Assembly: GCA_001821055.1 (NCBI GenBank)
Contig: MHRT01000004.1
Coordinates: 5,548-69,547, forward strand
DNA from: Candidatus Taylorbacteria bacterium RIFCSPHIGHO2_12_FULL_45_16
Lineage (GTDB): Bacteria; Patescibacteriota; Minisyncoccia; Phycocordibacterales; PALSA-1337
Direction: 5' to 3'
Length of the DNA stretch: 64,000 bases
The notes below the pieces were generated by a model. It was not told the origin of the DNA. It saw nothing but the letters and a program-made list of their open reading frames with translations, and did not search any database. This document shows positions 1 through 64,000 of the stretch, piece by piece. Both the position numbers and the translations under genes were made by a program. Each line of letters starts with the position of its first letter. Positions within the stretch are counted from its first letter, which is position 1.

Positions 1-35
1 TAGTAATAAAAGAACCATGCCAGCCGGGTCAGACA

Positions 36-860
36 ATGTATGGAGATTATTCTGGTATACCTTATCAATGTGATTATGTACAATTAACCCCTGGAATCTA
101 TAAAGTTTCTACAGAAACGTGGGGGAATAAAAGTAATACATTACAGTTTACGGTCGTAGGCTCTAATTCCCAACCATCTGTTACAGTTCTTTACCCTAAT
201 ATGGGAGAAATGTTAAATAATGGCGGAAGAGATAATATAGCGACAGTTCGATGGACTACCTCAAACTTCGGTAGCATGAATGTTACAGTAGGATTGTTTA
301 ATAAGAATGGAGATTGGATAAAAACAATTGCATCTGATATTCTAAATACAGGAAGTTATAATTGGAAAATGGATCCAACGATAGCAAGTGGTGAGTATAA
401 AATTGCGGTAACCTCACCTCAATCAATGGCTAATGCCGCTACAGGACCAGTTGCTTCCGATTTATCTGACGGTACTTTTGTTATAAGTACACGTTCGATT
501 ACTCCGGGTAAAACATTTGTGACTCTCGTATCACCAAATGGTGGTGAATCTCTTGCAACTGGTAGCAAGATAATTATTAAATGGTCAAGTTTGGGTGAAA
601 AACCAACCTCTGCAACTATAAGTTTAAGAAGTAATGCTCGATGCCCATACGGTTATAGTTGTACTCCGTTACCAAATTCCTTCAGTAACATTGCCGAAAT
701 TAGCGGAAGTAATCTTGATAAGGGAGAATATGAATGGACTGTCGACAAGTTAAATGTTGACGATCATGGCAATGGTTATCTAATTGGAGTACTTATCTCT
801 AAGGATAGTTTAGGTAACGCCAGTTACGATGATAGTGATTCTAGTTTCATTATTAACTAG
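36..860 (+). CDS. Kre9/KNH-like Ser/Thr-rich repeat surface protein. The frame is open back to nt 3, so the 5' end may lie outside the window.
   Basis: Tandem ~90-aa units carry the motif 'V(L/S)YPN(M/G)GE...W' (VTVLYPNMGEML..., VTLVSPNGGESL...), which is typical of the Kre9_KNH-like domain common in CPR surface proteins. The protein is Ser/Thr-rich. Confidence 0.5.
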   Translation: MYGDYSGIPYQCDYVQLTPGIYKVSTETWGNKSNTLQFTVVGSNSQPSVTVLYPNMGEMLNNGGRDNIATVRWTTSNFGSMNVTVGLFNKNGDWIKTIASDILNTGSYNWKMDPTIASGEYKIAVTSPQSMANAATGPVASDLSDGTFVISTRSITPGKTFVTLVSPNGGESLATGSKIIIKWSSLGEKPTSATISLRSNARCPYGYSCTPLPNSFSNIAEISGSNLDKGEYEWTVDKLNVDDHGNGYLIGVLISKDSLGNASYDDSDSSFIIN

Positions 861-922
861 TCAGTTCCATTCTAATATCGTCCCACAGCGCGCACAATTG
901 ATCTGTAACATATTCTATTTCA

Positions 923-1510
923 ATGATCACTCATTTTCCAAAGACACATGCCCCAGGATTGTTCTTTAGAGAAGGCATAAAGAAATTCATAAAAAACGGC
1001 TCACTTGTGCCGAGCTCAAAATATTTGGGAAAGATGATGTTGAAGTCGGTCGAAATGAAACAGGGTGTATTCATTGTTGAACTTGGTGCCGGTACGGGCA
1101 CCTTTACCAAAATGATTCTCTCTGAGATGCCAAAAAGTGGTCGATTAGTAGTCTTTGAGATAAATCCAATTTTAGCAGAGTATCTCCGTTGGCAGATTGT
1201 TGATCCGCGTATTATGATCATTGAAGCTGACGCGGTGGATATGGTCAGTCATTTGAGCAATTTGAATACCAATAAACCAAATTACATCATTTCTGGAATA
1301 CCGATCGGTAATATGAGGCCGTCGTTGAGGAAGTCTTTGCTATCGGCAGTACATGAAACCCTAGCTGAAGATGGTTTGTTCATCCAGTTTCAATATTTTC
1401 TGGCGAGTTTGGTTGCAATCAGAAAATTTTTCCATACGAAAATTATCGGCTATGAATACAGGAACATTCCGCCAGCATTCGTCTATAGTTGTAGTAAGAA
1501 GATTTTATGA
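923..1510 (+). CDS. Class I SAM-dependent methyltransferase
   Basis: SAM-binding motif I 'VELGAGTGTFT' followed by an acidic 'VVFEIN' motif II. Length 195 aa. Confidence 0.6.
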   Translation: MITHFPKTHAPGLFFREGIKKFIKNGSLVPSSKYLGKMMLKSVEMKQGVFIVELGAGTGTFTKMILSEMPKSGRLVVFEINPILAEYLRWQIVDPRIMIIEADAVDMVSHLSNLNTNKPNYIISGIPIGNMRPSLRKSLLSAVHETLAEDGLFIQFQYFLASLVAIRKFFHTKIIGYEYRNIPPAFVYSCSKKIL

Positions 1511-1543
1511 TGATCGCGCGCTTAGAATCTGAATAATAATCAT

Positions 1544-2608
1544 TTGTCGCCAGACGGCATATGGTACCTGGAGTTGTCTGTATGTTATAATATGTCCATG
1601 AATACCAAAACAACCCCGAAGGATTTTTTCCTTCACCTTGGCGCCACCGTGGCTCTATATGTAGCCGCTGGTGCTCTTATCAATCTCTCGTTCAGTGTTA
1701 TCAATTATTTTCTACCAGACGCTTTGGCCGGATATTTCTACGCCAATTCCGTTGCTTGGCCAATCTCCATGCTGATTGTGCTTATTCCGGTACTTTATAT
1801 TCTGGAATGGCTGATCAATCGTGATATTGCCAGGATGCCCGAAAAGGCTGATTTGTGGATCCGTAAATGGAGGATTTATTTGACCATCTTTCTGGCCGTA
1901 GTCCTTTTTGGAGGAGATTTAATCGCGCTTATAAATACATACTTGAATGGAGAAATAACCGCCCGTCTCGTCTACAAGGTGATCTTGATACTTCTGGTCG
2001 CCGGCTCGGTGGGAAAATATTATTCCTTCAGCATATACACCTCGCATCGTTGGTCAAGAATGATTCGTCGTGCCAATGCCTGGTTTGGCATTATCCTAGT
2101 CATTGTTGCCATCATTCTCGGTTTTGTGGCGGTTGGTTCTCCGGCAAAACAGCGTGCTTTGCGGTTTGACAGCCAGCGTATAAATGACCTTTCCAATATT
2201 CAGTGGCGAATCATCAACTATTGGCAGCAAAAAGAGAAATTGCCGGTGGCGCTCACGGATATCAATGACACTATTTCGGGATTTATCGTACCGACTGATC
2301 CAGAGACCGAGGTGTCCTATGAGTATTCAATAAAGGGAACTTCCAACCAGAAGTCTGTTTCCGGAGATCTTTCATTTGAGCTTTGCGCGACATTCGGTGA
2401 AAAATCACAGGATTTGGAAGGCAAAGGAGAGTTTGGTCGCGGTGGTGGGATGATGTATCCGACGGTCGGGTACGATTCTTCAATCTCGTATCCATATCCT
2501 GGTGGATCCAATGATGTTTGGACTCATGAAGAGGGTAGGACTTGTTTTGACAGAACCATTGATCCGGATATCTACAAGCCCAACAATCCAATTCCGAAGG
2601 GGATATAA
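1544..2608 (+). CDS. Hypothetical polytopic membrane protein with a C-terminal soluble domain. The start may be the Met at ~1598.
   Basis: Several hydrophobic segments in the N-terminal ~200 aa. The C-terminal half is Gly/Pro/Tyr-rich and hydrophilic. Confidence 0.4.
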   Translation: MSPDGIWYLELSVCYNMSMNTKTTPKDFFLHLGATVALYVAAGALINLSFSVINYFLPDALAGYFYANSVAWPISMLIVLIPVLYILEWLINRDIARMPEKADLWIRKWRIYLTIFLAVVLFGGDLIALINTYLNGEITARLVYKVILILLVAGSVGKYYSFSIYTSHRWSRMIRRANAWFGIILVIVAIILGFVAVGSPAKQRALRFDSQRINDLSNIQWRIINYWQQKEKLPVALTDINDTISGFIVPTDPETEVSYEYSIKGTSNQKSVSGDLSFELCATFGEKSQDLEGKGEFGRGGGMMYPTVGYDSSISYPYPGGSNDVWTHEEGRTCFDRTIDPDIYKPNNPIPKGI

Positions 2609-2687
2609 TCCATGCTACAGTAGGTTGTAATTTCGTGCTTTTTATTCACAATTACCAATTCCTCTAATTCATAATTCACCCCTCTCC

Positions 2688-4103
2688 ATGAACCTCGGCA
2701 AGAAAACCAAGATAGTTTGTACTATCGGACCCGTAACCGAAAACCTGGAAAAAATCACCGAACTCATCGACGCCGGAATGAATGTCGCACGTCTTAATTT
2801 TTCGCATGGTGATTTTGCTGAGCACCAGAAGCGCGTTGATAATATCCGTGAAGCCATGAGAAAGACCGGTAAGACCCTGTCCATTCTCCAAGACTTGTGT
2901 GGACCGAAAATCCGCATTGGGACATTCAAGGACAAAATGATCACTCTCCATCAAGGCCAGACCTTCACTTTGACGACCGACGAAGTTGAAGGCGATGAAA
3001 ATAAAGTTCACATCAATTATCCGCAACTGCCTCAGGAAGTTAAAAAGGGAAGTATTATCATGCTTCAGGACGGTAGCAAGCGTTTGGAAGTCTTGGAAAT
3101 TAAAAGCCACGACATTATCACCAAAGTCATGATTGGAGGAAGTCTTTCCGGCCGCAAAGGTGTCAATGTGCCCGGCGCCAACTTGTCACTTTCCGCCTTG
3201 ACCGACAAAGATCGAGCCGATGTCGCGTTTGGCGTCAGAAATAGCGTTGATTTCGTAACCCTTTCTTTTGTCCGTCGCGCCTCCGACATTACTGATTTAC
3301 GCAAAATTCTTGATGACGCAAAGTCTGATGCCCACATTATCGCGAAGATAGAAACACCAGAAGCTCTAGATTGTATAGATGAAATTATTTCCGCTGCCGA
3401 CGGTATCATGATTGCCCGAGGCGATTTGGCTATTGAGATTCCAGCCGAAGAAGTTCCGTTGGTGCAGAAGCTCATCATTTCAAAATGTAACGCGGTCGGT
3501 AAACCGGTGATTACCGCCACGCAGATGCTGGAGTCAATGGTCAAGAATCCAGTCCCGACCCGAGCCGAAGTCTCCGATATTGCCAACGCCATCATCGACG
3601 GTACCGATGCCATCATGCTTTCGGAAGAGACGACACTTGGGGACTTTCCGATTGAAGCGGTCAAAGTCATGACCAAAGTCGCGGCCCGTGTGGAAAAAGA
3701 AATATACACTCGGGATACAATTGCCGGATATAGACCACCGCACGGCGTAACGGATGTAGTCTCGCAATCTGCCGTGCGTTGTGCTCACAATGTCGAAGCT
3801 GCTCTAATTGTCGCCTTGACTCGTTCAGGTCGTTCCGCCCGGATGATCGCTCGGTATCGTCCGGCGGAGCCAGTGTTGGCCCTTTCTGACAACCAAGCTC
3901 ATGCCAACAAATTGATGCTGACATTCGGTTGCTATCCGATGGTTGCGCCGACATTCAAAACGGTTGATGAGATTATGGAAATTGTGCGCAAAGTCACTCT
4001 GGATACTGGACTCGTCAAAAAAGGGGATAAAGTGGTGATAGTCGCCGGAATGCCATTTGGTACCGCGGCGGAGACGAATATGATTTTAGTGGAGACACTT
4101 TAA
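2688..4103 (+). CDS. pyk: Pyruvate kinase
   Basis: Full-length match to the PK family: 'KTKIVCTIGP', 'ARLNFSHGD', 'MIARGDLAIEIP', and a C-terminal alpha/beta domain. Length 471 aa. Confidence 0.9.
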   Translation: MNLGKKTKIVCTIGPVTENLEKITELIDAGMNVARLNFSHGDFAEHQKRVDNIREAMRKTGKTLSILQDLCGPKIRIGTFKDKMITLHQGQTFTLTTDEVEGDENKVHINYPQLPQEVKKGSIIMLQDGSKRLEVLEIKSHDIITKVMIGGSLSGRKGVNVPGANLSLSALTDKDRADVAFGVRNSVDFVTLSFVRRASDITDLRKILDDAKSDAHIIAKIETPEALDCIDEIISAADGIMIARGDLAIEIPAEEVPLVQKLIISKCNAVGKPVITATQMLESMVKNPVPTRAEVSDIANAIIDGTDAIMLSEETTLGDFPIEAVKVMTKVAARVEKEIYTRDTIAGYRPPHGVTDVVSQSAVRCAHNVEAALIVALTRSGRSARMIARYRPAEPVLALSDNQAHANKLMLTFGCYPMVAPTFKTVDEIMEIVRKVTLDTGLVKKGDKVVIVAGMPFGTAAETNMILVETL

Positions 4104-4222
4104 AACGCAAAGCAAGGAAGCAAAATGGAAAGAAGGGAAGATTAAATTTTTACATAAGCATTCATTGTCGTCCCCAATTTCCCCTTTGCATTTTCCCCGA
4201 ATCTTCATGCTATAATTCCAGC

Positions 4223-4957
4223 ATGCAGAAGAGCATGTACATTATTCCCGATACTACGCTTATTCTCGATCGCCGCCCTCGTGAGTACCCACTCATCTTC
4301 AGGGACCTGCCGGCCAACGAGAAGCCACGCGAAAAGCTTCTGGCTTACGGCCCGGAGGCTCTTTCTATCGCCGAATTGACGGCCCTTCTGCTTGTGACAG
4401 GGACTACCAGAGAGGATGTCCTGGAAATGTCCACACGCCTTGTTCGTGAATATGGAGAGAAAAGTGTTTTTGCTGGGCGAGACCCGGAGAAATTATCCAA
4501 AGAGTTAGATGTGCCAATAGTCAAGGCTTGCGCCATTGTCGCCGTGGGAGAATTGGGTAGACGATTGTATGAACATTCCGAGTCGGGTTTCAAGACCATT
4601 AGAAATGCCAAAGACGCCTACGAATATCTCGTGGACATGCGCAATCTACCTAAGGAACATTTGCGTGGACTATACCTCAATAGCCATAACCGGATTATAG
4701 CCGATGAAGTGATTTCGATCGGCACCGTGAATGCCAATGTCATCCACGCCCGCGAGGTATTCCGTCCGGCTATCGAACGCAATGCCGTGGCCGTTATCTT
4801 GGCACACAATCATCCGTCCGGCGAGTCCACGCCCAGCCTTGAAGATATCACCATTACCAAACAGCTTGTCCAAGCGGGGAAGATATTGGGCATCCGTGTT
4901 TTAGATCATGTCATCATCACCAAGGACGCATTTATGAGTGTGAGTGCGGACTACTAA
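4223..4957 (+). CDS. radC: RadC-like JAB/MPN-domain protein
   Basis: N-terminal 'EKPREKLL' helix-hairpin-helix-like region and the C-terminal JAMM motif 'ILAHNHPSGESTPSLEDI'. Confidence 0.8.
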   Translation: MQKSMYIIPDTTLILDRRPREYPLIFRDLPANEKPREKLLAYGPEALSIAELTALLLVTGTTREDVLEMSTRLVREYGEKSVFAGRDPEKLSKELDVPIVKACAIVAVGELGRRLYEHSESGFKTIRNAKDAYEYLVDMRNLPKEHLRGLYLNSHNRIIADEVISIGTVNANVIHAREVFRPAIERNAVAVILAHNHPSGESTPSLEDITITKQLVQAGKILGIRVLDHVIITKDAFMSVSADY

Positions 4958-4995
4958 TCACAAAGCAAAGATTTAAGCAACACGATCTTTCCTTT

Positions 4996-5346
4996 TTGCT
5001 TCTTTGCTCTTCTATCTCCATGCGAGATTATCAGCTTACTTCACCTTCTTTGGAGGGTATACTCCATCATGACTCAATCATGTATGAAGGCATTCGTCGA
5101 CCGTTCGAGTTACTGAGAGTCATGGATGGGCCCTTATCGCGAGGCGCTAACAAGCACACCCACATAGCCGAGGTTGTATATACAGAAACCGAGCGGAAAA
5201 TCATTCAAAATTACCTGCAAGATCTCAATCGTTTGTTCATGAAAAAACTTTCACACTTTATGGTAGAATCGGAGTCAAAGCCTGATGAAGGCGTCAAGCT
5301 CCAAGCAATGTTGCAGGAGATGATAAAAATCAAAAAATTGCTATAA
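4996..5346 (+). CDS. Hypothetical small protein. It abuts the murD-like gene (its stop at 5344-5346 is immediately followed by the 5348 start) and is possibly cotranscribed.
   Basis: Open frame only. No recognisable motif. The C-terminus is Lys-rich. Confidence 0.25.
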   Translation: MLLCSSISMRDYQLTSPSLEGILHHDSIMYEGIRRPFELLRVMDGPLSRGANKHTHIAEVVYTETERKIIQNYLQDLNRLFMKKLSHFMVESESKPDEGVKLQAMLQEMIKIKKLL

Positions 5347-5347
5347 T

Positions 5348-6691
5348 GTGTGCATGATTTTACGCGATTATTTCAAAGGCAAGCGGATTGCCGTTATTGG
5401 GCTGGGCTTGCATGGTGAGATGATCGAAGATGTGAAATATCTTATCAAAGCCGGCGCTTGGGTGTCCATATATGACCTAAAAAGCGAAGCGCGCCTCAAA
5501 AACCATTTGGTTTTTTTGAGGTCCGTTGGTTTGGCCAATTATGTTTGTGGTTCCATTCCGGCGGATGATTTGTTGGACATGGATCTTATTATCTTGTCGC
5601 GAGAATATCCCAAAGACTCGTCTTTTTTGAAAAGCGTCTATGCCCAAAATATCCCCGTTGAATATCAAGAAACTCTTTTCTTCAAGCTGGCTCCTCCGAT
5701 TACATTGGTTGGTGTGATGGGCATTTGCGGCAAATCAACGGTTATTTCTATCCTTACCCCTTTATTGGAAAAAGTTTGTGAAGCGTATGATACACAAGGC
5801 TTATTCGTCGTTGATTCGGAATCCGCCAACGGTGTTTTGACCCATCTCAGGAAGATCAAGAATGGGGATATCGTGATAATGCGTGTTATAGATGAAATGA
5901 TTCCCGAATTGTATGATATGCGTATTAGTCCGCATGTGGCAATATTCACGACGGTGCCGACGACGCGCGGTTCCCTAGCCTCGCCGTTCGATGTGCTTTC
6001 GTACCAGACATATAACAATTTTATCGTGGCGTCCGATGAGGTCATTGATGTGGCTCGTTCCATGCAAATCCAGCCACGCGCGAAAATGTTGCGTACCAAA
6101 GCCACTTTGATCCCCAATGAATGGGGTTTTGAAGGTCGAGGATCGCATGATCGCATGAATGCCTCCTTGGCGCTGGAGGCGGCGCGGTTATTTAAGGTTG
6201 ATGATGATGTAGCCCACCACATTTTCATTGGATGGAAGGCGCTCAAAGGTCGTTTGGAGTTGATAAAAAAGATAAAAGGCGTTGAATTTTTCAATGATAC
6301 CATGTCAATGACGCCGGATTCGACTCTGGCAGGCATTATCTCATTGTCGCAAGATCGCAATGTTATTCTCATTTTGGGCGGGGCTGATGGGGGATATGAA
6401 TATTGCGCGTTGTATAGTCAGTTGCCTCGTCATGTGCATACGATAGTCAATATTCCAGGTAGTGGTACTCTGCGTCAACGCGCGCATATGCAAGATATTG
6501 AGGGTGTTGTAGTGAAGTCAGTTCCGTCAATTGGCGAAGCGGTCAGGACGGCCTTCGAGTGCGCCAAAAAGGGGGATCGGGTCTTGTTTAGTCCCGGCTT
6601 TGACGCTGGTGGCGTTGAAGGCTCCAAAATAGATCGCGGGGAGAGATTCGTGAGAGTAGTAAGGGGGTTGTTGAGTGAGATTATCAGATAA
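5348..6691 (+). CDS. murD: Mur ligase family, MurD-like (UDP-N-acetylmuramoylalanine--D-glutamate ligase)
   Basis: N-terminal Rossmann 'KRIAVIGLGLHG' and the Mur-ligase P-loop 'GVMGICGKST'. Middle and C-terminal Mur domains are present. The start codon is GTG at 5348, with an ATG at 5354. Confidence 0.6.
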   Translation: MCMILRDYFKGKRIAVIGLGLHGEMIEDVKYLIKAGAWVSIYDLKSEARLKNHLVFLRSVGLANYVCGSIPADDLLDMDLIILSREYPKDSSFLKSVYAQNIPVEYQETLFFKLAPPITLVGVMGICGKSTVISILTPLLEKVCEAYDTQGLFVVDSESANGVLTHLRKIKNGDIVIMRVIDEMIPELYDMRISPHVAIFTTVPTTRGSLASPFDVLSYQTYNNFIVASDEVIDVARSMQIQPRAKMLRTKATLIPNEWGFEGRGSHDRMNASLALEAARLFKVDDDVAHHIFIGWKALKGRLELIKKIKGVEFFNDTMSMTPDSTLAGIISLSQDRNVILILGGADGGYEYCALYSQLPRHVHTIVNIPGSGTLRQRAHMQDIEGVVVKSVPSIGEAVRTAFECAKKGDRVLFSPGFDAGGVEGSKIDRGERFVRVVRGLLSEIIR

Positions 6692-6732
6692 AATTTCACA
6701 GTCGGCGTCGTATTTGTAGTCGGATTATGTCA

Positions 6733-6758
6733 AATCCACAACGCCTGTAAAGAGGGTT
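6733..6758. repeat. 26-nt direct repeat, copy A (aatccacaacgcctgTAaagagggtt)
   Basis: Copy B at 8064-8089 matches at 24 of 26 positions. Both copies sit between convergent gene ends. Confidence 0.9.
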
Positions 6759-6793
6759 TGGTGACAGAAGTTCTCCCTTTGCTAACTGTGAAA

Positions 6794-7753
6794 TTACTCC
6801 CCGCAGATCATACACACCACCGCACCATCAATCTCATGACTGGTATAAGCGGCCTTCATAGCCCCAACCACCGAAAGGGCACTATTAGTGGAAATAGAGA
6901 GACCGGCATGTTCCTGTACCAATTCCTGTGCAGCTTTGATGTCATCATTTGTCGCCACCCAACCTTTTCCACCGGTTTTTTCGATGAGGGGGATTAGGAT
7001 AGATTTTCGGTAACCGGTGATATCGGTGATAGCGTCGGCTGTTGATCTTTCATCGGACCCGTCGTAGGTTTCGAAGGCATCAGAGAGCGGGTGGCAGGAA
7101 GAGGTTTGGACGATGTGGACTTGAATAGGCAGTTTATTTTTTAGAAAATAGGTGGCCAGAGCCTGGGCAGTGGTGCCGGAAGAGGTTCCGATGAAAATGG
7201 CGCCGATGCTTTGCGTAGGTCTACCCTCCGTCAACTCTTTTGCCAATGATTCGTACCCAGCAAGCGCCTGATCGTCGGTTGATTGACGGAGACTGCGCTT
7301 GCCTTCCTGACTTGCTTGGATAAGCGCTTGTAAAGGCCGTTCTTTTATAAGGACACGGATCCTGCCACTACTTTTTTGAGCGATAGCGCGGATTTTATAA
7401 AGTTTTTTAGGCGAAACATGATTGCCGATAAAGATGTCGAGAGTGGTTATTGGTGTCTGGTTATTGGTGTCTGAAAACTCATTCAATTTCTGTACATGTA
7501 TAGCCGCCGCCAGCGCCGCATTACCGGAAGAAGAAATAGCGAATGCTTGGTCGCCGGTGGCTAGATAATGCTCAATCATTATAGGAATGGAACGACCCTT
7601 GTGCGAGCCATATGGGTGCAGGTCCTCGCGCTTGAAATAGAGGTCGGTAAAACCGATGGCAGAGGCCAATTTTTGATATTGTTCGAGAGGGGTTAGCATA
7701 AGATAAATAATCAATGATGCGATGTTCAATGATCGAACATCATTCGATTTCAT
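6794..7753 (-). CDS. PLP-dependent enzyme, fold type II (threonine synthase / cysteine synthase / TrpB superfamily)
   Basis: 'YFKREDLHPYGSHKGRS' (PLP-lysine region) and a Gly-rich 'GTSSGTTAQAL' phosphate-binding loop. Confidence 0.55.
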   Translation of the reverse strand: MKSNDVRSLNIASLIIYLMLTPLEQYQKLASAIGFTDLYFKREDLHPYGSHKGRSIPIMIEHYLATGDQAFAISSSGNAALAAAIHVQKLNEFSDTNNQTPITTLDIFIGNHVSPKKLYKIRAIAQKSSGRIRVLIKERPLQALIQASQEGKRSLRQSTDDQALAGYESLAKELTEGRPTQSIGAIFIGTSSGTTAQALATYFLKNKLPIQVHIVQTSSCHPLSDAFETYDGSDERSTADAITDITGYRKSILIPLIEKTGGKGWVATNDDIKAAQELVQEHAGLSISTNSALSVVGAMKAAYTSHEIDGAVVCMICGE

Positions 7754-7855
7754 TGGTTATTGGTCATTGGAAACTTGATCATTTGCCTTGTCATACTACC
7801 TTTTTTCCGCTACTATGTGAATATCAGCTCACGACAGCTGTCTTTTATCTGATTA

Positions 7856-8053
7856 ATGTTTCATCAAAACCTAAAAACCATGAATATGCTCTGCGTATGT
7901 CCGGAATGTAAAAATACCCTAGATTTATCGCGTTATCCCAACCTTGCCGCCGGCATGGTTATCGAGTGCAATCATTGCGGCATGACTCTATTGGTCAAGG
8001 AGATTGCCACTGATGGCAATGTCAAAACGGAGATTGTTGACGAGGGGAAGTAG
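7856..8053 (+). CDS. LysW-like zinc-ribbon mini-protein (the start may be the Met at 7880)
   Basis: 'CPECKNTLDL...AGMVIECNHCGMTLLV' matches the LysW/ArgW amino-group-carrier zinc-ribbon pattern (CPxC...ExVxCxxCGxxLxV) and is followed by an acidic C-terminal tail. Confidence 0.4.
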   Translation: MFHQNLKTMNMLCVCPECKNTLDLSRYPNLAAGMVIECNHCGMTLLVKEIATDGNVKTEIVDEGK

Positions 8054-8063
8054 GGTAGAAGGT

Positions 8064-8089
8064 AATCCACAACGCCTGCGAAGAGGGTT
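8064..8089. repeat. 26-nt direct repeat, copy B (aatccacaacgcctgCGaagagggtt)
   Basis: Matches 6733-6758. Confidence 0.9.
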
Positions 8090-8113
8090 CAGAATACCTA
8101 TTTCGCTACCTTC

Positions 8114-9529
8114 TTAGGAAGTTAGTCTTTTAACTGTTTCCTCAATCATCCCTCTAAACCCGTGCGACCCGAGAAACACAACCACATCACCCGCATGTGT
8201 TTCTGACGTAACAAACTCGACCAATTTTTGGTCACTTTCAATGTAGGTGACAGACTTATGTGTTTTACCAATAATCGCCGTCAGTTTCTCACCCTCCAAT
8301 GGTTTTTCGACCGCATTTTCATCAACTTTGAGCTTGGTAAGATGCGGAATTATTACAAGATCAGCATCCTTGAACGCCTCATCATACATCGCTACTGAAG
8401 CGCGCTGGCGGCCGCCGATATTCGGCTCGTAGACGACAATAATTTTTTTGTCATAGACCTCGCGAATGCTTTCTAGCACCGAAGCCGCTTTTTCCGGCGT
8501 CGGGGCATGGCAATCGAGAACAGTGACTTCACCTTCAAATCTTTTTTCAAAGCGGCGCTTGATGCCTTTGAAATCGGCGATGGCCTGGATAATTTTCTCC
8601 GGATCAATTTCTACACTATGCGCCATAGCGAAACAGCCCGTAATATTTTCGGCATTGAAGCGGCCAAGCATGGGAGAATGGATTTTCCAGGAAGTTCCGG
8701 CGTGGTTTATAGTGAAATCAAGACCGTTTCTGGTATGCGAGATGGAATGGTAATGATAGGCGGTGCTGGTAGACTTTCCATAGGTTACAATCGGCACTCC
8801 TTTCACCGCACTTTTGTTTCCCAATACTTTATTGACCCCATCATTATCTTTGCAGGCGATAATAATCCCAGTTGGCGGAATTTTTTTAACTAGATTTCTA
8901 AACTCATCGAGGTATGCTTTTTCTGTAGGATAAAGATCGGCATGATCCCAAGAAACAGAGGTAAGCAATAAATGCGTTGGTGCATAATAAACAAATTTCG
9001 GCCTTTTATCAGAAATAGAAACCTGATACTCATCGCCCTCCACGATGCTCCAATCAGAATCGGCGATGGCGCCAGTGCTGTGCGACAAGGAAAGTCCGCC
9101 GGTAAAATAGCTTGGGTCAAGCCCGGCTTGGATGAGGATGAATGACAGCAGGGAAGAAGTGGTAGTTTTGCCCCAGGTGCCCACGGTGACCACGGAATTC
9201 TGCTTGATGAAATATTTGGCTAGGACTTCGGGGTAGGTGTAGACGGGGATGTCGTGTTCGCGGGCATACATGATCTCCGGGTTGGAAGGACTGGTACCTC
9301 CACCGCCAATCATGACAAAGTCGGGTCGGCCAGCCTGCTCGATATTTTCCGGATGCCAGCCGGCGTAAAAAGACACGCCACTCTTCTCGAGTTCAGTGGA
9401 AACCGGCGGATAAAAACCCTTGTCACTGCCCGTAACAGCGACCCCCTTGTTCTTGAAGGCGATGGCAATGGCGCTCGTGGCGACACCACAGATGCCGGTG
9501 ATGTGGACCCTTTTGGGCAAATTGGACAT
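8114..9529 (-). CDS. mpl: MurC/Mpl-family Mur ligase (Mpl-like N-terminus)
   Basis: 'VHITGICG...TGSDKGFYPPVSTELEK' closely follows the Mpl N-terminal consensus. The Mur middle domain ('GTWGKTTTSSLL') and C-terminal domain are present. Confidence 0.75.
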   Translation of the reverse strand: MSNLPKRVHITGICGVATSAIAIAFKNKGVAVTGSDKGFYPPVSTELEKSGVSFYAGWHPENIEQAGRPDFVMIGGGGTSPSNPEIMYAREHDIPVYTYPEVLAKYFIKQNSVVTVGTWGKTTTSSLLSFILIQAGLDPSYFTGGLSLSHSTGAIADSDWSIVEGDEYQVSISDKRPKFVYYAPTHLLLTSVSWDHADLYPTEKAYLDEFRNLVKKIPPTGIIIACKDNDGVNKVLGNKSAVKGVPIVTYGKSTSTAYHYHSISHTRNGLDFTINHAGTSWKIHSPMLGRFNAENITGCFAMAHSVEIDPEKIIQAIADFKGIKRRFEKRFEGEVTVLDCHAPTPEKAASVLESIREVYDKKIIVVYEPNIGGRQRASVAMYDEAFKDADLVIIPHLTKLKVDENAVEKPLEGEKLTAIIGKTHKSVTYIESDQKLVEFVTSETHAGDVVVFLGSHGFRGMIEETVKRLTS

Positions 9530-9598
9530 GGGAATATCATACAGGAGAATGCATGCGATTTCTATGTTGTCTGAGAGTTATAATTTCACCCAGCGTTA

Positions 9599-9982
9599 TC
9601 ACCTATTTTTTCTTGGAACCGAGATGCGTCTTGATAGATGGTTTTTCAACATTATTTTTTCGCGCAGACGGCGGAATTTGGCCGTGTCCGCGTAATTTTT
9701 GAAGGCTCGGACCTTGAACCTAATAAAATCAAAGCGCTCCCCGTCTATAAGCTTGCCATTTTTGGCGACTTGAAAGCCGAGAAGCGGTGAAGCAGACGAA
9801 AGGTCGACAAGATCAATCTTGTCTTCATTCAATTTTAGTTTCTTTGAAATATGTTCGGAGATGGCAACTCTGTCGGCCAGCGAGAGCGGATTTTTCTCGA
9901 GCACGCCAAAGTCAAAATCAGACGCGGGCGTGGCTATGCCTGAAACTTGAGAACCAAAGGCGATAATAAGCGGCTTTTTCAT
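9599..9982 (-). CDS. Minimal nucleotidyltransferase (MntA-like, Pol-beta superfamily)
   Basis: 'GSQVSGIATPASDFDFGVL' is the GS-X-D-x-D nucleotidyltransferase signature. No adjacent HEPN partner was seen. Confidence 0.5.
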   Translation of the reverse strand: MKKPLIIAFGSQVSGIATPASDFDFGVLEKNPLSLADRVAISEHISKKLKLNEDKIDLVDLSSASPLLGFQVAKNGKLIDGERFDFIRFKVRAFKNYADTAKFRRLREKIMLKNHLSRRISVPRKNR

Positions 9983-10043
9983 GTATATACCATACCACAA
10001 TCATGGGCACATTTCTACATCAGCATCATAATTTTACCCCGCG

Positions 10044-10703
10044 TTATTCAGCCTTCGCCAAAATTTCCCTCACCTCCTTCTCATCAGTAGACCACTTTTC
10101 ACCATCAAACCACTCCAGTCCGGTGAATTGCATTTTGTAGGTGTCGTTGGGACGCTGGAGCGAGCCGAGGTAGATATACTTCAACCCTTTTCCTTTGGCA
10201 TACAAAATTGTCTTCGTCATCATGCCGAGACCCATGTCTCTGGAGGATTTTTCCATATCATAAAAGGGATACGAGTAATGCATGATTTCGGAATTCAAAT
10301 AGCAGATGGTGTAGCCGATGAGGCCGTGGGCGTCGGAAAAAATAAGTAGGGAATTGTAGTTGCTTTTTTCTGGACTGGTAATCATTTCCTTTATTTTGAA
10401 GGCGCTCATGACCCCAGGGCCAAATTTTTTTTCATAGAAATATTGAGCGAGCCTGCCCAGAGACCAATGGTATTCGTCGTAGGGCAAGACTATTTCCTGA
10501 AGGGCAACGTTATCAACCTTCCTCAAGATGCGGCGGTTTTCGCTGGATAGTTCGAATTTGGCCAGGTCGATGCGGACGGATCGCGTCTGGTGCATCACAC
10601 CTTTGCCGGTACGAGTAAAGACGAAGCCGTTGCTATAAAGCTCTGAAATGTTTTTTTCAGAAAAGTCAGTAATGGTTTTTTCTTGCCAGTGGAGGTAATT
10701 CAT
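10044..10703 (-). CDS. Arginyl/leucyl-tRNA--protein transferase-like protein (ATE/Bpt family, GNAT fold)
   Basis: ATE_N-like 'RSVRIDLAKFELSSENRRILRK'. ATE_C-like 'HGLIGYTICYLNSEIMHYSYPFYD...LGMMTKTILYAKGKGLKYIYLGS...KMQF'. The ATG at 10703 is the preferred start. The 10739 TTG start would lie inside the 24-bp palindrome. Confidence 0.45.
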   Translation of the reverse strand: MNYLHWQEKTITDFSEKNISELYSNGFVFTRTGKGVMHQTRSVRIDLAKFELSSENRRILRKVDNVALQEIVLPYDEYHWSLGRLAQYFYEKKFGPGVMSAFKIKEMITSPEKSNYNSLLIFSDAHGLIGYTICYLNSEIMHYSYPFYDMEKSSRDMGLGMMTKTILYAKGKGLKYIYLGSLQRPNDTYKMQFTGLEWFDGEKWSTDEKEVREILAKAE

Positions 10704-10715
10704 GAAGAAATAGTA

Positions 10716-10775
10716 AATGATCAATAATGCAATGATCAACTCAGTTTTGTATTGATCATTGCATTATTGATCATT
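10716..10775. promoter_or_regulatory. Perfect 24-bp inverted repeat with a 12-nt spacer (aatgatcaataatgcaatgatcaa ... ttgatcattgcattattgatcatt)
   Basis: The arms are exact reverse complements. The element lies between the mraY stop and the ATE-like start, and contains four TGATCA cores. Confidence 0.85.
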
Positions 10776-10778
10776 TTT

Positions 10779-11945
10779 TTAATGCAATGCCAACCAAAAA
10801 CCGAAGACCACGAAGATAAAGTGTACTACCCAAAATCTCATGACCGTCTTTTCCTCGGTCCAGCCTTTGAGTTCAAAGTGATGATGAATGGGCGCCATTT
10901 TGAAGACTTTGCGGCCGAGGATATAGCGGGAAGCTACCTGAATGATGACGGAGAGGGCTTCGACGTAGAACATGAAGCCGAGAAAAATTAGAGGGATAAG
11001 TTCGCCGATGGCCAGGGCATTTACAGCTAGAAGCGCACCTAAACCCAGACTTCCCACGTCGCCCATCATGAAGCGGGCCGGTTTTATATTGAAATAGGTA
11101 TAGGCCACGAGTGCTCCAGCTACCGTGGCGTTCAGGATGGCCAGTTCACCGAAGCCGTTGATCCAAGAGAGGATACTTAGAGCCATAAAAGTGGTCAAGG
11201 CCATGCCACCAGCCAAACCATCCATGCCATCGGCGATATTGACGGCGTTGGCCGTGAACATGACGATGAAAATAATCACTGGAATAATAATCCAACCGAG
11301 ATCAAAACCGTTGGTCAGAAAAGGGATATAAATATAGTGCCAAGCCGGTCCGAGTTTGGTAAAAATCCACCAGGCGGCGACGGCTCCGGCGATGAATTGC
11401 AGGATTAATTTTTCATGGACGAATACGCCTTTGCTGGTGCGTGAACCAAACCAGACTGACATGCGCTTGAAGGCGCTCCAAGGCAGAGTGATGGCGTACC
11501 AAAGGCGCATAGTCCAATCCTTGTGGATGCGGATGAGGTTCATGATATGGCCTAGTTTTCGCGAACGACGCTCACTGCCGTAGATATTCATGAGATCGTC
11601 GATGGCGCCCAAGGCGGCTGAAATGATCATGACGCCGATGGGAACATAGGTGAATGAACGATTCCAGTTGAAGAAGTAGGTAATGAGGGCGACGGTTATA
11701 ACGACGATGAGTCCGCCCATGACTGGAGTGGTGGATTTGTAGGCGTGTGAGCCGAGTCTGGAGAGTTCGGTTTTGGGACCTTTGATGATGTGGAAATAAT
11801 AAAGAAATCGTATTAGAAATGGGGCAAAAACATAGGCGACAATAGCGCCGGCGAGGGCGAAACTGATGATGTAGGAAAGGTCGGCGGTGCCTTCGAGGAT
11901 GCTTATCATAGTAGTAAAAATAGCACAAAATAACATCTTCAGCAA
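10779..11945 (-). CDS. mraY: Phospho-N-acetylmuramoyl-pentapeptide transferase
   Basis: GT4-family polyprenyl-phosphate sugar transferase motifs 'NAVNIADGMDGLAGG' and 'MGDVGSLGLGALLA'. About 10 TM segments. Confidence 0.75.
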   Translation of the reverse strand: MLKMLFCAIFTTMISILEGTADLSYIISFALAGAIVAYVFAPFLIRFLYYFHIIKGPKTELSRLGSHAYKSTTPVMGGLIVVITVALITYFFNWNRSFTYVPIGVMIISAALGAIDDLMNIYGSERRSRKLGHIMNLIRIHKDWTMRLWYAITLPWSAFKRMSVWFGSRTSKGVFVHEKLILQFIAGAVAAWWIFTKLGPAWHYIYIPFLTNGFDLGWIIIPVIIFIVMFTANAVNIADGMDGLAGGMALTTFMALSILSWINGFGELAILNATVAGALVAYTYFNIKPARFMMGDVGSLGLGALLAVNALAIGELIPLIFLGFMFYVEALSVIIQVASRYILGRKVFKMAPIHHHFELKGWTEEKTVMRFWVVHFIFVVFGFWLALH

Positions 11946-12017
11946 AACTTTATCACTTCTTCAGTGAATCTTTATTACTATTTGATATAGTTTCTAAACG
12001 GAAGATTTTCTTCCGAT

Positions 12018-12088
12018 GGCCCCGTGAAATGGTTTTCAGTCCTCACCTCATCAATGAGGGTTTGTGGGTTCGATTCCCGCCGGGGCTA
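12018..12088 (+). tRNA. tRNA-like element (possible degenerate tRNA-Met-like gene or pseudogene)
   Basis: Canonical T-arm (gtggg-TTCGATT-cccgc) and a 7-bp acceptor stem (ggccccg/cggggct). The D-arm is not formable. The anticodon hairpin has a 9-nt loop, 'cctCATcaa'. No CCA is encoded. Confidence 0.3.
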
Positions 12089-12120
12089 TAAGTGATTAAG
12101 TATTTCAAAAAAGGGGGAGG

Positions 12121-12148
12121 TTGACAATGAATTGATTTTTGCTATACT
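12121..12148 (+). promoter_or_regulatory. Near-consensus sigma70-type promoter (TTGACA-N16-TGcTATACT)
   Basis: -35 TTGACA at 12121-12126 and extended -10 TGcTATACT at 12140-12148. Confidence 0.45.
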
Positions 12149-12154
12149 TGTCGT

Positions 12155-12230
12155 ATTGATGAGGTGGGGGAGAATTAAGACCAGATTAAATACCCTACAA
12201 AAATCCGCTGTTATAGCGGATTTTTGTTTT
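12155..12230 (+). ncRNA. Candidate ~75-nt small RNA, defined by promoter plus intrinsic terminator
   Basis: Strong promoter at 12121-12148 and terminator hairpin at 12199-12225 with a T-run. No ribosome-binding site or credible ORF lies between them. Confidence 0.3.
12199..12230. terminator. Bidirectional rho-independent terminator (aaaaatccgct-gttat-agcggattttt-gtttt)
   Basis: Perfect 11-bp stem with a 5-nt loop, flanked by an A-run and a T-run. It lies immediately 3' of the minus-strand gene's stop (12229-12231). Confidence 0.6.
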
Positions 12231-13020
12231 ATTTCAGCCATCTTAGCCGTCGAATCTCGGTTTTCGACTTTTGTGCACGCCCAAAAATTCTATTTGCGTT
12301 GCCTTGTCTACCGTTCTCGGTCCACAACTGTTCGGTGATTTGTTTGCTCACGTCGGTTATCTCGATGATGCCTTGTTTGATGCCAGTGCCGTAGATGCCG
12401 TCTTCGGGATAGGCGACGGCGTGGGAGTAATGGAGTCTGTAAGGGATGAAGTTCTGGTATTCGACTTGGTGAATGACGAGGATGTGGTCTCGGTCATTTG
12501 GGAGAATTTGGATGTCGCCATCTCCAAGCATGGTAATAATGTCGCCAGGCGTGATTTCCTTTATTGATATGACGCGACTATTCTTGTCATGTGCCAAGGT
12601 CGAGACATCGCAATTCTCGATAGGACGCAGAGAGCAACGGAGCTTGCCGATGAGTCCATGGCAATTGACGAATATGGTGTGTTTGTCGAGACTGCCCTTG
12701 CCGAGCTCTTGACTTTCGGCATTGAGGACATAATAGGCGAAGGCGGAACAATCAATCCCAAGGTTGTTATCAGTCAGTAGTTTCTGCAACGATTCGGACG
12801 TAACTGAATCAATAGTCGCATGTACTTTTACGAGTAGTGCTTCCGTTTCCTCGAATATTTCTTTCGGACCGCCTTTGCCACCATTTACCGCCAGCGCGGC
12901 GCGGATTTTGACGGTCTTGTTATTGAAATAGGGGACCGAGCAGACAGCGGTACCCACTTTGAAATTGAGGTACTGGTCGACGACTGATATGGCGCGGTTT
13001 GTGAGAGTTTTGGTGTTCAT
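12229..13020 (-). CDS. Hypothetical protein, possibly an NlpC/P60-like Cys-His peptidase. The start is taken at the internal ATG (MNTKTL...).
   Basis: Candidate catalytic Cys in 'GIDCSAFAYYV', then 'PGDIITML' and 'HILVIHQV' (Cys..His order), resembling papain-like amidases. The listed ORF extends upstream through a low-complexity stretch. Confidence 0.3.
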   Translation of the reverse strand: MNTKTLTNRAISVVDQYLNFKVGTAVCSVPYFNNKTVKIRAALAVNGGKGGPKEIFEETEALLVKVHATIDSVTSESLQKLLTDNNLGIDCSAFAYYVLNAESQELGKGSLDKHTIFVNCHGLIGKLRCSLRPIENCDVSTLAHDKNSRVISIKEITPGDIITMLGDGDIQILPNDRDHILVIHQVEYQNFIPYRLHYSHAVAYPEDGIYGTGIKQGIIEITDVSKQITEQLWTENGRQGNANRIFGRAQKSKTEIRRLRWLK

Positions 13021-13329
13021 GGATGAGGAATTGATTGTGAATTTAGAATGGGAAGGAATATAATCAGACTTGCCAAGTTGAATAAATGAATATGCCCTTA
13101 AATATAGCTCAAAATATGGAGTTTGATGAGAGTTGACAGGATAGTGTTTTGGGTGTATAACTGTGGGCAGAAAATTAGGGTCAAGAACCTTGATATGTTG
13201 TTGGTTTCGGGACCGCATCCGTGGATATTCCGTGGCTGTGTTTCCGTGACCAATGACCAATCGATAAGGCGTATCAGGCTCTTTGATAGAGGTGATATTG
13301 CTACGACCAATCTTGACACGGAATCAACT

Positions 13330-14010
13330 ATGAGAAATCCAACATTAGCACAGACGGGCGGTTTGGCCGGAAGTATTGGCGACGATCTTCGTCAGATTCA
13401 AGACCAGCTTGACGGCGAAAGAATCCAGCTGGCACTGAATAATCCGGATCACCCGTTTCGGCAAGGAGTCGTAACACTTGCACTTGCACAGTTTTTCGCC
13501 GTCACATGGACCGAGAAAGGTAGTATCATCCACGTCACCTTCATCTCCAATGGTTGGAGTGGTCCCGAGTGGAAAGAGCACTTCAAAAAGAAAGGCGTCC
13601 AGTTGTCGCCTAACGCGTTGGAAATCTTGGACTCCACGGAGTTCAAAGCTTCAAAGGCAGGAACTGTCCGGCAAGTTGCTCTCCTCAAGGGTGAACTGTT
13701 CAACGAGTCGGATCGTATTACCAGCAAAATTCGCGCCAAGGCTGCCGAACTCAAGTTGAAGACTTTGGACATGGAAGTTATTTGCCTCATCCGTGACACA
13801 TTCTCCAACGCGGAGATCAACAAAATGGGGTTTTTGTGGATCGTCGGCATGCATGACTCTGTCGAAATTGGCGGCGATTTGAGCCTTCTCACGGCGGTTG
13901 CCTACGGCGTTGTTCCGGGGCTCGAGGCGCTCTACGACCGTCCCGACTTCAGGTGGTATCGTGAGGGTGGCTTTGCCTTCGCTGTCCAGCAAGTAGAACT
14001 CAAGGCTTAG
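13330..14010 (+). CDS. DGR target (variable) protein with a C-terminal VR. An alternative in-frame start at 13123 is possible.
   Basis: The C-terminal 42 codons form the VR. The template-encoded version (..NANDDVPRLETNYDNPDNRWNRENGFAFAV..) carries the Asn (AAC)-rich signature seen in C-type-lectin-fold DGR variable regions. Confidence 0.7.
   Translation: MRNPTLAQTGGLAGSIGDDLRQIQDQLDGERIQLALNNPDHPFRQGVVTLALAQFFAVTWTEKGSIIHVTFISNGWSGPEWKEHFKKKGVQLSPNALEILDSTEFKASKAGTVRQVALLKGELFNESDRITSKIRAKAAELKLKTLDMEVICLIRDTFSNAEINKMGFLWIVGMHDSVEIGGDLSLLTAVAYGVVPGLEALYDRPDFRWYREGGFAFAVQQVELKA
13868..13994 (+). repeat. DGR variable repeat (VR)
   Basis: A 127-bp match to 14985-15111 with 19 mismatches. At every mismatch the other copy has A and this copy has G, T or C. 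Confidence 0.85.
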
Positions 14011-14050
14011 TGTCTAGGCACTCTCAAGCCCTAAACACTTTGCCCTTTCG

Positions 14051-14076
14051 CCCCTCACCTGCACGCAGGTGAGGGG
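14051..14076. promoter_or_regulatory. GC-rich perfect hairpin (11-bp stem, CACG loop), 57 nt downstream of the VR
   Basis: cccctcacctg-cacg-caggtgagggg. This is either the DGR homing-enhancing hairpin or the left-end hairpin of the IS200-like element. Confidence 0.5.
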
Positions 14077-14187
14077 CTGATTATTATCCGTAAAAACCCC
14101 CACCTTTAGGTGGGGTGTACGTCTGAAGGCGAAGCCGTATGCTAAAGCCGTCCGGCAGGACGGCTCTTAGCAATTAATCATACGCCT

Positions 14188-14646
14188 ATGTCACAACACA
14201 AACGTACGATACGCACATTATCACATTGTTTCTACGATATTAAGTACCACCTAGTCTGGACTCCCAAATACCGTGGCAAGGTATTGGGAGCCGACAAGGT
14301 AAAGAGTGAACTGCGACGGATCTTCGAAACCATCACCAAGTGGAAGCACTGGGAGATCATCGAACTCAACATCCAGGAAGACCACATACACCTGTGCCTC
14401 CTTGCGACACCGAGAGATTCAGTCTCTTACATCATGCAAATTCTGAAAGGGAAATCCTCCGCCTGGATGAAGAAGAAGATTAAGCGTACCCACGGACTCT
14501 ATGAAAAAGAAAGTCTCTGGGCACGAGGATATTTCGTCTCGACAATCGGCCTAGATGAGCACCTCATCCGCCGGTATGTTAAGCACCAATCCCACCACAA
14601 TGAAGTAGACCAACCATCACTGTTTGCCAAGCTGTTACCTAAGTAA
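14188..14646 (+). CDS. tnpA: IS200/IS605-family Y1 transposase TnpA
   Basis: 'YHLVWTPKYR', the HUH motif 'HIHLCLLATP', 'ILKGKSSAWM', and the catalytic-Tyr region 'WARGYFVSTIG'. Length 152 aa. Confidence 0.85.
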   Translation: MSQHKRTIRTLSHCFYDIKYHLVWTPKYRGKVLGADKVKSELRRIFETITKWKHWEIIELNIQEDHIHLCLLATPRDSVSYIMQILKGKSSAWMKKKIKRTHGLYEKESLWARGYFVSTIGLDEHLIRRYVKHQSHHNEVDQPSLFAKLLPK

Positions 14647-14984
14647 ACCACAGTCGCCCTGCCGGCACAGCCGGCAAACACAAAGCCACCAGACCTAAGT
14701 CTGGTGGTTGGTTACTGCATGAAAATGGTACAATTGTGTCGGTAGTAGGTGAATATGTACGTGACCACAGGTCACGTACCACCGAATCCAGTATCCATGC
14801 ATCGAGAATGTTCTGGATCATGATCTAGGGCAGAGTGGTGCGTGAACTCTAAAAAATGGAGATACTTGGTATAGGGTGTTAGAGCATTAGTTTGGCAGGT
14901 TATCCTACCGAATGATATGACGAAAACAAAGGTGAGCCCCGAGAGTATTCAAGGGGTAGTCGCATGGATGACATTCTATACACA

Positions 14985-15111
14985 TTGACGGCGATTTGAA
15001 CCTTCTCACGGCGAATGCCAACGACGATGTTCCGAGGCTCGAGACGAACTACGACAATCCCGACAACAGGTGGAATCGTGAGAATGGCTTTGCCTTCGCT
15101 GTCCAGCAAAT
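14985..15111 (+). repeat. DGR template repeat (TR), non-coding
   Basis: Adenine-rich copy of the VR, lying immediately 3' of avd and 427 nt upstream of the RT ATG. Confidence 0.85.
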
Positions 15112-15115
15112 CCTT

Positions 15116-15460
15116 TCATTTCTCCCCGACTTTAGTAGTCGGGGAGTTTTGTTTCTCCTGAAGATATTTTTCATTTTGACCATACCATCCACCGAGCATT
15201 TTTCCGATGTCATTTGACGGTTCAGATATCATCAGATATTTTTTGTTATCTATCGAACCTATTTCCCAGGCGACTTGCATGAGAATTTTCATCGTCTCGA
15301 GTTTGCTGATGGCCTGTCTAATCCACGGACTCTTCTTGTCTTTTGGCAGAAATGCCGCCGTAGAGACTGACTCGATGGTGTCTATAAATAGCAGATCTAT
15401 CCTAACACCCAAAGAATATTTAGATGTTTTCGGGAATAATTTTATAACATCCTGCCACAA
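15116..15460 (-). CDS. avd: Avd-like accessory variability determinant (four-helix-bundle family, TIGR02436-like). The apparent start codon is TTG.
   Basis: 'FPKTSKYSLGVRIDLLFIDTIESV' and 'SKLETMKILMQVAWEIGSIDNKKYLMISEPSNDIGKMLGG' match the conserved helices of Avd and the 23S-IVS four-helix-bundle proteins. Confidence 0.6.
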   Translation of the reverse strand: MWQDVIKLFPKTSKYSLGVRIDLLFIDTIESVSTAAFLPKDKKSPWIRQAISKLETMKILMQVAWEIGSIDNKKYLMISEPSNDIGKMLGGWYGQNEKYLQEKQNSPTTKVGEK

Positions 15461-15520
15461 TTTGTAGGCACCAATGGCCTTTGATAGAGCGGGAATTACT
15501 TTCGGTTGTTGAAATCCGTT

Positions 15521-15530
15521 GGGGGGGGGG
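15521..15530. repeat. G10 homopolymeric tract, 8 nt upstream of the RT ATG
   Basis: gggggggggg. Candidate slipped-strand phase-variation site and Shine-Dalgarno-like element. Confidence 0.9.
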
Positions 15531-15537
15531 TAGACTT

Positions 15538-16551
15538 ATGAGTATGCGACGAATCCAATGTAATCACACCTACGAGGATATCATATCTATGGAAAATCTG
15601 CTTGAAGCGTGGAAGGAGTTTGTATGCGGAAAAAGAAAGCGGAGTGACATGCAGGAATTTCAACTTAAACTTTTTGAGAATATCCACAGACTTCACTCTG
15701 ACTTAAAGGACAAGTCTTACAAACACGGCTGTTATACGCCTTTCAAAATCAACGACCCAAAGCCTCGTGATATTCACAAAGCCCTCGTGCGAGATCGGCT
15801 TCTTCATCATGCACTGTATCGGAAGTTGTATCCATTTTTTGACCGAACATTTATTTCGGATTCATATTCATGTCGGAATGACAAGGGGACGCATAGAGCC
15901 TTGGACAGGTTTGGCGATTTCGCCTATCGAGCTTCGTGGGGACATACAAAAACGGTCTGGGTTTTGAAATGCGACGTCAAGAAATTTTTCGCTTCCGTAG
16001 ATTATGAAGTTTTGTTTGGAATTCTCGAGAAATATATTCCGGATAAAGATGTTATGTGGTTGATCCGGGAAATCGTCGGTAGTTTTCATTCGACGAAAGA
16101 AGGTGTCGGATTGCCTCTGGGGAATCTAACCTCGCAATTATTTGTGAACATCTACATGAATGAGTTTGATCAGTTTGTGAAGCATAGATTAAAAGAGAAG
16201 TGGTATATTCGATATGCTGATGATTTTGTGATTCTTAACCAAGATAGAAAATGGCTTGGACATGCCCTTGCGGAAACCCATCGTTTTTTGGAGCAGAAAT
16301 TACATCTTACTCTTCATCCAAATAAAATAAGCATTAGAACTTTCGCTGGAGGAGTTGATTTTTTGGGTTGGGTTCATTTTCCTACACACCGTGTGCTACG
16401 GACGGCGACTAAAAGGAGGATGTGGAGGAATGTTGAGGTGAAGAAGATGTTGAATAACGCGGACACATTACAGTCGTCAATTCAGTCGTATATGGGGATG
16501 TTGAGTCACGGAGATGCGTATAAATTGCAGGCTGTGATAAGAATGGATTGA
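15538..16551 (+). CDS. Diversity-generating retroelement reverse transcriptase
   Basis: RT motifs 'KCDVKKFFASVD', 'GLPLGNLTSQLFVNIYMNEFD' (with the DGR-specific xGxxxSQ in place of the QG of group II and retron RTs) and 'YIRYADDFVIL'. The N-terminal 'DSYSCRNDKGTHRAL' is DGR-type. There is no maturase or endonuclease domain. Confidence 0.85.
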   Translation: MSMRRIQCNHTYEDIISMENLLEAWKEFVCGKRKRSDMQEFQLKLFENIHRLHSDLKDKSYKHGCYTPFKINDPKPRDIHKALVRDRLLHHALYRKLYPFFDRTFISDSYSCRNDKGTHRALDRFGDFAYRASWGHTKTVWVLKCDVKKFFASVDYEVLFGILEKYIPDKDVMWLIREIVGSFHSTKEGVGLPLGNLTSQLFVNIYMNEFDQFVKHRLKEKWYIRYADDFVILNQDRKWLGHALAETHRFLEQKLHLTLHPNKISIRTFAGGVDFLGWVHFPTHRVLRTATKRRMWRNVEVKKMLNNADTLQSSIQSYMGMLSHGDAYKLQAVIRMD

Positions 16552-16586
16552 ACGATCTAAGACACTGTGCTAGGATAAAATCATCT

Positions 16587-16889
16587 ATGAATACCACTCA
16601 CAAAGGTTCAATTCGATGCATTATTTTCAAGGATGGCGCTACTTGGTATGGTGTTGCGCTTGAGTTTAATATTGTGGAATCAGCCGACGATGCCGACGTA
16701 GTAAGATTTAATCTAGATGAAGCCATTCAGGGCTATGTGGAATCCCAGAAAAAACTCAAAGGTACGCGTGTCTCACCTCTCAATCAAAAACCAATGAAAG
16801 AGTATGCTGATTTGTGGAATAATCTGGTGACGGATAAAGCTATTCCGAGCCCATATAAAGTCAAATCTTTCGGTTTTACTAAAGTCTAA
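16587..16889 (+). CDS. hicB: HicB-like antitoxin (UPF0150 / RNase-H-like fold)
   Basis: 'WYGVALEFNIVESADDADVVRFNLDEAIQGYVE' matches the HicB N-domain pattern. It is followed 10 nt downstream by hicA. Confidence 0.5.
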   Translation: MNTTHKGSIRCIIFKDGATWYGVALEFNIVESADDADVVRFNLDEAIQGYVESQKKLKGTRVSPLNQKPMKEYADLWNNLVTDKAIPSPYKVKSFGFTKV

Positions 16890-16899
16890 GTTAAAAGCT

Positions 16900-17130
16900 A
16901 TGCCGAAAGGAGCATTCAACTGGACGTTCAATGATGTCGTGGCCGTGCTCAAAGAAAATGGTTTTCATTTGAATCATATCAAAGGAAGTCACTATTTTTA
17001 TGTTGGTTACATTGACGGCAAGGCTCGACAGGTCTGTGTCGCCAAACATGGCAAAATCTCATTCAAACCAAGAACTTTCAAGGGAATGATGGAGCAATCT
17101 GGGCTTTCCAGAGATAAGTGGGGATTATAA
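16900..17130 (+). CDS. hicA: HicA-like mRNA interferase toxin
   Basis: 'VLKENGFHLNHIKGSHYFY' matches the HicA/YcfA dsRBD-like 'GSH' motif. Length 76 aa. Confidence 0.6.
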   Translation: MPKGAFNWTFNDVVAVLKENGFHLNHIKGSHYFYVGYIDGKARQVCVAKHGKISFKPRTFKGMMEQSGLSRDKWGL

Positions 17131-17136
17131 AAATAT

Positions 17137-18378
17137 TTAGGCGACCTTCTCCACAATCTCTTTTCCTCTCTCATTAAAAACTCCATACGTTTCGATGATT
17201 CCACGCGCGCTCTGAATTCTGACCAGATCTTCATTGAGGTCGGTATTCGGATAAATAGCTAGATTATAACCAAGCGATTCGAGCGCTGTAATCTTTTCCG
17301 CTGGAACAACCTTTGATGTTTTCGTTACCCGCTGAACAATCTGCGCACCATCATTTATGGGGATGAGTGGCTGATCGATTTTTTCACCTAACAGGGCTTT
17401 TAGGTGTGCCTCAAAAGTGGTAATACCACATAACCTAGTGGCGACTCTGCTAATTTGACCTTGAATTCTATTTTCATTTTGCAAATGTGATTCAAAACTG
17501 GCTGAAGCCGGCTGGCGGGCGTTTATTTCTATGAGATAAATCGTGCCGGTTTTGTCGTCTTGGATAACATCAACGCCATACAAACCGCGCCAGCCGGCGA
17601 TGTTTAGTTTCTTGCCTATGTCGCTGGTCATGGTTTCGATAAATTCAACCTCGGTCTCATTGAGGAGATTGTGCGTGACTCCCCAGTCGTTGCCCACGGT
17701 ACTAAATGGATTGTCGGTAAACGGAGCGACGCCAGTTATTTGGTAACTTATATTTCCCACGAGAATTTTATCCGCGGCGACAATAGCGTTTACGGTGAAC
17801 GAAGGCCCGTGGATATGAATAGTGCGGCGAGTTACCCGATAGGGAAATTTTTCTTGAATGGTTTTGAGCTCGGTTTCGGAACTGATGAGGAATGTGCCGC
17901 CACCCGTATGGCCGTGGGCCCACTGGATGATAAATGGTTCACCGGTCCAAGTCAGATTTTTGGCAGGCATGATGATATGGTGTGGCAGATATTTCCGACC
18001 CAATTCACCCAACCATTCTATCTGGCTCATTTTGTTTTCAACCGTTTCGGATAATTGCGCTTTCGGATTTAGAAGTCGTAGGCCACTTTTGGCGGCTGCT
18101 TCCTCAACGCGGGCGGTATTTTTGAAGACCAGAACATCACTCTTTTGGGCGGCTAGCTTCTCTTTGACCACGGGATGATCCATGAGCTCACTGGTGCCAA
18201 GGACACCGTCTTCGGGAGTGCCATTGACCAAAATTACGCTGTCTTCTGGGCATCGCGAGGCATATTTTTCCGAATAAGGCGTCTTGTTGGCCACGACGAC
18301 ATATTCGCCCGAAGGTTCCATGCCAATAGCGCGCTCAAGGTCGCGAGTTATGTAAGTGATTGGTCGGGGGAGTTTCAT
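17137..18378 (-). CDS. ATP-grasp domain enzyme (carboxylate-amine ligase superfamily)
   Basis: 'GLYGVDVIQDDKTGTIYLIEINARQ' is the ATP-grasp catalytic E-x-N motif. A Gly-rich 'HGHTGGGTF' loop is also present. Confidence 0.55.
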   Translation of the reverse strand: MKLPRPITYITRDLERAIGMEPSGEYVVVANKTPYSEKYASRCPEDSVILVNGTPEDGVLGTSELMDHPVVKEKLAAQKSDVLVFKNTARVEEAAAKSGLRLLNPKAQLSETVENKMSQIEWLGELGRKYLPHHIIMPAKNLTWTGEPFIIQWAHGHTGGGTFLISSETELKTIQEKFPYRVTRRTIHIHGPSFTVNAIVAADKILVGNISYQITGVAPFTDNPFSTVGNDWGVTHNLLNETEVEFIETMTSDIGKKLNIAGWRGLYGVDVIQDDKTGTIYLIEINARQPASASFESHLQNENRIQGQISRVATRLCGITTFEAHLKALLGEKIDQPLIPINDGAQIVQRVTKTSKVVPAEKITALESLGYNLAIYPNTDLNEDLVRIQSARGIIETYGVFNERGKEIVEKVA

Positions 18379-18522
18379 TGTTTCAATCTAGCAGAAAAGT
18401 AAAGATTGTTCTAATTGACCGAAGGATAAAAAGATGATCAAGTTTTCAATGACCAACGACAGACTTAATTTATTTGAGATTTGATCATTGGAAACTTGCA
18501 CCATCTGTGTTATGGTGCTCGC

Positions 18523-19236
18523 ATGTCTACTCTCTCCATTATCGCCACCCCTATCGGTAATCTCGAAGACATCACTCTTCGCGCTCTCAAAGCCTTGGCC
18601 ACGGCTGATATTATTCTTTGTGAAGACACGCGAGTGACGAAAAAGTTGCTTGACCGGCATGGCATCAAAAAACAGACTTTGTCATATCACGCCCATAGCA
18701 AACTTTCACGTGTCTGGGAAATCGTTGATTATCTGAAGAAAGGGAGAAATCTAGCGCTGGTGTCTGACGCTGGTACGCCGGGCATCTCCGATCCAGGTTC
18801 GGAGTTGGTCAAGAAAATTCGTCAGGAATTGGAAAATGAAATCAGGACGGGCAAAGTAAAAATTGAAACAATTCCCGGACCCTCTGCTTTGACTTCGGCG
18901 CTTTCTGTCGCCGGCGTGCCCTGCGCCGACTTTACTTTTTTGGGATTTTTGCCACACAAGAAAGGCCGAGAAACATTGTTCAAAGAAATTTCCCAATCGG
19001 TCCGAACCGTGGTTTTCTACGAATCGCCGCATCGAATCGTGAAAACCTTGGAAAGTCTGGAGGAACATTTGAATGGTAATACGGATGATGCCTCGCCACA
19101 GATAGTTACCATTTGCCGCGAATTGACCAAAATTTTTGAAGAAGTGGTCCAGGGAACCGCCAAGGAAGTAAAGAATTATTTTGAGGAACATCCGGATAAA
19201 GTCAGGGGAGAATTTGTGGTGATAGTTTCGGGGTAA
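18523..19236 (+). CDS. rsmI: 16S rRNA (cytidine1402-2'-O)-methyltransferase RsmI
   Basis: Tetrapyrrole-methylase-fold signature 'IIATPIGNLEDITLRALKAL...ILCEDTRVTKKLL...SDAGTPGISDPG'. Confidence 0.8.
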   Translation: MSTLSIIATPIGNLEDITLRALKALATADIILCEDTRVTKKLLDRHGIKKQTLSYHAHSKLSRVWEIVDYLKKGRNLALVSDAGTPGISDPGSELVKKIRQELENEIRTGKVKIETIPGPSALTSALSVAGVPCADFTFLGFLPHKKGRETLFKEISQSVRTVVFYESPHRIVKTLESLEEHLNGNTDDASPQIVTICRELTKIFEEVVQGTAKEVKNYFEEHPDKVRGEFVVIVSG

Positions 19237-19346
19237 AAATGTTTATTAACCTAGATTAATCTGAATAATTTGAGTTGGGATAGATTTTAAGGAAAATAAA
19301 TGTAATAAAAAAAGACCGCACAGCGTTTGGAAGACTGGCGGCTGCA

Positions 19347-19766
19347 CTATTTGATTCCAAGGATTTTCTCTACAGCTTTGACATCTTGTGGTCTCTTAGA
19401 AATCACGGCGATTTCTTCGATCCGATCGTTGGCGACGATAACCAGGACCTGCTCCTCGTTTTTCAAGAGTTTGGGTTCTTTGATCTGAAACGGCAATTCG
19501 TCGGTTCTCAACGGGCTCTCGATTTGATCGGCGGACACAAGAATAACTTGTCCCGGATCTTCTGGTCTGGACCGACAAGTCAGACTGGTCTTGACCAACC
19601 TTTGAAATGGGTCAATCCTCAAGAGACATTTACCGCTTTCGATTTTCGCCGTTTTCAATAGTCCAACATACCAACCAGTGTTCTGGTGGTAAAGTCTCAC
19701 GGCTCCACCGAAAAGAAAACCACGAAAATTTTCCGAAGAAAGATCTACTAGATTGACAGTATCCAC
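19347..19766 (-). CDS. Hypothetical protein
   Basis: Open frame of 139 aa. No recognisable motif. Confidence 0.3.
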   Translation of the reverse strand: MDTVNLVDLSSENFRGFLFGGAVRLYHQNTGWYVGLLKTAKIESGKCLLRIDPFQRLVKTSLTCRSRPEDPGQVILVSADQIESPLRTDELPFQIKEPKLLKNEEQVLVIVANDRIEEIAVISKRPQDVKAVEKILGIK

Positions 19767-19831
19767 GGGGACACCCCCCCTTTCTCAATTATCTGTTCAT
19801 AAAACAGATATTCTAGCTTTATCATACCATT

Positions 19832-20164
19832 TTGCGCTATAATGGCCACATGTCAAAAAGACAATTTCTGATAATCTTGGGAGTTTGGGTCATGGTATTT
19901 CTGTTTCTCGGCTTTCCGACAACATGGGATAAAGTGTTGTCGTTAGTGACGGGAGTGTTGATTATCGTCGTCGCGTCAAAATTTAAGCCAGCTACGCGTG
20001 AAATTTTGCCCGAACACTTGTCGTATATTGAACACAAATCCGTGAAGCCAATCGAATCCGTCGCAAAGCCAATCGATTCTTCAAAACAACAGACCACAAT
20101 AACTTCGCCGACGCTGGCAAATCCAACCGGAACCATTACCAGTACTGACGCCATGGCTTCATGA
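19832..20164 (+). CDS. Small membrane protein. Its 3' end overlaps the next gene's start by 4 nt.
   Basis: Two hydrophobic helices, then a Thr/Ser-rich tail. Confidence 0.3.
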   Translation: MRYNGHMSKRQFLIILGVWVMVFLFLGFPTTWDKVLSLVTGVLIIVVASKFKPATREILPEHLSYIEHKSVKPIESVAKPIDSSKQQTTITSPTLANPTGTITSTDAMAS

Positions 20165-21453
20165 GGGATTTTTGGCGCGAGTCTGGAGCCACCAGCACGA
20201 TGACGATAATCATCGGCGCGTTTTTAATCGTTGTTGCGGTTTTTTTGATTATCTGGTTTTTGCCGATGGGTTCTATTTCCTATTCAATGATTGAATTGGA
20301 AAATACGGCTTCTGCCATGGATGGGACGACGACCGCCGTAAATGCTTCAACCACACTTGTCACTATCGCGTCTTCCACGTCACCAGCGTTTGTCATCACG
20401 CATATTCCCACGCCAGCGCCGCTCAAAGGTCTATACATGACCAGCTGGGCGGCCGGCAACGACAAATTTCGCGCGCATTTATTTGATCTTGTTGATACCA
20501 CGGAAATCAACGCGGTAGTGATTGATGTCAAAGACTATACGGGTCGCATCAGTTTCATGGTTGAAGATCCGGAACTGGCGCGGATCGGCGCGGCGCAGAC
20601 GCGCATCCTCGATATCAAGGAATTTATCGGTAAGCTTCACGAAAAGGGCGTGTATGTGATTGCGCGCATTTCAGTCTTCCAAGATTCATATTTGATAAAT
20701 GTCTATCCCGAATGGGCGGTCAAGACCAGGGCGGGAGAAGTTTGGAAGGATTACAAAGGCGTCAAGTGGCTTGATCCGGCGGCCAAGCCAGTCTGGGAAT
20801 ATGTTGCTCGGATTGGACGTGAGGCCCACAAGGTCGGTTTTGACGAATTAAATTTTGATTACATTCGTTTTCCGTCTGACGGGAATCTAGAGGATATTTC
20901 ATATACTTGGGGAGAAGGTCGTGGGCGTGTGGAGATTGTCAAAGATTTTTATTCATTTATTCATGAACAGTTTTCAGGTTCAGGCATCCCGACTTCGGCG
21001 GACATATTCGGTTTGACGACGAGCGCGGAAGGCGATTTGGGCATCGGTCAGATACTGGAATTCGCCCTGGAATCTTTCGATTATGTGGCGCCGATGGTCT
21101 ACCCATCGCATTTTGGTGCGGGTTTTAGTGGCTATGCGAAACCAGCTCAATATCCATACGAGATTGTCCAATTGTCAATGAATAATGCTATTCGCAAAGC
21201 CGAAGCCACGACGACGAATTCATATATGCTTGGATTGGAAATGATCGCCTCGACAAGTCCGCAACTTTACACAAAAAAATCCTACAACATCCAGAAATTG
21301 CGTCCGTGGTTGCAAGCTTTTGATCTTGGGGCGATCTACACACCGGAAATGGTGCGTAAACAAATACAGGCGATTTATGATGTAGGTCTTTCAAGCTGGA
21401 TGTTATGGAATGCCGGTAGTGTGTATGACAGAGAGACGTTGCTGGAAAAATGA
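20161..21453 (+). CDS. Putative glycoside-hydrolase-like TIM-barrel protein (DUF4015 / GHL-type) with an N-terminal TM anchor
   Basis: 'LKGLYMTSWAAGNDKFRAHLFDLVDTTEINAVVIDVKDYTGRISF' and 'VIARISVFQD' match DUF4015-type proteins. Confidence 0.45.
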   Translation: MRDFWRESGATSTMTIIIGAFLIVVAVFLIIWFLPMGSISYSMIELENTASAMDGTTTAVNASTTLVTIASSTSPAFVITHIPTPAPLKGLYMTSWAAGNDKFRAHLFDLVDTTEINAVVIDVKDYTGRISFMVEDPELARIGAAQTRILDIKEFIGKLHEKGVYVIARISVFQDSYLINVYPEWAVKTRAGEVWKDYKGVKWLDPAAKPVWEYVARIGREAHKVGFDELNFDYIRFPSDGNLEDISYTWGEGRGRVEIVKDFYSFIHEQFSGSGIPTSADIFGLTTSAEGDLGIGQILEFALESFDYVAPMVYPSHFGAGFSGYAKPAQYPYEIVQLSMNNAIRKAEATTTNSYMLGLEMIASTSPQLYTKKSYNIQKLRPWLQAFDLGAIYTPEMVRKQIQAIYDVGLSSWMLWNAGSVYDRETLLEK

Positions 21454-21518
21454 TTGATTGAACTCCTGACATTTTGGCACTGGGATGTGATTTCCCTTAT
21501 GTTATACTATAGTCATAT

Positions 21519-23267
21519 ATGACTCCTGTTCCTACCGACGAAAATCGCATAATCTACTTTGCCGAGACTGATGCTCGCAACAAACGGGTCAAATTTGGCA
21601 TCAAAGCCAAGGACCGCACGAAGCATATCTATGTGATTGGCAAGACCGGCATGGGCAAATCAACTTTGCTGGAAAATATGGCTGTGCAGGATATCCAAAA
21701 TGGTGAAGGTATGGCTTTCATTGATCCGCACGGCAAAACGGCAGATTTACTCCTTGAATATGTCCCAAAAGAAAGGATTCGTGACGTTATTCACATCGCT
21801 CCGTTTGATGTTGACTTTCCCATTTCATTCAATGTGCTTGAAAGCGTTGATCCCACAAAACGACATCTGGTCGTTTCCGGACTGATGAGCACTTTCAAAA
21901 AAATATGGGTTGACGCTTGGTCGGCCCGCATGGAATATATTTTGATTAATACATTACTGGCGCTTCTAGAGGCTCCCAATAGCACATTGCTCGGCGTCAA
22001 CAGGATGCTGTCGGACAAGGAATATCGCAAAGAAATTATCTCGCATGTTCAAGATCCATCAGTCAAGGCATTCTGGACAAAGGAGTTCGCCGGCTATACC
22101 GAACGCCAAGCCGCCGAAGCTGTGCCGGCCATCCAAAACAAAGTCGGTCAATTTACCGCTAACCCGCTTATCCGCAACATGATCGGCCAGCCCATCTCAA
22201 CCTTTGATTTTCGTCAGGCCATGGACAACCGAAAGATCATCATCATCAATCTATCAAAAGGAAGAATCGGCGATGAGAACATGAAACTACTCGGCGGCTT
22301 ATTGGTGACCAAAATATATTTGGCGGCCATGTCGCGTGCCGATGTGCCCGACCGCGTGATGAAGATGTTGCCGAATTTTTATCTTTTCGTGGATGAATTC
22401 CAAAACTTCGCCAACGCCTCATTTGCCGACATTCTTTCCGAGGCCCGAAAATATAAATTAAATCTTACGATCGCGCATCAATATATAGAACAAATGGACG
22501 AGATCGTGAAGCCGGCGGTTTTTGGCAACGTCGGGACGATGATCACTTTCCGCGTCGGAGCGACTGACGCCGAAGCCTTGGAGCAAGAATTCGCCCCTGT
22601 ATTTACGATAGAAGATCTGGTGAATATGGGAGCCTATCAAATCTATTTGAAATTGATGATAGACGGCCTAAGCTCGGCGCCATTTTCTGCCAGGACTCTT
22701 GACGCTATTCCTCATCCGGATACATCGTATGTCCAAGAAATCATCGCGTCATCGCGTGCGCAATTTTCCCATCCGCGCGCGGAAGTCGAGCAGATCATCC
22801 TCAAATTCCATGAGCCGACGGTGCCGGTAAAGAAGGCTATGACGTCTTCGTCGGAGAGCCGTCCACCTGCTTCGTTACCGGTTCAACAAAAGAAAAGTCA
22901 GACCATTCCCGCGCCGGTCCCGCCGGTCGTCAAAGAGCAGATTTCTGTACCAGTCTCCGCACCGATGACAAAACCATCGCCGGTAATGCCCGCACGACCG
23001 ATTCCGATTCCGATTCCAACTCCAACCCAACAGATGAAGCCAGTTTCATTGTCATCGCTGGCACCGAAAACTTCTACGCAAAAACAAGATCCGAAAATTC
23101 CGTCGGCGAGAAATATTAATGATTTGAAAAACGCTTTGGCAGCGGCGTTGAGTAAATCGAAGGTCGAAAATGCAAAAGAACAGACTCAAAAACCGATTGC
23201 GGATATCTCCACGAAACCACCCGAAGTCCCGGAAGAAGTGCTCGAGAAGGTGTTGAAAGTTGACTAA
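21519..23267 (+). CDS. TraD/VirD4/TrwB-like P-loop ATPase (type IV coupling-protein family) with a Pro-rich C-terminal tail
   Basis: Walker A 'IGKTGMGKSTLL', 'FIDPHG', Walker B 'LFVDEFQNF', 'SEARKYKLNLTIAHQYIEQMD'. A low-complexity PAPVPPV tail follows. Confidence 0.5.
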   Translation: MTPVPTDENRIIYFAETDARNKRVKFGIKAKDRTKHIYVIGKTGMGKSTLLENMAVQDIQNGEGMAFIDPHGKTADLLLEYVPKERIRDVIHIAPFDVDFPISFNVLESVDPTKRHLVVSGLMSTFKKIWVDAWSARMEYILINTLLALLEAPNSTLLGVNRMLSDKEYRKEIISHVQDPSVKAFWTKEFAGYTERQAAEAVPAIQNKVGQFTANPLIRNMIGQPISTFDFRQAMDNRKIIIINLSKGRIGDENMKLLGGLLVTKIYLAAMSRADVPDRVMKMLPNFYLFVDEFQNFANASFADILSEARKYKLNLTIAHQYIEQMDEIVKPAVFGNVGTMITFRVGATDAEALEQEFAPVFTIEDLVNMGAYQIYLKLMIDGLSSAPFSARTLDAIPHPDTSYVQEIIASSRAQFSHPRAEVEQIILKFHEPTVPVKKAMTSSSESRPPASLPVQQKKSQTIPAPVPPVVKEQISVPVSAPMTKPSPVMPARPIPIPIPTPTQQMKPVSLSSLAPKTSTQKQDPKIPSARNINDLKNALAAALSKSKVENAKEQTQKPIADISTKPPEVPEEVLEKVLKVD

Positions 23268-23332
23268 AGATAAGCTGATAACTAGTATACTGGTAACTGG
23301 CTGACTGGTTTCCGGTTGTCGGTTTATGAATT

Positions 23333-24571
23333 ATGACTACATTACCACAGACAAATATGAACACTCCCCGCCGTGTTTTGATATTCTCGTTGGTATATTA
23401 TCCGGATTTTGTTGGCGGAGCGGAAGTGGCTGTCAAAGAAGTAACCGATCGGACGTCTCCGGAAGAGATTGAATTTGACATGATAACTCTGCGTTTTGAC
23501 TCACATCTGCCCAAATTTGAGCGAGTTGGTAATGTGAATGTGCATCGAATCGGTTGGACCGCGAATCAAAAAGTCTATTCCGATTCGTTGCCGTGGCATT
23601 TGCACCTCAACAAATACGCGTACTTGCTGATTGGTTTTTGTAAAGCCGTGTCGCTGTATCGAACGCGAAAATATGACACGATTTGGTCGTTAATGGCCAC
23701 CTATAATTCCTTTGCCGCACTTTTCTTTAAACTGGTTTATCCAAAGATTCCGTTTATCCTCACTCTCCAAGACGGAGATCCTATCGCCTACCTCAAACGC
23801 CGGGCTTTGCCCTTGTATCCGATTTTCAAGATGATATTTACCCGTGCCGATCGTATCCAGGTGATTTCAAAATATCTGGCCGATTGGGCTAAAGAAATGG
23901 GAGCGAAATGTCCGATTATCGTCGTGCCGAACGCCGTTGATTATGGGCTTTTTTCTGGAAGCCTTTCCATAGGAGAAACTTCTGAGCTCAAGCGCAAGTT
24001 GGACAAAAAAGATGGGGATATTTTTCTGATTACCACTTCGCGCTTGGTTACCAAAAACGCGGTCGGGGACATCATTTCCGCCATGATATATTTGCCCAAC
24101 AATGTAAAATTACTTGTTCTTGGCCAAGGATATCAAGAGGCTGATCTCAAGGACCAAAGCGCGCGGCTAAAACTCGCCAATCAGGCGGAGGCTGAAGATA
24201 GAGTAAAGTTTCTGGGATATATTTCGCACAAAGACATGCCACCGTATCTCCACATTTCCGACATTTTTGTCAGACCGTCTCTGTCCGAAGGTTTGGGGAA
24301 TTCATTTCTGGAAGCCATGGCTGCGGGCATTCCGGTCATTGCCACGCCTGTTGGAGGAATCCCGGATTTCCTAGTGGATGGGGAGACTGGACTTTTCTGC
24401 GAAGTCAACAATCCGCATAGCATCGCCCAGAAAGTCGAGAAGCTGATCAAGGACAGGGAATCACGAGATTACATCATCAAGAATGCCCGGGAGATGGTTC
24501 TGCAAAAATATAGCTGGGAGCGAGTGGCTGGGGAGATGAGGGAGGTGCTTACAGGTCTTCAAAAGGGTTAA
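23333..24571 (+). CDS. Glycosyltransferase family 4 (GT-B, glycos_transf_1)
   Basis: 'RPSLSEGLGNSFLEAMAAGIPVIATPVGGIPDFL' is the EX7E region. Confidence 0.75.
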   Translation: MTTLPQTNMNTPRRVLIFSLVYYPDFVGGAEVAVKEVTDRTSPEEIEFDMITLRFDSHLPKFERVGNVNVHRIGWTANQKVYSDSLPWHLHLNKYAYLLIGFCKAVSLYRTRKYDTIWSLMATYNSFAALFFKLVYPKIPFILTLQDGDPIAYLKRRALPLYPIFKMIFTRADRIQVISKYLADWAKEMGAKCPIIVVPNAVDYGLFSGSLSIGETSELKRKLDKKDGDIFLITTSRLVTKNAVGDIISAMIYLPNNVKLLVLGQGYQEADLKDQSARLKLANQAEAEDRVKFLGYISHKDMPPYLHISDIFVRPSLSEGLGNSFLEAMAAGIPVIATPVGGIPDFLVDGETGLFCEVNNPHSIAQKVEKLIKDRESRDYIIKNAREMVLQKYSWERVAGEMREVLTGLQKG

Positions 24572-24622
24572 ATTTTTGGTATTTTGACTTATTCAATTTA
24601 TACGTTATGATTTTTTAAGACT

Positions 24623-25414
24623 ATGAAAGACAATTATTACAACTTCATCCTTCCGCTTGTTCGTGATTCCGGCGGCATCCTCTTGGAGTATTTTGGCACG
24701 AACATTAAAACTTCACACAAAGGTGAAGATTTAAGGGACATTGTCACTGACGCAGATATCAAAGTCAGTCGTTTCATTGAGCGGACAATCAGGGCATCAT
24801 ATCCTGATGATCAGATCTACTCGGAGGAACGGGTTGCAGGCACTAAACCAATTGACACCACTCGGGCATATTGGACCATTGATCCGATAGATGGCACGTC
24901 CAATTTTTCGAGGAACATTTCTCATTTCGCGGTTTGCATCGGATATGTCGAATCAAACCATCCATCAGTCGGCGCCATATACAATCCGATCACCAGAGAG
25001 CTTTTTAGTTTTGAACGGGGAAAGGGAGCTTTTCTGAATAGGGCAAAAATTTCGGTTCTGCCGACCAGAACACTTGCCGATGCCAATGTACTTTTGCATA
25101 TCGGCCGGCGTCCCGAGCTTGCCGAATGGGGTCTTGCCTTGCAACGCCTGCTCCTTACCTCCGCCAAGAAGAATCTTAACCTTGGTTCGTCAGCTTTGGA
25201 TATTTGTTTCGTTGCCGCCGGCCGTGCCGATGCTTCCATATATGGCACGCTGACTACGAGGGATATATCTCCGGCACTAGGAATATTGAGAGAGGCCGGA
25301 GGAGAGATTTATACCGCTGAAGGTAAGCCTGCTGAATTGAGCGACTCACCGCAGAAAGTTTTTTCGTGCGCTACATCGGAATTGTATCGAGATATAGTTG
25401 CCAAATCGAAATGA
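24623..25414 (+). CDS. Inositol monophosphatase family protein (SuhB/CysQ-like)
   Basis: 'EERVAG', 'WTIDPIDGTSNF' and 'WDICFVAAG'-like motifs. Confidence 0.75.
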   Translation: MKDNYYNFILPLVRDSGGILLEYFGTNIKTSHKGEDLRDIVTDADIKVSRFIERTIRASYPDDQIYSEERVAGTKPIDTTRAYWTIDPIDGTSNFSRNISHFAVCIGYVESNHPSVGAIYNPITRELFSFERGKGAFLNRAKISVLPTRTLADANVLLHIGRRPELAEWGLALQRLLLTSAKKNLNLGSSALDICFVAAGRADASIYGTLTTRDISPALGILREAGGEIYTAEGKPAELSDSPQKVFSCATSELYRDIVAKSK

Positions 25415-25431
25415 CGTAATACAAAAGGTGA

Positions 25432-26535
25432 TCAGGCGGCGGCAAACTCTTGCTGTCGCTCTTTTTCTTCAGGTGATCGCAAACGATTGCGTCCGGCGAG
25501 ATATTCTGGGAGGATTTTTGGGTCTGGCTGAATGTCATTGAGGATTGCCATGAGCATGTCGTGCCAGAATGACAGCCGCAGTTTCGTCAGTTCACGCAGA
25601 TCTCCGTCGGTTTTTTCCAGGGCGGCGGCGTAGTAGTTGAGCAGATACCCGATCTTGTATGCGCGCATGAGGCGCAGGTCGAGGTATTCTTCGGCGCCGC
25701 GATTTTTGCGAATGTAGGCGAGAAGCATGGCTTCGAGCTTCGGATTGTGGATGAACATATAGTTGAGAAAGCGTGCCCACCCTTCATATTTATTGCCGAA
25801 ATGAACCGCCGAGCAGTCAAGCATATATATCGCGTGGTCGCGTACGCGGAAGTTATGGGGTACGAAGTCGGTGTGTGTCAGATAATTCGAGTAGCGCCCG
25901 AGCACCGCGACATTGGACTGGAGCATCTTGAGTGCGTCGACGAGAAACCGAGGATCGGATTTGATTTTAGCGAATGCGGTGCGTGTCTTTTCTGGGAATG
26001 TTTTGAATGATTCCAGATACTTATCAGGGCCGAATATAACGAAATTCTTCTGTATTGTCTTCAGATGCTCGAGAGTGGTGGCATGAAATGATTCTTGTGC
26101 TTCGAAGGCACGGAGAATAAGGAAAAACTGATCTTCAATCGTATGTGCCACAAAAACTTTATCTTGGGGTATATACTCGGTAATCCAGATCATGTATCCG
26201 CCCTTGGTTCCGTGGTATATCTCCACCGGGAAAAGGATGTATTCCGACGCAAACTCGATTGACATGAGCGTGTCGCGGGCGGTCTTCTCGGTGATGATTT
26301 CTTTCTGGCCATCCGGATGATTGCTGGTTTTGACGATGACTTTCATGCCGTCCTTCATTCGAGTGGCGGCTAGAACGAGCTTGTTGCGAGTCATCAGGTA
26401 TCTCTCGCCACTCAAGTGAGGCTGGTGCTCGCTGAGCTCATATCCGATTGGTTTGAGAAGGGCGGATATGGCGGAGAGTTGTGTAGCGACATATTCCTTC
26501 CATCTTTCTTCAGGTAGCGTTGATTTCATCGTCAT
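25432..26535 (-). CDS. Protein-kinase-like fold phosphotransferase (APH / choline-kinase-like)
   Basis: Catalytic-loop-like 'LTHTDFVPHNFRVRD' followed by 'MLDCS' (an H-x-D-x4-N...D arrangement). Confidence 0.45.
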   Translation of the reverse strand: MTMKSTLPEERWKEYVATQLSAISALLKPIGYELSEHQPHLSGERYLMTRNKLVLAATRMKDGMKVIVKTSNHPDGQKEIITEKTARDTLMSIEFASEYILFPVEIYHGTKGGYMIWITEYIPQDKVFVAHTIEDQFFLILRAFEAQESFHATTLEHLKTIQKNFVIFGPDKYLESFKTFPEKTRTAFAKIKSDPRFLVDALKMLQSNVAVLGRYSNYLTHTDFVPHNFRVRDHAIYMLDCSAVHFGNKYEGWARFLNYMFIHNPKLEAMLLAYIRKNRGAEEYLDLRLMRAYKIGYLLNYYAAALEKTDGDLRELTKLRLSFWHDMLMAILNDIQPDPKILPEYLAGRNRLRSPEEKERQQEFAAA

Positions 26536-26570
26536 TTTATCCTATAGTAGATGATGTCTTTTCGCAATCC

Positions 26571-27530
26571 ATGGAAACCGTACTCATAACCGGTGGTGCA
26601 GGATTCATCGGGTCTCATGTGGTCCGCAGGCTTATCGACGGCGGGTATCGTGTAGTATGTGTCGATAATTTTAACACTATATATAATCCCGCTTTCAAAG
26701 AGCAGAATGTCGCACCTTTCTTGTCTTTGAAGTCATTCCGACTTGAACGTGCCGATATTCGCGATAAAGCCGCGCTCAAGATGACCTTCGAGAAGGAGAA
26801 TCCTGCATACATTGTTCATCTCGCTGCTCTTGGCGATACGCGAAATGCTGTCGATAATCCTGGTGAGTACGTTGATGTGAATATCAACGGTACGCTCAAT
26901 TTGCTCGAACTCACGCGTGAGTACAAGGTCAAGAATATAGTCATGGCCTCGTCCTCTTCTGTCTATGGGAATACTCCTCGTTTCCCGTGGGTCGAGTCTG
27001 AAACTGCCGACACGCCCCTTTCACCGTACGGCGCGACCAAACGAGCCGCGGAATTATTCGCTTACACATACCATCACAATTTTGGCCTGAATATAACCTG
27101 CCTCCGTTTTTTCAACGCCTATGGCGAGAACAATCGACCGGGAATGGTTCCATATGTTTGGACCGAGGCTTTGCTCAAGGGTAAGGAGATTGAGATATCA
27201 GGCGATGGATCCCGCAAGCGCGACTATACATATGTTGGAGATGTGGCTGATGCGACTATTCTGGCCATGAATAAACCACTGGGCTATGAAGTATTAAATA
27301 TCGGCAATAACAAGCCGGTGTCATTGCTTGAATTGCTCGCGGTCCTCGAAAAGGCGACTGGTAAAAGTTCGACACGCCGGATGCGTCCGAGCCACTCGGC
27401 GAGCGTGGAGATAACATGCGCGGATATTTCAAAGGCGAAAAGATTGCTCGGCTGGGAGCCGAAGGTTCCCATCGAAGAAGGCATACGCCGCCTAATTGCG
27501 TGGTTTCGCGAGAACAGACTCGAAGATTGA
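26571..27530 (+). CDS. NAD-dependent sugar epimerase/dehydratase (extended SDR)
   Basis: 'VLITGGAGFIGSHVVRRL' and the catalytic 'YGATK'. About 320 aa. Confidence 0.8.
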   Translation: METVLITGGAGFIGSHVVRRLIDGGYRVVCVDNFNTIYNPAFKEQNVAPFLSLKSFRLERADIRDKAALKMTFEKENPAYIVHLAALGDTRNAVDNPGEYVDVNINGTLNLLELTREYKVKNIVMASSSSVYGNTPRFPWVESETADTPLSPYGATKRAAELFAYTYHHNFGLNITCLRFFNAYGENNRPGMVPYVWTEALLKGKEIEISGDGSRKRDYTYVGDVADATILAMNKPLGYEVLNIGNNKPVSLLELLAVLEKATGKSSTRRMRPSHSASVEITCADISKAKRLLGWEPKVPIEEGIRRLIAWFRENRLED

Positions 27531-28646
27531 GGTTAGACCTGCGAGGTGGCCTTCCCAGGAGAATTTTTCTTTCAATAACTTCGTTCCACCGTCGGTGAGT
27601 TTCTTGCAAAGCGCGGCATCGGTGAACAGACGCTCTATGGCATTTGCCAATTCAGCGTCATTCCCCGGCCGGACGAGCAGTCCGGTTTTTTCATGGTACA
27701 CGGCTTCATTTGTTCCCGATATATCAGTGGCTATGACGGGGATTTGAGCGGCGAAACTAGTCAGAACTGTGTGAGGCAGGCCTTCGTAAGTTGAATTGAG
27801 AACGTACACTGAAGATTTTTTACGGATATGCCACGTTTCGGCGCGAGAAACTTTTCCCAGAAATGACACGGAATTGTCCATGCCAAGGTTGCGGGACAGT
27901 TTTTTCAAGCTGTCAGTTTCAGGACCATCTCCAGCAATGATTGTCCGAACGTCGGGGAACTTTTTGCGAACGATAGATGTCGCTCTGATGATGCCAGCAA
28001 CGCCTTTCCAGGCGACCAGACGAGCCGTGACGGCGATCTGATGGGGGATCGGAGGGGTCGGCTCGAACGGCAGGACTTCGGTTACCTCGGCGGCATTGTA
28101 GTTCACTGTTGTACGCTCCGGCCGCACGCCGTAGGTCTTGATGAGTTCTTGGCTTAGATATGCCGATGGAGTGGTCACGCAGGCGGCCCGGCGGAGCACC
28201 CAGCCCTGGACACGCATCATCATCCGGATCTTCCAATCGCCGTCCGGGCTTATTAAAAATTCTTCCAAACGCTTTTTTGTCAGACGTCTCTGGGTGGCTC
28301 GCTCCCAAGCTTCATCGCCGACAAACTTGAGGACTAATGGCTTGCGCCGGATCATGCAGGCGAGCGCGGCCGGCAATCCGGCGGCCATGGCATTCTGAAC
28401 ATATACGAGGTCAGCCCCGTGAGACGCTTTGAGTAAGGCAAAAAAATAAAGGACAAGACGAACGAGTAGCGGCTTCTGCTTGCTCACCTGAATCAACTGT
28501 GTGCCAGGCATGGCCATGCCTACATCTGTATACGCCACGACGATTATGGAATGGCTGTCACGTAGCCGCTCACAGAGCTCTTTCGTGTATGTCGCCGGTC
28601 CGCCGATCTCCGGAAGATAGATCGGAGTTGCGATGATGACTTTCAT
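27492..28646 (-). CDS. Glycosyltransferase family 4
   Basis: 'STYEGLPHTVLTSFAAQIPVIATDISGTNEAV'. The N-terminus 'MKVIIATPIYLPEIGG' is typical GT4. Confidence 0.7.
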   Translation of the reverse strand: MKVIIATPIYLPEIGGPATYTKELCERLRDSHSIIVVAYTDVGMAMPGTQLIQVSKQKPLLVRLVLYFFALLKASHGADLVYVQNAMAAGLPAALACMIRRKPLVLKFVGDEAWERATQRRLTKKRLEEFLISPDGDWKIRMMMRVQGWVLRRAACVTTPSAYLSQELIKTYGVRPERTTVNYNAAEVTEVLPFEPTPPIPHQIAVTARLVAWKGVAGIIRATSIVRKKFPDVRTIIAGDGPETDSLKKLSRNLGMDNSVSFLGKVSRAETWHIRKKSSVYVLNSTYEGLPHTVLTSFAAQIPVIATDISGTNEAVYHEKTGLLVRPGNDAELANAIERLFTDAALCKKLTDGGTKLLKEKFSWEGHLAGLTSIFESVLAKPRN

Positions 28647-28693
28647 GCAAACAAAGTAACACAAAAAGATAAAATAGTGTACTATAAGATAGT

Positions 28694-29767
28694 ATGAAAA
28701 TCCTCATTGCTTCAGGGATATATCCACCAGATATCGGCGGTCCCGCCCAGTACGCCCGCAATCTCTATGAGACGTGGAAGAATGCAAAAGACGCGAACTC
28801 CCGGTCTCTCCACGAAGTCAAAGTCGCGGCCTATCGCTGGGAGCGAGCATTTCCGCCATTGGTCCGGCACCTGCTTTATTTTTTGAAAATAATCCGCAAG
28901 GGTTGGGATGCTGACTTAGTCTTGGTTTTGGATACTTGGTCGGCGGCTGTTCCGGCGATGTATGCTTGCAAGCTGATGCGCAAAAAATACATTGTTCGAA
29001 CAGGCGGCGATTTTCTCTGGGAGTCGTATGTCGAACGGACAGGGGATATGGTCTTGTTCAAAGATTTTTATGGAAACGATTCGGGCCCAAATAGTGCTGG
29101 GCAAAATTTCATGGGCAAATTATCCCGCAAAGAGCGTTCGGTCTTCAAATTGGGTGGCGCTTCATTGCGTAATGCGGCTGCTGTTGTATTCAGCACTGAT
29201 TGGCAACGCGGGATTTTCGAAAAAGCCTATAATTTGGACTCTGGGAAAAACGTCATTATCGAGAATTACTGCGGACCTCGCGAACCATTTATCGAACCGG
29301 AAAATCGCACTTTCGTAGCCGGCACCAGGCCGCTCAAGTGGAAGAATATCGATCTTCTCAAAGAGGCCTTCCTAGAGGCCCAGAATGAGGTTAAACGGCT
29401 CAATTTGCCCCCTGTAGAGCTTGATTGCGGCAAGGCCGTCTATGACAGCTTTGTGGAAAAAATCCACCGTTCTTACGCCGTTATCCTAGCTTCGCTCGGC
29501 GATATCAGTCCGAACATGATTTTCGATGCCATCCGTGCCGGCACTCCTTTCGTAGTCACAAAAGAGAATGGAGTCATGAACCGAATCAAAGATGCCGCAG
29601 TGCTTGTCGATCCAAAGAACAAGAAGGATATAGTCGACAAGATCGTCTGGTTGGCTGATCCGAAGAACCGCGCGGAGCAGGCCAGGAAAGTTCAGGCGGT
29701 CCGATTCACGCATTCATGGGAGCAGATTGCGGAGGAGATTGTCAGAGTAGCCACGAAAAATAAATAA
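28694..29767 (+). CDS. Glycosyltransferase, GT4-like
   Basis: 'MKILIASGIYPPDIGGPAQYARNL' N-terminus. C-terminal 'FDAIRAGTPFVVTKENG'. Confidence 0.6.
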   Translation: MKILIASGIYPPDIGGPAQYARNLYETWKNAKDANSRSLHEVKVAAYRWERAFPPLVRHLLYFLKIIRKGWDADLVLVLDTWSAAVPAMYACKLMRKKYIVRTGGDFLWESYVERTGDMVLFKDFYGNDSGPNSAGQNFMGKLSRKERSVFKLGGASLRNAAAVVFSTDWQRGIFEKAYNLDSGKNVIIENYCGPREPFIEPENRTFVAGTRPLKWKNIDLLKEAFLEAQNEVKRLNLPPVELDCGKAVYDSFVEKIHRSYAVILASLGDISPNMIFDAIRAGTPFVVTKENGVMNRIKDAAVLVDPKNKKDIVDKIVWLADPKNRAEQARKVQAVRFTHSWEQIAEEIVRVATKNK

Positions 29768-29768
29768 C

Positions 29769-30788
29769 ATGAAGCTGTTGATGATTTCCACAGACCGCAA
29801 GATCTTCGAAGAGGGAAGCGCGGTGCGTGTCCGACAAATCGAGTATGCCAAAGAGTATGAGGAAGTTCATATCATTGTTTTCGCCAAAAAGTCCAAAGTT
29901 CAAAGCCTAAAGTCAGAAACAGTCATCGCCTCGAATTGCTGGGCGTACTCGACGAATTCGCCGTCTAAGTTTTTTTATTCGTTTAATGCAACTAGTCTAG
30001 GGCGATTCATCATCTCCAAAAGAGGAATCACGAGCATCACTTGCCAAGATCCATTCCTGACGGCGATGTCCGGAGTGGCGCTCAAAAGGGAGTTCAGTTT
30101 GCCGCTTGAAATTCAATTGCATACTGACATTGGCAGTCCGAATTTTGGTTATACCACTTCCAACAAAATCCGGAAAATTTTGGCCCTCTCATATCTTCTC
30201 AAGGCCGATACAATTAGGGTTGTTTCAAACAAGATCAAGGATTATTTGACGAGCTCGCTTGGAATCGATGCGGCGAAAATTACTGTCAGACCGATCGCGG
30301 TTGACATCGAAAAGATCAAAAACGCGCAGATAATCGAAGGTGCCGATCTGCGTAAAAAATATTCGCGGTTTGAGAAGATCGTTCTGATGGCTTCGCGATT
30401 GGAAAAGGAAAAGAATGTGGGACTTGCGATCCGTGCGTGGGCCGGGGTGATTGAAACGATGCCGAAAGCCGGGCTGGTAATAGTTGGATCGGGTAGCGAG
30501 GATGGACGGCTCAAAAAAATGGTTGCAAAATTGAATCTCGCTAATTCAATAGCATTTGAAGATTGGACTGACAGAGATAGGCTAATTTCCTATTACAAAA
30601 CAGCTGATATTTTTCTGAACACTTCTTTGTTCGAGGGCTACGGGATGACGCTGATCGAGGCCCAAGCGGCTGGATGTAAGATGGTTTCGACCGATGTTGG
30701 AGTGGCTAGGGAAGTCGGGGCGGCTATCATACCTTGGTATGATTCGAATAGAGCTTCGGAAATAATCGCATTGCATTTATCCTCATAA
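29769..30788 (+). CDS. Glycosyltransferase family 4
   Basis: 'TSLFEGYGMTLIEAQAAGCKMVSTDVGVAREV'. Confidence 0.7.
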   Translation: MKLLMISTDRKIFEEGSAVRVRQIEYAKEYEEVHIIVFAKKSKVQSLKSETVIASNCWAYSTNSPSKFFYSFNATSLGRFIISKRGITSITCQDPFLTAMSGVALKREFSLPLEIQLHTDIGSPNFGYTTSNKIRKILALSYLLKADTIRVVSNKIKDYLTSSLGIDAAKITVRPIAVDIEKIKNAQIIEGADLRKKYSRFEKIVLMASRLEKEKNVGLAIRAWAGVIETMPKAGLVIVGSGSEDGRLKKMVAKLNLANSIAFEDWTDRDRLISYYKTADIFLNTSLFEGYGMTLIEAQAAGCKMVSTDVGVAREVGAAIIPWYDSNRASEIIALHLSS

Positions 30789-30806
30789 ACTGTAAACTCA
30801 TATCCT

Positions 30807-31868
30807 ATGAGACTTCTCATCTGCACACAGGTCATCGACAAGACTGATTCATCCCTAGGTTTCTTCCAGAAATGGGTTTCGTCGATGTCTCCAAAGTTCG
30901 AGAGCATAACTGTCATAGCTCTCAAGGTAGGAGTTTATACACTGCCAGGAAATGTGCAGGTGCATTCACTCGGGAAGGAGTCCTCCACCGGGAAGGGGCG
31001 GATAGCGAATAGGGCACGCTACGTCCTACGCTTCTATCGCTTTGCCTGGGGTATGCGCAAGGAATATGATGCAGTCTTCGTCCATATGAACCAGGAATAT
31101 GTTCTGCTCGGGGGGTTGATGTGGAAACTGCTCAGGAAGAAGATATACATGTGGAGGAACCACTACAAGGGCAACGTTGTCACGGATATTGCTGCTACTT
31201 TCTGCTACAAGGTGTTCTGTACCTCCATGTTCTCGTATACAGCGAAATATAAAAAGACAGTTCTCATGCCAGTAGGTGTGGATGAGGATTCGCGAAGGAT
31301 GGAGGAGCCAGTTGAGCGCACTCCGCGCTCAATCCTGTTCTTGGGGAGGTTGGATGCCTCGAAGCGTCCCGATGTTCTAATTGATGCCCTCGGAATCCTG
31401 GCCGGCAAAGGAATCGCCTTCAGCGCCTCGTTCGTGGGTGGTGCGTCGAAGACGGACTCCTCATACCCCGATCAGCTACGCACCCAAGTTAACCGGTTGG
31501 GTATAGATGATAAGGTCAAATTCATCGGTGCAGTACCGAACACAGAAACATTTCGCTATTACCGTTCGCATGTTATCTTCGTAAATTGCAGTAAGAGTGG
31601 CATGTTCGACAAGACTATATTCAAGGCGGTCGCGTGCGGATGTCTGGTGCTGGTCACGAGCCGAGACTTTGCCAATCTCGTCGGACCAGACTTTATTTTT
31701 CCCGATGGGGACTCAAACGCGCTCGCGGAGCTTCTCACATATTTTCTGGCAATCGATCTTGCTGAGCGGTCACGTCTTATCAATAGGCTCATGGATTGCA
31801 TGAAATGTCATAGTTTACCAGTGCTCGTAAATCGACTCGCTGAAGAAATCATTATGCCACACCGATGA
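30807..31868 (+). CDS. Glycosyltransferase family 4-like
   Basis: 'FLGRLDASKRPDVLIDAL...FVGGA' and 'KAVACGCLVLVTS'. Confidence 0.6.
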   Translation: MRLLICTQVIDKTDSSLGFFQKWVSSMSPKFESITVIALKVGVYTLPGNVQVHSLGKESSTGKGRIANRARYVLRFYRFAWGMRKEYDAVFVHMNQEYVLLGGLMWKLLRKKIYMWRNHYKGNVVTDIAATFCYKVFCTSMFSYTAKYKKTVLMPVGVDEDSRRMEEPVERTPRSILFLGRLDASKRPDVLIDALGILAGKGIAFSASFVGGASKTDSSYPDQLRTQVNRLGIDDKVKFIGAVPNTETFRYYRSHVIFVNCSKSGMFDKTIFKAVACGCLVLVTSRDFANLVGPDFIFPDGDSNALAELLTYFLAIDLAERSRLINRLMDCMKCHSLPVLVNRLAEEIIMPHR

Positions 31869-32317
31869 TTCAAACTTTTTCAACAACAAGCAGAAAGGCG
31901 TTTGAAGTCGTTAACAGGTATCTGATAGTCAGATACGCGATTTCTGGCAGCCTGTCTTCTGCTATAGATATTCTGGTCTTTTCCTTCATGATGGAGATAT
32001 CCCATCTGCATTATGCGATCGCGGCCGTAATCTCCGTCACGATATCTTTCTTTGCAAGATTCTATCTGCAAAAAACATTTGCGTTCAAGAATAGAACTTT
32101 GGATGTACATAGGCAGATCATGATGTACGGGGTCCTATATATATTTAGCATCATCATGACGATATTTTTTCTCTATATATTTATTGATATGCTCCATCTG
32201 TGGTATATGTTTGCGCAGATATTGACGATTGGTATAGTTGCTACCTTTTGTTTCTTTATTTATAGGCATGTCATTTTCAGACCAAGATTGTCGAATGACA
32301 TTGGGATGTCTAGATAA
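31865..32317 (+). CDS. GtrA-family membrane protein (polyprenyl-linked sugar translocation)
   Basis: 'RYLIVRYAISGSLSSAIDILVFSF'. Four TM helices in 150 aa. Confidence 0.65.
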   Translation: MIQTFSTTSRKAFEVVNRYLIVRYAISGSLSSAIDILVFSFMMEISHLHYAIAAVISVTISFFARFYLQKTFAFKNRTLDVHRQIMMYGVLYIFSIIMTIFFLYIFIDMLHLWYMFAQILTIGIVATFCFFIYRHVIFRPRLSNDIGMSR

Positions 32318-32325
32318 CAAAAAAT

Positions 32326-32955
32326 ATGTACATAAAAGTTGCTAAAAAAATGATAAAAGGCCAGACTATCCTTAGAATCATGATGAATTATGGTTTAGTG
32401 AGATATAATATTCACGGCAAAGTGGTTGATATTGGGGGCGGAAGATCCCCTGATTATTTTAGTTACATGAAAGTTGCGCCGGAAACGGTCATAGTCACAA
32501 TCGATGGGTCTATAAATGGTATTGATTTAGAAAAAGATTTCTTGCCAGAAGCTGATAGTCAAACTGATTTTGCAGTCTGTTGCAATGTGTTGGAGCATAT
32601 TTACAATTACATGTTTCTTATTGGAGAGATTAAAAGAATTTTGAAGCCAGGCGGACAACTCATTGGTTTCGTGCCTTTTTTTATAAATTATCATCCTGAT
32701 CCGCATGATTATTTCAGATATACCAATGAGGCCCTCAAAAAAATTCTCGAAGGTTTCAAGGGAATTGAGATTAGGGAAGTGGGAGTTGGTCCAATGTGTG
32801 TTGGTCTCAACAATATCATTCTTTATTTTCCTGTTTTTTTAAGACCAGTCCCGTTTTTTTTCTGCTACTTTATCGATAAGCTTTGGCTAAAATTGAGACC
32901 GGATATAACCTCCAGATATCCGTTGGGGTATGTATTTTCCGCTTTTAAGAGTTGA
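32326..32955 (+). CDS. Class I SAM-dependent methyltransferase (Methyltransf_11-like)
   Basis: 'VVDIGGGRSPDY', 'CCNVLEHIYN' and 'LKPGGQLIGFVP'. Confidence 0.6.
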   Translation: MYIKVAKKMIKGQTILRIMMNYGLVRYNIHGKVVDIGGGRSPDYFSYMKVAPETVIVTIDGSINGIDLEKDFLPEADSQTDFAVCCNVLEHIYNYMFLIGEIKRILKPGGQLIGFVPFFINYHPDPHDYFRYTNEALKKILEGFKGIEIREVGVGPMCVGLNNIILYFPVFLRPVPFFFCYFIDKLWLKLRPDITSRYPLGYVFSAFKS

Positions 32956-34793
32956 TCCATATGAAACTTATCTATCTGAATGCCAAAAAATATCCTGGAA
33001 ATACGGCGGACCATCATTATGTTCGCAATCTTGCCTATGCTTTTCAGAAAAGATTAGGAGAAAATTTTACTTTTGTTTCATTAAATACAGAAAAAGACGC
33101 CTTACCGAACATTTCCCTTGCGAGTGTTTTTATTCCATTTTTTTTAAAAAAGACATTAGTCTTTTTCTTTTGGTTACCGTGGTTTTATATGAGAAAAGTT
33201 GGACCACATAAACTACCAAATGAACTGGTGGTATTTTTCAGTAATGACCTCAATCTTCTCACCCTTGTTATTTTTTGGAAGACTGTCCTTTCTCTCCATA
33301 TAAAAATTGTTGCTGATTGGCATCATCTCACACATTCTTGGAAAGATCGTTTTGTCTCAGCTCATGTTGATTATTCGATTACCACCTCACATAAGCTTGC
33401 GAATATCCTTCAGACTATTTCACCCCTAACTCCAGCGCATACTGTCTATGGCGGTGTTGATCTTGATAATTATGATGGACAAGGTGACGTTGTAGGTTTG
33501 CGCAGAGATCTCGAGCTTCCAGAGCAGTCTTTTCTCATCGGCTATGTAGGTTTGTTTACTACCATGGGCATGGAAAAGGGTATATCCATGATGATTGGTG
33601 CGCTTGCCAAACTCACCCCAAACTTTTCAATGGTATTCGTTGGAGGGAATCCAACAGAAATCGAATTCTACAAGAAGGAAGCTCTTGCACTCAATGTCTC
33701 CGAGAGGTGTATTTTCCTTCCCATTCAACCATTTTCGAATGTAGTGAAGTACGAAAAAGCCATGGATGTACTGGTGATTCCGTACCCAGATAAGCCACAT
33801 TTTAGAAATTATGGTTTTCCCATGAAGATATACGAATATATGGCAAGTGGTGTTCCTGTGGTCTACACCAAGCTTGATCTTATAGAGGAAGTTGTGAGTG
33901 ATTGTGCTTATGGCATCCCGCCTGACTCATCGGATGAGCTCGCGCAGGTACTTCTAAATATACGTAAAGATTCCAAAACGGCAGGAAAACTCGCGAAAAA
34001 ATCTCTCGAAAAAGTCAAAAGCCTCGGTTGGGATGATAAAGCCAGAAATATTCTCGGTGTATTTGATATAATTCCAGGCATGCTCACTATTCCGCGTGCC
34101 GCTCTCAAGTACATCCTTTTTCAGAGAACAGATTTTTCCATATACACCCGCTTGCGATGGTCTCTGCGTATAGTGATGAATAAACGTATTCCAATTTATA
34201 ACTTGGCAGTCAAACTAGAAGCACTCTTTCTTCCTCGAAGGACCAGGAAACTTTTCTCTCTTGATATGGGACGCGAATACTCCCTTGTAAAAAAATACTT
34301 ACCTGCCAATCCAAGTAATATTTTAGACATCGGTTGCGGAGTAGCCGGAATAGATGTCATGTTTCATAAGCACTACATTGCTTTGAATAGTGATCCACAC
34401 TTTTATCTTCTGGATAAGAGCATAATAAACTCCAAAGTTTATTATGGTATTGAAAAAGAAGCGGCTTACTATAATTCTCTGGACATTGCCAAGCGACTCC
34501 TTATGGCAAATGGAGTAAAAGAATCACACATCCACACCCAGGAAGTTACGGAAGCCCCTCTGTTTCCCGGTATGAAGTTTGATCTTGTTATTTCCCTTAT
34601 TTCATGGGGTTTCCATTATCCCATAAGTGCTTATCTCGATTACACATATGGGGCACTCACTTCAGGTGGGACTCTTATTGTAGATGTGCGCAAGGGAACG
34701 GAAGGTGAAGCTTTGCTTGAGAAAAAGTTTGGCTCGCTGAAGATTATTTCTGAAGCGCAGAAATATCGTCGGATTTTGGTTTCTAAAATGTAA
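32952..34793 (+). CDS. Fusion protein: GT4 glycosyltransferase plus a C-terminal class I methyltransferase-like domain
   Basis: GT4 region 'FPMKIYEYMASGVPVVYTKLDLIEEVV'. C-terminal 'NILDIGCGVAGIDVMF...GGTLIVDV'. Confidence 0.6.
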   Translation: MIHMKLIYLNAKKYPGNTADHHYVRNLAYAFQKRLGENFTFVSLNTEKDALPNISLASVFIPFFLKKTLVFFFWLPWFYMRKVGPHKLPNELVVFFSNDLNLLTLVIFWKTVLSLHIKIVADWHHLTHSWKDRFVSAHVDYSITTSHKLANILQTISPLTPAHTVYGGVDLDNYDGQGDVVGLRRDLELPEQSFLIGYVGLFTTMGMEKGISMMIGALAKLTPNFSMVFVGGNPTEIEFYKKEALALNVSERCIFLPIQPFSNVVKYEKAMDVLVIPYPDKPHFRNYGFPMKIYEYMASGVPVVYTKLDLIEEVVSDCAYGIPPDSSDELAQVLLNIRKDSKTAGKLAKKSLEKVKSLGWDDKARNILGVFDIIPGMLTIPRAALKYILFQRTDFSIYTRLRWSLRIVMNKRIPIYNLAVKLEALFLPRRTRKLFSLDMGREYSLVKKYLPANPSNILDIGCGVAGIDVMFHKHYIALNSDPHFYLLDKSIINSKVYYGIEKEAAYYNSLDIAKRLLMANGVKESHIHTQEVTEAPLFPGMKFDLVISLISWGFHYPISAYLDYTYGALTSGGTLIVDVRKGTEGEALLEKKFGSLKIISEAQKYRRILVSKM

Positions 34794-34814
34794 ATTATAT
34801 AGGAGAGATAGATC

Positions 34815-35975
34815 ATGCAAAGAAAAATTATTTACATAAGTCACTGGCGTTTTCCTTCAGAGAAGACCATGACTCCTCTTATCATGAAAACCTGCGAGGG
34901 TTTTATACGGGAAGGATTTTCAGTTGAGCTTTGGATTCCCAAAAGACCCTCAGGATTTGCCGGGGTTGATCCTTTTATTAAACACGGTATTCAAAAAAGA
35001 TTTCCAATTTACGCTTTGTCTTCGATTGGTTCGATAAATAAGTTTGGGAAGTTGGGGTTTATTTTGATGGCATTCACCTTTAATTTGTCAGTGTCTGCTC
35101 GTCTTCTTAGAGAACGAAAAAATAATACCTCTTTGATACTTTATGGACATGACATCCGTGATTTTATCGTGCCCTCATTTCTCAAATTGCCGCTTTTCAT
35201 TGAAATTCATGATTTCTATGAAAGCAGTTTTAATTTTATAAATAGATTAGTACTTAAAAAAACTTCCGGTCTAATCGTTACTAATACATTCAAACAAAAA
35301 GCCATTGAGAGTCGGTACGGATTTCCGCTGGATAGAATGATTTGTCAGCCAAACGCGGTTTCATTCGAGATGTTTGACATTCCCGTCTCTAGGCAGCAAG
35401 CCCGCGAGAAATTGAGTTTTCCATCTGGTATTAAGATAGTTCTTTACACTGGACATCTTTTCTCGTGGAAAGGAGTATATACACTTGCGGAATCGGCTTC
35501 TTACTTGTCTTCAGACACATACATTTATTTCGTCGGAGGAACAAAAGAAGACCGGAAAGCGCTTGAGGGATTTGTCACAGCCAAAAAACTTCCACGGATA
35601 GTTTTTTTGGAACATCAGGAACACGTCAATATCCCGTTTTTTCAAAAAGCAGCCGATATTCTAGTTCTGCCGAATACGGCCAAAGAAGTCGCCTCAAAAT
35701 ATGAAACCTCACCCGTAAAACTTTTTGAGTATATGGCTAGCGGTGTTCCAATTGTCGCTTCGGATGTCCCTTCAATTCGTGAGATTGTCTCTGATAAAGA
35801 GGTGTTCTTCTTTATCCCTGATGACCCTCAAAATCTGGCCAAAGTGATTCGGAATGCGATGAACGATGAAAGAGCAGTAGAAAACCGTTCCCGTGCGTCC
35901 AAGGTCTTGGCACGAACACATAGCTGGCCATCTCGCGCGCAAGCCATAACGGCCCTAATAAAAAAATGTACATAA
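34815..35975 (+). CDS. Glycosyltransferase family 4
   Basis: 'SPVKLFEYMASGVPIVASDVPSIREIV'. Confidence 0.65.
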   Translation: MQRKIIYISHWRFPSEKTMTPLIMKTCEGFIREGFSVELWIPKRPSGFAGVDPFIKHGIQKRFPIYALSSIGSINKFGKLGFILMAFTFNLSVSARLLRERKNNTSLILYGHDIRDFIVPSFLKLPLFIEIHDFYESSFNFINRLVLKKTSGLIVTNTFKQKAIESRYGFPLDRMICQPNAVSFEMFDIPVSRQQAREKLSFPSGIKIVLYTGHLFSWKGVYTLAESASYLSSDTYIYFVGGTKEDRKALEGFVTAKKLPRIVFLEHQEHVNIPFFQKAADILVLPNTAKEVASKYETSPVKLFEYMASGVPIVASDVPSIREIVSDKEVFFFIPDDPQNLAKVIRNAMNDERAVENRSRASKVLARTHSWPSRAQAITALIKKCT

Positions 35976-37372
35976 CTTTTACTGGTAATAAAATAAAAGA
36001 GTTTTGGAAGAAATATAAAATATTTATACTTATTTTTTTTATTGCCCTCTGCGCTCGGGTTTTTCTTTTTTCCGTCAACCTTAATCATACTGGCTATGAC
36101 CTTGTAGGGGCTATCCATGCCGATGACGGCTATTATGAGATCAGCCAAGGTCTTATACAAGGTCACGGTTTTAGCGGTTCGACAGCCTTGCCTTTTAAGC
36201 CTGATTCACTCAGGCCCCCAGTATGGATATTTATCATTGCTTTTTTAGCCAAAATTTTCGGGAGTTACTGGTCAGTGTTCGTACTCGAGCTTCTCATAGG
36301 AAGCTCCATCCCAATTCTAGGTATGCTTATTGCACGAAAGATTACTTCAAAAAAAGCCGTCTGGATTGGAACAGGCATACTCTTATCAGTTGAGCCTTAT
36401 GGAGTTCTCCTATCTTCTCTTTTGTATTCGGAGACCATGTTCACATTTCTTTTTCTAATCTTCTTTATTTTTCTCATAAGATACTTTGAAAATAAAAGTT
36501 TAAGAAATCTAGTTTGGATGACAGTTTTTTTGGGTTTAGCGACTTTAGTGAAACCAACTGTTCAATATATACCTATTATCTTAGTTCTCGTAATGCTTTT
36601 TGAAGCTCGAAATAATCTTACGAAACAGGTTGTGGGTCACGCGATAATCTCTCTCGGACTTTTTTGTCTTGTCATCGCGCCATGGATATACAGAAATCAC
36701 AGAGAATTTGGTGTATTCGGCATGAGTGCCCAACCAGCTTTCAATTTGTACGTTTATCTCGTACCGACTGTACTTTCATATGACAATCACACAAGTTTCA
36801 AAACAGAAGTGGATATTCTGCTTAAAAAGGACAATTTAGACGTCAATAGTATTACTCTCTCTAATGGCGACTATTACCAAGCTCAAGCTCTGGCCGTCCT
36901 TAAAAACCACAAAGTGGCGCTTATTAAATCAATTGGGACGACTCTCGTTACCTTCTTTACTCATGATGGGATGCTGACGGTTTTTCAAAATGCTGGGGTA
37001 GTGATTCCCGTTACAATCAGCAAACCAGCTTTGGTGCTTTTGCTTTCAGATCCGACCTCATTTATGAAGACCATCGAGTTATATGTCCAAGGGCCGGGGT
37101 CAGTGATCTTACTGGTCAGGTGTTTATGGATACTTATTACTGTTCTATTTTTTATAGGAGTAGTTTTATATCTTAAAAAAGAAAAAATCAATACGCTGAT
37201 TCTAATGGCTTTATTTTTAGTGGTCTATTTTGCTTTGACGACTTCTATTAATGGTTTAGGAGTTAATGCTAGATTTAGAGTGCCGGTCAACACCTTTATT
37301 TTCACTTTTGCTCTCTATGGACTTTTCTCTCTAAAAAAGGATAAGATGCTGTCATTACCTGAAAAAAGATAG
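35966..37372 (+). CDS. GT-C fold membrane glycosyltransferase (ArnT/PMT-like, GT39/GT83-type)
   Basis: About 12 TM helices. The first-loop acidic motif 'HADDGYYEISQGLIQGHGFS' resembles the DE/DD motif of ArnT/PMT enzymes. Confidence 0.55.
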   Translation: MYITFTGNKIKEFWKKYKIFILIFFIALCARVFLFSVNLNHTGYDLVGAIHADDGYYEISQGLIQGHGFSGSTALPFKPDSLRPPVWIFIIAFLAKIFGSYWSVFVLELLIGSSIPILGMLIARKITSKKAVWIGTGILLSVEPYGVLLSSLLYSETMFTFLFLIFFIFLIRYFENKSLRNLVWMTVFLGLATLVKPTVQYIPIILVLVMLFEARNNLTKQVVGHAIISLGLFCLVIAPWIYRNHREFGVFGMSAQPAFNLYVYLVPTVLSYDNHTSFKTEVDILLKKDNLDVNSITLSNGDYYQAQALAVLKNHKVALIKSIGTTLVTFFTHDGMLTVFQNAGVVIPVTISKPALVLLLSDPTSFMKTIELYVQGPGSVILLVRCLWILITVLFFIGVVLYLKKEKINTLILMALFLVVYFALTTSINGLGVNARFRVPVNTFIFTFALYGLFSLKKDKMLSLPEKR

Positions 37373-37374
37373 TT

Positions 37375-38928
37375 ATGAAGTTGTCTATCATTATCCCTTG
37401 TTATAACGAATCACAGACTCTGCCAGAGCTCATAAAGAGAGTTCTGGGTGTTAATATCGCACCTTGGGACAAAGAGGTGGTAGTGGTTGATGATGCTTCT
37501 ATAGATGAGACTCAGGCCATTTTAAGGCAGTTTGGAGGCAAGATTAAAGTCTTTAGGTTGGATAAAAATGGCGGAAAGGGTACCGCCGTTCATCTTGGTT
37601 TGAAAGAAGCTACCGGGGATTATCTGATTATTCAAGATGCCGATCTGGAATATGATCCCCAGGAAATTCCTTTATTTTTAAGAGAAATAGAGAAAGGATC
37701 TCAAGTGGTTTATGGTTCCAGAAATCTTCACCACGTCAGACGAAAAGGTTTTATCCACCAGAGACTTGGTGTGTGGTTCATCACCAAGATGATGAATAGT
37801 TTTTATAATCTAAATCTGACTGATGTTTGGACTTGTTACAAACTTTTTCCGGAGTCAGCGAAGAAACATTTTGTCTCCGGACGCTTTGAGGCCGAGCTAC
37901 TTTTTACGACGGCCATCACGCGTGACAATTTTACCATTACGGAAATTCCCATTACCCATATTCCCAGAGATGCCAAGCATGGTAAAAAAATACGGATGAC
38001 AGATGGTTTTAAAGCCATTAAGCTTATTTTGGCAGATAAGCTTCTTCACCTAAAGAAACCGGAAACTAGGATAACTAAAGATCACTCAGACATTATTTGC
38101 TGTCAATTTTGTAAGGCTGATTTTGCCAAGTTGGAAGATAAATATCAATGTCAGGAACACGGAACTTTTGATATTGATGATTGTGGTCGTCCGATCTTGA
38201 TTGAGAAAAATATCTACGCGGAAAACAGTGAAGAACACAAATCGGGGATAAATTGGCTCAAATCTTTTTTTAAACAGTTTCCCAAACTATACTATTCTAT
38301 TTGGCATGTCTTTTGTCCGGTTATGATGCTTGTAAACGGTCCGCGTATGGTTATTCCTCTGGTGAAAAAAGAGGCGACAATTATAGACGTTGGCTCTGGC
38401 CCGGAACGTCTCGGTAAAGAATTCATCAATGTGGATATTTTCCCTTTTCCTGAAGTTGATATTGTCTCTGACGCCACACGTCTGCCATTCAAAGATAATT
38501 CTATAGATGCGGCTGTTTCGGAATCATTGTTTGAACATGTTCCAGACGCTTCTCTGGTTGCTAACGAAATGGTACGTATTGTAAAGCCGGAAGGATATAT
38601 CTATGTCAGTGCCCCTTTTATTCATCCATATCATGCGTCTCCGGATGATTTTAACCGCTGGACTATCAGTGGTTTGAGGCATCTGTTTTCAGAGCTTGAA
38701 ATAATCAAAGCTGGCGTCCGTTCAGGTCCTTGGTCGGCACTCCTCATGTTCATGGCTTACTGGCTGGGAGTGATTTTCTCCTTTGGATCTGTGAAAGTTG
38801 CTCCGTTTCTGGCGCATGTTTTTATGCTGGTACTAGGTCCGCTCAAGTATCTTGATTATTTCTTTATGAAAATACCTGGTTCAGAAGCAGTCGCGACGCA
38901 TCTTTATATATTGGGAAGGAAGAAGTAA
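37375..38928 (+). CDS. Fusion protein: GT2 glycosyltransferase (DPM1-like), Cys-rich linker and a C-terminal class I SAM methyltransferase
   Basis: 'LSIIIPCYNESQTL', 'VVVVDDASIDET' and 'DADLEYDP' (GT2 DxD). Linker 'CCQFCKADF...CQEHG'. MTase 'IIDVGSGPERLG...DNSIDAAVSESLFEHV'. Confidence 0.65.
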   Translation: MKLSIIIPCYNESQTLPELIKRVLGVNIAPWDKEVVVVDDASIDETQAILRQFGGKIKVFRLDKNGGKGTAVHLGLKEATGDYLIIQDADLEYDPQEIPLFLREIEKGSQVVYGSRNLHHVRRKGFIHQRLGVWFITKMMNSFYNLNLTDVWTCYKLFPESAKKHFVSGRFEAELLFTTAITRDNFTITEIPITHIPRDAKHGKKIRMTDGFKAIKLILADKLLHLKKPETRITKDHSDIICCQFCKADFAKLEDKYQCQEHGTFDIDDCGRPILIEKNIYAENSEEHKSGINWLKSFFKQFPKLYYSIWHVFCPVMMLVNGPRMVIPLVKKEATIIDVGSGPERLGKEFINVDIFPFPEVDIVSDATRLPFKDNSIDAAVSESLFEHVPDASLVANEMVRIVKPEGYIYVSAPFIHPYHASPDDFNRWTISGLRHLFSELEIIKAGVRSGPWSALLMFMAYWLGVIFSFGSVKVAPFLAHVFMLVLGPLKYLDYFFMKIPGSEAVATHLYILGRKK

Positions 38929-38955
38929 ATATGTGATAATCATTGTGATATATTT

Positions 38956-39735
38956 ATGAAATACACACTTACTCCTGAAGGCAGAGAATATTCTCCAGCA
39001 TTCAAGAAAAATATTCGCAGATACATAAAATACTACAACCTTTTTATCAAGAAGATTTTCTTTTGGAAGTTTCCAAATAATCAGATTTTACCAAAATCTT
39101 CGTTGCCGGAATTAGACGAAATAAGGTCGCACGCTCTCGAGGATACCGATATTAGTGATCATCTGGAAACCCTTTTCATCGAGTCTATGATAGTCAAGCC
39201 GAAACTTATTGTGGAGCTTGGGGTGCGAACCGGACAGAGCACTTTTGTCTTCGAGCGCGTCGCTAAACTTTGCAATGCTTTTCTCTTGAGTGTGGATATT
39301 GCCCCTCAACAGAGAAAAACTAAATGGCCTAAATCGGCGTTTATTCAAAAGGATGATATTCTCGTAGCCGATGATTTCAAGAATGTATGCGCGAAAAATA
39401 ATCTTGATCCATATGTAGACGTCTTGTTCATAGACACAAGTCATGAGTATCATCACACAAAAAAAGAAATTGCCAAATGGTTTCCATTTTTGTCTGAAAG
39501 ATCCGTAGTATTTTTCCATGATGCTAACGTCAGACTTTTGTACAAACGTCGCAACGGTACAATCGGCAAGGCTTACAACGATGATAGAGATGTGATGAGG
39601 GCGATTGAGGAATACTTGGAAACCTCTTTAAATGAAAAACAGAACTTCAAAAAAGTCTGCGGATCATGGCTCATAGAACATCACGCTATATGCAATGGCA
39701 TGACTGTCCTCAAGCCGGTCCAGTTTGGAATCTAG
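38956..39735 (+). CDS. Class I SAM-dependent O-methyltransferase (Methyltransf_24 / TylF-like)
   Basis: 'IVELGVRTGQST', 'LFIDTSHEYHHTKKEI' and 'VVFFHDA'. Confidence 0.55.
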   Translation: MKYTLTPEGREYSPAFKKNIRRYIKYYNLFIKKIFFWKFPNNQILPKSSLPELDEIRSHALEDTDISDHLETLFIESMIVKPKLIVELGVRTGQSTFVFERVAKLCNAFLLSVDIAPQQRKTKWPKSAFIQKDDILVADDFKNVCAKNNLDPYVDVLFIDTSHEYHHTKKEIAKWFPFLSERSVVFFHDANVRLLYKRRNGTIGKAYNDDRDVMRAIEEYLETSLNEKQNFKKVCGSWLIEHHAICNGMTVLKPVQFGI

Positions 39736-40652
39736 TAATGCACCATATTTGAGTATTGATTCTCAAAATACTCTTTTTTACCTGCATAGTAGCTCCAATC
39801 AATCGGATTTTTGGTCATGACAATGTGCGGGACATTTCCATACCAGGCCGCGAATGCTCCAAAACTTGAATCTGACCCTATGACAGTATCTGTACTTGAA
39901 AGAAGAAAAAGATCTGTGATCGCGTTTTCTTTGGAAATATAAGTGTTTATATCACGAAAGATCTTCTCATCTATACGTCCGTCAGAAGTAATCAGAAAGA
40001 GTATCTTATCCTTGTCAATAGAATCATTGACCATAAACTCACCTATGATTTCTTTGACTCTGTTTTGACTTATAAAATAGGCGCCACCTTTGAATGTGCT
40101 GTAGTCACTTTGACGTACATGAACTCCTACAATTTTCTCATACTTTTGTCGGAGAGGCCGGACAATACCATTTACTTTCCTTTCCATTGCTTCATTGGGA
40201 GTGAAAGCAGAGATGATTTCTGCCCTAAATTTTTTCAGACCGACAGGATTTCTAAAAAGCCAACCAATGAAATAGATCTTTTCTTTGTTTTCTAAAAACA
40301 AGAGAGGTGAAGTTGGCGGTAGATAGACGACTTGGCTCTCTTTATTTTCTGAAGAAATGATGTTTTTACCGACAAAAAGTTTGATGATACCTGTGTAGAT
40401 AATGTAGGTATTTCTCCAGAATCGATTTCGTAAACTACTCCGCCGGCTGACGGCGCTTTTGAACCAACAGGAGAAAAATTTTGTAGTAATACCTTCCTTG
40501 TTTATAAATTTAAAATAATAGTGATATTCAAAAAAAGAAGCGTTTGTAATTTTGGCACCACACTCCAGACTATAGGCGTATATACTCACGTAATTCCATA
40601 GTTGATTTGCAAGTTCTCCTCCGCCGTGTTTTAAAATGACTATTTTTTTCAT
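39732..40652 (-). CDS. GT11-like glycosyltransferase (alpha-1,2-fucosyltransferase family)
   Basis: N-terminal 'GGGELANQLWNYVSIYAY' (compare GGLGNQMFQYA) and 'VGVHVRQSDY' (compare HVRRGDY). Confidence 0.5.
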   Translation of the reverse strand: MKKIVILKHGGGELANQLWNYVSIYAYSLECGAKITNASFFEYHYYFKFINKEGITTKFFSCWFKSAVSRRSSLRNRFWRNTYIIYTGIIKLFVGKNIISSENKESQVVYLPPTSPLLFLENKEKIYFIGWLFRNPVGLKKFRAEIISAFTPNEAMERKVNGIVRPLRQKYEKIVGVHVRQSDYSTFKGGAYFISQNRVKEIIGEFMVNDSIDKDKILFLITSDGRIDEKIFRDINTYISKENAITDLFLLSSTDTVIGSDSSFGAFAAWYGNVPHIVMTKNPIDWSYYAGKKEYFENQYSNMVHY

Positions 40653-40700
40653 TTGAAAATTTTATTTTTTATTCTTGCAAGTGAGATGTCTTTAGATTTT

Positions 40701-41570
40701 TCACATATTGTCATGTCTCATCATGTATTTGTCAAAAGAGTATCCGAGACTATTTTCTTGATCTACTCTCCATAGATAGAGTGGAAGCTTGAAGGAAACA
40801 CTGCTATCGAATGTTTCTGCTATCTGAAAATTGAAGTCACGATCAACTCCACGACCAGTAAAAGAAGGCCAGACACGTTCATCAACGGGACGAAATTTGA
40901 CCTTCTCAATGATTTCTCTTTTTAAAAGGGGACTATTACCAGAACCCGGATATGAGTCAAGTGAGCCAAAAAAAAGTTTATTAATAGCCCAACCTCTTTT
41001 TATCTCAAAAGGAACATATTTCCTCAAAAGTCCCAATAGGCTCATTAAGATTCCTTTTGATTTCTGTCCGAGCTGTCGTATTTCTTTATTTTCGATGATA
41101 AGCCCAGGATTTTCCTGAAGGGCTTTTTCAAAATCAAAGGTGGCTCCTATCTTCTCCGGAGAAAGTTTTTGCCATTGGAGACAGACATGCTTACTTTCGA
41201 AGCGGATTGCAAGGATGTATTCCGCTTCGATTCTATTTTGAAGGGAAGCGTCATCAGCATCTTGAAATGTTATCCATTCTCCTGTGACTTTTTCGAGACC
41301 ATAGTTACGGGCCATATATCCAGCGTTTACATTTCGCCCACGTTTATTTACGCGATTTGGATCATCATATGGCAATGGGTAAAATTTCACTTTTTTATGA
41401 AGTTTTTCATATTGTTTTGCAATATTTGGAGTGTTGTCAGTGCTGTTGTCATCTATTATGATGATTTCAGTATTTGAATAGGTTTGAGAAAGCATCGAGT
41501 CGATGGCCACACCAATCGTTGTTTCATTATTATGGGCAGGAATGATAATGGAAATAAGTGGAGTATTCAT
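40701..41570 (-). CDS. Glycosyltransferase family 2
   Basis: 'ISIIIPAHNNETTIGVAIDSMLSQTYSNTEIIIIDDNSTDNT' and 'QDADD'. Confidence 0.7.
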   Translation of the reverse strand: MNTPLISIIIPAHNNETTIGVAIDSMLSQTYSNTEIIIIDDNSTDNTPNIAKQYEKLHKKVKFYPLPYDDPNRVNKRGRNVNAGYMARNYGLEKVTGEWITFQDADDASLQNRIEAEYILAIRFESKHVCLQWQKLSPEKIGATFDFEKALQENPGLIIENKEIRQLGQKSKGILMSLLGLLRKYVPFEIKRGWAINKLFFGSLDSYPGSGNSPLLKREIIEKVKFRPVDERVWPSFTGRGVDRDFNFQIAETFDSSVSFKLPLYLWRVDQENSLGYSFDKYMMRHDNM

Positions 41571-42745
41571 AGGTGTTTTTTTTTGATTATGTCATCGACA
41601 AATGCTGTGTATTTTTCTTTGAAAACTTCTCGAGTGTGGTTTTCTTGAGCATAATCCCAGGCAGAGACTGATCGAGCTCGGAGTTCGTCTATTGATAAAC
41701 CGCTTATTTGTTTTATTTGGGCAGTTATTTCTGAAACTGAAAAGCTCTTAAGGATAATGCCAAATGGATAGACATCCACTCCTGATTGGTAGGTGACTAT
41801 TGGGATAAGTCCAGCATGAAGGGCTGTTATAACGCTTCCAGACTGACCCTCGGAACAGGATGGGTATACTAAACCTATTGTGTTGTTCATAATATCTTTA
41901 AATTGTTCACCGCGTATATTGATACGTCCTACGAATTTTATATTAGGAGTTTCGCATAGTTCTTTTTTGTAAAAATCATAAAAATCCTCCTCTCTTTCCA
42001 CTGGTCCGCATACAGTAAGGTTGTAATCGGGAAGATTCAGGAACGTCTCGAGGACGAGGTCTAGACCTTTGTGAACGGCGCCACCGCCGCCGATCCAGAC
42101 AAAGTTCTTCTTTATCAGTTCAAAATTTTTGTTTTGGGGAGAAGGTAAGGATATGGTGGACAAAAGAGGAATCTGGGTTATTTCTTTATGAGCGTAAGCA
42201 TAGGTATTTTTCGCGAAGGAGTTTCCCAGAGACGTCACGTAGTCCGCGTATTCGATGTTTTTGGAAGGGGTTATTTGTCGTCGTGGAAGTAAGGTAACAC
42301 CTCTGCGATTTCTAAACTCGGCTATCCTTTGGAGCTCGGCTTTGTTGTGATATTTCCAATGCGATCCAGTAATATAATATATTTTTATACAGTTTGATGG
42401 AAGATAGTGGGTGAAACGCTCAAGATTTTGATGCACATCTATTACCATCGTATATTTTTTCTTTGGAATAAATGATTGGTTTGTTAAATCTATCACATCA
42501 ACATTATACCCATGTTCAAGCAAAATTTTAGCTAATTCAATGCATTCCCATGGAGTAGTATGAGGACTTTTCAGTAATTCGTTTTTTGTAATGGCAAAAG
42601 GATGTGTGACGAATGAAAGTAGGATCCATTTTTTGTTATCAACTCCGCAATTTTTCGACTTGAGCGAAATCATGCCAAAGAGTCTTCTCGATAATTTACG
42701 CGCATACACGCTGAAGATATTAAAAAATGAATCTGGGAAATACAT
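41567..42745 (-). CDS. Glycosyltransferase family 4 (the start may be the internal Met at ~42673)
   Basis: 'YPSCSEGQSGSVITALHAGLIPIVT' is the EX7E-like region. Confidence 0.6.
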   Translation of the reverse strand: MYFPDSFFNIFSVYARKLSRRLFGMISLKSKNCGVDNKKWILLSFVTHPFAITKNELLKSPHTTPWECIELAKILLEHGYNVDVIDLTNQSFIPKKKYTMVIDVHQNLERFTHYLPSNCIKIYYITGSHWKYHNKAELQRIAEFRNRRGVTLLPRRQITPSKNIEYADYVTSLGNSFAKNTYAYAHKEITQIPLLSTISLPSPQNKNFELIKKNFVWIGGGGAVHKGLDLVLETFLNLPDYNLTVCGPVEREEDFYDFYKKELCETPNIKFVGRINIRGEQFKDIMNNTIGLVYPSCSEGQSGSVITALHAGLIPIVTYQSGVDVYPFGIILKSFSVSEITAQIKQISGLSIDELRARSVSAWDYAQENHTREVFKEKYTAFVDDIIKKKHL

Positions 42746-42754
42746 GATTGTACT

Positions 42755-43660
42755 TTATCTTTTCCAGATAAATTCTGGTCTTTTTTCTTTATTTTTTATT
42801 TCGAGCCATTTTTCGCCAATTTGTGCGATTTTTGGCCATTGTTCAGTGAAAATCTCCGCGGATTGTGTTTTTTTTGGCGAAAAAATTTGTCGTACTCGCG
42901 AACTTAAAACCTTTAATGCACGAATGATGAGTAAATCAGGATTTTTATCTAGATAAAATTTATTCAATCTATTTATTTCCCCCCACACTTTTTTTCTATG
43001 TACCCAAGTTACGCTCTGTACATTTTTTATATTTATGAACGAATAACCTGTGTACCAAGCAAGGTTAGCCTTTCCTGCACTTGCCCGGAAAGTAAATTCG
43101 GTATCAGCCGAATAGAACGAAAGATTAAAAAGGCCCAAGATTGGAAGCGCGGAACGACGCCACATCATACCTAAGCCACAAAAACTGAAAGGTGTATGAT
43201 CATTCTGCCACTTTTGATAGTATTTTACATAATTTAGAGCTCTGACAAGCTGGAGCGGATCATTTCCTTCTAATTGCTCGAATGATCTATTGAAAGACCC
43301 GCCCTCTGTCCCTAGAAAATCGATTTCCGGGTATTCAAGCATAAAAGTCTTGCAAGCACAAATCGCATCAAAATCATATACATCATCATCAGTAATTGCT
43401 GTTATGAGAACACCACGACACTCAAAAAGCAATTTATTTAAGGCGTGCGATTCTCCATAATCGGGTTCAGTAATAAAGTAGTCAATTTGCCCACTATTCT
43501 TAAGCTTCTGTAGGTATTCTATTGTACCATCTGTACTACCACCGTCAGCAATGAGAATCTCTTCATTATTTTGTCTTTTTGTAAGCAATACGCCCAGTCT
43601 GTTTTTCAAGTAAGGAAGTTTGTTTTTTGTCACAAATATGTAGGAAAGTTGGGGATTCAT
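42755..43660 (-). CDS. Glycosyltransferase family 2 (paralog of 46640..47545)
   Basis: 'ILIADGGSTDGTIEYL' and 'EPDYGESHALNKLLF'. Confidence 0.65.
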   Translation of the reverse strand: MNPQLSYIFVTKNKLPYLKNRLGVLLTKRQNNEEILIADGGSTDGTIEYLQKLKNSGQIDYFITEPDYGESHALNKLLFECRGVLITAITDDDVYDFDAICACKTFMLEYPEIDFLGTEGGSFNRSFEQLEGNDPLQLVRALNYVKYYQKWQNDHTPFSFCGLGMMWRRSALPILGLFNLSFYSADTEFTFRASAGKANLAWYTGYSFINIKNVQSVTWVHRKKVWGEINRLNKFYLDKNPDLLIIRALKVLSSRVRQIFSPKKTQSAEIFTEQWPKIAQIGEKWLEIKNKEKRPEFIWKR

Positions 43661-43889
43661 GATGCGTCATTGTACCACAAAAATTGAAATAATAAAGGTT
43701 TTGAAAAACTTGGTTTGGACCAACTTCTCAAAAATGGCCTGAAAACCATGTCATCTCTCCAGGTTTTATAGGGAATGAGCACACATCCACACAGTCCTCG
43801 TCGCAATCACTTTGCACGAGGCTGTCTTTTTGAATATGATAAGTATATACTGTGCTGTATGTTAATAGAAAATAATACACAAAAGAGCA

Positions 43890-44660
43890 ATGAAGAAGGA
43901 CATATTTGAACAATATCCAAGACTTACAAGCCTGCTTTCTTTAGTGTCGGAAACTTTAATTAATGAGGAAATAGGGTCAAGAGTTGAAGAATTTGAATCT
44001 TGGCTTAAAAAAGCTCAAACTCTTATTCCTACGGTAAGCCTAAATAAAATTTTTCCGAAAGAATTGGAGCGTGGCTCGATAGTTATGGAAAATTTTCTCG
44101 GGCATTGGGGAAACGTGTCAGTCGAGGAATTGGCAAAGATTTGCCTCATCGTAAAATGGTTGCAACCGAAGCGCATTTTAGAACTTGGTACCTACAATGG
44201 CATGACTACTCTCCAGATGGCCTTGAACGCTCCTTCCGAATGTGTGACATACACTCTTGATTTACTGCCCGCACAGGAGGCAAGCATCAAGTTGGACAAG
44301 ATTGATGAGTTGGTGGCCAAACAATTTAAAAATAAATTTGATACCAAGACCGGAAGTTATTTTGCCGGGCGCACCGATGTGAAGATTACCCAACTTTTTG
44401 GGGATACCGCCACATTTGATTATTCCGTTTTGGACGGATTAGTCGATCTGATTTTTATCGACGCTGCCCATGATTATGAAAACAAAAAGCGTGATACGGA
44501 AAATGCGTTCCGCTTGCTTGCTCCTGGTGGAGTGATTCTTTGGCATGACTATGGGCAGGTGGTAAACCCCGAGGTTACAAAATGTCTAGCTGAATATGCT
44601 TTAAATCGCCACATCTTTCATCTTCGCAATACCGATCTGGCTGTATATTACGACAACTAA
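43890..44660 (+). CDS. Class I SAM-dependent O-methyltransferase (family-3 / Methyltransf_24-like)
   Basis: 'ILELGTYNGMTTLQMA', 'IFIDAAHDYENKKRD' and 'GGVILWHDY'. Confidence 0.55.
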   Translation: MKKDIFEQYPRLTSLLSLVSETLINEEIGSRVEEFESWLKKAQTLIPTVSLNKIFPKELERGSIVMENFLGHWGNVSVEELAKICLIVKWLQPKRILELGTYNGMTTLQMALNAPSECVTYTLDLLPAQEASIKLDKIDELVAKQFKNKFDTKTGSYFAGRTDVKITQLFGDTATFDYSVLDGLVDLIFIDAAHDYENKKRDTENAFRLLAPGGVILWHDYGQVVNPEVTKCLAEYALNRHIFHLRNTDLAVYYDN

Positions 44661-44668
44661 TAATTCAG

Positions 44669-45613
44669 ATGAAAACTATTCGTATTTTGTTCATGGCTGC
44701 TTCAACAAGGATTTGTTTACTAGAGCGTTTTTATTCAGCCGCCAAGGATTTGGGTATACGGTTGGAAGTTTTTGATTTTGAAAATAACATTCCCTGGCAC
44801 ACGTCAGGTCTTTCCGGTCTGGCCAAACTGGTTCCGGCACCGGTTTTTAGTGATTTGGATTTTACTGAGTTTATCTCAAATTTTGTCAAAGAAAACCAAA
44901 TTGATATAGTCATTCCCATAATTGACAAAGCCATGATTGCTTTGGCCAGAGCAGCTCCAAAATTGAAAGCACAGGGAGCGATGCCAGTCGTCTCGGGCTT
45001 AGAAGAATGTGAAATTATGACCGATAAGGTGCGTTCGGATACTTTTTTTAGAAAAGCAGGGTTAAATGTCCCTTCAACCAACAAATTTCCTCTCTTGGCC
45101 AAACCCCGTCTTGGTGCTTCTTCAAAAGGTATAATTAATTTGAAAGATCAAAAAGAGTTTGATTTTTGGCGCAAAAGAAATAAAGCAGAAGACTTTATGA
45201 TTCAATCCTTTATAACCGGAAAAGAATATAGCGTTGATGCGTATATTGACTCCAAAAGTACGATTTTAGGTATTGTCTCTAGAACTCGAATAGCAGTTTC
45301 TGGTGGGGAGGTAATGGTTACCATAACTGAACACAATGATGATATAATATTTGAGGCGGAAAAGTTGTTGAAGATTGCCAAATGGTATGGACCTATGACG
45401 ATACAATACATACATGACGGTAAAAAAGCATGGCTGATTGAATGCAACCCTCGTTTTGGTGGTGGAGTGACTTGTTCAATTGAAGCCGGTCTTTCGATTC
45501 CGGAATGGATTCTTCGCGAACGCTTAGGTCTTACAATGCCAAAAGATATTATTAGTTGGCGTAATGGTCTCTGCATGACCAGAGCCCGTAAAGATTATTT
45601 TTTATGGTTATAA
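44669..45613 (+). CDS. ATP-grasp domain protein
   Basis: 'FPLLAKPRLGASSKGIINLKDQKEF' and 'LIECNPRFGGG'. Confidence 0.55.
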   Translation: MKTIRILFMAASTRICLLERFYSAAKDLGIRLEVFDFENNIPWHTSGLSGLAKLVPAPVFSDLDFTEFISNFVKENQIDIVIPIIDKAMIALARAAPKLKAQGAMPVVSGLEECEIMTDKVRSDTFFRKAGLNVPSTNKFPLLAKPRLGASSKGIINLKDQKEFDFWRKRNKAEDFMIQSFITGKEYSVDAYIDSKSTILGIVSRTRIAVSGGEVMVTITEHNDDIIFEAEKLLKIAKWYGPMTIQYIHDGKKAWLIECNPRFGGGVTCSIEAGLSIPEWILRERLGLTMPKDIISWRNGLCMTRARKDYFLWL

Positions 45614-45924
45614 TGATTGATTTAGATGGAACTTTATGTGTAGAAGGGAACAAGTTGGATCGCCCGCTTGCCAAACCCTTTCCTGGAGCCGTGGAGGCTC
45701 TAAATAAAATACTGATTGACGGGCATATCGTGGTTATTTGGACAGGTCGGGGCTGGGATGAGTACAAAATGACGGAAAAATGGCTGAAAGACAATGGTTT
45801 CAAATACACTCAGTTACTTATGGGAAAACCAGTTGCAAACTTGATCATTGATGACCGATCCAGACATTTTGAAGGTTGGGATAAGGATTATCTGGCAACC
45901 ATACATGATCGTCATCGCCGCTGA
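45604..45924 (+). CDS. Compact HAD-superfamily phosphatase
   Basis: Motif I 'IDLDGTL', motif II 'VIWTGR', motif III 'MGKP', motif IV 'LIIDD'. Length 106 aa. Confidence 0.45.
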   Translation: MVIMIDLDGTLCVEGNKLDRPLAKPFPGAVEALNKILIDGHIVVIWTGRGWDEYKMTEKWLKDNGFKYTQLLMGKPVANLIIDDRSRHFEGWDKDYLATIHDRHRR

Positions 45925-46004
45925 TTTTGGGATTTTAAAAATTGCCTCAGAAACCAACTGATGGTTTTCTGAGACAATTCACTGAAAGGCGGTTTTCACC
46001 GTTC

Positions 46005-46565
46005 TTAGTCTCTCTGACGAAGTTCATCCACAAAGCGGAGCATTCTTTCTTTTGGGCGTTTTTTGACCGCTTTTACCGGAATCCCCATGTAAATCGTCCA
46101 TTGGTCCGTGACGAAATTCTTGGGTACGAAAGAACAAGCACCGATGACCGTTCCTTCACTCAATGTGACGCCTTGGGAGATGACGACATTGGCGCCAACG
46201 TTGGCGCAGAGTTCGAAGATTACCGGCTTGATGATAACCCTGTCGCACATTTCCACTGGAACCCCAGGAGCATTGATGAGTCCCTCGCCCATATACTCGT
46301 CGGAGCCACAGATGACGCGACCGCCGAGGGCAATGTTAGTGTGGTCGCCCATCACAAGCTTCCCCTGGCTTGTGCCGATCACTATTACTCCCGGACCGAT
46401 ATGGATATAGTTTCCAAGCTCTGCCTGTGTGGTGATATGGAACTGTCCGTCAATACGAACATGATTTCCGATGGTTACCCCTTTGGGGTTGCGGATGAAT
46501 GCATCCGGACTGATAGTCACGTCTTCGCCCACTCGGAGAAGGTTACTTGTGTTGTAGTTATTCAT
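46005..46565 (-). CDS. Left-handed beta-helix (hexapeptide-repeat) sugar N-acetyltransferase
   Basis: Repeated [LIV]-G-x4 hexapeptides, 'IGNHVRIDGQFHITT...IGPGVIVIG...'. Confidence 0.7.
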   Translation of the reverse strand: MNNYNTSNLLRVGEDVTISPDAFIRNPKGVTIGNHVRIDGQFHITTQAELGNYIHIGPGVIVIGTSQGKLVMGDHTNIALGGRVICGSDEYMGEGLINAPGVPVEMCDRVIIKPVIFELCANVGANVVISQGVTLSEGTVIGACSFVPKNFVTDQWTIYMGIPVKAVKKRPKERMLRFVDELRQRD

Positions 46566-46639
46566 AGGTCAAGTCCAACAAAACACTATCATATTATCAA
46601 TAAAAAGTCAAAATGATGAACATAGTACATATTTAGGAT

Positions 46640-47545
46640 TTAAAAAAGAAACTCGGGTTTCTCTTCCAGACTCCTTTCCTCAAGCCATTCTTCAGAAAGA
46701 GAGACCATTAGAGACCACTCGACGGGAAAATCAGAAGATTTCTGTCCTTTAATACGACTTATAAGTATAAGTACACTTTTCTTAAGTTCTTTTAGTTTTC
46801 TTATAATGTAAGACGGAGGATTTTCATCAAGATAAAATTTCCGAAGGCGGGCAATTTCATTTGCGACTCTATTTTTTCTCACCCATGTCACGCCATCCTG
46901 ATTTTTTATGTAGACATAGGCCGAACCAGTGTACCAGGCGATTTTTGCTTTGCCGGCCGTGACGCGAAATGTGTATTCAGTGTCAGCCATAGTGAAAGAA
47001 GAATTCCAAAAACCCAAGATGGGGAGGGAAGATCGTCGGAGCATGAGACCAAGCACAGATGAGTCAAAAGGAGTGTGATCTTTTTTCCATTTTTTCCAGC
47101 CATCTTTGTATCCAGCAACTTGGCAGATGTAGAGTTCAGTAGGGCTCTTATGTTTGACCGATCCTCCCTCCATGCCGAGGATGTCTATATCTGGATGTTC
47201 AAGCATGAATTTCTTGCAGGTCTCGATAGCAGGAAAATAATATGCATCGTCATCGTTTATTATTTTTATTAAAATTCCTTGAGCAACCAAAAAGAGCTTA
47301 TTCAAAGCATGGGACTCCCCGAAGTCTGGTTCCGAAATGAAATAATCTATTTTTCCTTTGGTTTTAAGTTCGCCAAGATACTCTTTTGTACCATCAGTTG
47401 AACCCCCGTCTGCGATAAGGATTTCTTCCCCTGGTTTTTTTTGAGCGATAACTTTTTCGAGTCCTAACTTCAAATACGGTAGTTTATTCTTTGTGGCTGT
47501 TATGTAAGAGAGTTGTATGGGATTTAAGGGTGTCATAATTGACAT
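46640..47545 (-). CDS. Glycosyltransferase family 2 (paralog of 42755..43660)
   Basis: 'ILIADGGSTDGTKEYL' and 'EPDFGESHALNKLFL'. The two paralogs are roughly half identical over their first ~80 residues. Confidence 0.65.
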   Translation of the reverse strand: MSIMTPLNPIQLSYITATKNKLPYLKLGLEKVIAQKKPGEEILIADGGSTDGTKEYLGELKTKGKIDYFISEPDFGESHALNKLFLVAQGILIKIINDDDAYYFPAIETCKKFMLEHPDIDILGMEGGSVKHKSPTELYICQVAGYKDGWKKWKKDHTPFDSSVLGLMLRRSSLPILGFWNSSFTMADTEYTFRVTAGKAKIAWYTGSAYVYIKNQDGVTWVRKNRVANEIARLRKFYLDENPPSYIIRKLKELKKSVLILISRIKGQKSSDFPVEWSLMVSLSEEWLEERSLEEKPEFLF

Positions 47546-48819
47546 ATATTATCACATTGGCTAGAATTAAAACAATGAAAAAAAATACTTTCGGACCAGT
47601 TTTAGGATGTCAGATTTGTGGTGCCAAAGATCTTCAACCGGTACTTTCCCTTGGTCATCAGCCAATAGTTCAAGAGTATCTTACTGAAGAAGCGCTCCAT
47701 GAACCCGAAGTTACCTATCCTTTAAACTTGGTACGTTGTCCAATTTGTAACCTACTCCAAATAGACTATATTCCAGAACCCGCAAAAGTATTTCCTCCGA
47801 ATTATCCCTATCGTACCGGTCTCACAAATATGCTTGTCCGCAATTTCCGAGAATTATCAGATGTTCTTTTTCGCGATTATCATTTTGAGAAAGGAGATCT
47901 TATTATCGATATAGGCTCAAACGATGGTACGCTTCTCCAAGGATTCAAAGACAAAGGGATGAAGGTTCTTGGTGTCGAGCCTACTGGAGCGGCGAAGGTT
48001 GCTAATAGGAATAAAATTTCTACTATCGAGGATTTTTTCAGCGACGCAATTGTCTCAAAGATTCTCAAGAAATATGGTAAAGCACACATTATCACCTGTA
48101 CGAATGCTTTTGCTCATATAAACGACGCCAAGGGACTGGCGAAAAATGTGGCAAAACTTATGGATAAAAATAGCGTTTTTGTCTCCGAGTCTCAATACCT
48201 TTTGGATATTATCAAAAAGCTCGAATTCGACACTATTTATCATGAACATTTAAGGTTCTACGCCCTCAAACCACTGATTCGTCTTCTCGGAGATGCAGGA
48301 CTCTCTGTCGTTGATGCCGAGAGGATAAGTGCCGCGGGTGGTTCTATACGTGTGTATGCTAGAAAAGGAAAACTTCCTTCAAGTAAGCGTGTCAAAGATC
48401 TTATCGCAGAAGAGGAGAAGGTTGGACTCTATGATACAAAGACCCTTATTGCTTTTGCAAAGAAAATCTATACCGCAAAAAATGATCTTCTTACTATTCT
48501 CCTGAAATGCAAAAAAGAGGGAGCTCGTATCGCGGGACTCACAAGTTCCGCTCGCTCCAATACTCTTCTGGGTTTCTCAAAAATAAATGAGACTATTCTT
48601 GACTATGCTTGCGAGAAAAACGGGTCTCCAAAGATAGGATTGTATACTCCAGGTACGCATATTCCAGTAGTTGACGAAGCGAGACTTCTAGAAGACCAAC
48701 CGGAATACGCTCTCGTTCTTTCATGGCACATTGGTGAAGAACTTATGAAAAAGACAAAGGCCGCCGGATACATAGGCAAATTTATCATGCCACTTCCTAT
48801 TCCTCGCATCGTTAATTAA
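47539..48819 (+). CDS. Sugar C-methyltransferase-like enzyme with an N-terminal Cys4 zinc ribbon (TcaB9/TylCIII family)
   Basis: 'CQICGAKDL...CPICNLLQ' zinc ribbon, SAM motif 'IIDIGSNDGTLL', and a C-terminal C-methyltransferase domain. Confidence 0.6.
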   Translation: MTYIITLARIKTMKKNTFGPVLGCQICGAKDLQPVLSLGHQPIVQEYLTEEALHEPEVTYPLNLVRCPICNLLQIDYIPEPAKVFPPNYPYRTGLTNMLVRNFRELSDVLFRDYHFEKGDLIIDIGSNDGTLLQGFKDKGMKVLGVEPTGAAKVANRNKISTIEDFFSDAIVSKILKKYGKAHIITCTNAFAHINDAKGLAKNVAKLMDKNSVFVSESQYLLDIIKKLEFDTIYHEHLRFYALKPLIRLLGDAGLSVVDAERISAAGGSIRVYARKGKLPSSKRVKDLIAEEEKVGLYDTKTLIAFAKKIYTAKNDLLTILLKCKKEGARIAGLTSSARSNTLLGFSKINETILDYACEKNGSPKIGLYTPGTHIPVVDEARLLEDQPEYALVLSWHIGEELMKKTKAAGYIGKFIMPLPIPRIVN

Positions 48820-48825
48820 AATCGT

Positions 48826-49932
48826 ATGAATTACAAAAGGATTCCTTGGTGGGAACCACAGATAGGTAGCGCTTCCGAGCGTGAATATATTGAAAAAGTT
48901 TTTACGGATAATTATGCCAATGAAGGCAAGCTTACTACGCAATTTGAAGAAAAAATAGCCAAGGCGCTGGGGATCAAACACGCCGTTGCAACTACAAGCG
49001 GGACGAACGCAATTTTTCTGGCACTCAAGGCCATGGGCGTAGGTCATGGAGATGAAGTCATAGTACCCGATGCTACTTTTATCGCTACGGCAAATGCGGT
49101 TACCCTTACTGGAGCGACGCCAATTCTTGTGGATATTGATCCTAAAGATCTCAATATAAATATTGCAGCGGCAAAAACAGCCATAACAAAAAAAACAAAA
49201 GCTATTGTTCCCGTGCATGTGACCGGTCGTGGAGCCGACATGGAAAGTATTCTTATCTTTGCCCGAGAACATAATCTAATCATTGTCGAAGATGCGGCAG
49301 AGGCATTTTTCTCCAAGCACAAAGGGAAGTATCTCGGCACTTGGGGAGATGCAGGCTGTTTTTCTTTTTCGGCGGCAAAGACCATTACGACAGGGCAGGG
49401 CGGCATGATTGTGACCAACAACATTGAGCTCTATGAAAAGTTAAAACCCTTGAAGGATCAAGGTAGACCAATACGTGGAACGGGTGGCGATGATGCGCAT
49501 AATACTATTGGCTTTAATTTTAAGTACACAGATCTTCAAGCGGCATTAGGACTCGGTCAATTCAAGCTCGTGGGGAAGAGAACTACTCGAATGAAAAGAA
49601 ACTATGTAATGTACAGGGAGTCTCTCAAAAATATTCCCGGGTTTAAAATATTCGATATTGATCTAAAGCAGGGCGGAGTGCCACAGTGGGTGGACGCGCT
49701 CGTGGATCGACGCGATGAGCTTGATAAGTATCTCAATAGCTTCAATATCGATTGTCGTCGATACTGGAAGCCCATTCATCAGCAGAAGGCGTATCCTATG
49801 TCTGACGAAACATTCCCTAACAGTACGAAATACTTGCCAAAGGCTTTGTGGTTACCTTCAGCTTTTACACTCACCGATGAGGATGTGAATACGGTGATCG
49901 GATATATTAAAGATTTTTATAAGAAGAAATAA
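48826..49932 (+). CDS. DegT/DnrJ/EryC1/StrS-family PLP-dependent sugar aminotransferase
   Basis: 'TSGTNAIFLALKAMGVGHGDEVIVPDATFIATANAV' and 'SFSAAKTITTGQGG'. Confidence 0.85.
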   Translation: MNYKRIPWWEPQIGSASEREYIEKVFTDNYANEGKLTTQFEEKIAKALGIKHAVATTSGTNAIFLALKAMGVGHGDEVIVPDATFIATANAVTLTGATPILVDIDPKDLNINIAAAKTAITKKTKAIVPVHVTGRGADMESILIFAREHNLIIVEDAAEAFFSKHKGKYLGTWGDAGCFSFSAAKTITTGQGGMIVTNNIELYEKLKPLKDQGRPIRGTGGDDAHNTIGFNFKYTDLQAALGLGQFKLVGKRTTRMKRNYVMYRESLKNIPGFKIFDIDLKQGGVPQWVDALVDRRDELDKYLNSFNIDCRRYWKPIHQQKAYPMSDETFPNSTKYLPKALWLPSAFTLTDEDVNTVIGYIKDFYKKK

Positions 49933-49955
49933 TCTGAAATATCACAGTATAAAAA

Positions 49956-49983
49956 ACAGGGTCGCCTTGTGAGGCAACCCTGT
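49956..49983 (-). terminator. Rho-independent terminator hairpin serving the minus-strand gene 50001..50774
   Basis: acagggt-cgccttgtgaggca-accctgt, a 7-bp stem with a 3-bp inner stem (g49964-g49966 with c49973-c49975; loop ttgtga; c49963/a49976 mismatched). The A-run at 49951-49956 gives a U-tract on the minus-strand transcript. Confidence 0.5.
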
Positions 49984-50000
49984 CGCGAATTGTTCAGATC

Positions 50001-50774
50001 TCAAAGTCCGAGAGCTAGTATGAGCGTCGCTACTCCGGCTGGATTGAAGCTGTCTTTCGAGTCGAGCGAGAGCATCGCATGTACAGTGTCAATCGGGAAT
50101 GTGTGAATTTTTCCCTCCCAGCTGTCTCTGGCAGTTTTTGACCGCTCCAAGAGCTCGTGTGAATCGAGTTCAATTTTTGCACACATGCAGACTTCGATGG
50201 AAGGGCTCTCTCCGTAGAGATGGTCACAGAGGCCTAGTTGCTTGACCGTAACAATATCACAAGGGAGAACCCCTAATTCTTCATGGAGTTCCTGGAAGAA
50301 TTGAAAGATGACACCCCTGCTATCGGTGACGGTCGACAGTTCGACGGAGCCAGCTGCCGATACATGCCACACGTCCTTGTGTGTCGCCACATTCTTTGAA
50401 CGGAGCGAAAGGGCATAATGCCTATCCGTAGTTTCCACAACCCCGCAGACTGCGAGGAAGCGGAACTGTTCTTGAGGCGGAAGAGCTTCTCTCGCCGACT
50501 TGTCTCGCATAATGGTGTATTCAGCCCACGATGCAGGAAAGTAGGTGATACAGTTATCTTCCTCACGGAAGTCACCAAAAGCGGCCTTATGATATTCCAT
50601 GTCTCGGGCTGGGAAAGGTTCCCGCGCCCCGTCCCTCCACGCCCTAACGCGTTTTTGCAGTTCCGGGGTGTGTGGGATCGTAGCTCTTCTTAGGCTGTAA
50701 GGGTCATTGGAAGCATCAATGAGTCCAATGTGGTGCTTAGTTGCAATGGGGTGGTTTTCCCACAGATTTTTCAT
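50001..50774 (-). CDS. Hypothetical protein, possibly NUDIX-like, with higher local GC
   Basis: 'FFQELHEELGV' weakly resembles a Nudix box. There is no other support. Confidence 0.3.
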   Translation of the reverse strand: MKNLWENHPIATKHHIGLIDASNDPYSLRRATIPHTPELQKRVRAWRDGAREPFPARDMEYHKAAFGDFREEDNCITYFPASWAEYTIMRDKSAREALPPQEQFRFLAVCGVVETTDRHYALSLRSKNVATHKDVWHVSAAGSVELSTVTDSRGVIFQFFQELHEELGVLPCDIVTVKQLGLCDHLYGESPSIEVCMCAKIELDSHELLERSKTARDSWEGKIHTFPIDTVHAMLSLDSKDSFNPAGVATLILALGL

Positions 50775-50897
50775 ACTATCCCTTCTTTATTTGGTTCAAA
50801 TGTTCATTCGTGACTGATGGCAATAGACTAACATAATTCTTATATAAAGTCAATAGTGCAATAACCTCTCATCTTAGCTAGAATCACCACGTTCATC

Positions 50898-51410
50898 ATG
50901 ACTACCGACCATAAAATAGTTACCTATGCTGGGCTCCACAGGAAGCTTTCTCGAATACGGAAAGGGAAGACTGTTGTTGTTGTCACCGGTACTTTCGACC
51001 TTCTCCACGCTGGCCATCTCATGTTTTTTAATCAGGCAAAAAAACAGGGTGATATTCTTATTGTGGGTATAGGATCAGACCGGACAATACGGATGCATGC
51101 CAAAGGAAAGGGTCGCCCGATTCTTCCGCATACGCTTCGCGCTCGACTCGTTGCAGGCTTTGAAGTTGTGGATTTTGTAGTTATTCTTGACGAAGATATT
51201 GTAGACAAAATGGGTGGCAGGGTTTTTTTAAAAAGCCTTAAAGCCGACAAGTGGGTAGTGCCTTTTAAAAATCACAATCCCGCTGGAGATATTAAATTTG
51301 CCAAAGAGATCGGTACAAAACTTGTCCAGCTTCCGCGTATAAAACCTAACAAGGTAGATTTTCCACTTTCAACTTCGTATATTATAGAAAAGATAAAAAA
51401 GACAACCTAG
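50898..51410 (+). CDS. Cytidylyltransferase-like nucleotidyltransferase (HIGH family; RfaE domain II / TagD-like)
   Basis: 'VVVTGTFDLLHAGHLMFFNQAKKQGDILIVGIGSD'. Confidence 0.65.
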   Translation: MTTDHKIVTYAGLHRKLSRIRKGKTVVVVTGTFDLLHAGHLMFFNQAKKQGDILIVGIGSDRTIRMHAKGKGRPILPHTLRARLVAGFEVVDFVVILDEDIVDKMGGRVFLKSLKADKWVVPFKNHNPAGDIKFAKEIGTKLVQLPRIKPNKVDFPLSTSYIIEKIKKTT

Positions 51411-51428
51411 ATCAATTCAGGAAGGATT

Positions 51429-52451
51429 CTAGGAATGTCTGAGATACCAATCAACAGTTTTCTCTATACCTTTCTGAAGCGAAGTGGCGGGTTTCCAACC
51501 GGTATCTTTTTCTATCTTCGAGATATCTGGTACGCTATTTCTCACTGCTTCGCGGGGAGAGTTTTCGAAAATGACCTTTTCAGGATGCCAACCTGCGACA
51601 TTGAAGATGAGCTCGGTAATTTCCCGGACACTGGTGAGGTGGTCATCTCCGATATTGTATGTTTGCCCATCTGTTTTTTGAGATTTTGTGACTTTAATAA
51701 GTGCATCTACAACATCTTCTACAAAACAAAACGTACGTTTATCTTCGGGCCCAAGGATAGTAAAATGATCTGCATGTTCTACTACCTGCTTGATTATCTT
51801 TGGAATCATTCCATCGTATCCAGCTCGAGGACCATAAATATTCACAGGACGAACTATAGACATGCGGAAGTTATAGGCTTTTGAATAATGGATGAATAGA
51901 AGTTCACCGATAAGCTTTTGTCCGGCGTAAGACCAGCGAGGATCATAAGTGTCAGGAATGACACAAGGAATATTTTCAGGTGTGGGATTTGTTATTTTTC
52001 CGTAGGCGATGACTCCGCCATTGTAGACTTCGTTCGAGGAAGTATAGAGAATTTTTGCCTGTGGTTTCCCATTTTTAAACTTAAACCAATCGATAACGTT
52101 GAGCGTCGATAGGATACCGACACGCAACACCTCGTGAGGAATCTCATTGAAATTTTTGAACCCTTTTATACTTACGAGATGATAGACGAAGTCGTAATCA
52201 CTTCCGACTTTTTTCCATGATAATTTGTTGGTCAAATCACCCTCAATTAATGTGATATTTGGAGACGAAAGTAGTTTTGCCAATTCCCCGTCATCTTCAT
52301 AATGAAGAGTTTTTGAAGCCAGAAATATTTTATTGTTTTTATCCTTGGAAAGTTCTACTGCTAGGTGGTAGCCCAAAAATCCCGTTCCGCCAGTGATGAG
52401 AATTTTAACCATTTTTTCTCTTTTTTCTTGGATTAGTCTCATACCACTCAA
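51429..52451 (-). CDS. NAD(P)-dependent sugar epimerase/reductase (extended SDR)
   Basis: 'KILITGGTGFLGYHLA', 'YTSSNEVYNG' and the catalytic 'YAGQK'. Confidence 0.75.
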   Translation of the reverse strand: MSGMRLIQEKREKMVKILITGGTGFLGYHLAVELSKDKNNKIFLASKTLHYEDDGELAKLLSSPNITLIEGDLTNKLSWKKVGSDYDFVYHLVSIKGFKNFNEIPHEVLRVGILSTLNVIDWFKFKNGKPQAKILYTSSNEVYNGGVIAYGKITNPTPENIPCVIPDTYDPRWSYAGQKLIGELLFIHYSKAYNFRMSIVRPVNIYGPRAGYDGMIPKIIKQVVEHADHFTILGPEDKRTFCFVEDVVDALIKVTKSQKTDGQTYNIGDDHLTSVREITELIFNVAGWHPEKVIFENSPREAVRNSVPDISKIEKDTGWKPATSLQKGIEKTVDWYLRHS

Positions 52452-53406
52452 TCATTTTCTTCAACCCTTCCTCGAGAGTAATTTTTGCTTCCCATCCGGT
52501 ATGTTCTTTTATTTTTAAAACATGGGGGAGTCGACGCTTGACACTTCCTTTAGGAGAATTTTTTATGTCAAGTTTTGATGGTTCCCACTTCATTATTTTG
52601 AATAGATGCTCAATCAAATGTTTAATTTTTGTTTCCTCCGTAGTCCCGATATGGTATGTCCCGCCATCAGTTTTTTCGGACTCCATAACAGCAATTATGG
52701 CTTCAACAGCATCATCAATATAACAAAAAGATCTTGTATCATCTGCGCCGTATATTGGAAATGGATCAACTCGTTTTTTTATTCTCTCAATTATTTCAGG
52801 GATGACATGCTCGTACCCTTCTCTAGGTCCATAGAAGTTATGGGGGCGTACAATAGACATACGGAAATTGTGAGCTTTTGAACCATGAATGAAGAGAAGT
52901 TCACCAATAAGCTTTTGTCCTGCATATGACCAACGAGGATTATATGGGTCAGAGATTACCAGAGGCACATCCTCTGGCGTTGGTAATGGAAGTTGCCCGA
53001 ATGCTTCTAGTGCACCCGCGTATGCTTCATTGGAAGAAGTGTAAAGAATCTTTGCATTTGGATTGTTGTTTGTTGTGCGGAACCACTTTATGGCATAAAA
53101 GGTGATTGTGATGCCTACGGACAAAACTTCAAAAGGGATTTCATAGAATAGACGGGTACCATTGATGCCTGCGAGATGATAAACATAGTCATACCCGCTT
53201 TCAAAACTATCCCATGCATCTCTATTTCCAAGATCAGCTTGTATGAGCTTTACATTCGGCCTTTCGAGAAGCTGCTTCATGTCTTCGTCAAGCTCACTGC
53301 GAAAAAAGTTGTCTACAAGCACTATTTCATTTTTTCCTTCCGCGAGTTTTTTTGCAAGGTGATATCCGACAAATCCAGTTCCGCCAGTAATGAGTATTTT
53401 TGACAT
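52405..53406 (-). CDS. NAD(P)-dependent sugar epimerase/reductase (extended SDR), tandem paralog of 51429..52451
   Basis: 'KILITGGTGFVGYHLAKKL', 'YTSSNEAYAG' and 'YAGQK'. Confidence 0.75.
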   Translation of the reverse strand: MSKILITGGTGFVGYHLAKKLAEGKNEIVLVDNFFRSELDEDMKQLLERPNVKLIQADLGNRDAWDSFESGYDYVYHLAGINGTRLFYEIPFEVLSVGITITFYAIKWFRTTNNNPNAKILYTSSNEAYAGALEAFGQLPLPTPEDVPLVISDPYNPRWSYAGQKLIGELLFIHGSKAHNFRMSIVRPHNFYGPREGYEHVIPEIIERIKKRVDPFPIYGADDTRSFCYIDDAVEAIIAVMESEKTDGGTYHIGTTEETKIKHLIEHLFKIMKWEPSKLDIKNSPKGSVKRRLPHVLKIKEHTGWEAKITLEEGLKKMIEWYETNPRKKRKNG

Positions 53407-53452
53407 TTTTAAAGTATATCCGAAATGCCTTCTAATGTAAAATCGTCCGGAA

Positions 53453-55237
53453 TCACACCACGTTTAACATCCGTGATGTCTCACTTGTACGACTTCTCAA
53501 CCAAAGTTCGAGGCAGAGAAGCGTCCATATTCGCAGACATTTTGAATCGTCTTTTTTCCCGTAGAAACATCCGAGTAAACTGTCCACTTCTTTTTTTTTC
53601 AAGAATTCGTAAATCAAGGCCTTTTCCCCCAGCTTATTTTTAGCGAAATTCTCCATTTTTTCCGTTCGGAGCCATTCTTTTACGGGTGCCCCGAAACCTT
53701 GTTTACGCCTGTACACGAAATCTCTCGGCATGATTTCCGCGAGAATGTCTTTCAAGATTATCTTGCCGTTTTTCCCGTCGGTTTTATATTGGAGAGGAAG
53801 ATTATACGCGTATTTCGCGAGTTTATGATCCAGAAAAGGGGAGCGAATTTCAAGCGAGTGCATCATGCTCGTCCTGTCCACTTTCGTGAGAAGCTGACCA
53901 GGAAGATATGTGGTGAGGTCAAAAAGATTTATTTTTCTCACGTCGTTTTTCCGTATTTTTTTCACGCTTTCCTCAATGACGTCGTCATTTACCGGAGTGG
54001 GGTTTTTCCACAGGTGTTTCCTTTCTTTGTCGGAAAAAATTTGCATCGTCTTCAAATGTTCCCTGAATGGATTCGAGAAAATAAAGTTTTTGAGCCGCAC
54101 TATCTTTGACGTATTCCGGTATTTCCAGTACCATCCGTACCCGAGAAAAATTTCGTCGGCACCATCTCCCGACAAAGCAACCTTCACTTGCGTGGATGCA
54201 AGTTCCGAGACTAGATGTTGGGGAAAGTTTGACGAGTCGGCATGAGGTTCGTCGAGGTAACTTATGACCTTCTCGAGTTCATGAGTGAGGTCACTAGTCG
54301 CCTGAAGAGTGTGATGATCGGTGCCGATCTTCTTTGACGCCGTCTCCGCGAAGGGAAGTTCGTTGATGTATCCCTCATAACCCACCGAAAATGTTTTTAG
54401 GGGATGCACAGCGTATTTTTGCGCATATGCTGTGACAAGAGTTGAATCAACTCCGCCTGAAAGAAGGGAACCAATCTCAACATCGGCAACCATCCTTTTT
54501 TTGACTGCCCCGTCAAAAAGTTTTTTGATCTCTGCCTTTGCTTCATCGTATGAAACCGTGAGAGGTTTGTCTTGAAGTTCCCAGTACCGGTCTGTTTCCA
54601 GTTTTCCATTTTTGTAAATTCCCCGATGAGCAGGTGGTAGAACATGAATGTTTTTATAGACGCTTTTCCAAGGCGGAATGTACATGAGGGTGAGGTAGTT
54701 GTCGATCGCTTCGGGATCAATTTCTCCTCTTATTCCCACAGCAAAAAGCGCTTTTATTTCAGAAGCGATATATATCATCTCTTTCTCGATTGTATAGTAG
54801 AGTGGTTTTTTGCCAAACCGGTCTCTCGCGATGAAAAGTTCTTTTTTCCCTTCATCCCAAAGTGCAAAGGCGAACATACCATCCAGATAGTCCACACATT
54901 TCTTACCGTACTCGGCATAGGTTTTCAAAATAACTTCGGTGTCGGAATGTGTGACAAAAACATGACCCTGGTTCTCGAGCGCCTCGCGTAACTCTTTGTA
55001 GCCATATATCTCGCCGTTAAATACGATGGTATATGGGTATGTATTATCCCTCATCGGTTGATGCCCACCTACCAGATCGACTATGGAGAGACGAGTTTGC
55101 CCGAAGATAGTTTCCGCGGTTCGCATGAAATCTTTTTCATCTGGCCCACGCAGAGAAAGACAAGAGAGCATTTTTTCAACGCCCTCATCTTTGATCACTG
55201 AAACATTTTTTCCTGCTATGGCGATTATTCCGCACAT
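53453..55237 (-). CDS. asnB: Asparagine synthase (glutamine-hydrolysing)-family amidotransferase
   Basis: N-terminal 'MCGIIAIAG' (Cys2 nucleophile), and the PP-loop 'SGGVDST' in the synthetase domain. Confidence 0.85.
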   Translation of the reverse strand: MCGIIAIAGKNVSVIKDEGVEKMLSCLSLRGPDEKDFMRTAETIFGQTRLSIVDLVGGHQPMRDNTYPYTIVFNGEIYGYKELREALENQGHVFVTHSDTEVILKTYAEYGKKCVDYLDGMFAFALWDEGKKELFIARDRFGKKPLYYTIEKEMIYIASEIKALFAVGIRGEIDPEAIDNYLTLMYIPPWKSVYKNIHVLPPAHRGIYKNGKLETDRYWELQDKPLTVSYDEAKAEIKKLFDGAVKKRMVADVEIGSLLSGGVDSTLVTAYAQKYAVHPLKTFSVGYEGYINELPFAETASKKIGTDHHTLQATSDLTHELEKVISYLDEPHADSSNFPQHLVSELASTQVKVALSGDGADEIFLGYGWYWKYRNTSKIVRLKNFIFSNPFREHLKTMQIFSDKERKHLWKNPTPVNDDVIEESVKKIRKNDVRKINLFDLTTYLPGQLLTKVDRTSMMHSLEIRSPFLDHKLAKYAYNLPLQYKTDGKNGKIILKDILAEIMPRDFVYRRKQGFGAPVKEWLRTEKMENFAKNKLGEKALIYEFLKKKEVDSLLGCFYGKKDDSKCLRIWTLLCLELWLRSRTSETSRMLNVV

Positions 55238-55238
55238 A

Positions 55239-56105
55239 TTATATTCTTATCCATGTTTCGGGAATGATGTCTTGGGTATTCATTTTTGGAGTATTGAACC
55301 ATTTCTTTGGCGCGATGACGATTTTATTTTTATTGGTATTGAGCCAGGCTCCCCACCAGGAGAAAGTACTGTTTGCGATAATATGATGCTTGCATTTGCT
55401 CATAAGGTAGAGATCCTCCTCGGGATGATCGGCGTTATAGGGCATATAGGTTGCGGGCAGAGGAGGCTTTATATTTTCTTTTGTCCATGTTGGATCATCA
55501 GAAAAAAGAAAGAAATGAGGATGTTTGACACGTTTGGCAATTTCCGCGATGGCCTGATTGTAATATTCAACAGAACATACCCCGTGCCAGTCATTGATAC
55601 GTTTGTTGGAAACCATCTCATCACGTCGCACATGGAGGGAGACAGCTTCCACTCCCCCTATTTGTTTTTCGAATATTTTAGATTGTTCACTCAGAGGATT
55701 TCTCAAGCTAAAATCCTTACGGATGACGTCTTCCACATCTTTGAAATACTTCTCGCTTTGCCAGTTTCCGTCTAGATAAACAGGATCTTTCAATGTCAAA
55801 ATCCATGATTCAAAATGGAACTGTCTTTCATCAGCGTATCTCTTACGATCGGCGATTGTACGGTTGTACCAGAACCAGAATTTTCCTTTTTTCCAATGGT
55901 ATTTTTTAAACCACCTTATCTCTTTTTGTTCTGCGGGATTAATGATGATGTTGAAACGATTAATGGTATAAGGCCAATAAGGAGGCTCTTTGAAAGAATA
56001 AAGATCAAGTTTGAATTCAGCATTATTTTTTATAGAAAGGGCACGACCAATGGCGTATTGAAACATTTGGTTCGCAAGTCTTCCTGTCAGTCTGGTGATT
56101 ATCAT
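55239..56105 (-). CDS. GT11 glycosyltransferase (alpha-1,2-fucosyltransferase-like)
   Basis: 'GRLANQMFQYAIGRAL' and 'SLHVRRDE' are the GT11 motifs. Confidence 0.6.
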   Translation of the reverse strand: MIITRLTGRLANQMFQYAIGRALSIKNNAEFKLDLYSFKEPPYWPYTINRFNIIINPAEQKEIRWFKKYHWKKGKFWFWYNRTIADRKRYADERQFHFESWILTLKDPVYLDGNWQSEKYFKDVEDVIRKDFSLRNPLSEQSKIFEKQIGGVEAVSLHVRRDEMVSNKRINDWHGVCSVEYYNQAIAEIAKRVKHPHFFLFSDDPTWTKENIKPPLPATYMPYNADHPEEDLYLMSKCKHHIIANSTFSWWGAWLNTNKNKIVIAPKKWFNTPKMNTQDIIPETWIRI

Positions 56106-56119
56106 AAGATGCTTGTATT

Positions 56120-56506
56120 CTATAGTTCTATTGAAATCTTGTCATCTTTATAGGGACCATTTTTCACTTCAACGACCTCACTGTCCTCGAGAAAATGGAC
56201 AGCCCAGATTCCATTGAGCAAAATAAAAAATTCTCCAGCATTGATGATTATATCTGTTACATGTTTCTTATCCTGTCCATAAAGTTCTATTTTTATTTTT
56301 CCTTTTTTTACGATAAGACATTCTTGCAGCGTAGTAGTCACCCTATTTTCCGGTCTATGCCCGTGAATTTTCACTTCTGTTCCCACTGGTTGCTTTAAGG
56401 TGATGATTTGAATAGACTCGCTACTGTTTGTTATAGGATGTGTGCCAGAAGAAAAACTGCTGACTTTTATACCTATTAGAATATCTTTGGAATAAAATTC
56501 TTCCAT
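56120..56506 (-). CDS. Cupin-fold protein, possibly an NDP-sugar ketoisomerase/epimerase (FdtA/WxcM-like)
   Basis: Length ~128 aa. 'KIHGHRPENRV...E' matches a cupin His/Glu arrangement. The gene lies between gmd and a GT11 gene. Confidence 0.35.
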   Translation of the reverse strand: MEEFYSKDILIGIKVSSFSSGTHPITNSSESIQIITLKQPVGTEVKIHGHRPENRVTTTLQECLIVKKGKIKIELYGQDKKHVTDIIINAGEFFILLNGIWAVHFLEDSEVVEVKNGPYKDDKISIEL

Positions 56507-57589
56507 CTAATTTATTTGAAACTTTTTTTGATTGACTACGATCGACCCGATTTTCTTTTCGATTTTCGCTTGCTCGAGATCCTTATCAGTCATGATTTGT
56601 GCCAGTTTTTTGAACGTAACCCTCGGTTTCCATCCGAGAATTTTTCGTGCTTTACTGGAATCGCCGAGAAGCAAATCTACTTCATTTGGTCTAAAGTAAT
56701 TCGAATCGATCTCTACTATTACCTTGCCGGTTTTTTTGTCCACGCCTTTTTCTTTGAGCCCTTTACCTTTCCAGACAAGATCTATCTCAAGATTTTTCGC
56801 CACTTCATTGACAAATTCCCGGACAGTGTGGGTTTCTCCAGTAGAAATCAGAAAGTCATCCGGAACATCATGTTGGAGTATTTTCCATATCGCCTCCACG
56901 TAATCTTTGGAATATCCCCAATCTCTTTTTGCTTCGATATTTCCAAGCCGAAGGACATCTTGTAAACCAAGTTTGACTCGAGCAAGACCGAGCGTGATCT
57001 TTCGAGTGACGAAGTTGAGGCCTCTCCTTGGAGATTCATGATTGAAAAGAATGCCATTTGAGGCGAAAAGACCATAACCAGTTCGATAAACTTTAGTCAT
57101 ATTGAAAGCAAAGACTTTGGAAATACCATATGGAGATTGTGGATTGAAGGGAGTTTTCTCGCTTTGGGGAGTTTCTAGAACCTTTCCGAACATTTCTGAA
57201 GAGCTCGCTTGATAGTATTTGACGGGAAAATCTAAATTTCGGATTGTCTCTAGAATACGAAGGGCTCCCAAAGCGTTTATATTTGTGGTATATTCAGGTT
57301 TATCAAAACTTATCCCCACATGGCTTTGAGCTCCGAGGTTATATATTTCGTCAGGTCTTATCTTGTTGATGATGCGGAAAAGATTTGAGCTATCGGCAAG
57401 ATCTCCGTACATCATGTAAAAATCAGGATGTTTGGATTCATTGTCGTAGAGATGATCTATGCGGTTAGTATTTGGCCAACTGGCCCTTCGTTGCACCCCG
57501 TAGACTATATAGCCTTTATTGAGCAGAAATTCAGCCAAATATGACCCGTCCTGCCCAGTTATTCCCGTGATCAGGGCCTTTTTCTTCAT
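56507..57589 (-). CDS. gmd: GDP-mannose 4,6-dehydratase
   Basis: '[35 protein letters not shown]' and the catalytic 'YGISK'. Length 360 aa. Confidence 0.9.
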
Positions 57590-57631
57590 AGTGCCCTATT
57601 CTAAGGTATTTTGGGGTTAAATTCAACTTTT

Positions 57632-58846
57632 TTAGAGGATTGTTGGTTTTGGAGCGGGTACGATGAATTTTCCCCCGTAGCCTTTTTCTTTAAGTTTTTT
57701 GATAAGAATCGGAGCAATAGTCCACGACAAGAGAAGGGCATACCCTGGCTGATCTTTAAAAAGATGAGATTCCTCTACGACCGGTATGTGCATTCCAGGA
57801 GTAAATTGGCCGATCTTGCGCTCACTCGTCTCGACGAGGTAACTTATAATCTGTGAGTCAATCTGACAGTAATTGAGAAGTGTGTTGCCTTTTGCGGGGG
57901 CGCCAATGCCGACAATCTTGTGACCTGCTATTTTTATATCAACGAGTATTTGTTGAAGGTTGAGTTTTGTCTTCTCTACTTCTTTTGCGAAATTGATATA
58001 TATTTTCTCATCATACAGTCCAGATCCTTTTTCTAATTCAAGGAGCTTCTCGACTGCAGATGAGATTGGATATTTTCCTCTCATGGCAGCATGGACTCGT
58101 ATGGAACCCCCATGAATAGGGATTCTTTCAGCATCAATGATCTCCATGCCAAACAATTCAAATAATGTGACGAGTGGTTTCAAAGTGTAATAACGTAAAT
58201 GTTCATGATAAATAAAATCATACTGTAGACCTTCTATCATATCGTAGGTGTAGCCAGATTCAGACACGAAAATTCCGTCGTCAGCCAGAAGTTCTTTTAC
58301 TCCATTCATAAATGAATGAAGATCGTCCACATGGGCAAATACATTTGTGGCAGTTATAATTTTTGCCTTACCATATTTTTTTGTAGCAATAATGGCAGTT
58401 TTTTCATTGAAGAAATCAACGATTGTAGATTGATTTTTTTTAATGGCGAGTCTTGTAACGCCCGAAGGATCAATACCAAGGATTTTTACATTATGAGAGA
58501 TATAGTTTTCGAGTAGGGAACCGTCATTTGATCCAATATCTACTACAAGATCTTTTTCTGTAAGTTTATACTTGGAAATTAGTTTTGAGGTAAAATCTTT
58601 GAAATGTTGTTTTAAGGTTTGGTTTGTGCCGCTATTGTAAGCATAATCTTCAGAAAAAAGAATCTTTGGATCCACTACAAAACCAAGCTGTACGAGATAG
58701 CAGTCTTTACAGAAAAAAAGATCAAGGGGATATGCAATTTCTTCTTTTTCCAATGCTTCTTTGCTCAAGAAAGCATCACTTGGTGGTTGATGACCTAGTG
58801 AAAGGAATTTGAACAGATTATTTTTTTTACAGATGAAACAAGACAT
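57632..58846 (-). CDS. Sugar C-methyltransferase-like enzyme with an N-terminal zinc ribbon (paralog of 47539..48819)
   Basis: 'CFICKKNNL...CKDCYLVQ', 'VVDIGSNDGSLL', and a C-terminal domain collinear with the paralog. Confidence 0.6.
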   Translation of the reverse strand: MSCFICKKNNLFKFLSLGHQPPSDAFLSKEALEKEEIAYPLDLFFCKDCYLVQLGFVVDPKILFSEDYAYNSGTNQTLKQHFKDFTSKLISKYKLTEKDLVVDIGSNDGSLLENYISHNVKILGIDPSGVTRLAIKKNQSTIVDFFNEKTAIIATKKYGKAKIITATNVFAHVDDLHSFMNGVKELLADDGIFVSESGYTYDMIEGLQYDFIYHEHLRYYTLKPLVTLFELFGMEIIDAERIPIHGGSIRVHAAMRGKYPISSAVEKLLELEKGSGLYDEKIYINFAKEVEKTKLNLQQILVDIKIAGHKIVGIGAPAKGNTLLNYCQIDSQIISYLVETSERKIGQFTPGMHIPVVEESHLFKDQPGYALLLSWTIAPILIKKLKEKGYGGKFIVPAPKPTIL

Positions 58847-58919
58847 AGATTTTTCAAGTTACTTTTGTGTCGCTATTTTGACTGAGAAATATCAAATTGA
58901 TAGTTATTGGTGAACATTT

Positions 58920-59945
58920 CTATTGTTTCAAATATTTTTCGACAAAACTCCTGGTCGTATACTCACGTTGTGCTCTATTGAAGGCGTTCTCGACCATTAT
59001 ACTGTATTTCGGCCAGTCATTTAGAATTGCTCTTATTTTTTCTTCAAGGTGCCCAGGTTCAAAATAAACAAACTCCTTGTCTTTCTCAAAATATCTCTCA
59101 ATTTCCCTGAATGGATCTTTTTGACACAAAAGTAGAGAGCGACAAAAAACAGCCTCAAAAATTCTGCCTTTTTGTTGTGGTACGGGATATTCTCTTTGAA
59201 AAATATAATTTCCAAATGAACTTAAAAAACTTTTTTTAGGGATATAGGCGAATGCCTTGTTACTTTCCCAGTCCTCCGTGTTTTGTATATTTGCGACATG
59301 TCGTGCGTTTGCATTTAAAAGTGTATGTACAACGGTTATTTTAGATTGCGAGGTTAATTTGAGTTTTTCCTTATAACTGATATTTTGGTCAGTAATATAT
59401 TTGTTTTTTGTCTTGGGAACATAGGACAATATTTTGCGGGCAATTTTTGTGTTTCTCCACAATTTATAGGTAAGTGTTTCTGATAAAGAGATGTACTTGT
59501 GGTTAAATTTCTTGATTGTTTTTATTGTATTTAATATATGACTCGAATGTATCCCGCCGATATAGATTACATCATAGATTTTCTCAGCTTTTGGTGGAGT
59601 ATAATCTTCATTAAAAGGGACAAAGACGTATGTACGTTTTTCATTACCCTGTTTCTTATTGAGCCATTCTGTCGTATATGGACACGCCGAGAGAATCTTA
59701 TAAAAATGCTCATCCCCATAGTCATCTCGACGAAATTTTGGATCTTTGGAGAAAAAACGATTAGGTTCCTCAAGTTCGTAATAAACAAGTTTTTTGTTTT
59801 TATATTCCTCTGCTTCCAGTGATTTGAAATTAATTCGAGCATCGATGAAAACAAAATCTTCTCCAATATTCTCAAATTTTTCGAAACCAAAAAAATTGAC
59901 AGTGTCTTCTTTTGGAAACTTTTTTGGAACCATACACATTTTCAT
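58920..59945 (-). CDS. Putative glycosyltransferase (CgeB / Glyco_trans_1_2-like C-terminal domain)
   Basis: 'QQKGRIFEAVFCRSLLLCQKD...VYFEPGHLEEKIRAIL' resembles the CgeB-family C-terminus. Confidence 0.4.
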   Translation of the reverse strand: MKMCMVPKKFPKEDTVNFFGFEKFENIGEDFVFIDARINFKSLEAEEYKNKKLVYYELEEPNRFFSKDPKFRRDDYGDEHFYKILSACPYTTEWLNKKQGNEKRTYVFVPFNEDYTPPKAEKIYDVIYIGGIHSSHILNTIKTIKKFNHKYISLSETLTYKLWRNTKIARKILSYVPKTKNKYITDQNISYKEKLKLTSQSKITVVHTLLNANARHVANIQNTEDWESNKAFAYIPKKSFLSSFGNYIFQREYPVPQQKGRIFEAVFCRSLLLCQKDPFREIERYFEKDKEFVYFEPGHLEEKIRAILNDWPKYSIMVENAFNRAQREYTTRSFVEKYLKQ

Positions 59946-60056
59946 GTAATATATAAATTTATGATTGATTTAATCCTCGATGTTTTATATCTTAGCAACT
60001 TAAACGAATTTTTGGTATTTATGGACAATTATTGTTTTTTAGTGTATAAATAACAT

Positions 60057-61859
60057 ATGTTTTCTTTTAACATTGCTCGCATTATTGAAGCATACAAATT
60101 GACGAAGCGAATGTTTGGTGGGTACAAAAAACAGATTATCCTTTTGACGATACTGGGTTTTTTTAGTGGCCTTCTAGAGGCTGTTGGGGTTAATGCGCTG
60201 ATTCCACTTTTTTCTTTTTTTGTAAAAAGTGAGGAGCGTCTTGGGGGAGATCTCATAGCTCAATTCATCAAAGATTTTTTCGCGTTTCTTCACATGCCGT
60301 TTACACTACCGACCCTACTTATTTTTATCTGTGCTCTTTTCACTGTTAAGGCTCTTCTGACACTTTATTTTAATTATATTCGTGCGGATATTCGTTTGGA
60401 ATACGAACGTACTACCATGACTTCTCTTTATAAAGAAACCCTCTATGCTAACTGGCCGTATCTTTCAAGACAGAAAATTGGTCATCTTGAGACAATAATT
60501 ATGACTAATGTCCGCCAAAGCGCGAGACTATTAGAGAGCATTGCGCGCCATGTGGGAGTCGTCACGGAACTTCTCATTTATCTGTTTGTCGCTCTTACCA
60601 TATCCAAGACTGTGACACTTCTCACTCTCGTACTTGGTGGGTTTATCTTCCTTGTTTTTAAGCCCCTATTGTATAAAGTTCGTAACATGTCCAAGGAAAC
60701 TGAAGGATTGAATAGAGAAGTGTCAAGACATATAAATGAAAGTATTGGTGGGATGAAAATAATTAAAGCGATGGGAAGTGAAGATGATTTTATACGAATC
60801 AGCAGTTTTCATTTTGATTTATACCGTAAGCTTCTTGTACGCATATCCATTATCAATAATTTCATGATTACATTCATACAACCCATAAGTGTAGTCTTCA
60901 TCTCACTCGTTGTGGCTTTTGCTTATTATAAAACATCTTACAATATCGGCGCACTTGCAGCCATCATCTATCTTATTCAGAAAATGTTCGCGCATATACA
61001 GAGTTTGCAGGCCTTTGCACAGATTGTGAGCAACGATGTGCCCTATGTGCAAGGAGTGCTGACGTATAAAGAACAAGCGGTTCGATATAATGAACGGCAG
61101 GAAAAAAATAGGAGTGACATACCATTTTCTTTTAAAGACAGTCTCTCTTTTGAGAATGTTTCATTTGCGTATGAGACAGGAGATACCATCTTAAAAGACA
61201 TTTCCTTTATTGTACCAAAAGGTGCTACGGTTGGATTGATTGGGAAATCTGGATCTGGAAAAACAACTTTTTTCGATCTCGTGCTTAGATTATTGAAACC
61301 GGATTCTGGGGTGATTAAGATAGACGGTACCAATATTCAAAGTATCGATATTTCACTTTGGAGAAGCAGAATAGCCTATGTTCCACAAGATGTCTTTCTT
61401 TTAAATGACACAATTTATAATAATATTATATTTTACGATCAAAACATAAAAAGGGAAGAGGTGGAGTATGCCACAAGACTTGCCCATCTCGAAGAGTTTG
61501 TCAGAGAATTAAAGGATGGGTATAACACTATTGTCGGTGAACGCGGGGTGCGTCTTTCTGGTGGTCAACGTCAAAGGATTGCCATTGCCCGTGCGCTTGC
61601 CCGCCGCCCTGAGATATTACTCCTTGACGAAGCCACCAGTGCTCTTGATGTAGAATCAGAAGCGTATGTTCAAGAAGCAATCAAAGAACTCAAAGGAAAA
61701 ATGACGATTTTGATTATTGCCCATCGTCTTGGGACAGTCTCGCATAGTGACACACTGGTAGTAATTGACGATGGTCACATTATTGAATCAGGAAAACCTT
61801 CGGAACTTCTTAAAGACAAAGAAACATATTATGGACGAGTCTATAATATTCAAAATTAA
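60057..61859 (+). CDS. ABC exporter, fused transmembrane and ATPase domains (MsbA/lipid- or glycan-flippase-like)
   Basis: Six TM helices. Walker A 'GKSGSGKTT', signature 'LSGGQRQRIAIARAL', Walker B 'ILLLDEATSALD'. Confidence 0.85.
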   Translation: MFSFNIARIIEAYKLTKRMFGGYKKQIILLTILGFFSGLLEAVGVNALIPLFSFFVKSEERLGGDLIAQFIKDFFAFLHMPFTLPTLLIFICALFTVKALLTLYFNYIRADIRLEYERTTMTSLYKETLYANWPYLSRQKIGHLETIIMTNVRQSARLLESIARHVGVVTELLIYLFVALTISKTVTLLTLVLGGFIFLVFKPLLYKVRNMSKETEGLNREVSRHINESIGGMKIIKAMGSEDDFIRISSFHFDLYRKLLVRISIINNFMITFIQPISVVFISLVVAFAYYKTSYNIGALAAIIYLIQKMFAHIQSLQAFAQIVSNDVPYVQGVLTYKEQAVRYNERQEKNRSDIPFSFKDSLSFENVSFAYETGDTILKDISFIVPKGATVGLIGKSGSGKTTFFDLVLRLLKPDSGVIKIDGTNIQSIDISLWRSRIAYVPQDVFLLNDTIYNNIIFYDQNIKREEVEYATRLAHLEEFVRELKDGYNTIVGERGVRLSGGQRQRIAIARALARRPEILLLDEATSALDVESEAYVQEAIKELKGKMTILIIAHRLGTVSHSDTLVVIDDGHIIESGKPSELLKDKETYYGRVYNIQN

Positions 61860-61969
61860 AATTCAGTGGTAACGATAGTGCTTTACCCACATCCGTGTTA
61901 TATTAGCGGGTACATTATTATTTTGATTGATTATAAATTATTGTTTCTGCAGGAATGATAAACCATAAT

Positions 61970-64000
61970 ATGAATCTCCAAAAAATTCTACGTTCTGTTA
62001 TCTTTACCGCGCTTTTTCTAATTCCGGTGTTTGTTCTTTTTCCGATGCCATTTTGGCCTTTCAATTTTACTAACTCGATGTTCTTCCCGTTCATTACCGG
62101 CAAGGCATTTTATTTCCGCGCCCTAGTCGAAACCGCTTTCTCGATCTGGGTCATCCTTGCTTTTCTTGATCCAAGATACCGACCGAAAATTTCACCATTG
62201 ACTATCGGCGTCACCTTATTCAGCGTGGTTGCGCTTCTCGCAGACCTGCTTGGCGTCAATCCGCTTCGTAGCATCTGGTCAAACTTTGAGCGTATGGAAG
62301 GTTGGTTGGTCGTGGTGCATCTGTGGATGTTTTATATTGTTGCCTCGCACACTTTTGGTGCCGGCGAAACCGGTCTTTCCACGCAAACGGGGAAGCGTTT
62401 ATGGCACCGCTGGTTCAATGTCTCATTGGTTGTTGCTTCGGTTGTGTCTATATACGCCCTAGCCCAGCTTTTCGGCTGGACCGCAATTCATCAAGGCAGT
62501 ACTCGTTTGGATGCCTCGCTTGGCAACGCGGCATATTTGGCAGTTTATATGTTGATGCATATAGGCATTGCTATGTATATGTTTTTTGTGGCACGAGCCG
62601 GAAAAATAGCTAATGCTGGTTTTTTGCAGTGGCTGTATCCGGTTGTGGCGATTATATTCAGTTTCATAATTCTTCAGACTCAAACCCGAGGTTCTATTAT
62701 CGGTCTTATTGGCGGAATTGTTTTGGCCTTGGCTTTGTATGCTATCTTTGGTAAAGAAGAATCCAAAAAGCGACGTTGGATTGTGACCGGCGTCATCGGG
62801 GCAATCATGATTATCAGCGTTGTATTTTGGCTGTGTCGTAACACTCAGTTTATCAAAAACATCCCGGTTTTGGATCGCATCGGCAGTATTTCACTCTCCG
62901 ACACCAAGACTCAAGCTCGTGCCTATGTCTGGCCGATGGCTCTCAAAGGCTTTGCGGAACGACCAATTCTCGGCTGGGGTCAGGAGAATTTCAATTATAT
63001 CTTTAACAAGGATTACAACCCGGAGATGTGGCGGCATGAACAATGGTTCGATCGCGCACACAATGTGTTCCTTGATTGGTTGGTGGCTTCGGGTTTTATC
63101 GGCTTGGTGGCGTACCTCGCGTTGTATGTTTTGTTGCTTATGGCGATCTGGAGGTCGGACCTCAAGATTAGGCAAAAAAGCGTCTTAGCTGGTCTGATTG
63201 CCGGATACGCTGTCCACAACATATTTGTATTTGACAACTTGGCGAGCTACGTATTCTTTTTTGCCTTGCTTGGCTTCGGCGGTTCGCTAAGACGAAATGA
63301 GGCAAGAGACAAAGGCCGAGAGAATCAATTGTCGCCAGTCTCCAAGATTGGTTGTTGGCTGGAAAACAAAACATTCAGCACGGACGCGGTGGAATATATC
63401 GTGGCCCCAATTGTCATAATTGTTCTCTTTGCTGGTATATATTTTCTGAATGTGCGTCCGATTCAGGCGAACACTCGTCTGATTTCTGCGTTGCAGTCAT
63501 GCTCTGGCAATGGGGGAACTCCGGACGCCACTCTATTCGCCAAGGCTTTGGATATAAATTCTTATATGGCCAATCAAGAGATTCACGAACAGATTCTCTC
63601 ATGTTCAGGCGGGGTGATAAACAGTCAGTTGCCAGGTTCGATAAAGCAGAATTTCTTTGAACTGGCGACACAAGCAATCGGCGCTCAAATATTGGCCACA
63701 CCGGATGATGCTCGCATATATGTTCTCGGCGGAACATTCTTGTCCGGCATCGGTCAAATAGAAGAAGCGGAAAAAATCTTGACCAAAGCGCACGAATTGA
63801 CGCCACGAAAGCCGTCAGTCACGATTCAGCTGGCCAATATTTACCTAAATAAAGGTGATTTTGAAAAAAGCTTGGGATTATTGAAAGAAGCCTACGAATT
63901 GGAGCCAAGTCATCCGGAATCTGGCAAGGCTTATTTGATCGGGCTTATCGCCTCTGGTGATGAAGCCACGGCCCGTAAGCTATTCGGTAGTGATCCTTCG
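61970..64000 (+). CDS. O-antigen ligase/polymerase-like (Wzy_C) membrane protein with C-terminal TPR repeats. It is 3'-truncated by the window end and absent from the supplied ORF track.
   Basis: Frame 2 was translated by hand from 61970 and stays open to 64000. It has 10 or more TM helices and the Wzy_C motif 'TQTRGSIIGLIGG'. The C-terminus has TPR-like 'AEKILTKAHEL...IYLNKGDFEKSLGLLKEAYELEP'. An alternative in-frame ATG lies at 61955. Confidence 0.6.
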   Translation, partial: MNLQKILRSVIFTALFLIPVFVLFPMPFWPFNFTNSMFFPFITGKAFYFRALVETAFSIWVILAFLDPRYRPKISPLTIGVTLFSVVALLADLLGVNPLRSIWSNFERMEGWLVVVHLWMFYIVASHTFGAGETGLSTQTGKRLWHRWFNVSLVVASVVSIYALAQLFGWTAIHQGSTRLDASLGNAAYLAVYMLMHIGIAMYMFFVARAGKIANAGFLQWLYPVVAIIFSFIILQTQTRGSIIGLIGGIVLALALYAIFGKEESKKRRWIVTGVIGAIMIISVVFWLCRNTQFIKNIPVLDRIGSISLSDTKTQARAYVWPMALKGFAERPILGWGQENFNYIFNKDYNPEMWRHEQWFDRAHNVFLDWLVASGFIGLVAYLALYVLLLMAIWRSDLKIRQKSVLAGLIAGYAVHNIFVFDNLASYVFFFALLGFGGSLRRNEARDKGRENQLSPVSKIGCWLENKTFSTDAVEYIVAPIVIIVLFAGIYFLNVRPIQANTRLISALQSCSGNGGTPDATLFAKALDINSYMANQEIHEQILSCSGGVINSQLPGSIKQNFFELATQAIGAQILATPDDARIYVLGGTFLSGIGQIEEAEKILTKAHELTPRKPSVTIQLANIYLNKGDFEKSLGLLKEAYELEPSHPESGKAYLIGLIASGDEATARKLFGSDPS

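Follow-up and report, generated by a model that had tools for sequence, protein, structure and literature searches.

The locus described here has its nearest known analogues among Gram-positive bacteria, in their S-layer glycan clusters. These clusters have a low GC content and encode a capping methyltransferase-glycosyltransferase fusion, an ABC exporter, an AsnB homologue, tagD, and WsfB, a Wzy_C O-oligosaccharyltransferase with TPR (PMC2943079). The window analysed here is a 64,000-nucleotide stretch of DNA from a Candidatus Taylorbacteria MAG (Paceibacteria, Candidate Phyla Radiation; GenBank record available), which has a small genome and originates from Rifle aquifer groundwater. According to the list of open reading frames and Pfam/NCBIfam scans, positions 23333-64000 of the window are occupied by a surface-glycan locus of 38 contiguous genes without gaps, and the NCBI locus tags, which start at A3C79_01930 and increase by 5 up to A3C79_02105, are compatible with this gene count. 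The locus is approximately 41 kb long, and its true end at position 64252 lies past the end of the window. Based on its sequence, the predicted function of the locus is to build, methylate, export, and attach a cell-surface glycan.

The locus encodes approximately 16 glycosyltransferases (eight GT4, four GT2, two GT11-type, one CgeB-like, and one GT-C) and seven methyltransferase domains, two of which are fused to glycosyltransferases and two of which are TylC3/TcaB9-type sugar C-methyltransferases. Among the remaining genes are Gmd, DegT, AsnB, and GtrA, together with those for three SDRs, an MsbA-type ABC exporter, and a WaaL-fold Wzy_C protein with TPR. The first-pass annotation had read the region as a surface-glycan locus making methylated, amino-, and 6-deoxy sugars from GDP-mannose, with the product exported and ligated, and this core reading is supported. 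The Pfam/NCBIfam scans did not reassign most of its glycosyltransferase calls to unrelated families. Its counts of ten GT4 and five GT2 enzymes are reduced to eight, two of them marginal, and four. The total of seven methyltransferase domains stands when the two C-methyltransferases are included, but two domains are fused to glycosyltransferases instead of three. The calls of CgeB-like, GT-C, GtrA, MsbA-like exporter, Wzy_C with TPR, Gmd, DegT, AsnB, LbH acetyltransferase, nucleotidyltransferase, and IMPase-like phosphatase were each borne out at the profile level, and the proposed strand-block boundaries at 39.7, 43.7, 46.0, 47.5, 50.0, 51.4, and 60.0 kb are correct.

The locus is positioned between conserved anchors. 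Those on the left are a DUF4015 protein and a TrwB-like ATPase; those on the right are Wzy_C-TPR, murB, and secA. The left flank is formed by a DUF4015 putative glycoside hydrolase (20161-21453, + strand; DUF4015 6e-95) and a TrwB/VirD4-like P-loop ATPase (21519-23267, + strand; TrwB_AAD_bind 1.5e-7 and TraD-type matches). In the relatives L087 and L088, these two genes likewise lie ahead of the GT4-GtrA-PMT_2-GT2/methyltransferase module; it is uncertain whether the two proteins are functional members of the glycan locus. At the right-hand end, synteny of Wzy_C-TPR, murB, and secA is shared by L002, L004, L005, L008, L009, and L082-L084, and the sugar genes upstream vary. L007 has no murB match, and there Wzy_C-TPR immediately precedes secA.

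The first gene of the locus encodes a 412-aa GT4 glycosyltransferase (23333..24571, + strand; Glycos_transf_1 2.9e-40, Glyco_transf_4 4e-12). It is followed by a 263-aa IMPase-family sugar/inositol phosphatase (24623..25414, + strand; Inositol_P 8.4e-51), which did not reach the CysQ, HisN, or SuhB NCBIfam cut-offs. A 367-aa protein (25432..26535, - strand) had no match in Pfam, NCBIfam, or PDB sequence searches. The earlier description of this protein as kinase-like is confirmed by its fold and catalytic residues, which place it among APH-fold small-molecule kinase-like proteins. Residues K69, E83, H221-x-D223-x4-N228, and D240 are conserved in a family of 122 representatives, and macrolide and aminoglycoside phosphotransferases were the top Foldseek matches (prob 1.0, TM 0.54-0.67) of its AlphaFold model (pLDDT 93.8). 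The next protein is a 336-aa extended SDR, a GalE-like NDP-sugar epimerase/dehydratase (26520..27530, + strand; Epimerase 9.5e-61), for which GalE is the best NCBIfam match with 194 bits versus a cut-off of 262. GT4 enzymes are encoded at 27492..28664 (- strand, 390 aa; Glycos_transf_1 6.7e-36), 29769..30788 (+ strand, 339 aa; Glycos_transf_1 5.6e-26), and 30807..31868 (+ strand, 353 aa; Glyco_trans_1_4 7e-16), and a marginal GT4-like enzyme at 28694..29767 (+ strand, 357 aa; Glycos_transf_1 27.1 bits versus a cut-off of 26.4). Orthologues in the relative L085 share 65% identity with the GT4-like enzyme, at the corresponding position, and 61% and 47% with the GT4 enzymes at 29769..30788 and 30807..31868, respectively.

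The genes that follow encode a GtrA-family small membrane protein with at least three hydrophobic segments, a putative polyprenyl-phosphate-sugar flippase (31865..32317, + strand; GtrA_DPMS_TM 1.4e-16; 60% identity to its L085 orthologue), and a 209-aa class I SAM methyltransferase (32326..32955, + strand; Methyltransf_23, Methyltransf_11; SAM motif I VVDIGGG). A 613-aa GT4 protein (32952..34793, + strand; Glycos_transf_1 1.1e-17, residues 184-350) carries a C-terminal class I methyltransferase domain with SAM motif I ILDIGCGVA at residue 457 and an MTS match of 8e-5 at residues 508-606. It precedes a 386-aa GT4 enzyme (34815..35975, + strand; Glycos_transf_1 2.4e-23) and a 468-aa PMT_2/ArnT-like GT-C membrane glycosyltransferase with approximately nine TM segments (35966..37372, + strand; PMT_2 6e-11, 43 bits versus a cut-off of 26; 51% identity to its L085 orthologue). 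The second fusion, of 517 aa, joins GT2 and Methyltransf_11 domains and has C-terminal TM segments (37375..38928, + strand; Glycos_transf_2 2.3e-34, Methyltransf_11 1.4e-11). Its GT2 domain is nearest to the polyprenyl-phosphate sugar synthases AglJ, PgfS, and ArnC (NCBIfam, all sub-threshold), and the fusion is conserved in Patescibacteria as a protein of about 518 aa with 56-77% identity.

The central part of the locus starts with a 259-aa Methyltransf_24/CmcI-type protein, similar to rhamnosyl O-methyltransferases (38956..39735, + strand; Methyltransf_24 6e-15, RMNT_CmcI 4e-7). Both GT11 enzymes of the first-pass annotation are retained. The divergent one, with 306 aa (39732..40652, - strand), had no Pfam or PDB match; it contains collinear GT11 motifs including HVRQSDY, shares 51% identity along its entire length with a protein of L085 bearing a Pfam GT11 match, and is labelled 'Glycosyl transferase family 11' in UniRef. 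The other is a 288-aa member of the alpha-1,2-fucosyltransferase family (55239..56105, - strand; Glyco_transf_11 4e-34). GT2 enzymes are encoded at 40701..41570 (- strand, 289 aa; Glycos_transf_2 8e-28), 42755..43660 (- strand, 301 aa; Glycos_transf_2 1.4e-13; 46% identity to an L085 GT2), and 46640..47545 (- strand, 301 aa; Glycos_transf_2 6e-15), and a marginal GT4-like enzyme at 41567..42745 (- strand, 392 aa; Glyco_trans_1_4 28.2 bits versus a cut-off of 27). A 256-aa Methyltransf_24/O-methyltransferase (43890..44660, + strand; Methyltransf_24 2.7e-15, Methyltransf_3 3e-7) precedes a 314-aa ATP-grasp ligase (44669..45613, + strand; ATPgrasp_Ter 4e-17, ATP-grasp_3 4e-13) of the PRK12767 'carbamoyl phosphate synthase-like' type, a sub-threshold match. 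A second ATP-grasp enzyme ascribed to the locus lies outside it, at 17137-18378. The proposed mini-HAD is a putative 106-aa HAD-like phosphatase (45604..45924, + strand) with the N-terminal motif MIDLDGTL (DxDGT) and HAD-family matches with E of 1e-3 to 2e-2, none above cut-off. The 186-aa hexapeptide-repeat (LbH) acetyltransferase (46005..46565, - strand; Hexapep 2e-8; WcaF, NeuD, and WbbJ-type matches sub-threshold) is overlapped by a + strand open reading frame, 45942-46616, without profile matches.

The two C-methyltransferases, which had been called TcaB9-like, both have the Methyltransf_13 and Methyltransf_14 architecture and share 44% identity. NDP-sugar C-methyltransferase 1 (47539..48819, + strand, 426 aa; Methyltransf_13 7.6e-18, Methyltransf_14 5e-42) adjoins a 368-aa DegT/DnrJ/EryC1-family PLP sugar aminotransferase (48826..49932, + strand; DegT_DnrJ_EryC1 1.3e-99; closest NCBIfam models LegC, PseC, and WecE, all sub-threshold). 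NDP-sugar 3-C-methyltransferase 2 (57632..58846, - strand, 404 aa; PDB matches TylC3 4rv9 3e-81, KijD1 5t64 9e-68, TcaB9 3ndi 1e-63) adjoins Gmd, a small cupin-like protein, and the GT11 enzyme. Gmd, a 360-aa GDP-mannose 4,6-dehydratase (56507..57589, - strand; GDP_Man_Dehyd 3.6e-137), passed the TIGR01472 equivalog with 511 bits versus a cut-off of 415. The protein called a cupin (56120..56506, - strand, 128 aa) had no Pfam or PDB match and a sub-threshold WbuC-family match (4.6e-6, 26.5 bits versus a cut-off of 42); it also adjoins Gmd in L082, with 75% identity. Between the two C-methyltransferases, a 257-aa orphan open reading frame with a GC content of 0.514 (50001..50774, - strand) had no match in Pfam, NCBIfam, or PDB and matched only itself among 5.8 billion proteins; it contains a partial Nudix-box-like motif, QELHEELGV, and its UniRef label is 'Nudix hydrolase domain-containing protein'. 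A 170-aa HIGH-motif nucleotidyltransferase (50898..51410, + strand; CTP_transf_like 2.7e-14) resembles RfaE domain II/TagD (rfaE_dom_II 89 bits versus a cut-off of 181). Two extended SDRs, NDP-sugar epimerases/reductases/dehydratases, are encoded at 51429..52412 (- strand, 327 aa in the source-contig call; Epimerase 4e-39; generic top PDB matches 8vr2, UXS, and RmlB-like) and 52405..53406 (- strand, 333 aa; Epimerase 2.6e-40). Neither scored above the cut-off of any NCBIfam model; the Fcl model covers only the C-terminal half of the latter (63 bits versus a cut-off of 500). They are followed by a 594-aa AsnB-type glutamine amidotransferase (53453..55237, - strand; Asn_synthase 2e-87, GATase_7; TIGR01536 499 bits versus a cut-off of 267). 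A 341-aa CgeB-like GT-B glycosyltransferase is encoded at 58920..59945 (- strand; Glyco_trans_1_2 31.4 bits versus a cut-off of 25).

The right end of the locus encodes a 600-aa fused TMD-NBD ABC exporter (60057..61859, + strand; ABC_membrane, ABC_tran), which matches the HepA, MsbA, and PglK models, none above the specific-family cut-off. The last protein, with 760 aa, is a WaaL-fold Wzy_C membrane ligase/oligosaccharyltransferase with a C-terminal TPR domain (61970..64000, to 64252, + strand; Wzy_C 4.5e-24, 85 bits versus a cut-off of 32). Its gene runs 252 bases beyond the window, and the full length was taken from the source contig L001. The protein has 11-12 predicted TM segments and one more ahead of the TPR domain. 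Its AlphaFold model (pLDDT 85.3) is most similar in Foldseek to WaaL (7tpg_B, E 1.2e-4, TM 0.59). Wzy_C proteins can act as ligases, O-oligosaccharyltransferases, or polymerases, and for the one encoded here sequence and fold do not discriminate between these roles. Its invariant residues include R240, R317, H364, G375, and G378; the candidate loop Arg/Arg/His correspond to residues reported as common to WaaL and PglL (PMC3643930).

The whole is best explained, with good probability, as a composite cell-envelope glycan locus with the following pathway. The predicted product of Gmd is GDP-4-keto-6-deoxymannose. Together with the two C-methyltransferases, the DegT aminotransferase, the three SDRs, the acetyltransferase, the AsnB-type amidotransferase, the ATP-grasp ligase, the APH-fold kinase, the IMPase-like phosphatase, and the nucleotidyltransferase, Gmd would provide sugars of the 6-deoxy, C-methyl-branched, amino/acylamino, and amidated types. 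Profile and PDB searches gave no assignable reaction for the SDRs, and the GDP-mannose supply genes ManB/ManC and a recognisable GDP-fucose synthase are absent. Approximately 14 soluble GT-A/GT-B transferases may assemble the glycan on polyprenyl phosphate at the cytoplasmic face. The locus and window contain no initiating phosphoglycosyl transferase of the WbaP/PglC or WecA type; the sole Glycos_transf_4 protein is MraY. Five O-/N-methyltransferase domains, two of them transferase-fused, would decorate or cap the glycan. The MsbA/PglK-like ABC exporter would flip the finished lipid-linked glycan, and the Wzy_C protein, with its TPR domain probably outside after the 13th transmembrane helix, would pass this glycan as a single block onto an acceptor on the far side of the membrane. 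Since lipid A is lacking in these bacteria, a surface protein (for example, an S-layer protein or pilin) is the most likely acceptor, in line with WsfB and PglL; one Parcubacterium has been reported without lipid A/LPS genes yet with 20 glycosyltransferases (PMC5220378). None of the genes next to the locus encodes an S-layer protein, a pilin, or another obvious acceptor. The GT2-methyltransferase fusion, GtrA, and GT-C may constitute a parallel Gtr/PMT-like three-component system, which would add single sugars from polyprenyl-phosphate sugar donors at the outer face.

The genes of the locus probably do not form a single pathway, because the left module occurs alone in L087 and the right part is a variable cassette anchored on Wzy_C-TPR, murB, and secA. 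In L087, another Taylorbacteria genome, the left module is located beside the DUF4015/TrwB-like ATPase flank and is followed by housekeeping genes. GtrA, PMT_2, and the GT2-methyltransferase fusion are found together in four other loci. The locus appears to join a GT4/GtrA/GT-C/GT2-methyltransferase module and a variable Gmd/C-methyltransferase/exporter cassette, separable units that are contiguous by happenstance in this genome. In the relative L083, Wzm, a 423-aa Wzt, and a CmcI methyltransferase stand where the MsbA-type exporter would be, and this swap argues that a completed glycan is exported.

The GC content is 0.485 across 23.3-31.9 kb and approximately 0.39 across 31.9-61.9 kb, with abrupt shifts at both ends. 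The compositional check suggested by the first-pass annotation thus shows a mosaic. However, the glycan regions of relatives are also low in GC, and therefore the low GC content is a persistent trait of the locus and does not prove that it was acquired recently. Size and methylation capacity had been regarded as striking for a reduced genome, but they are not exceptional within the lineage, since the locus of a Hainich groundwater relative is comparable. It contains approximately 38-40 kb at the equivalent site and encodes 14 or more glycosyltransferases as well as 5-6 methyltransferases; its GT2-methyltransferase gene and Wzy_C-TPR are 25.7 kb apart, versus 24.6 kb in the window. Clusters of a similar kind occupy the equivalent chromosomal site in related bacteria, and the locus is typical of its lineage.

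The surface-glycan locus comprises 38 contiguous genes between positions 23333 and 64000 of the window, almost without intergenic space, as determined from the ORF list and Pfam scans and refined by a low-stringency Pfam rescan and NCBIfam scans. Many stop and start codons of neighbouring genes overlap, and the coding strand switches 11 times. The last gene passes the window edge; on the source contig it encodes 760 amino acids and ends at the window-equivalent position 64252, and the locus therefore extends over about 41 kb. The NCBI locus tags A3C79_01930 to A3C79_02105 agree with the count of 38 genes, which UniRef names by domain and NCBI calls "hypothetical protein". Eight genes are of the GT4 type, two of them (28694-29767 and 41567-42745) barely above the Pfam cut-offs; four are GT2 genes according to Pfam, one encodes a CgeB-like glycosyltransferase (Glyco_trans_1_2), and one a GT-C membrane transferase (PMT_2). 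The locus has seven methyltransferase domains. Three are free class I or CmcI-type enzymes (starting at 32326, 38956, and 43890), two are fused to glycosyltransferases (GT4 at 32952-34793 and GT2 at 37375-38928, both with a visible SAM motif I), and two are C-methyltransferases, the first at 47539-48819 beside DegT and the second at 57632-58846 beside Gmd. The first-pass annotation had counted ten GT4 genes, five GT2 genes, and three glycosyltransferase-methyltransferase fusions, numbers that the profile scans reduce to eight, four, and two. Further genes recognized at the profile level encode a DegT aminotransferase (1e-99), an AsnB-type amidotransferase (TIGR01536, score 499 against a cut-off of 267), three extended SDRs, a hexapeptide-repeat acetyltransferase, a HIGH-motif nucleotidyltransferase, an IMPase-family phosphatase, and one ATP-grasp enzyme. 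According to Pfam, there is only one exporter, with ABC_membrane and ABC_tran domains in one fused protein, and only one ligase. Two ATP-grasp enzymes had been announced for the locus; one is there, and the other is probably the stand-alone ATP-grasp protein of 413 amino acids encoded outside it, at 17137-18378. The ORF at 50001-50774 is not an ATP-grasp protein, and no second enzyme of this type was found inside the locus.

The GT11 gene at 55239-56105 matches Glyco_transf_11 with 4e-34 (118.6 bits against a gathering cut-off of 23.9). A GT11-like protein (39732-40652) has no Pfam or PDB match. It has three collinear GT11 motifs in common with the true GT11, carries the UniRef name GT11, and is 51% identical over its full length to a protein with a Pfam GT11 match that occupies the same position in locus L085 of a Hainich groundwater relative. 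The kinase-like protein (25432-26535), likewise without a family-profile match, belongs to a family of 122 representatives that keeps Lys69, Glu83, His221-x-Asp223-x4-Asn228, and Asp240. Its profile finds only a marginal match in the PDB, APH(2'') with an E-value of 0.06, and its AlphaFold model (pLDDT 93.8) resembles macrolide and aminoglycoside phosphotransferases and methylthioribose kinase in a Foldseek search (probability 1.0, TM 0.54-0.67). With the bilobal kinase fold of the model and the set of Lys, Glu, HxDxxxxN, and Asp, the predicted protein is of the APH/choline-kinase-like type. Possible roles are the salvage of sugars by anomeric phosphorylation and chain termination in the manner of WbdD. 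A sub-threshold WbuC-family match is the sole basis for the cupin (56120-56506), and the mini-HAD is recognized by weak HAD matches and a DxDGT motif. The ORF at 50001-50774 is an orphan that finds only itself among 5.8 billion proteins, with no homologue beyond its own population; it contains a partial Nudix-like motif and is named a Nudix-domain protein by UniRef. PDB sequence searches with the GT11-like protein, the kinase-like protein, the orphan, and the cupin returned nothing useful.

The sugar-nucleotide genes include Gmd, which matches the TIGR01472 equivalog model with 511.4 bits against a cut-off of 415. Both C-methyltransferases consist of Methyltransf_13 (the N-terminal Zn-binding domain), a SAM domain, and a C-terminal Methyltransf_14 domain; two CxxC pairs are visible, and the two proteins are 44% identical to each other. 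Their solved relatives are the sugar 3-C-methyltransferases TylC3, KijD1, and TcaB9 (3e-81 to 1e-63), and C-methyltransferase 2 aligns end to end with the PDB entries 4rv9 (TylC3, 3e-81) and 3ndi (TcaB9, 1e-63). By domain organization and full-length similarity, both are predicted NDP-sugar C-3 methyltransferases of the TylC3/TcaB9 type. With the model of the GDP-fucose synthase Fcl/WcaG, whose cut-off is 500, the SDRs of the locus reach 63-78 bits at best, and the two tandem SDRs match this model over its C-terminal half only. The tandem SDRs could not be assigned to the Fcl, Rmd, UXS, or RmlB type, since they stay below the cut-off of every model and have only generic neighbours in the PDB. 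Because no Fcl is present, L-fucose is not implied, and the 6-deoxyhexose need not be this sugar. No ManB or ManC genes were found in the locus or the window. The gene order suggests that Gmd, C-methyltransferase 2, the cupin, and SDRs act in one branch, which would produce a GDP-6-deoxy-C-methyl-hexose for transfer by the adjacent GT11. In a second branch, C-methyltransferase 1 and DegT would produce a C-methyl amino sugar.

The GT2-methyltransferase fusion is encoded together with a GtrA-family protein (GtrA_DPMS_TM, 61 bits) and the GT-C transferase (PMT_2, 43 bits), both of which exceed their cut-offs. The fusion protein has about 518 amino acids and is 56-77% identical across Patescibacteria. 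The nearest models of its GT2 domain are the polyprenyl-phosphate sugar synthases AglJ, PgfS, and ArnC, all sub-threshold. A cysteine-rich segment, CCQFCKADF...YQCQEHG, is located between its two domains at approximately residues 242-262, and hydrophobic segments flank the methyltransferase domain on both sides. The trio is kept in four loci from the genomes of relatives (L085, L086, L087, and L088). From the domain content, we propose that the trio may constitute a Gtr/Pmt-like three-component system for glycosylation at the outer face of the membrane.

The last gene of the locus encodes a Wzy_C domain (85.4 bits against a Pfam cut-off of 31.7) followed by TPR repeats. The protein has 11-12 hydrophobic segments, and the AlphaFold model of the part encoded within the window has a pLDDT of 85.3. 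Its top Foldseek match in the PDB is the ligase WaaL (7tpg_B, E 1.2e-4, target-normalised TM 0.59 over 477 columns). WaaL was recovered only by the fold search; in sequence-only profile searches of the PDB, the membrane-domain profile did not match WaaL, and the full alignment was swamped by TPR proteins. Residues R240, R317, and H364 are invariant in 22-32 homologues, with a spacing that resembles that of WaaL. The stretch H364-S-x9-G375-x-x-G378 fits H[NSQ]x9Gxx[GTY], which we take to be the WaaL motif. Residues R215, R288, and H338, which are essential in Escherichia coli WaaL, are conserved in PglL (PMC3643930). Arg240, Arg317, and His364 plausibly correspond to this Arg/Arg/His set. The WaaL-like core is followed by an extra helix (471-511), and the TPR domain should therefore be located on the outer side of the membrane. 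More than 3,600 proteins belong to the family at E <= 1e-20. Leaving aside a 557-aa fragment identical to the query (P0001), the best 120 of these are 51-77% identical to the query over the aligned region. Nearly all of the named homologues among the matches listed belong to Patescibacteria.

The glycan would be built by the soluble transferases with polyprenyl phosphate as the carrier and would be modified or capped by the O-methyltransferases; the MsbA/HepA/PglK-like exporter would then flip the completed product. Export of a completed glycan is supported by locus L083 of the Hainich relative, which has Wzm and a long Wzt instead of this exporter. The final transfer would be carried out by the Wzy_C-TPR protein. 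For the acceptor, a surface protein is the likeliest candidate, with a chance that we put at just short of even. A Parcubacterium genome was reported to have no lipid A/LPS genes, and the TPR-bearing Wzy_C enzymes WsfB and PglL are described as protein O-oligosaccharyltransferases (PMC5220378, PMC2943079). By analogy, the C-terminal TPR and the absence of LPS in a related lineage favour a protein acceptor. Pfam detects no Bac_transf or WecA-type initiating phosphoglycosyl transferase among the 38 genes. The sole candidate for the initiating enzyme in the window, the upstream Glycos_transf_4 protein, was rejected, as it is MraY (192.3 bits with TIGR00445, whose cut-off is 192.05). No acceptor gene adjoins the ligase, and no S-layer gene is recognisable within the window.

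The locus is bordered by conserved genes on both sides. On the source contig, the Wzy_C-TPR gene is followed by murB, a gene without assignment, secA, an AI-2E transporter, and obg, and the synteny of Wzy_C-TPR, murB, and secA is retained in eight loci of relatives (L002, L004, L005, L008, L009, L082, L083, and L084). Another locus, L007, has no murB match at this point, and secA immediately follows Wzy_C-TPR. The sugar genes directly upstream of this right anchor differ among L004, L005, L007, L008, and L082-L084 and include Gmd, AsnB, SDRs, C-methyltransferase, GT11, PMT_2, and Nudix genes. On the left, the order DUF4015, TrwB/VirD4-like ATPase, GT4 genes, GtrA, PMT_2, and GT2-methyltransferase fusion is also present in L087, from another Taylorbacteria genome, and in L088. 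The left flank, which is conserved in further Paceibacteria and formed by DUF4015 (a putative glycoside hydrolase) and the TrwB/VirD4/HerA-like ATPase, occupies 20161-23267 of the window, 1-3346 of L087, and 1-386 of L088. L087 and L088 encode a secreted protein with LTD and PKD domains, a possible glycoprotein target, between the ATPase and the GT4 genes; the protein is absent at this position in the window. The glycan genes of L087 end after about 10 kb and are followed by housekeeping genes, with no right cassette or Wzy_C-TPR nearby, and thus the left module of GT4s, GtrA, GT-C, and GT2-methyltransferase can stand alone.

In the Hainich relative, L085 and L083 are positioned on one contig, 4.2 kb apart. 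L085 contains, in order, CTP_transf, three GT4s, GtrA, a methyltransferase, three GT4s, PMT_2, GT2-methyltransferase, Methyltransf_21, GT11, an unassigned gene, GT2, DUF268, GT2, a methyltransferase, DegT, a TPP enzyme, and an SDR. After the gap, L083 continues with GT4, AsnB, GT11, GT2, a CmcI methyltransferase, Wzt, Wzm, DegT, SDR, Gmd, Wzy_C-TPR, murB, and secA. An ABC-2 Wzm and a 423-aa Wzt beside the CmcI-type methyltransferase (L083 4255-6355) replace the MsbA-type exporter, an exchange of exporters within an otherwise similar locus. The distance from GT2-methyltransferase to Wzy_C-TPR is 25.7 kb in the Hainich relative and 24.6 kb in the window. Positional orthologues of the two are 35-71% identical; in the comparison with L085, the identities are 71% for the GT2-methyltransferase, 65% for GT4c, 61% for GT4d, 60% for GtrA, and 51% each for GT-C and the GT11-like protein. 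The whole locus of the relative spans approximately 38-40 kb and encodes at least 14 glycosyltransferases and 5-6 methyltransferases. The first-pass annotation called the size and methylation capacity striking for a reduced genome. Since the Hainich relative has a comparable locus, both are properties of the lineage, not of this genome alone. The premise of a reduced genome is reasonable and derives from general knowledge of CPR genomes, which are about 1 Mb in size. The proteins of the window are identical to those of four Candidatus Taylorbacteria MAGs from the Rifle aquifer, which represent one population. In GTDB with one genome per species, the relatives of its SecA belong to Patescibacteria/Paceibacteria, with identities of up to 77%, and the upstream genes DUF5671, MurC, MurD, MraY, and pyruvate kinase agree with the Patescibacteria placement.

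The housekeeping genes have a mean GC content of 0.476. The GC content is 0.485 between 23.3 and 31.9 kb and about 0.39 between 31.9 and 61.9 kb, and it changes abruptly at 31.87 and 61.9 kb. The first-pass annotation had suggested that compositional breaks would indicate mosaic acquisition. The breaks exist; however, low GC is common to the glycan regions of relatives. As the conserved positional orthologues and the glycan regions of relatives are also low in GC, the composition is a standing feature of the locus, and low GC was rejected as proof of recent acquisition because relatives have the same low GC and gene order. Low GC is also known for O-antigen and S-layer glycan clusters (PMC2943079). 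The tetranucleotide profiles of 31.9-45.9 kb and 50.9-61.9 kb are nearly identical (r = 0.97), and the intervening stretch of 45.9-50.8 kb is close to both of its neighbours (r ~0.9). Two genes embedded in the region of ~0.39 GC are richer, the LbH acetyltransferase (46005-46565, 0.506) and the orphan ORF (0.514). The block of AsnB, GT11, cupin, Gmd, C-methyltransferase, CgeB-like, and ABC genes (53453-61859) is 75-92% identical at the protein level to positions 219-9322 of L082, whereas the adjoining Wzy_C, MurB, and SecA are 66, 61, and 75% identical. These values suggest that the AsnB-to-ABC cassette may have been laterally exchanged or may be under unusually strong constraint.

A complete diversity-generating retroelement is located upstream of the glycan locus (13123-16551). 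Its variable repeat (13858-13992) forms the 3' end of the ORF 13123-14010 (+), and its template repeat is at 14975-15109. The repeats are 135 nt long and 84% identical, with 20 of the 22 mismatches at template adenines. A bAvd-like ORF (15116-15460, -, 3.7e-9) and a reverse transcriptase (15481-16551, RVT_1 2.3e-20) follow, and an IS200-type Y1 transposase (14188-14646, 3.8e-33) is positioned between the two repeats. The target protein of the retroelement has no family match. Farther upstream, a 231-aa protein (10044-10739) beside MraY and MurC matches only arginyltransferase (ATE_C) models, and weakly. ARAGORN predicts a tRNA-Met (CAT) at 12017-12089. The Rfam scan of the whole window reports no match at gathering thresholds because this tRNA scores 26.7 bits with the tRNA model, below the gathering score of 29.

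The locus is an ordinary kind of cluster, of the polyprenol-linked surface-glycan type known from S-layer glycans and O-antigens, and its sequence is already public. The S-layer glycan (slg) clusters of Geobacillus stearothermophilus NRS 2004/3a and Paenibacillus alvei CCM 2051T are likewise tightly packed, low-GC clusters of glycosyltransferase and sugar-nucleotide genes in bacteria without LPS (PMC2943079). They share with the locus methyltransferases fused to glycosyltransferase domains (WsaE adds a 2-O-methyl cap), ABC export of the completed lipid-linked glycan followed by a Wzy_C O-oligosaccharyltransferase (P. alvei WsfB has a C-terminal TPR), an AsnB homologue (wsfA), and a TagD-like cytidylyltransferase (PMC2943079). 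Two methyltransferase fusions, the combination of Wzy_C and TPR, and a GC content of ~0.39 against 0.476 in housekeeping genes are all found here; in contrast, Pfam detects no ABC-2 Wzm/Wzt exporter in the locus. The exporter is instead a fused half-transporter of the MsbA/PglK type, although the relative's locus L083 uses Wzm/Wzt. Unlike slg clusters, the locus has neither a WsaP/WbaP-type initiating enzyme nor an adjacent S-layer gene, its sugars would derive from GDP-mannose and carry C-methyl branches instead of being dTDP-rhamnose, and it includes a Gtr-like module. It is also two to three times larger.

In E. coli O8/O9a, an ABC-transporter-dependent O-antigen is capped by the kinase-methyltransferase WbdD, exported by Wzm/Wzt, and ligated by WaaL. 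Capping of E. coli-type ABC-dependent O-antigens is also mentioned in PMC2943079. Completion of the polymer in the cytoplasm, capping enzymes (here the kinase-fold protein and many methyltransferases), ABC export, and a WaaL-fold ligase would be common to both systems. However, the Taylorbacteria lineage has no lipid A-core acceptor, the APH-fold kinase is encoded as a protein of its own, with no methyltransferase attached, and this genome has no Wzt carbohydrate-binding module. In the en bloc protein O-glycosylation systems of Campylobacter (PglK), Neisseria (PglL), and Pseudomonas (PilO), the lipid-linked oligosaccharide is flipped in its complete form by a fused ABC half-transporter; an enzyme of the Wzy_C family, in which Arg/Arg/His are conserved, then attaches it to Ser/Thr of surface proteins (PMC3643930). 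Here, in contrast, the exporter scores 240 against the 1000-bit cut-off of the PglK model, no target gene adjoins the ligase, and the glycan machinery is far larger. The actinobacterial Ppm1/Pmt system glycosylates outside the cytoplasm in a comparable manner to Gtr-type systems. GtrA/GtrB/GtrC and CsbB/GtcA/YfhO are such three-component extracytoplasmic systems (PMC8035078), in which a GT2 polyprenyl-phosphate sugar synthase, a small GtrA-family membrane protein, and a GT-C are encoded together, as are their predicted counterparts in the locus. The GT2 of the locus differs in its fused SAM methyltransferase domain and cysteine-rich segment. We know of no fused methyltransferase in characterised GtrB, CsbB, or Ppm1 enzymes. 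For the Gmd and C-methyltransferase 2 branch, the closest precedent is the proposed pathway for virenose, a 6-deoxy-3-C-methyl-hexose, of the Coxiella burnetii O-antigen (PMC3539893). There, an NDP-hexose 4,6-dehydratase, a TylC3/TcaB9-type C-3 methyltransferase, an epimerase, and a reductase would act in succession to provide a branched 6-deoxyhexose for a surface polysaccharide, and Gmd and C-methyltransferase are adjacent in the locus. In contrast to the virenose pathway and to the antibiotic-sugar enzymes TylC3, TcaB9, and KijD1, two paralogous C-methyltransferases are present here, one of them paired with an aminotransferase, and the characterised enzymes act on dTDP-sugars.

A tentative proposal, less likely than not, is that Wzy_C-TPR, GT2-methyltransferase, GtrA, and GT-C are parts of one system for an envelope glycoconjugate that is inherited vertically throughout Paceibacteria; its product would be the major surface polymer so far missing for these bacteria, which have no LPS. 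Variable cassettes would add C-methyl-branched 6-deoxy and amino sugars, and the route may be new in that a polyprenyl-phosphate sugar is methylated by the fused domain before it is flipped and transferred outside. The first-pass annotation treated the genes as one pathway for a single heavily methylated heteropolysaccharide that is exported and ligated. Contiguous, tightly packed genes with many overlapping stop and start codons, a single exporter and a single ligase, and the nearly unchanged spacing of the contiguous halves in the Hainich relative speak for such unity of all 38 genes. We nevertheless consider it unlikely: L087 has the left module without the right cassette or Wzy_C-TPR nearby, the locus has 11 strand switches and two compositional compartments, and it contains a self-sufficient Gtr-like three-component system, a kind that in known cases decorates a separately made polymer. 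The AsnB-to-ABC block, with 75-92% identity to L082 against 61-75% for the flanking Wzy_C, MurB, and SecA, further suggests that it moves as its own unit. The closeness of this block to L082 is also what would be expected of a recently acquired mosaic island, made of hypervariable exchanged cassettes for phage evasion or host recognition and without long-term functional unity. The sharp GC steps, the two GC-rich genes in the low-GC part, the variation of exporter type and sugar genes among relatives, and the IS200 transposase and retroelement 7-10 kb upstream point the same way. Against an island of this kind, which we judge improbable, many low-GC genes (GT2-methyltransferase, GtrA, GT-C, and GT11-like) are positional orthologues in a relative with a 62%-identical Wzy_C, the glycan regions of relatives are low in GC as well, the flanks and scaffold order are conserved, and the locus has no integrase, tRNA-adjacent attachment site, or bounding repeats.

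The proposed glycoconjugate need not be a glycoprotein. The glycan could be lipid-anchored, or Wzy_C-TPR could be a Wzy-type polymerase, which would make the product a lipoglycan, a capsule, or a polymer resembling teichoic acid. WaaL, the top fold match, is indeed a lipid A-core ligase, polymerases too fall under Pfam Wzy_C, phosphate-containing polymers would suit the kinase and phosphatase genes and the TagD/RfaE-like nucleotidyltransferase, and the kept adjacency of murB could indicate a cell-wall-linked product. This interpretation is made rather doubtful by the Parcubacterium genome without lipid A/LPS genes (PMC5220378) and by the C-terminal TPR, described on Wzy_C enzymes for the protein O-oligosaccharyltransferases WsfB and PglL (PMC2943079). 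Moreover, Pfam finds neither a Wzx flippase nor a Wzz regulator with Wzy_C in the locus, as a Wzy-dependent pathway would need, and there is no LCP-family ligase or TagF-type polymerase in the locus.

The surfaces of CPR bacteria probably serve to attach them to host cells. How the CPR cell envelope is structured and assembled has been described as unclear, and the abundance of glycosyltransferases in Parcubacteria has been noted before (PMC5220378). In the literature on glycan loci of CPR/Patescibacteria, we found general remarks on abundant glycosyltransferases and no description of this type of locus or its anchors. With its conserved flanks, low GC, and swapping of cassettes and exporter, the locus behaves, by analogy, like an O-antigen hotspot, as would be expected if the surface of these episymbionts is under diversifying selection. 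The locus and its anchors provide concrete candidates, open to experiment, for the principal glycoconjugate on the surface of Paceibacteria, namely a WaaL-fold ligase with TPR in an organism without LPS, the conserved trio of GT2-methyltransferase, GtrA, and GT-C, and the repeated occurrence of Gmd together with a C-methyltransferase, from which rare branched sugars are predicted.
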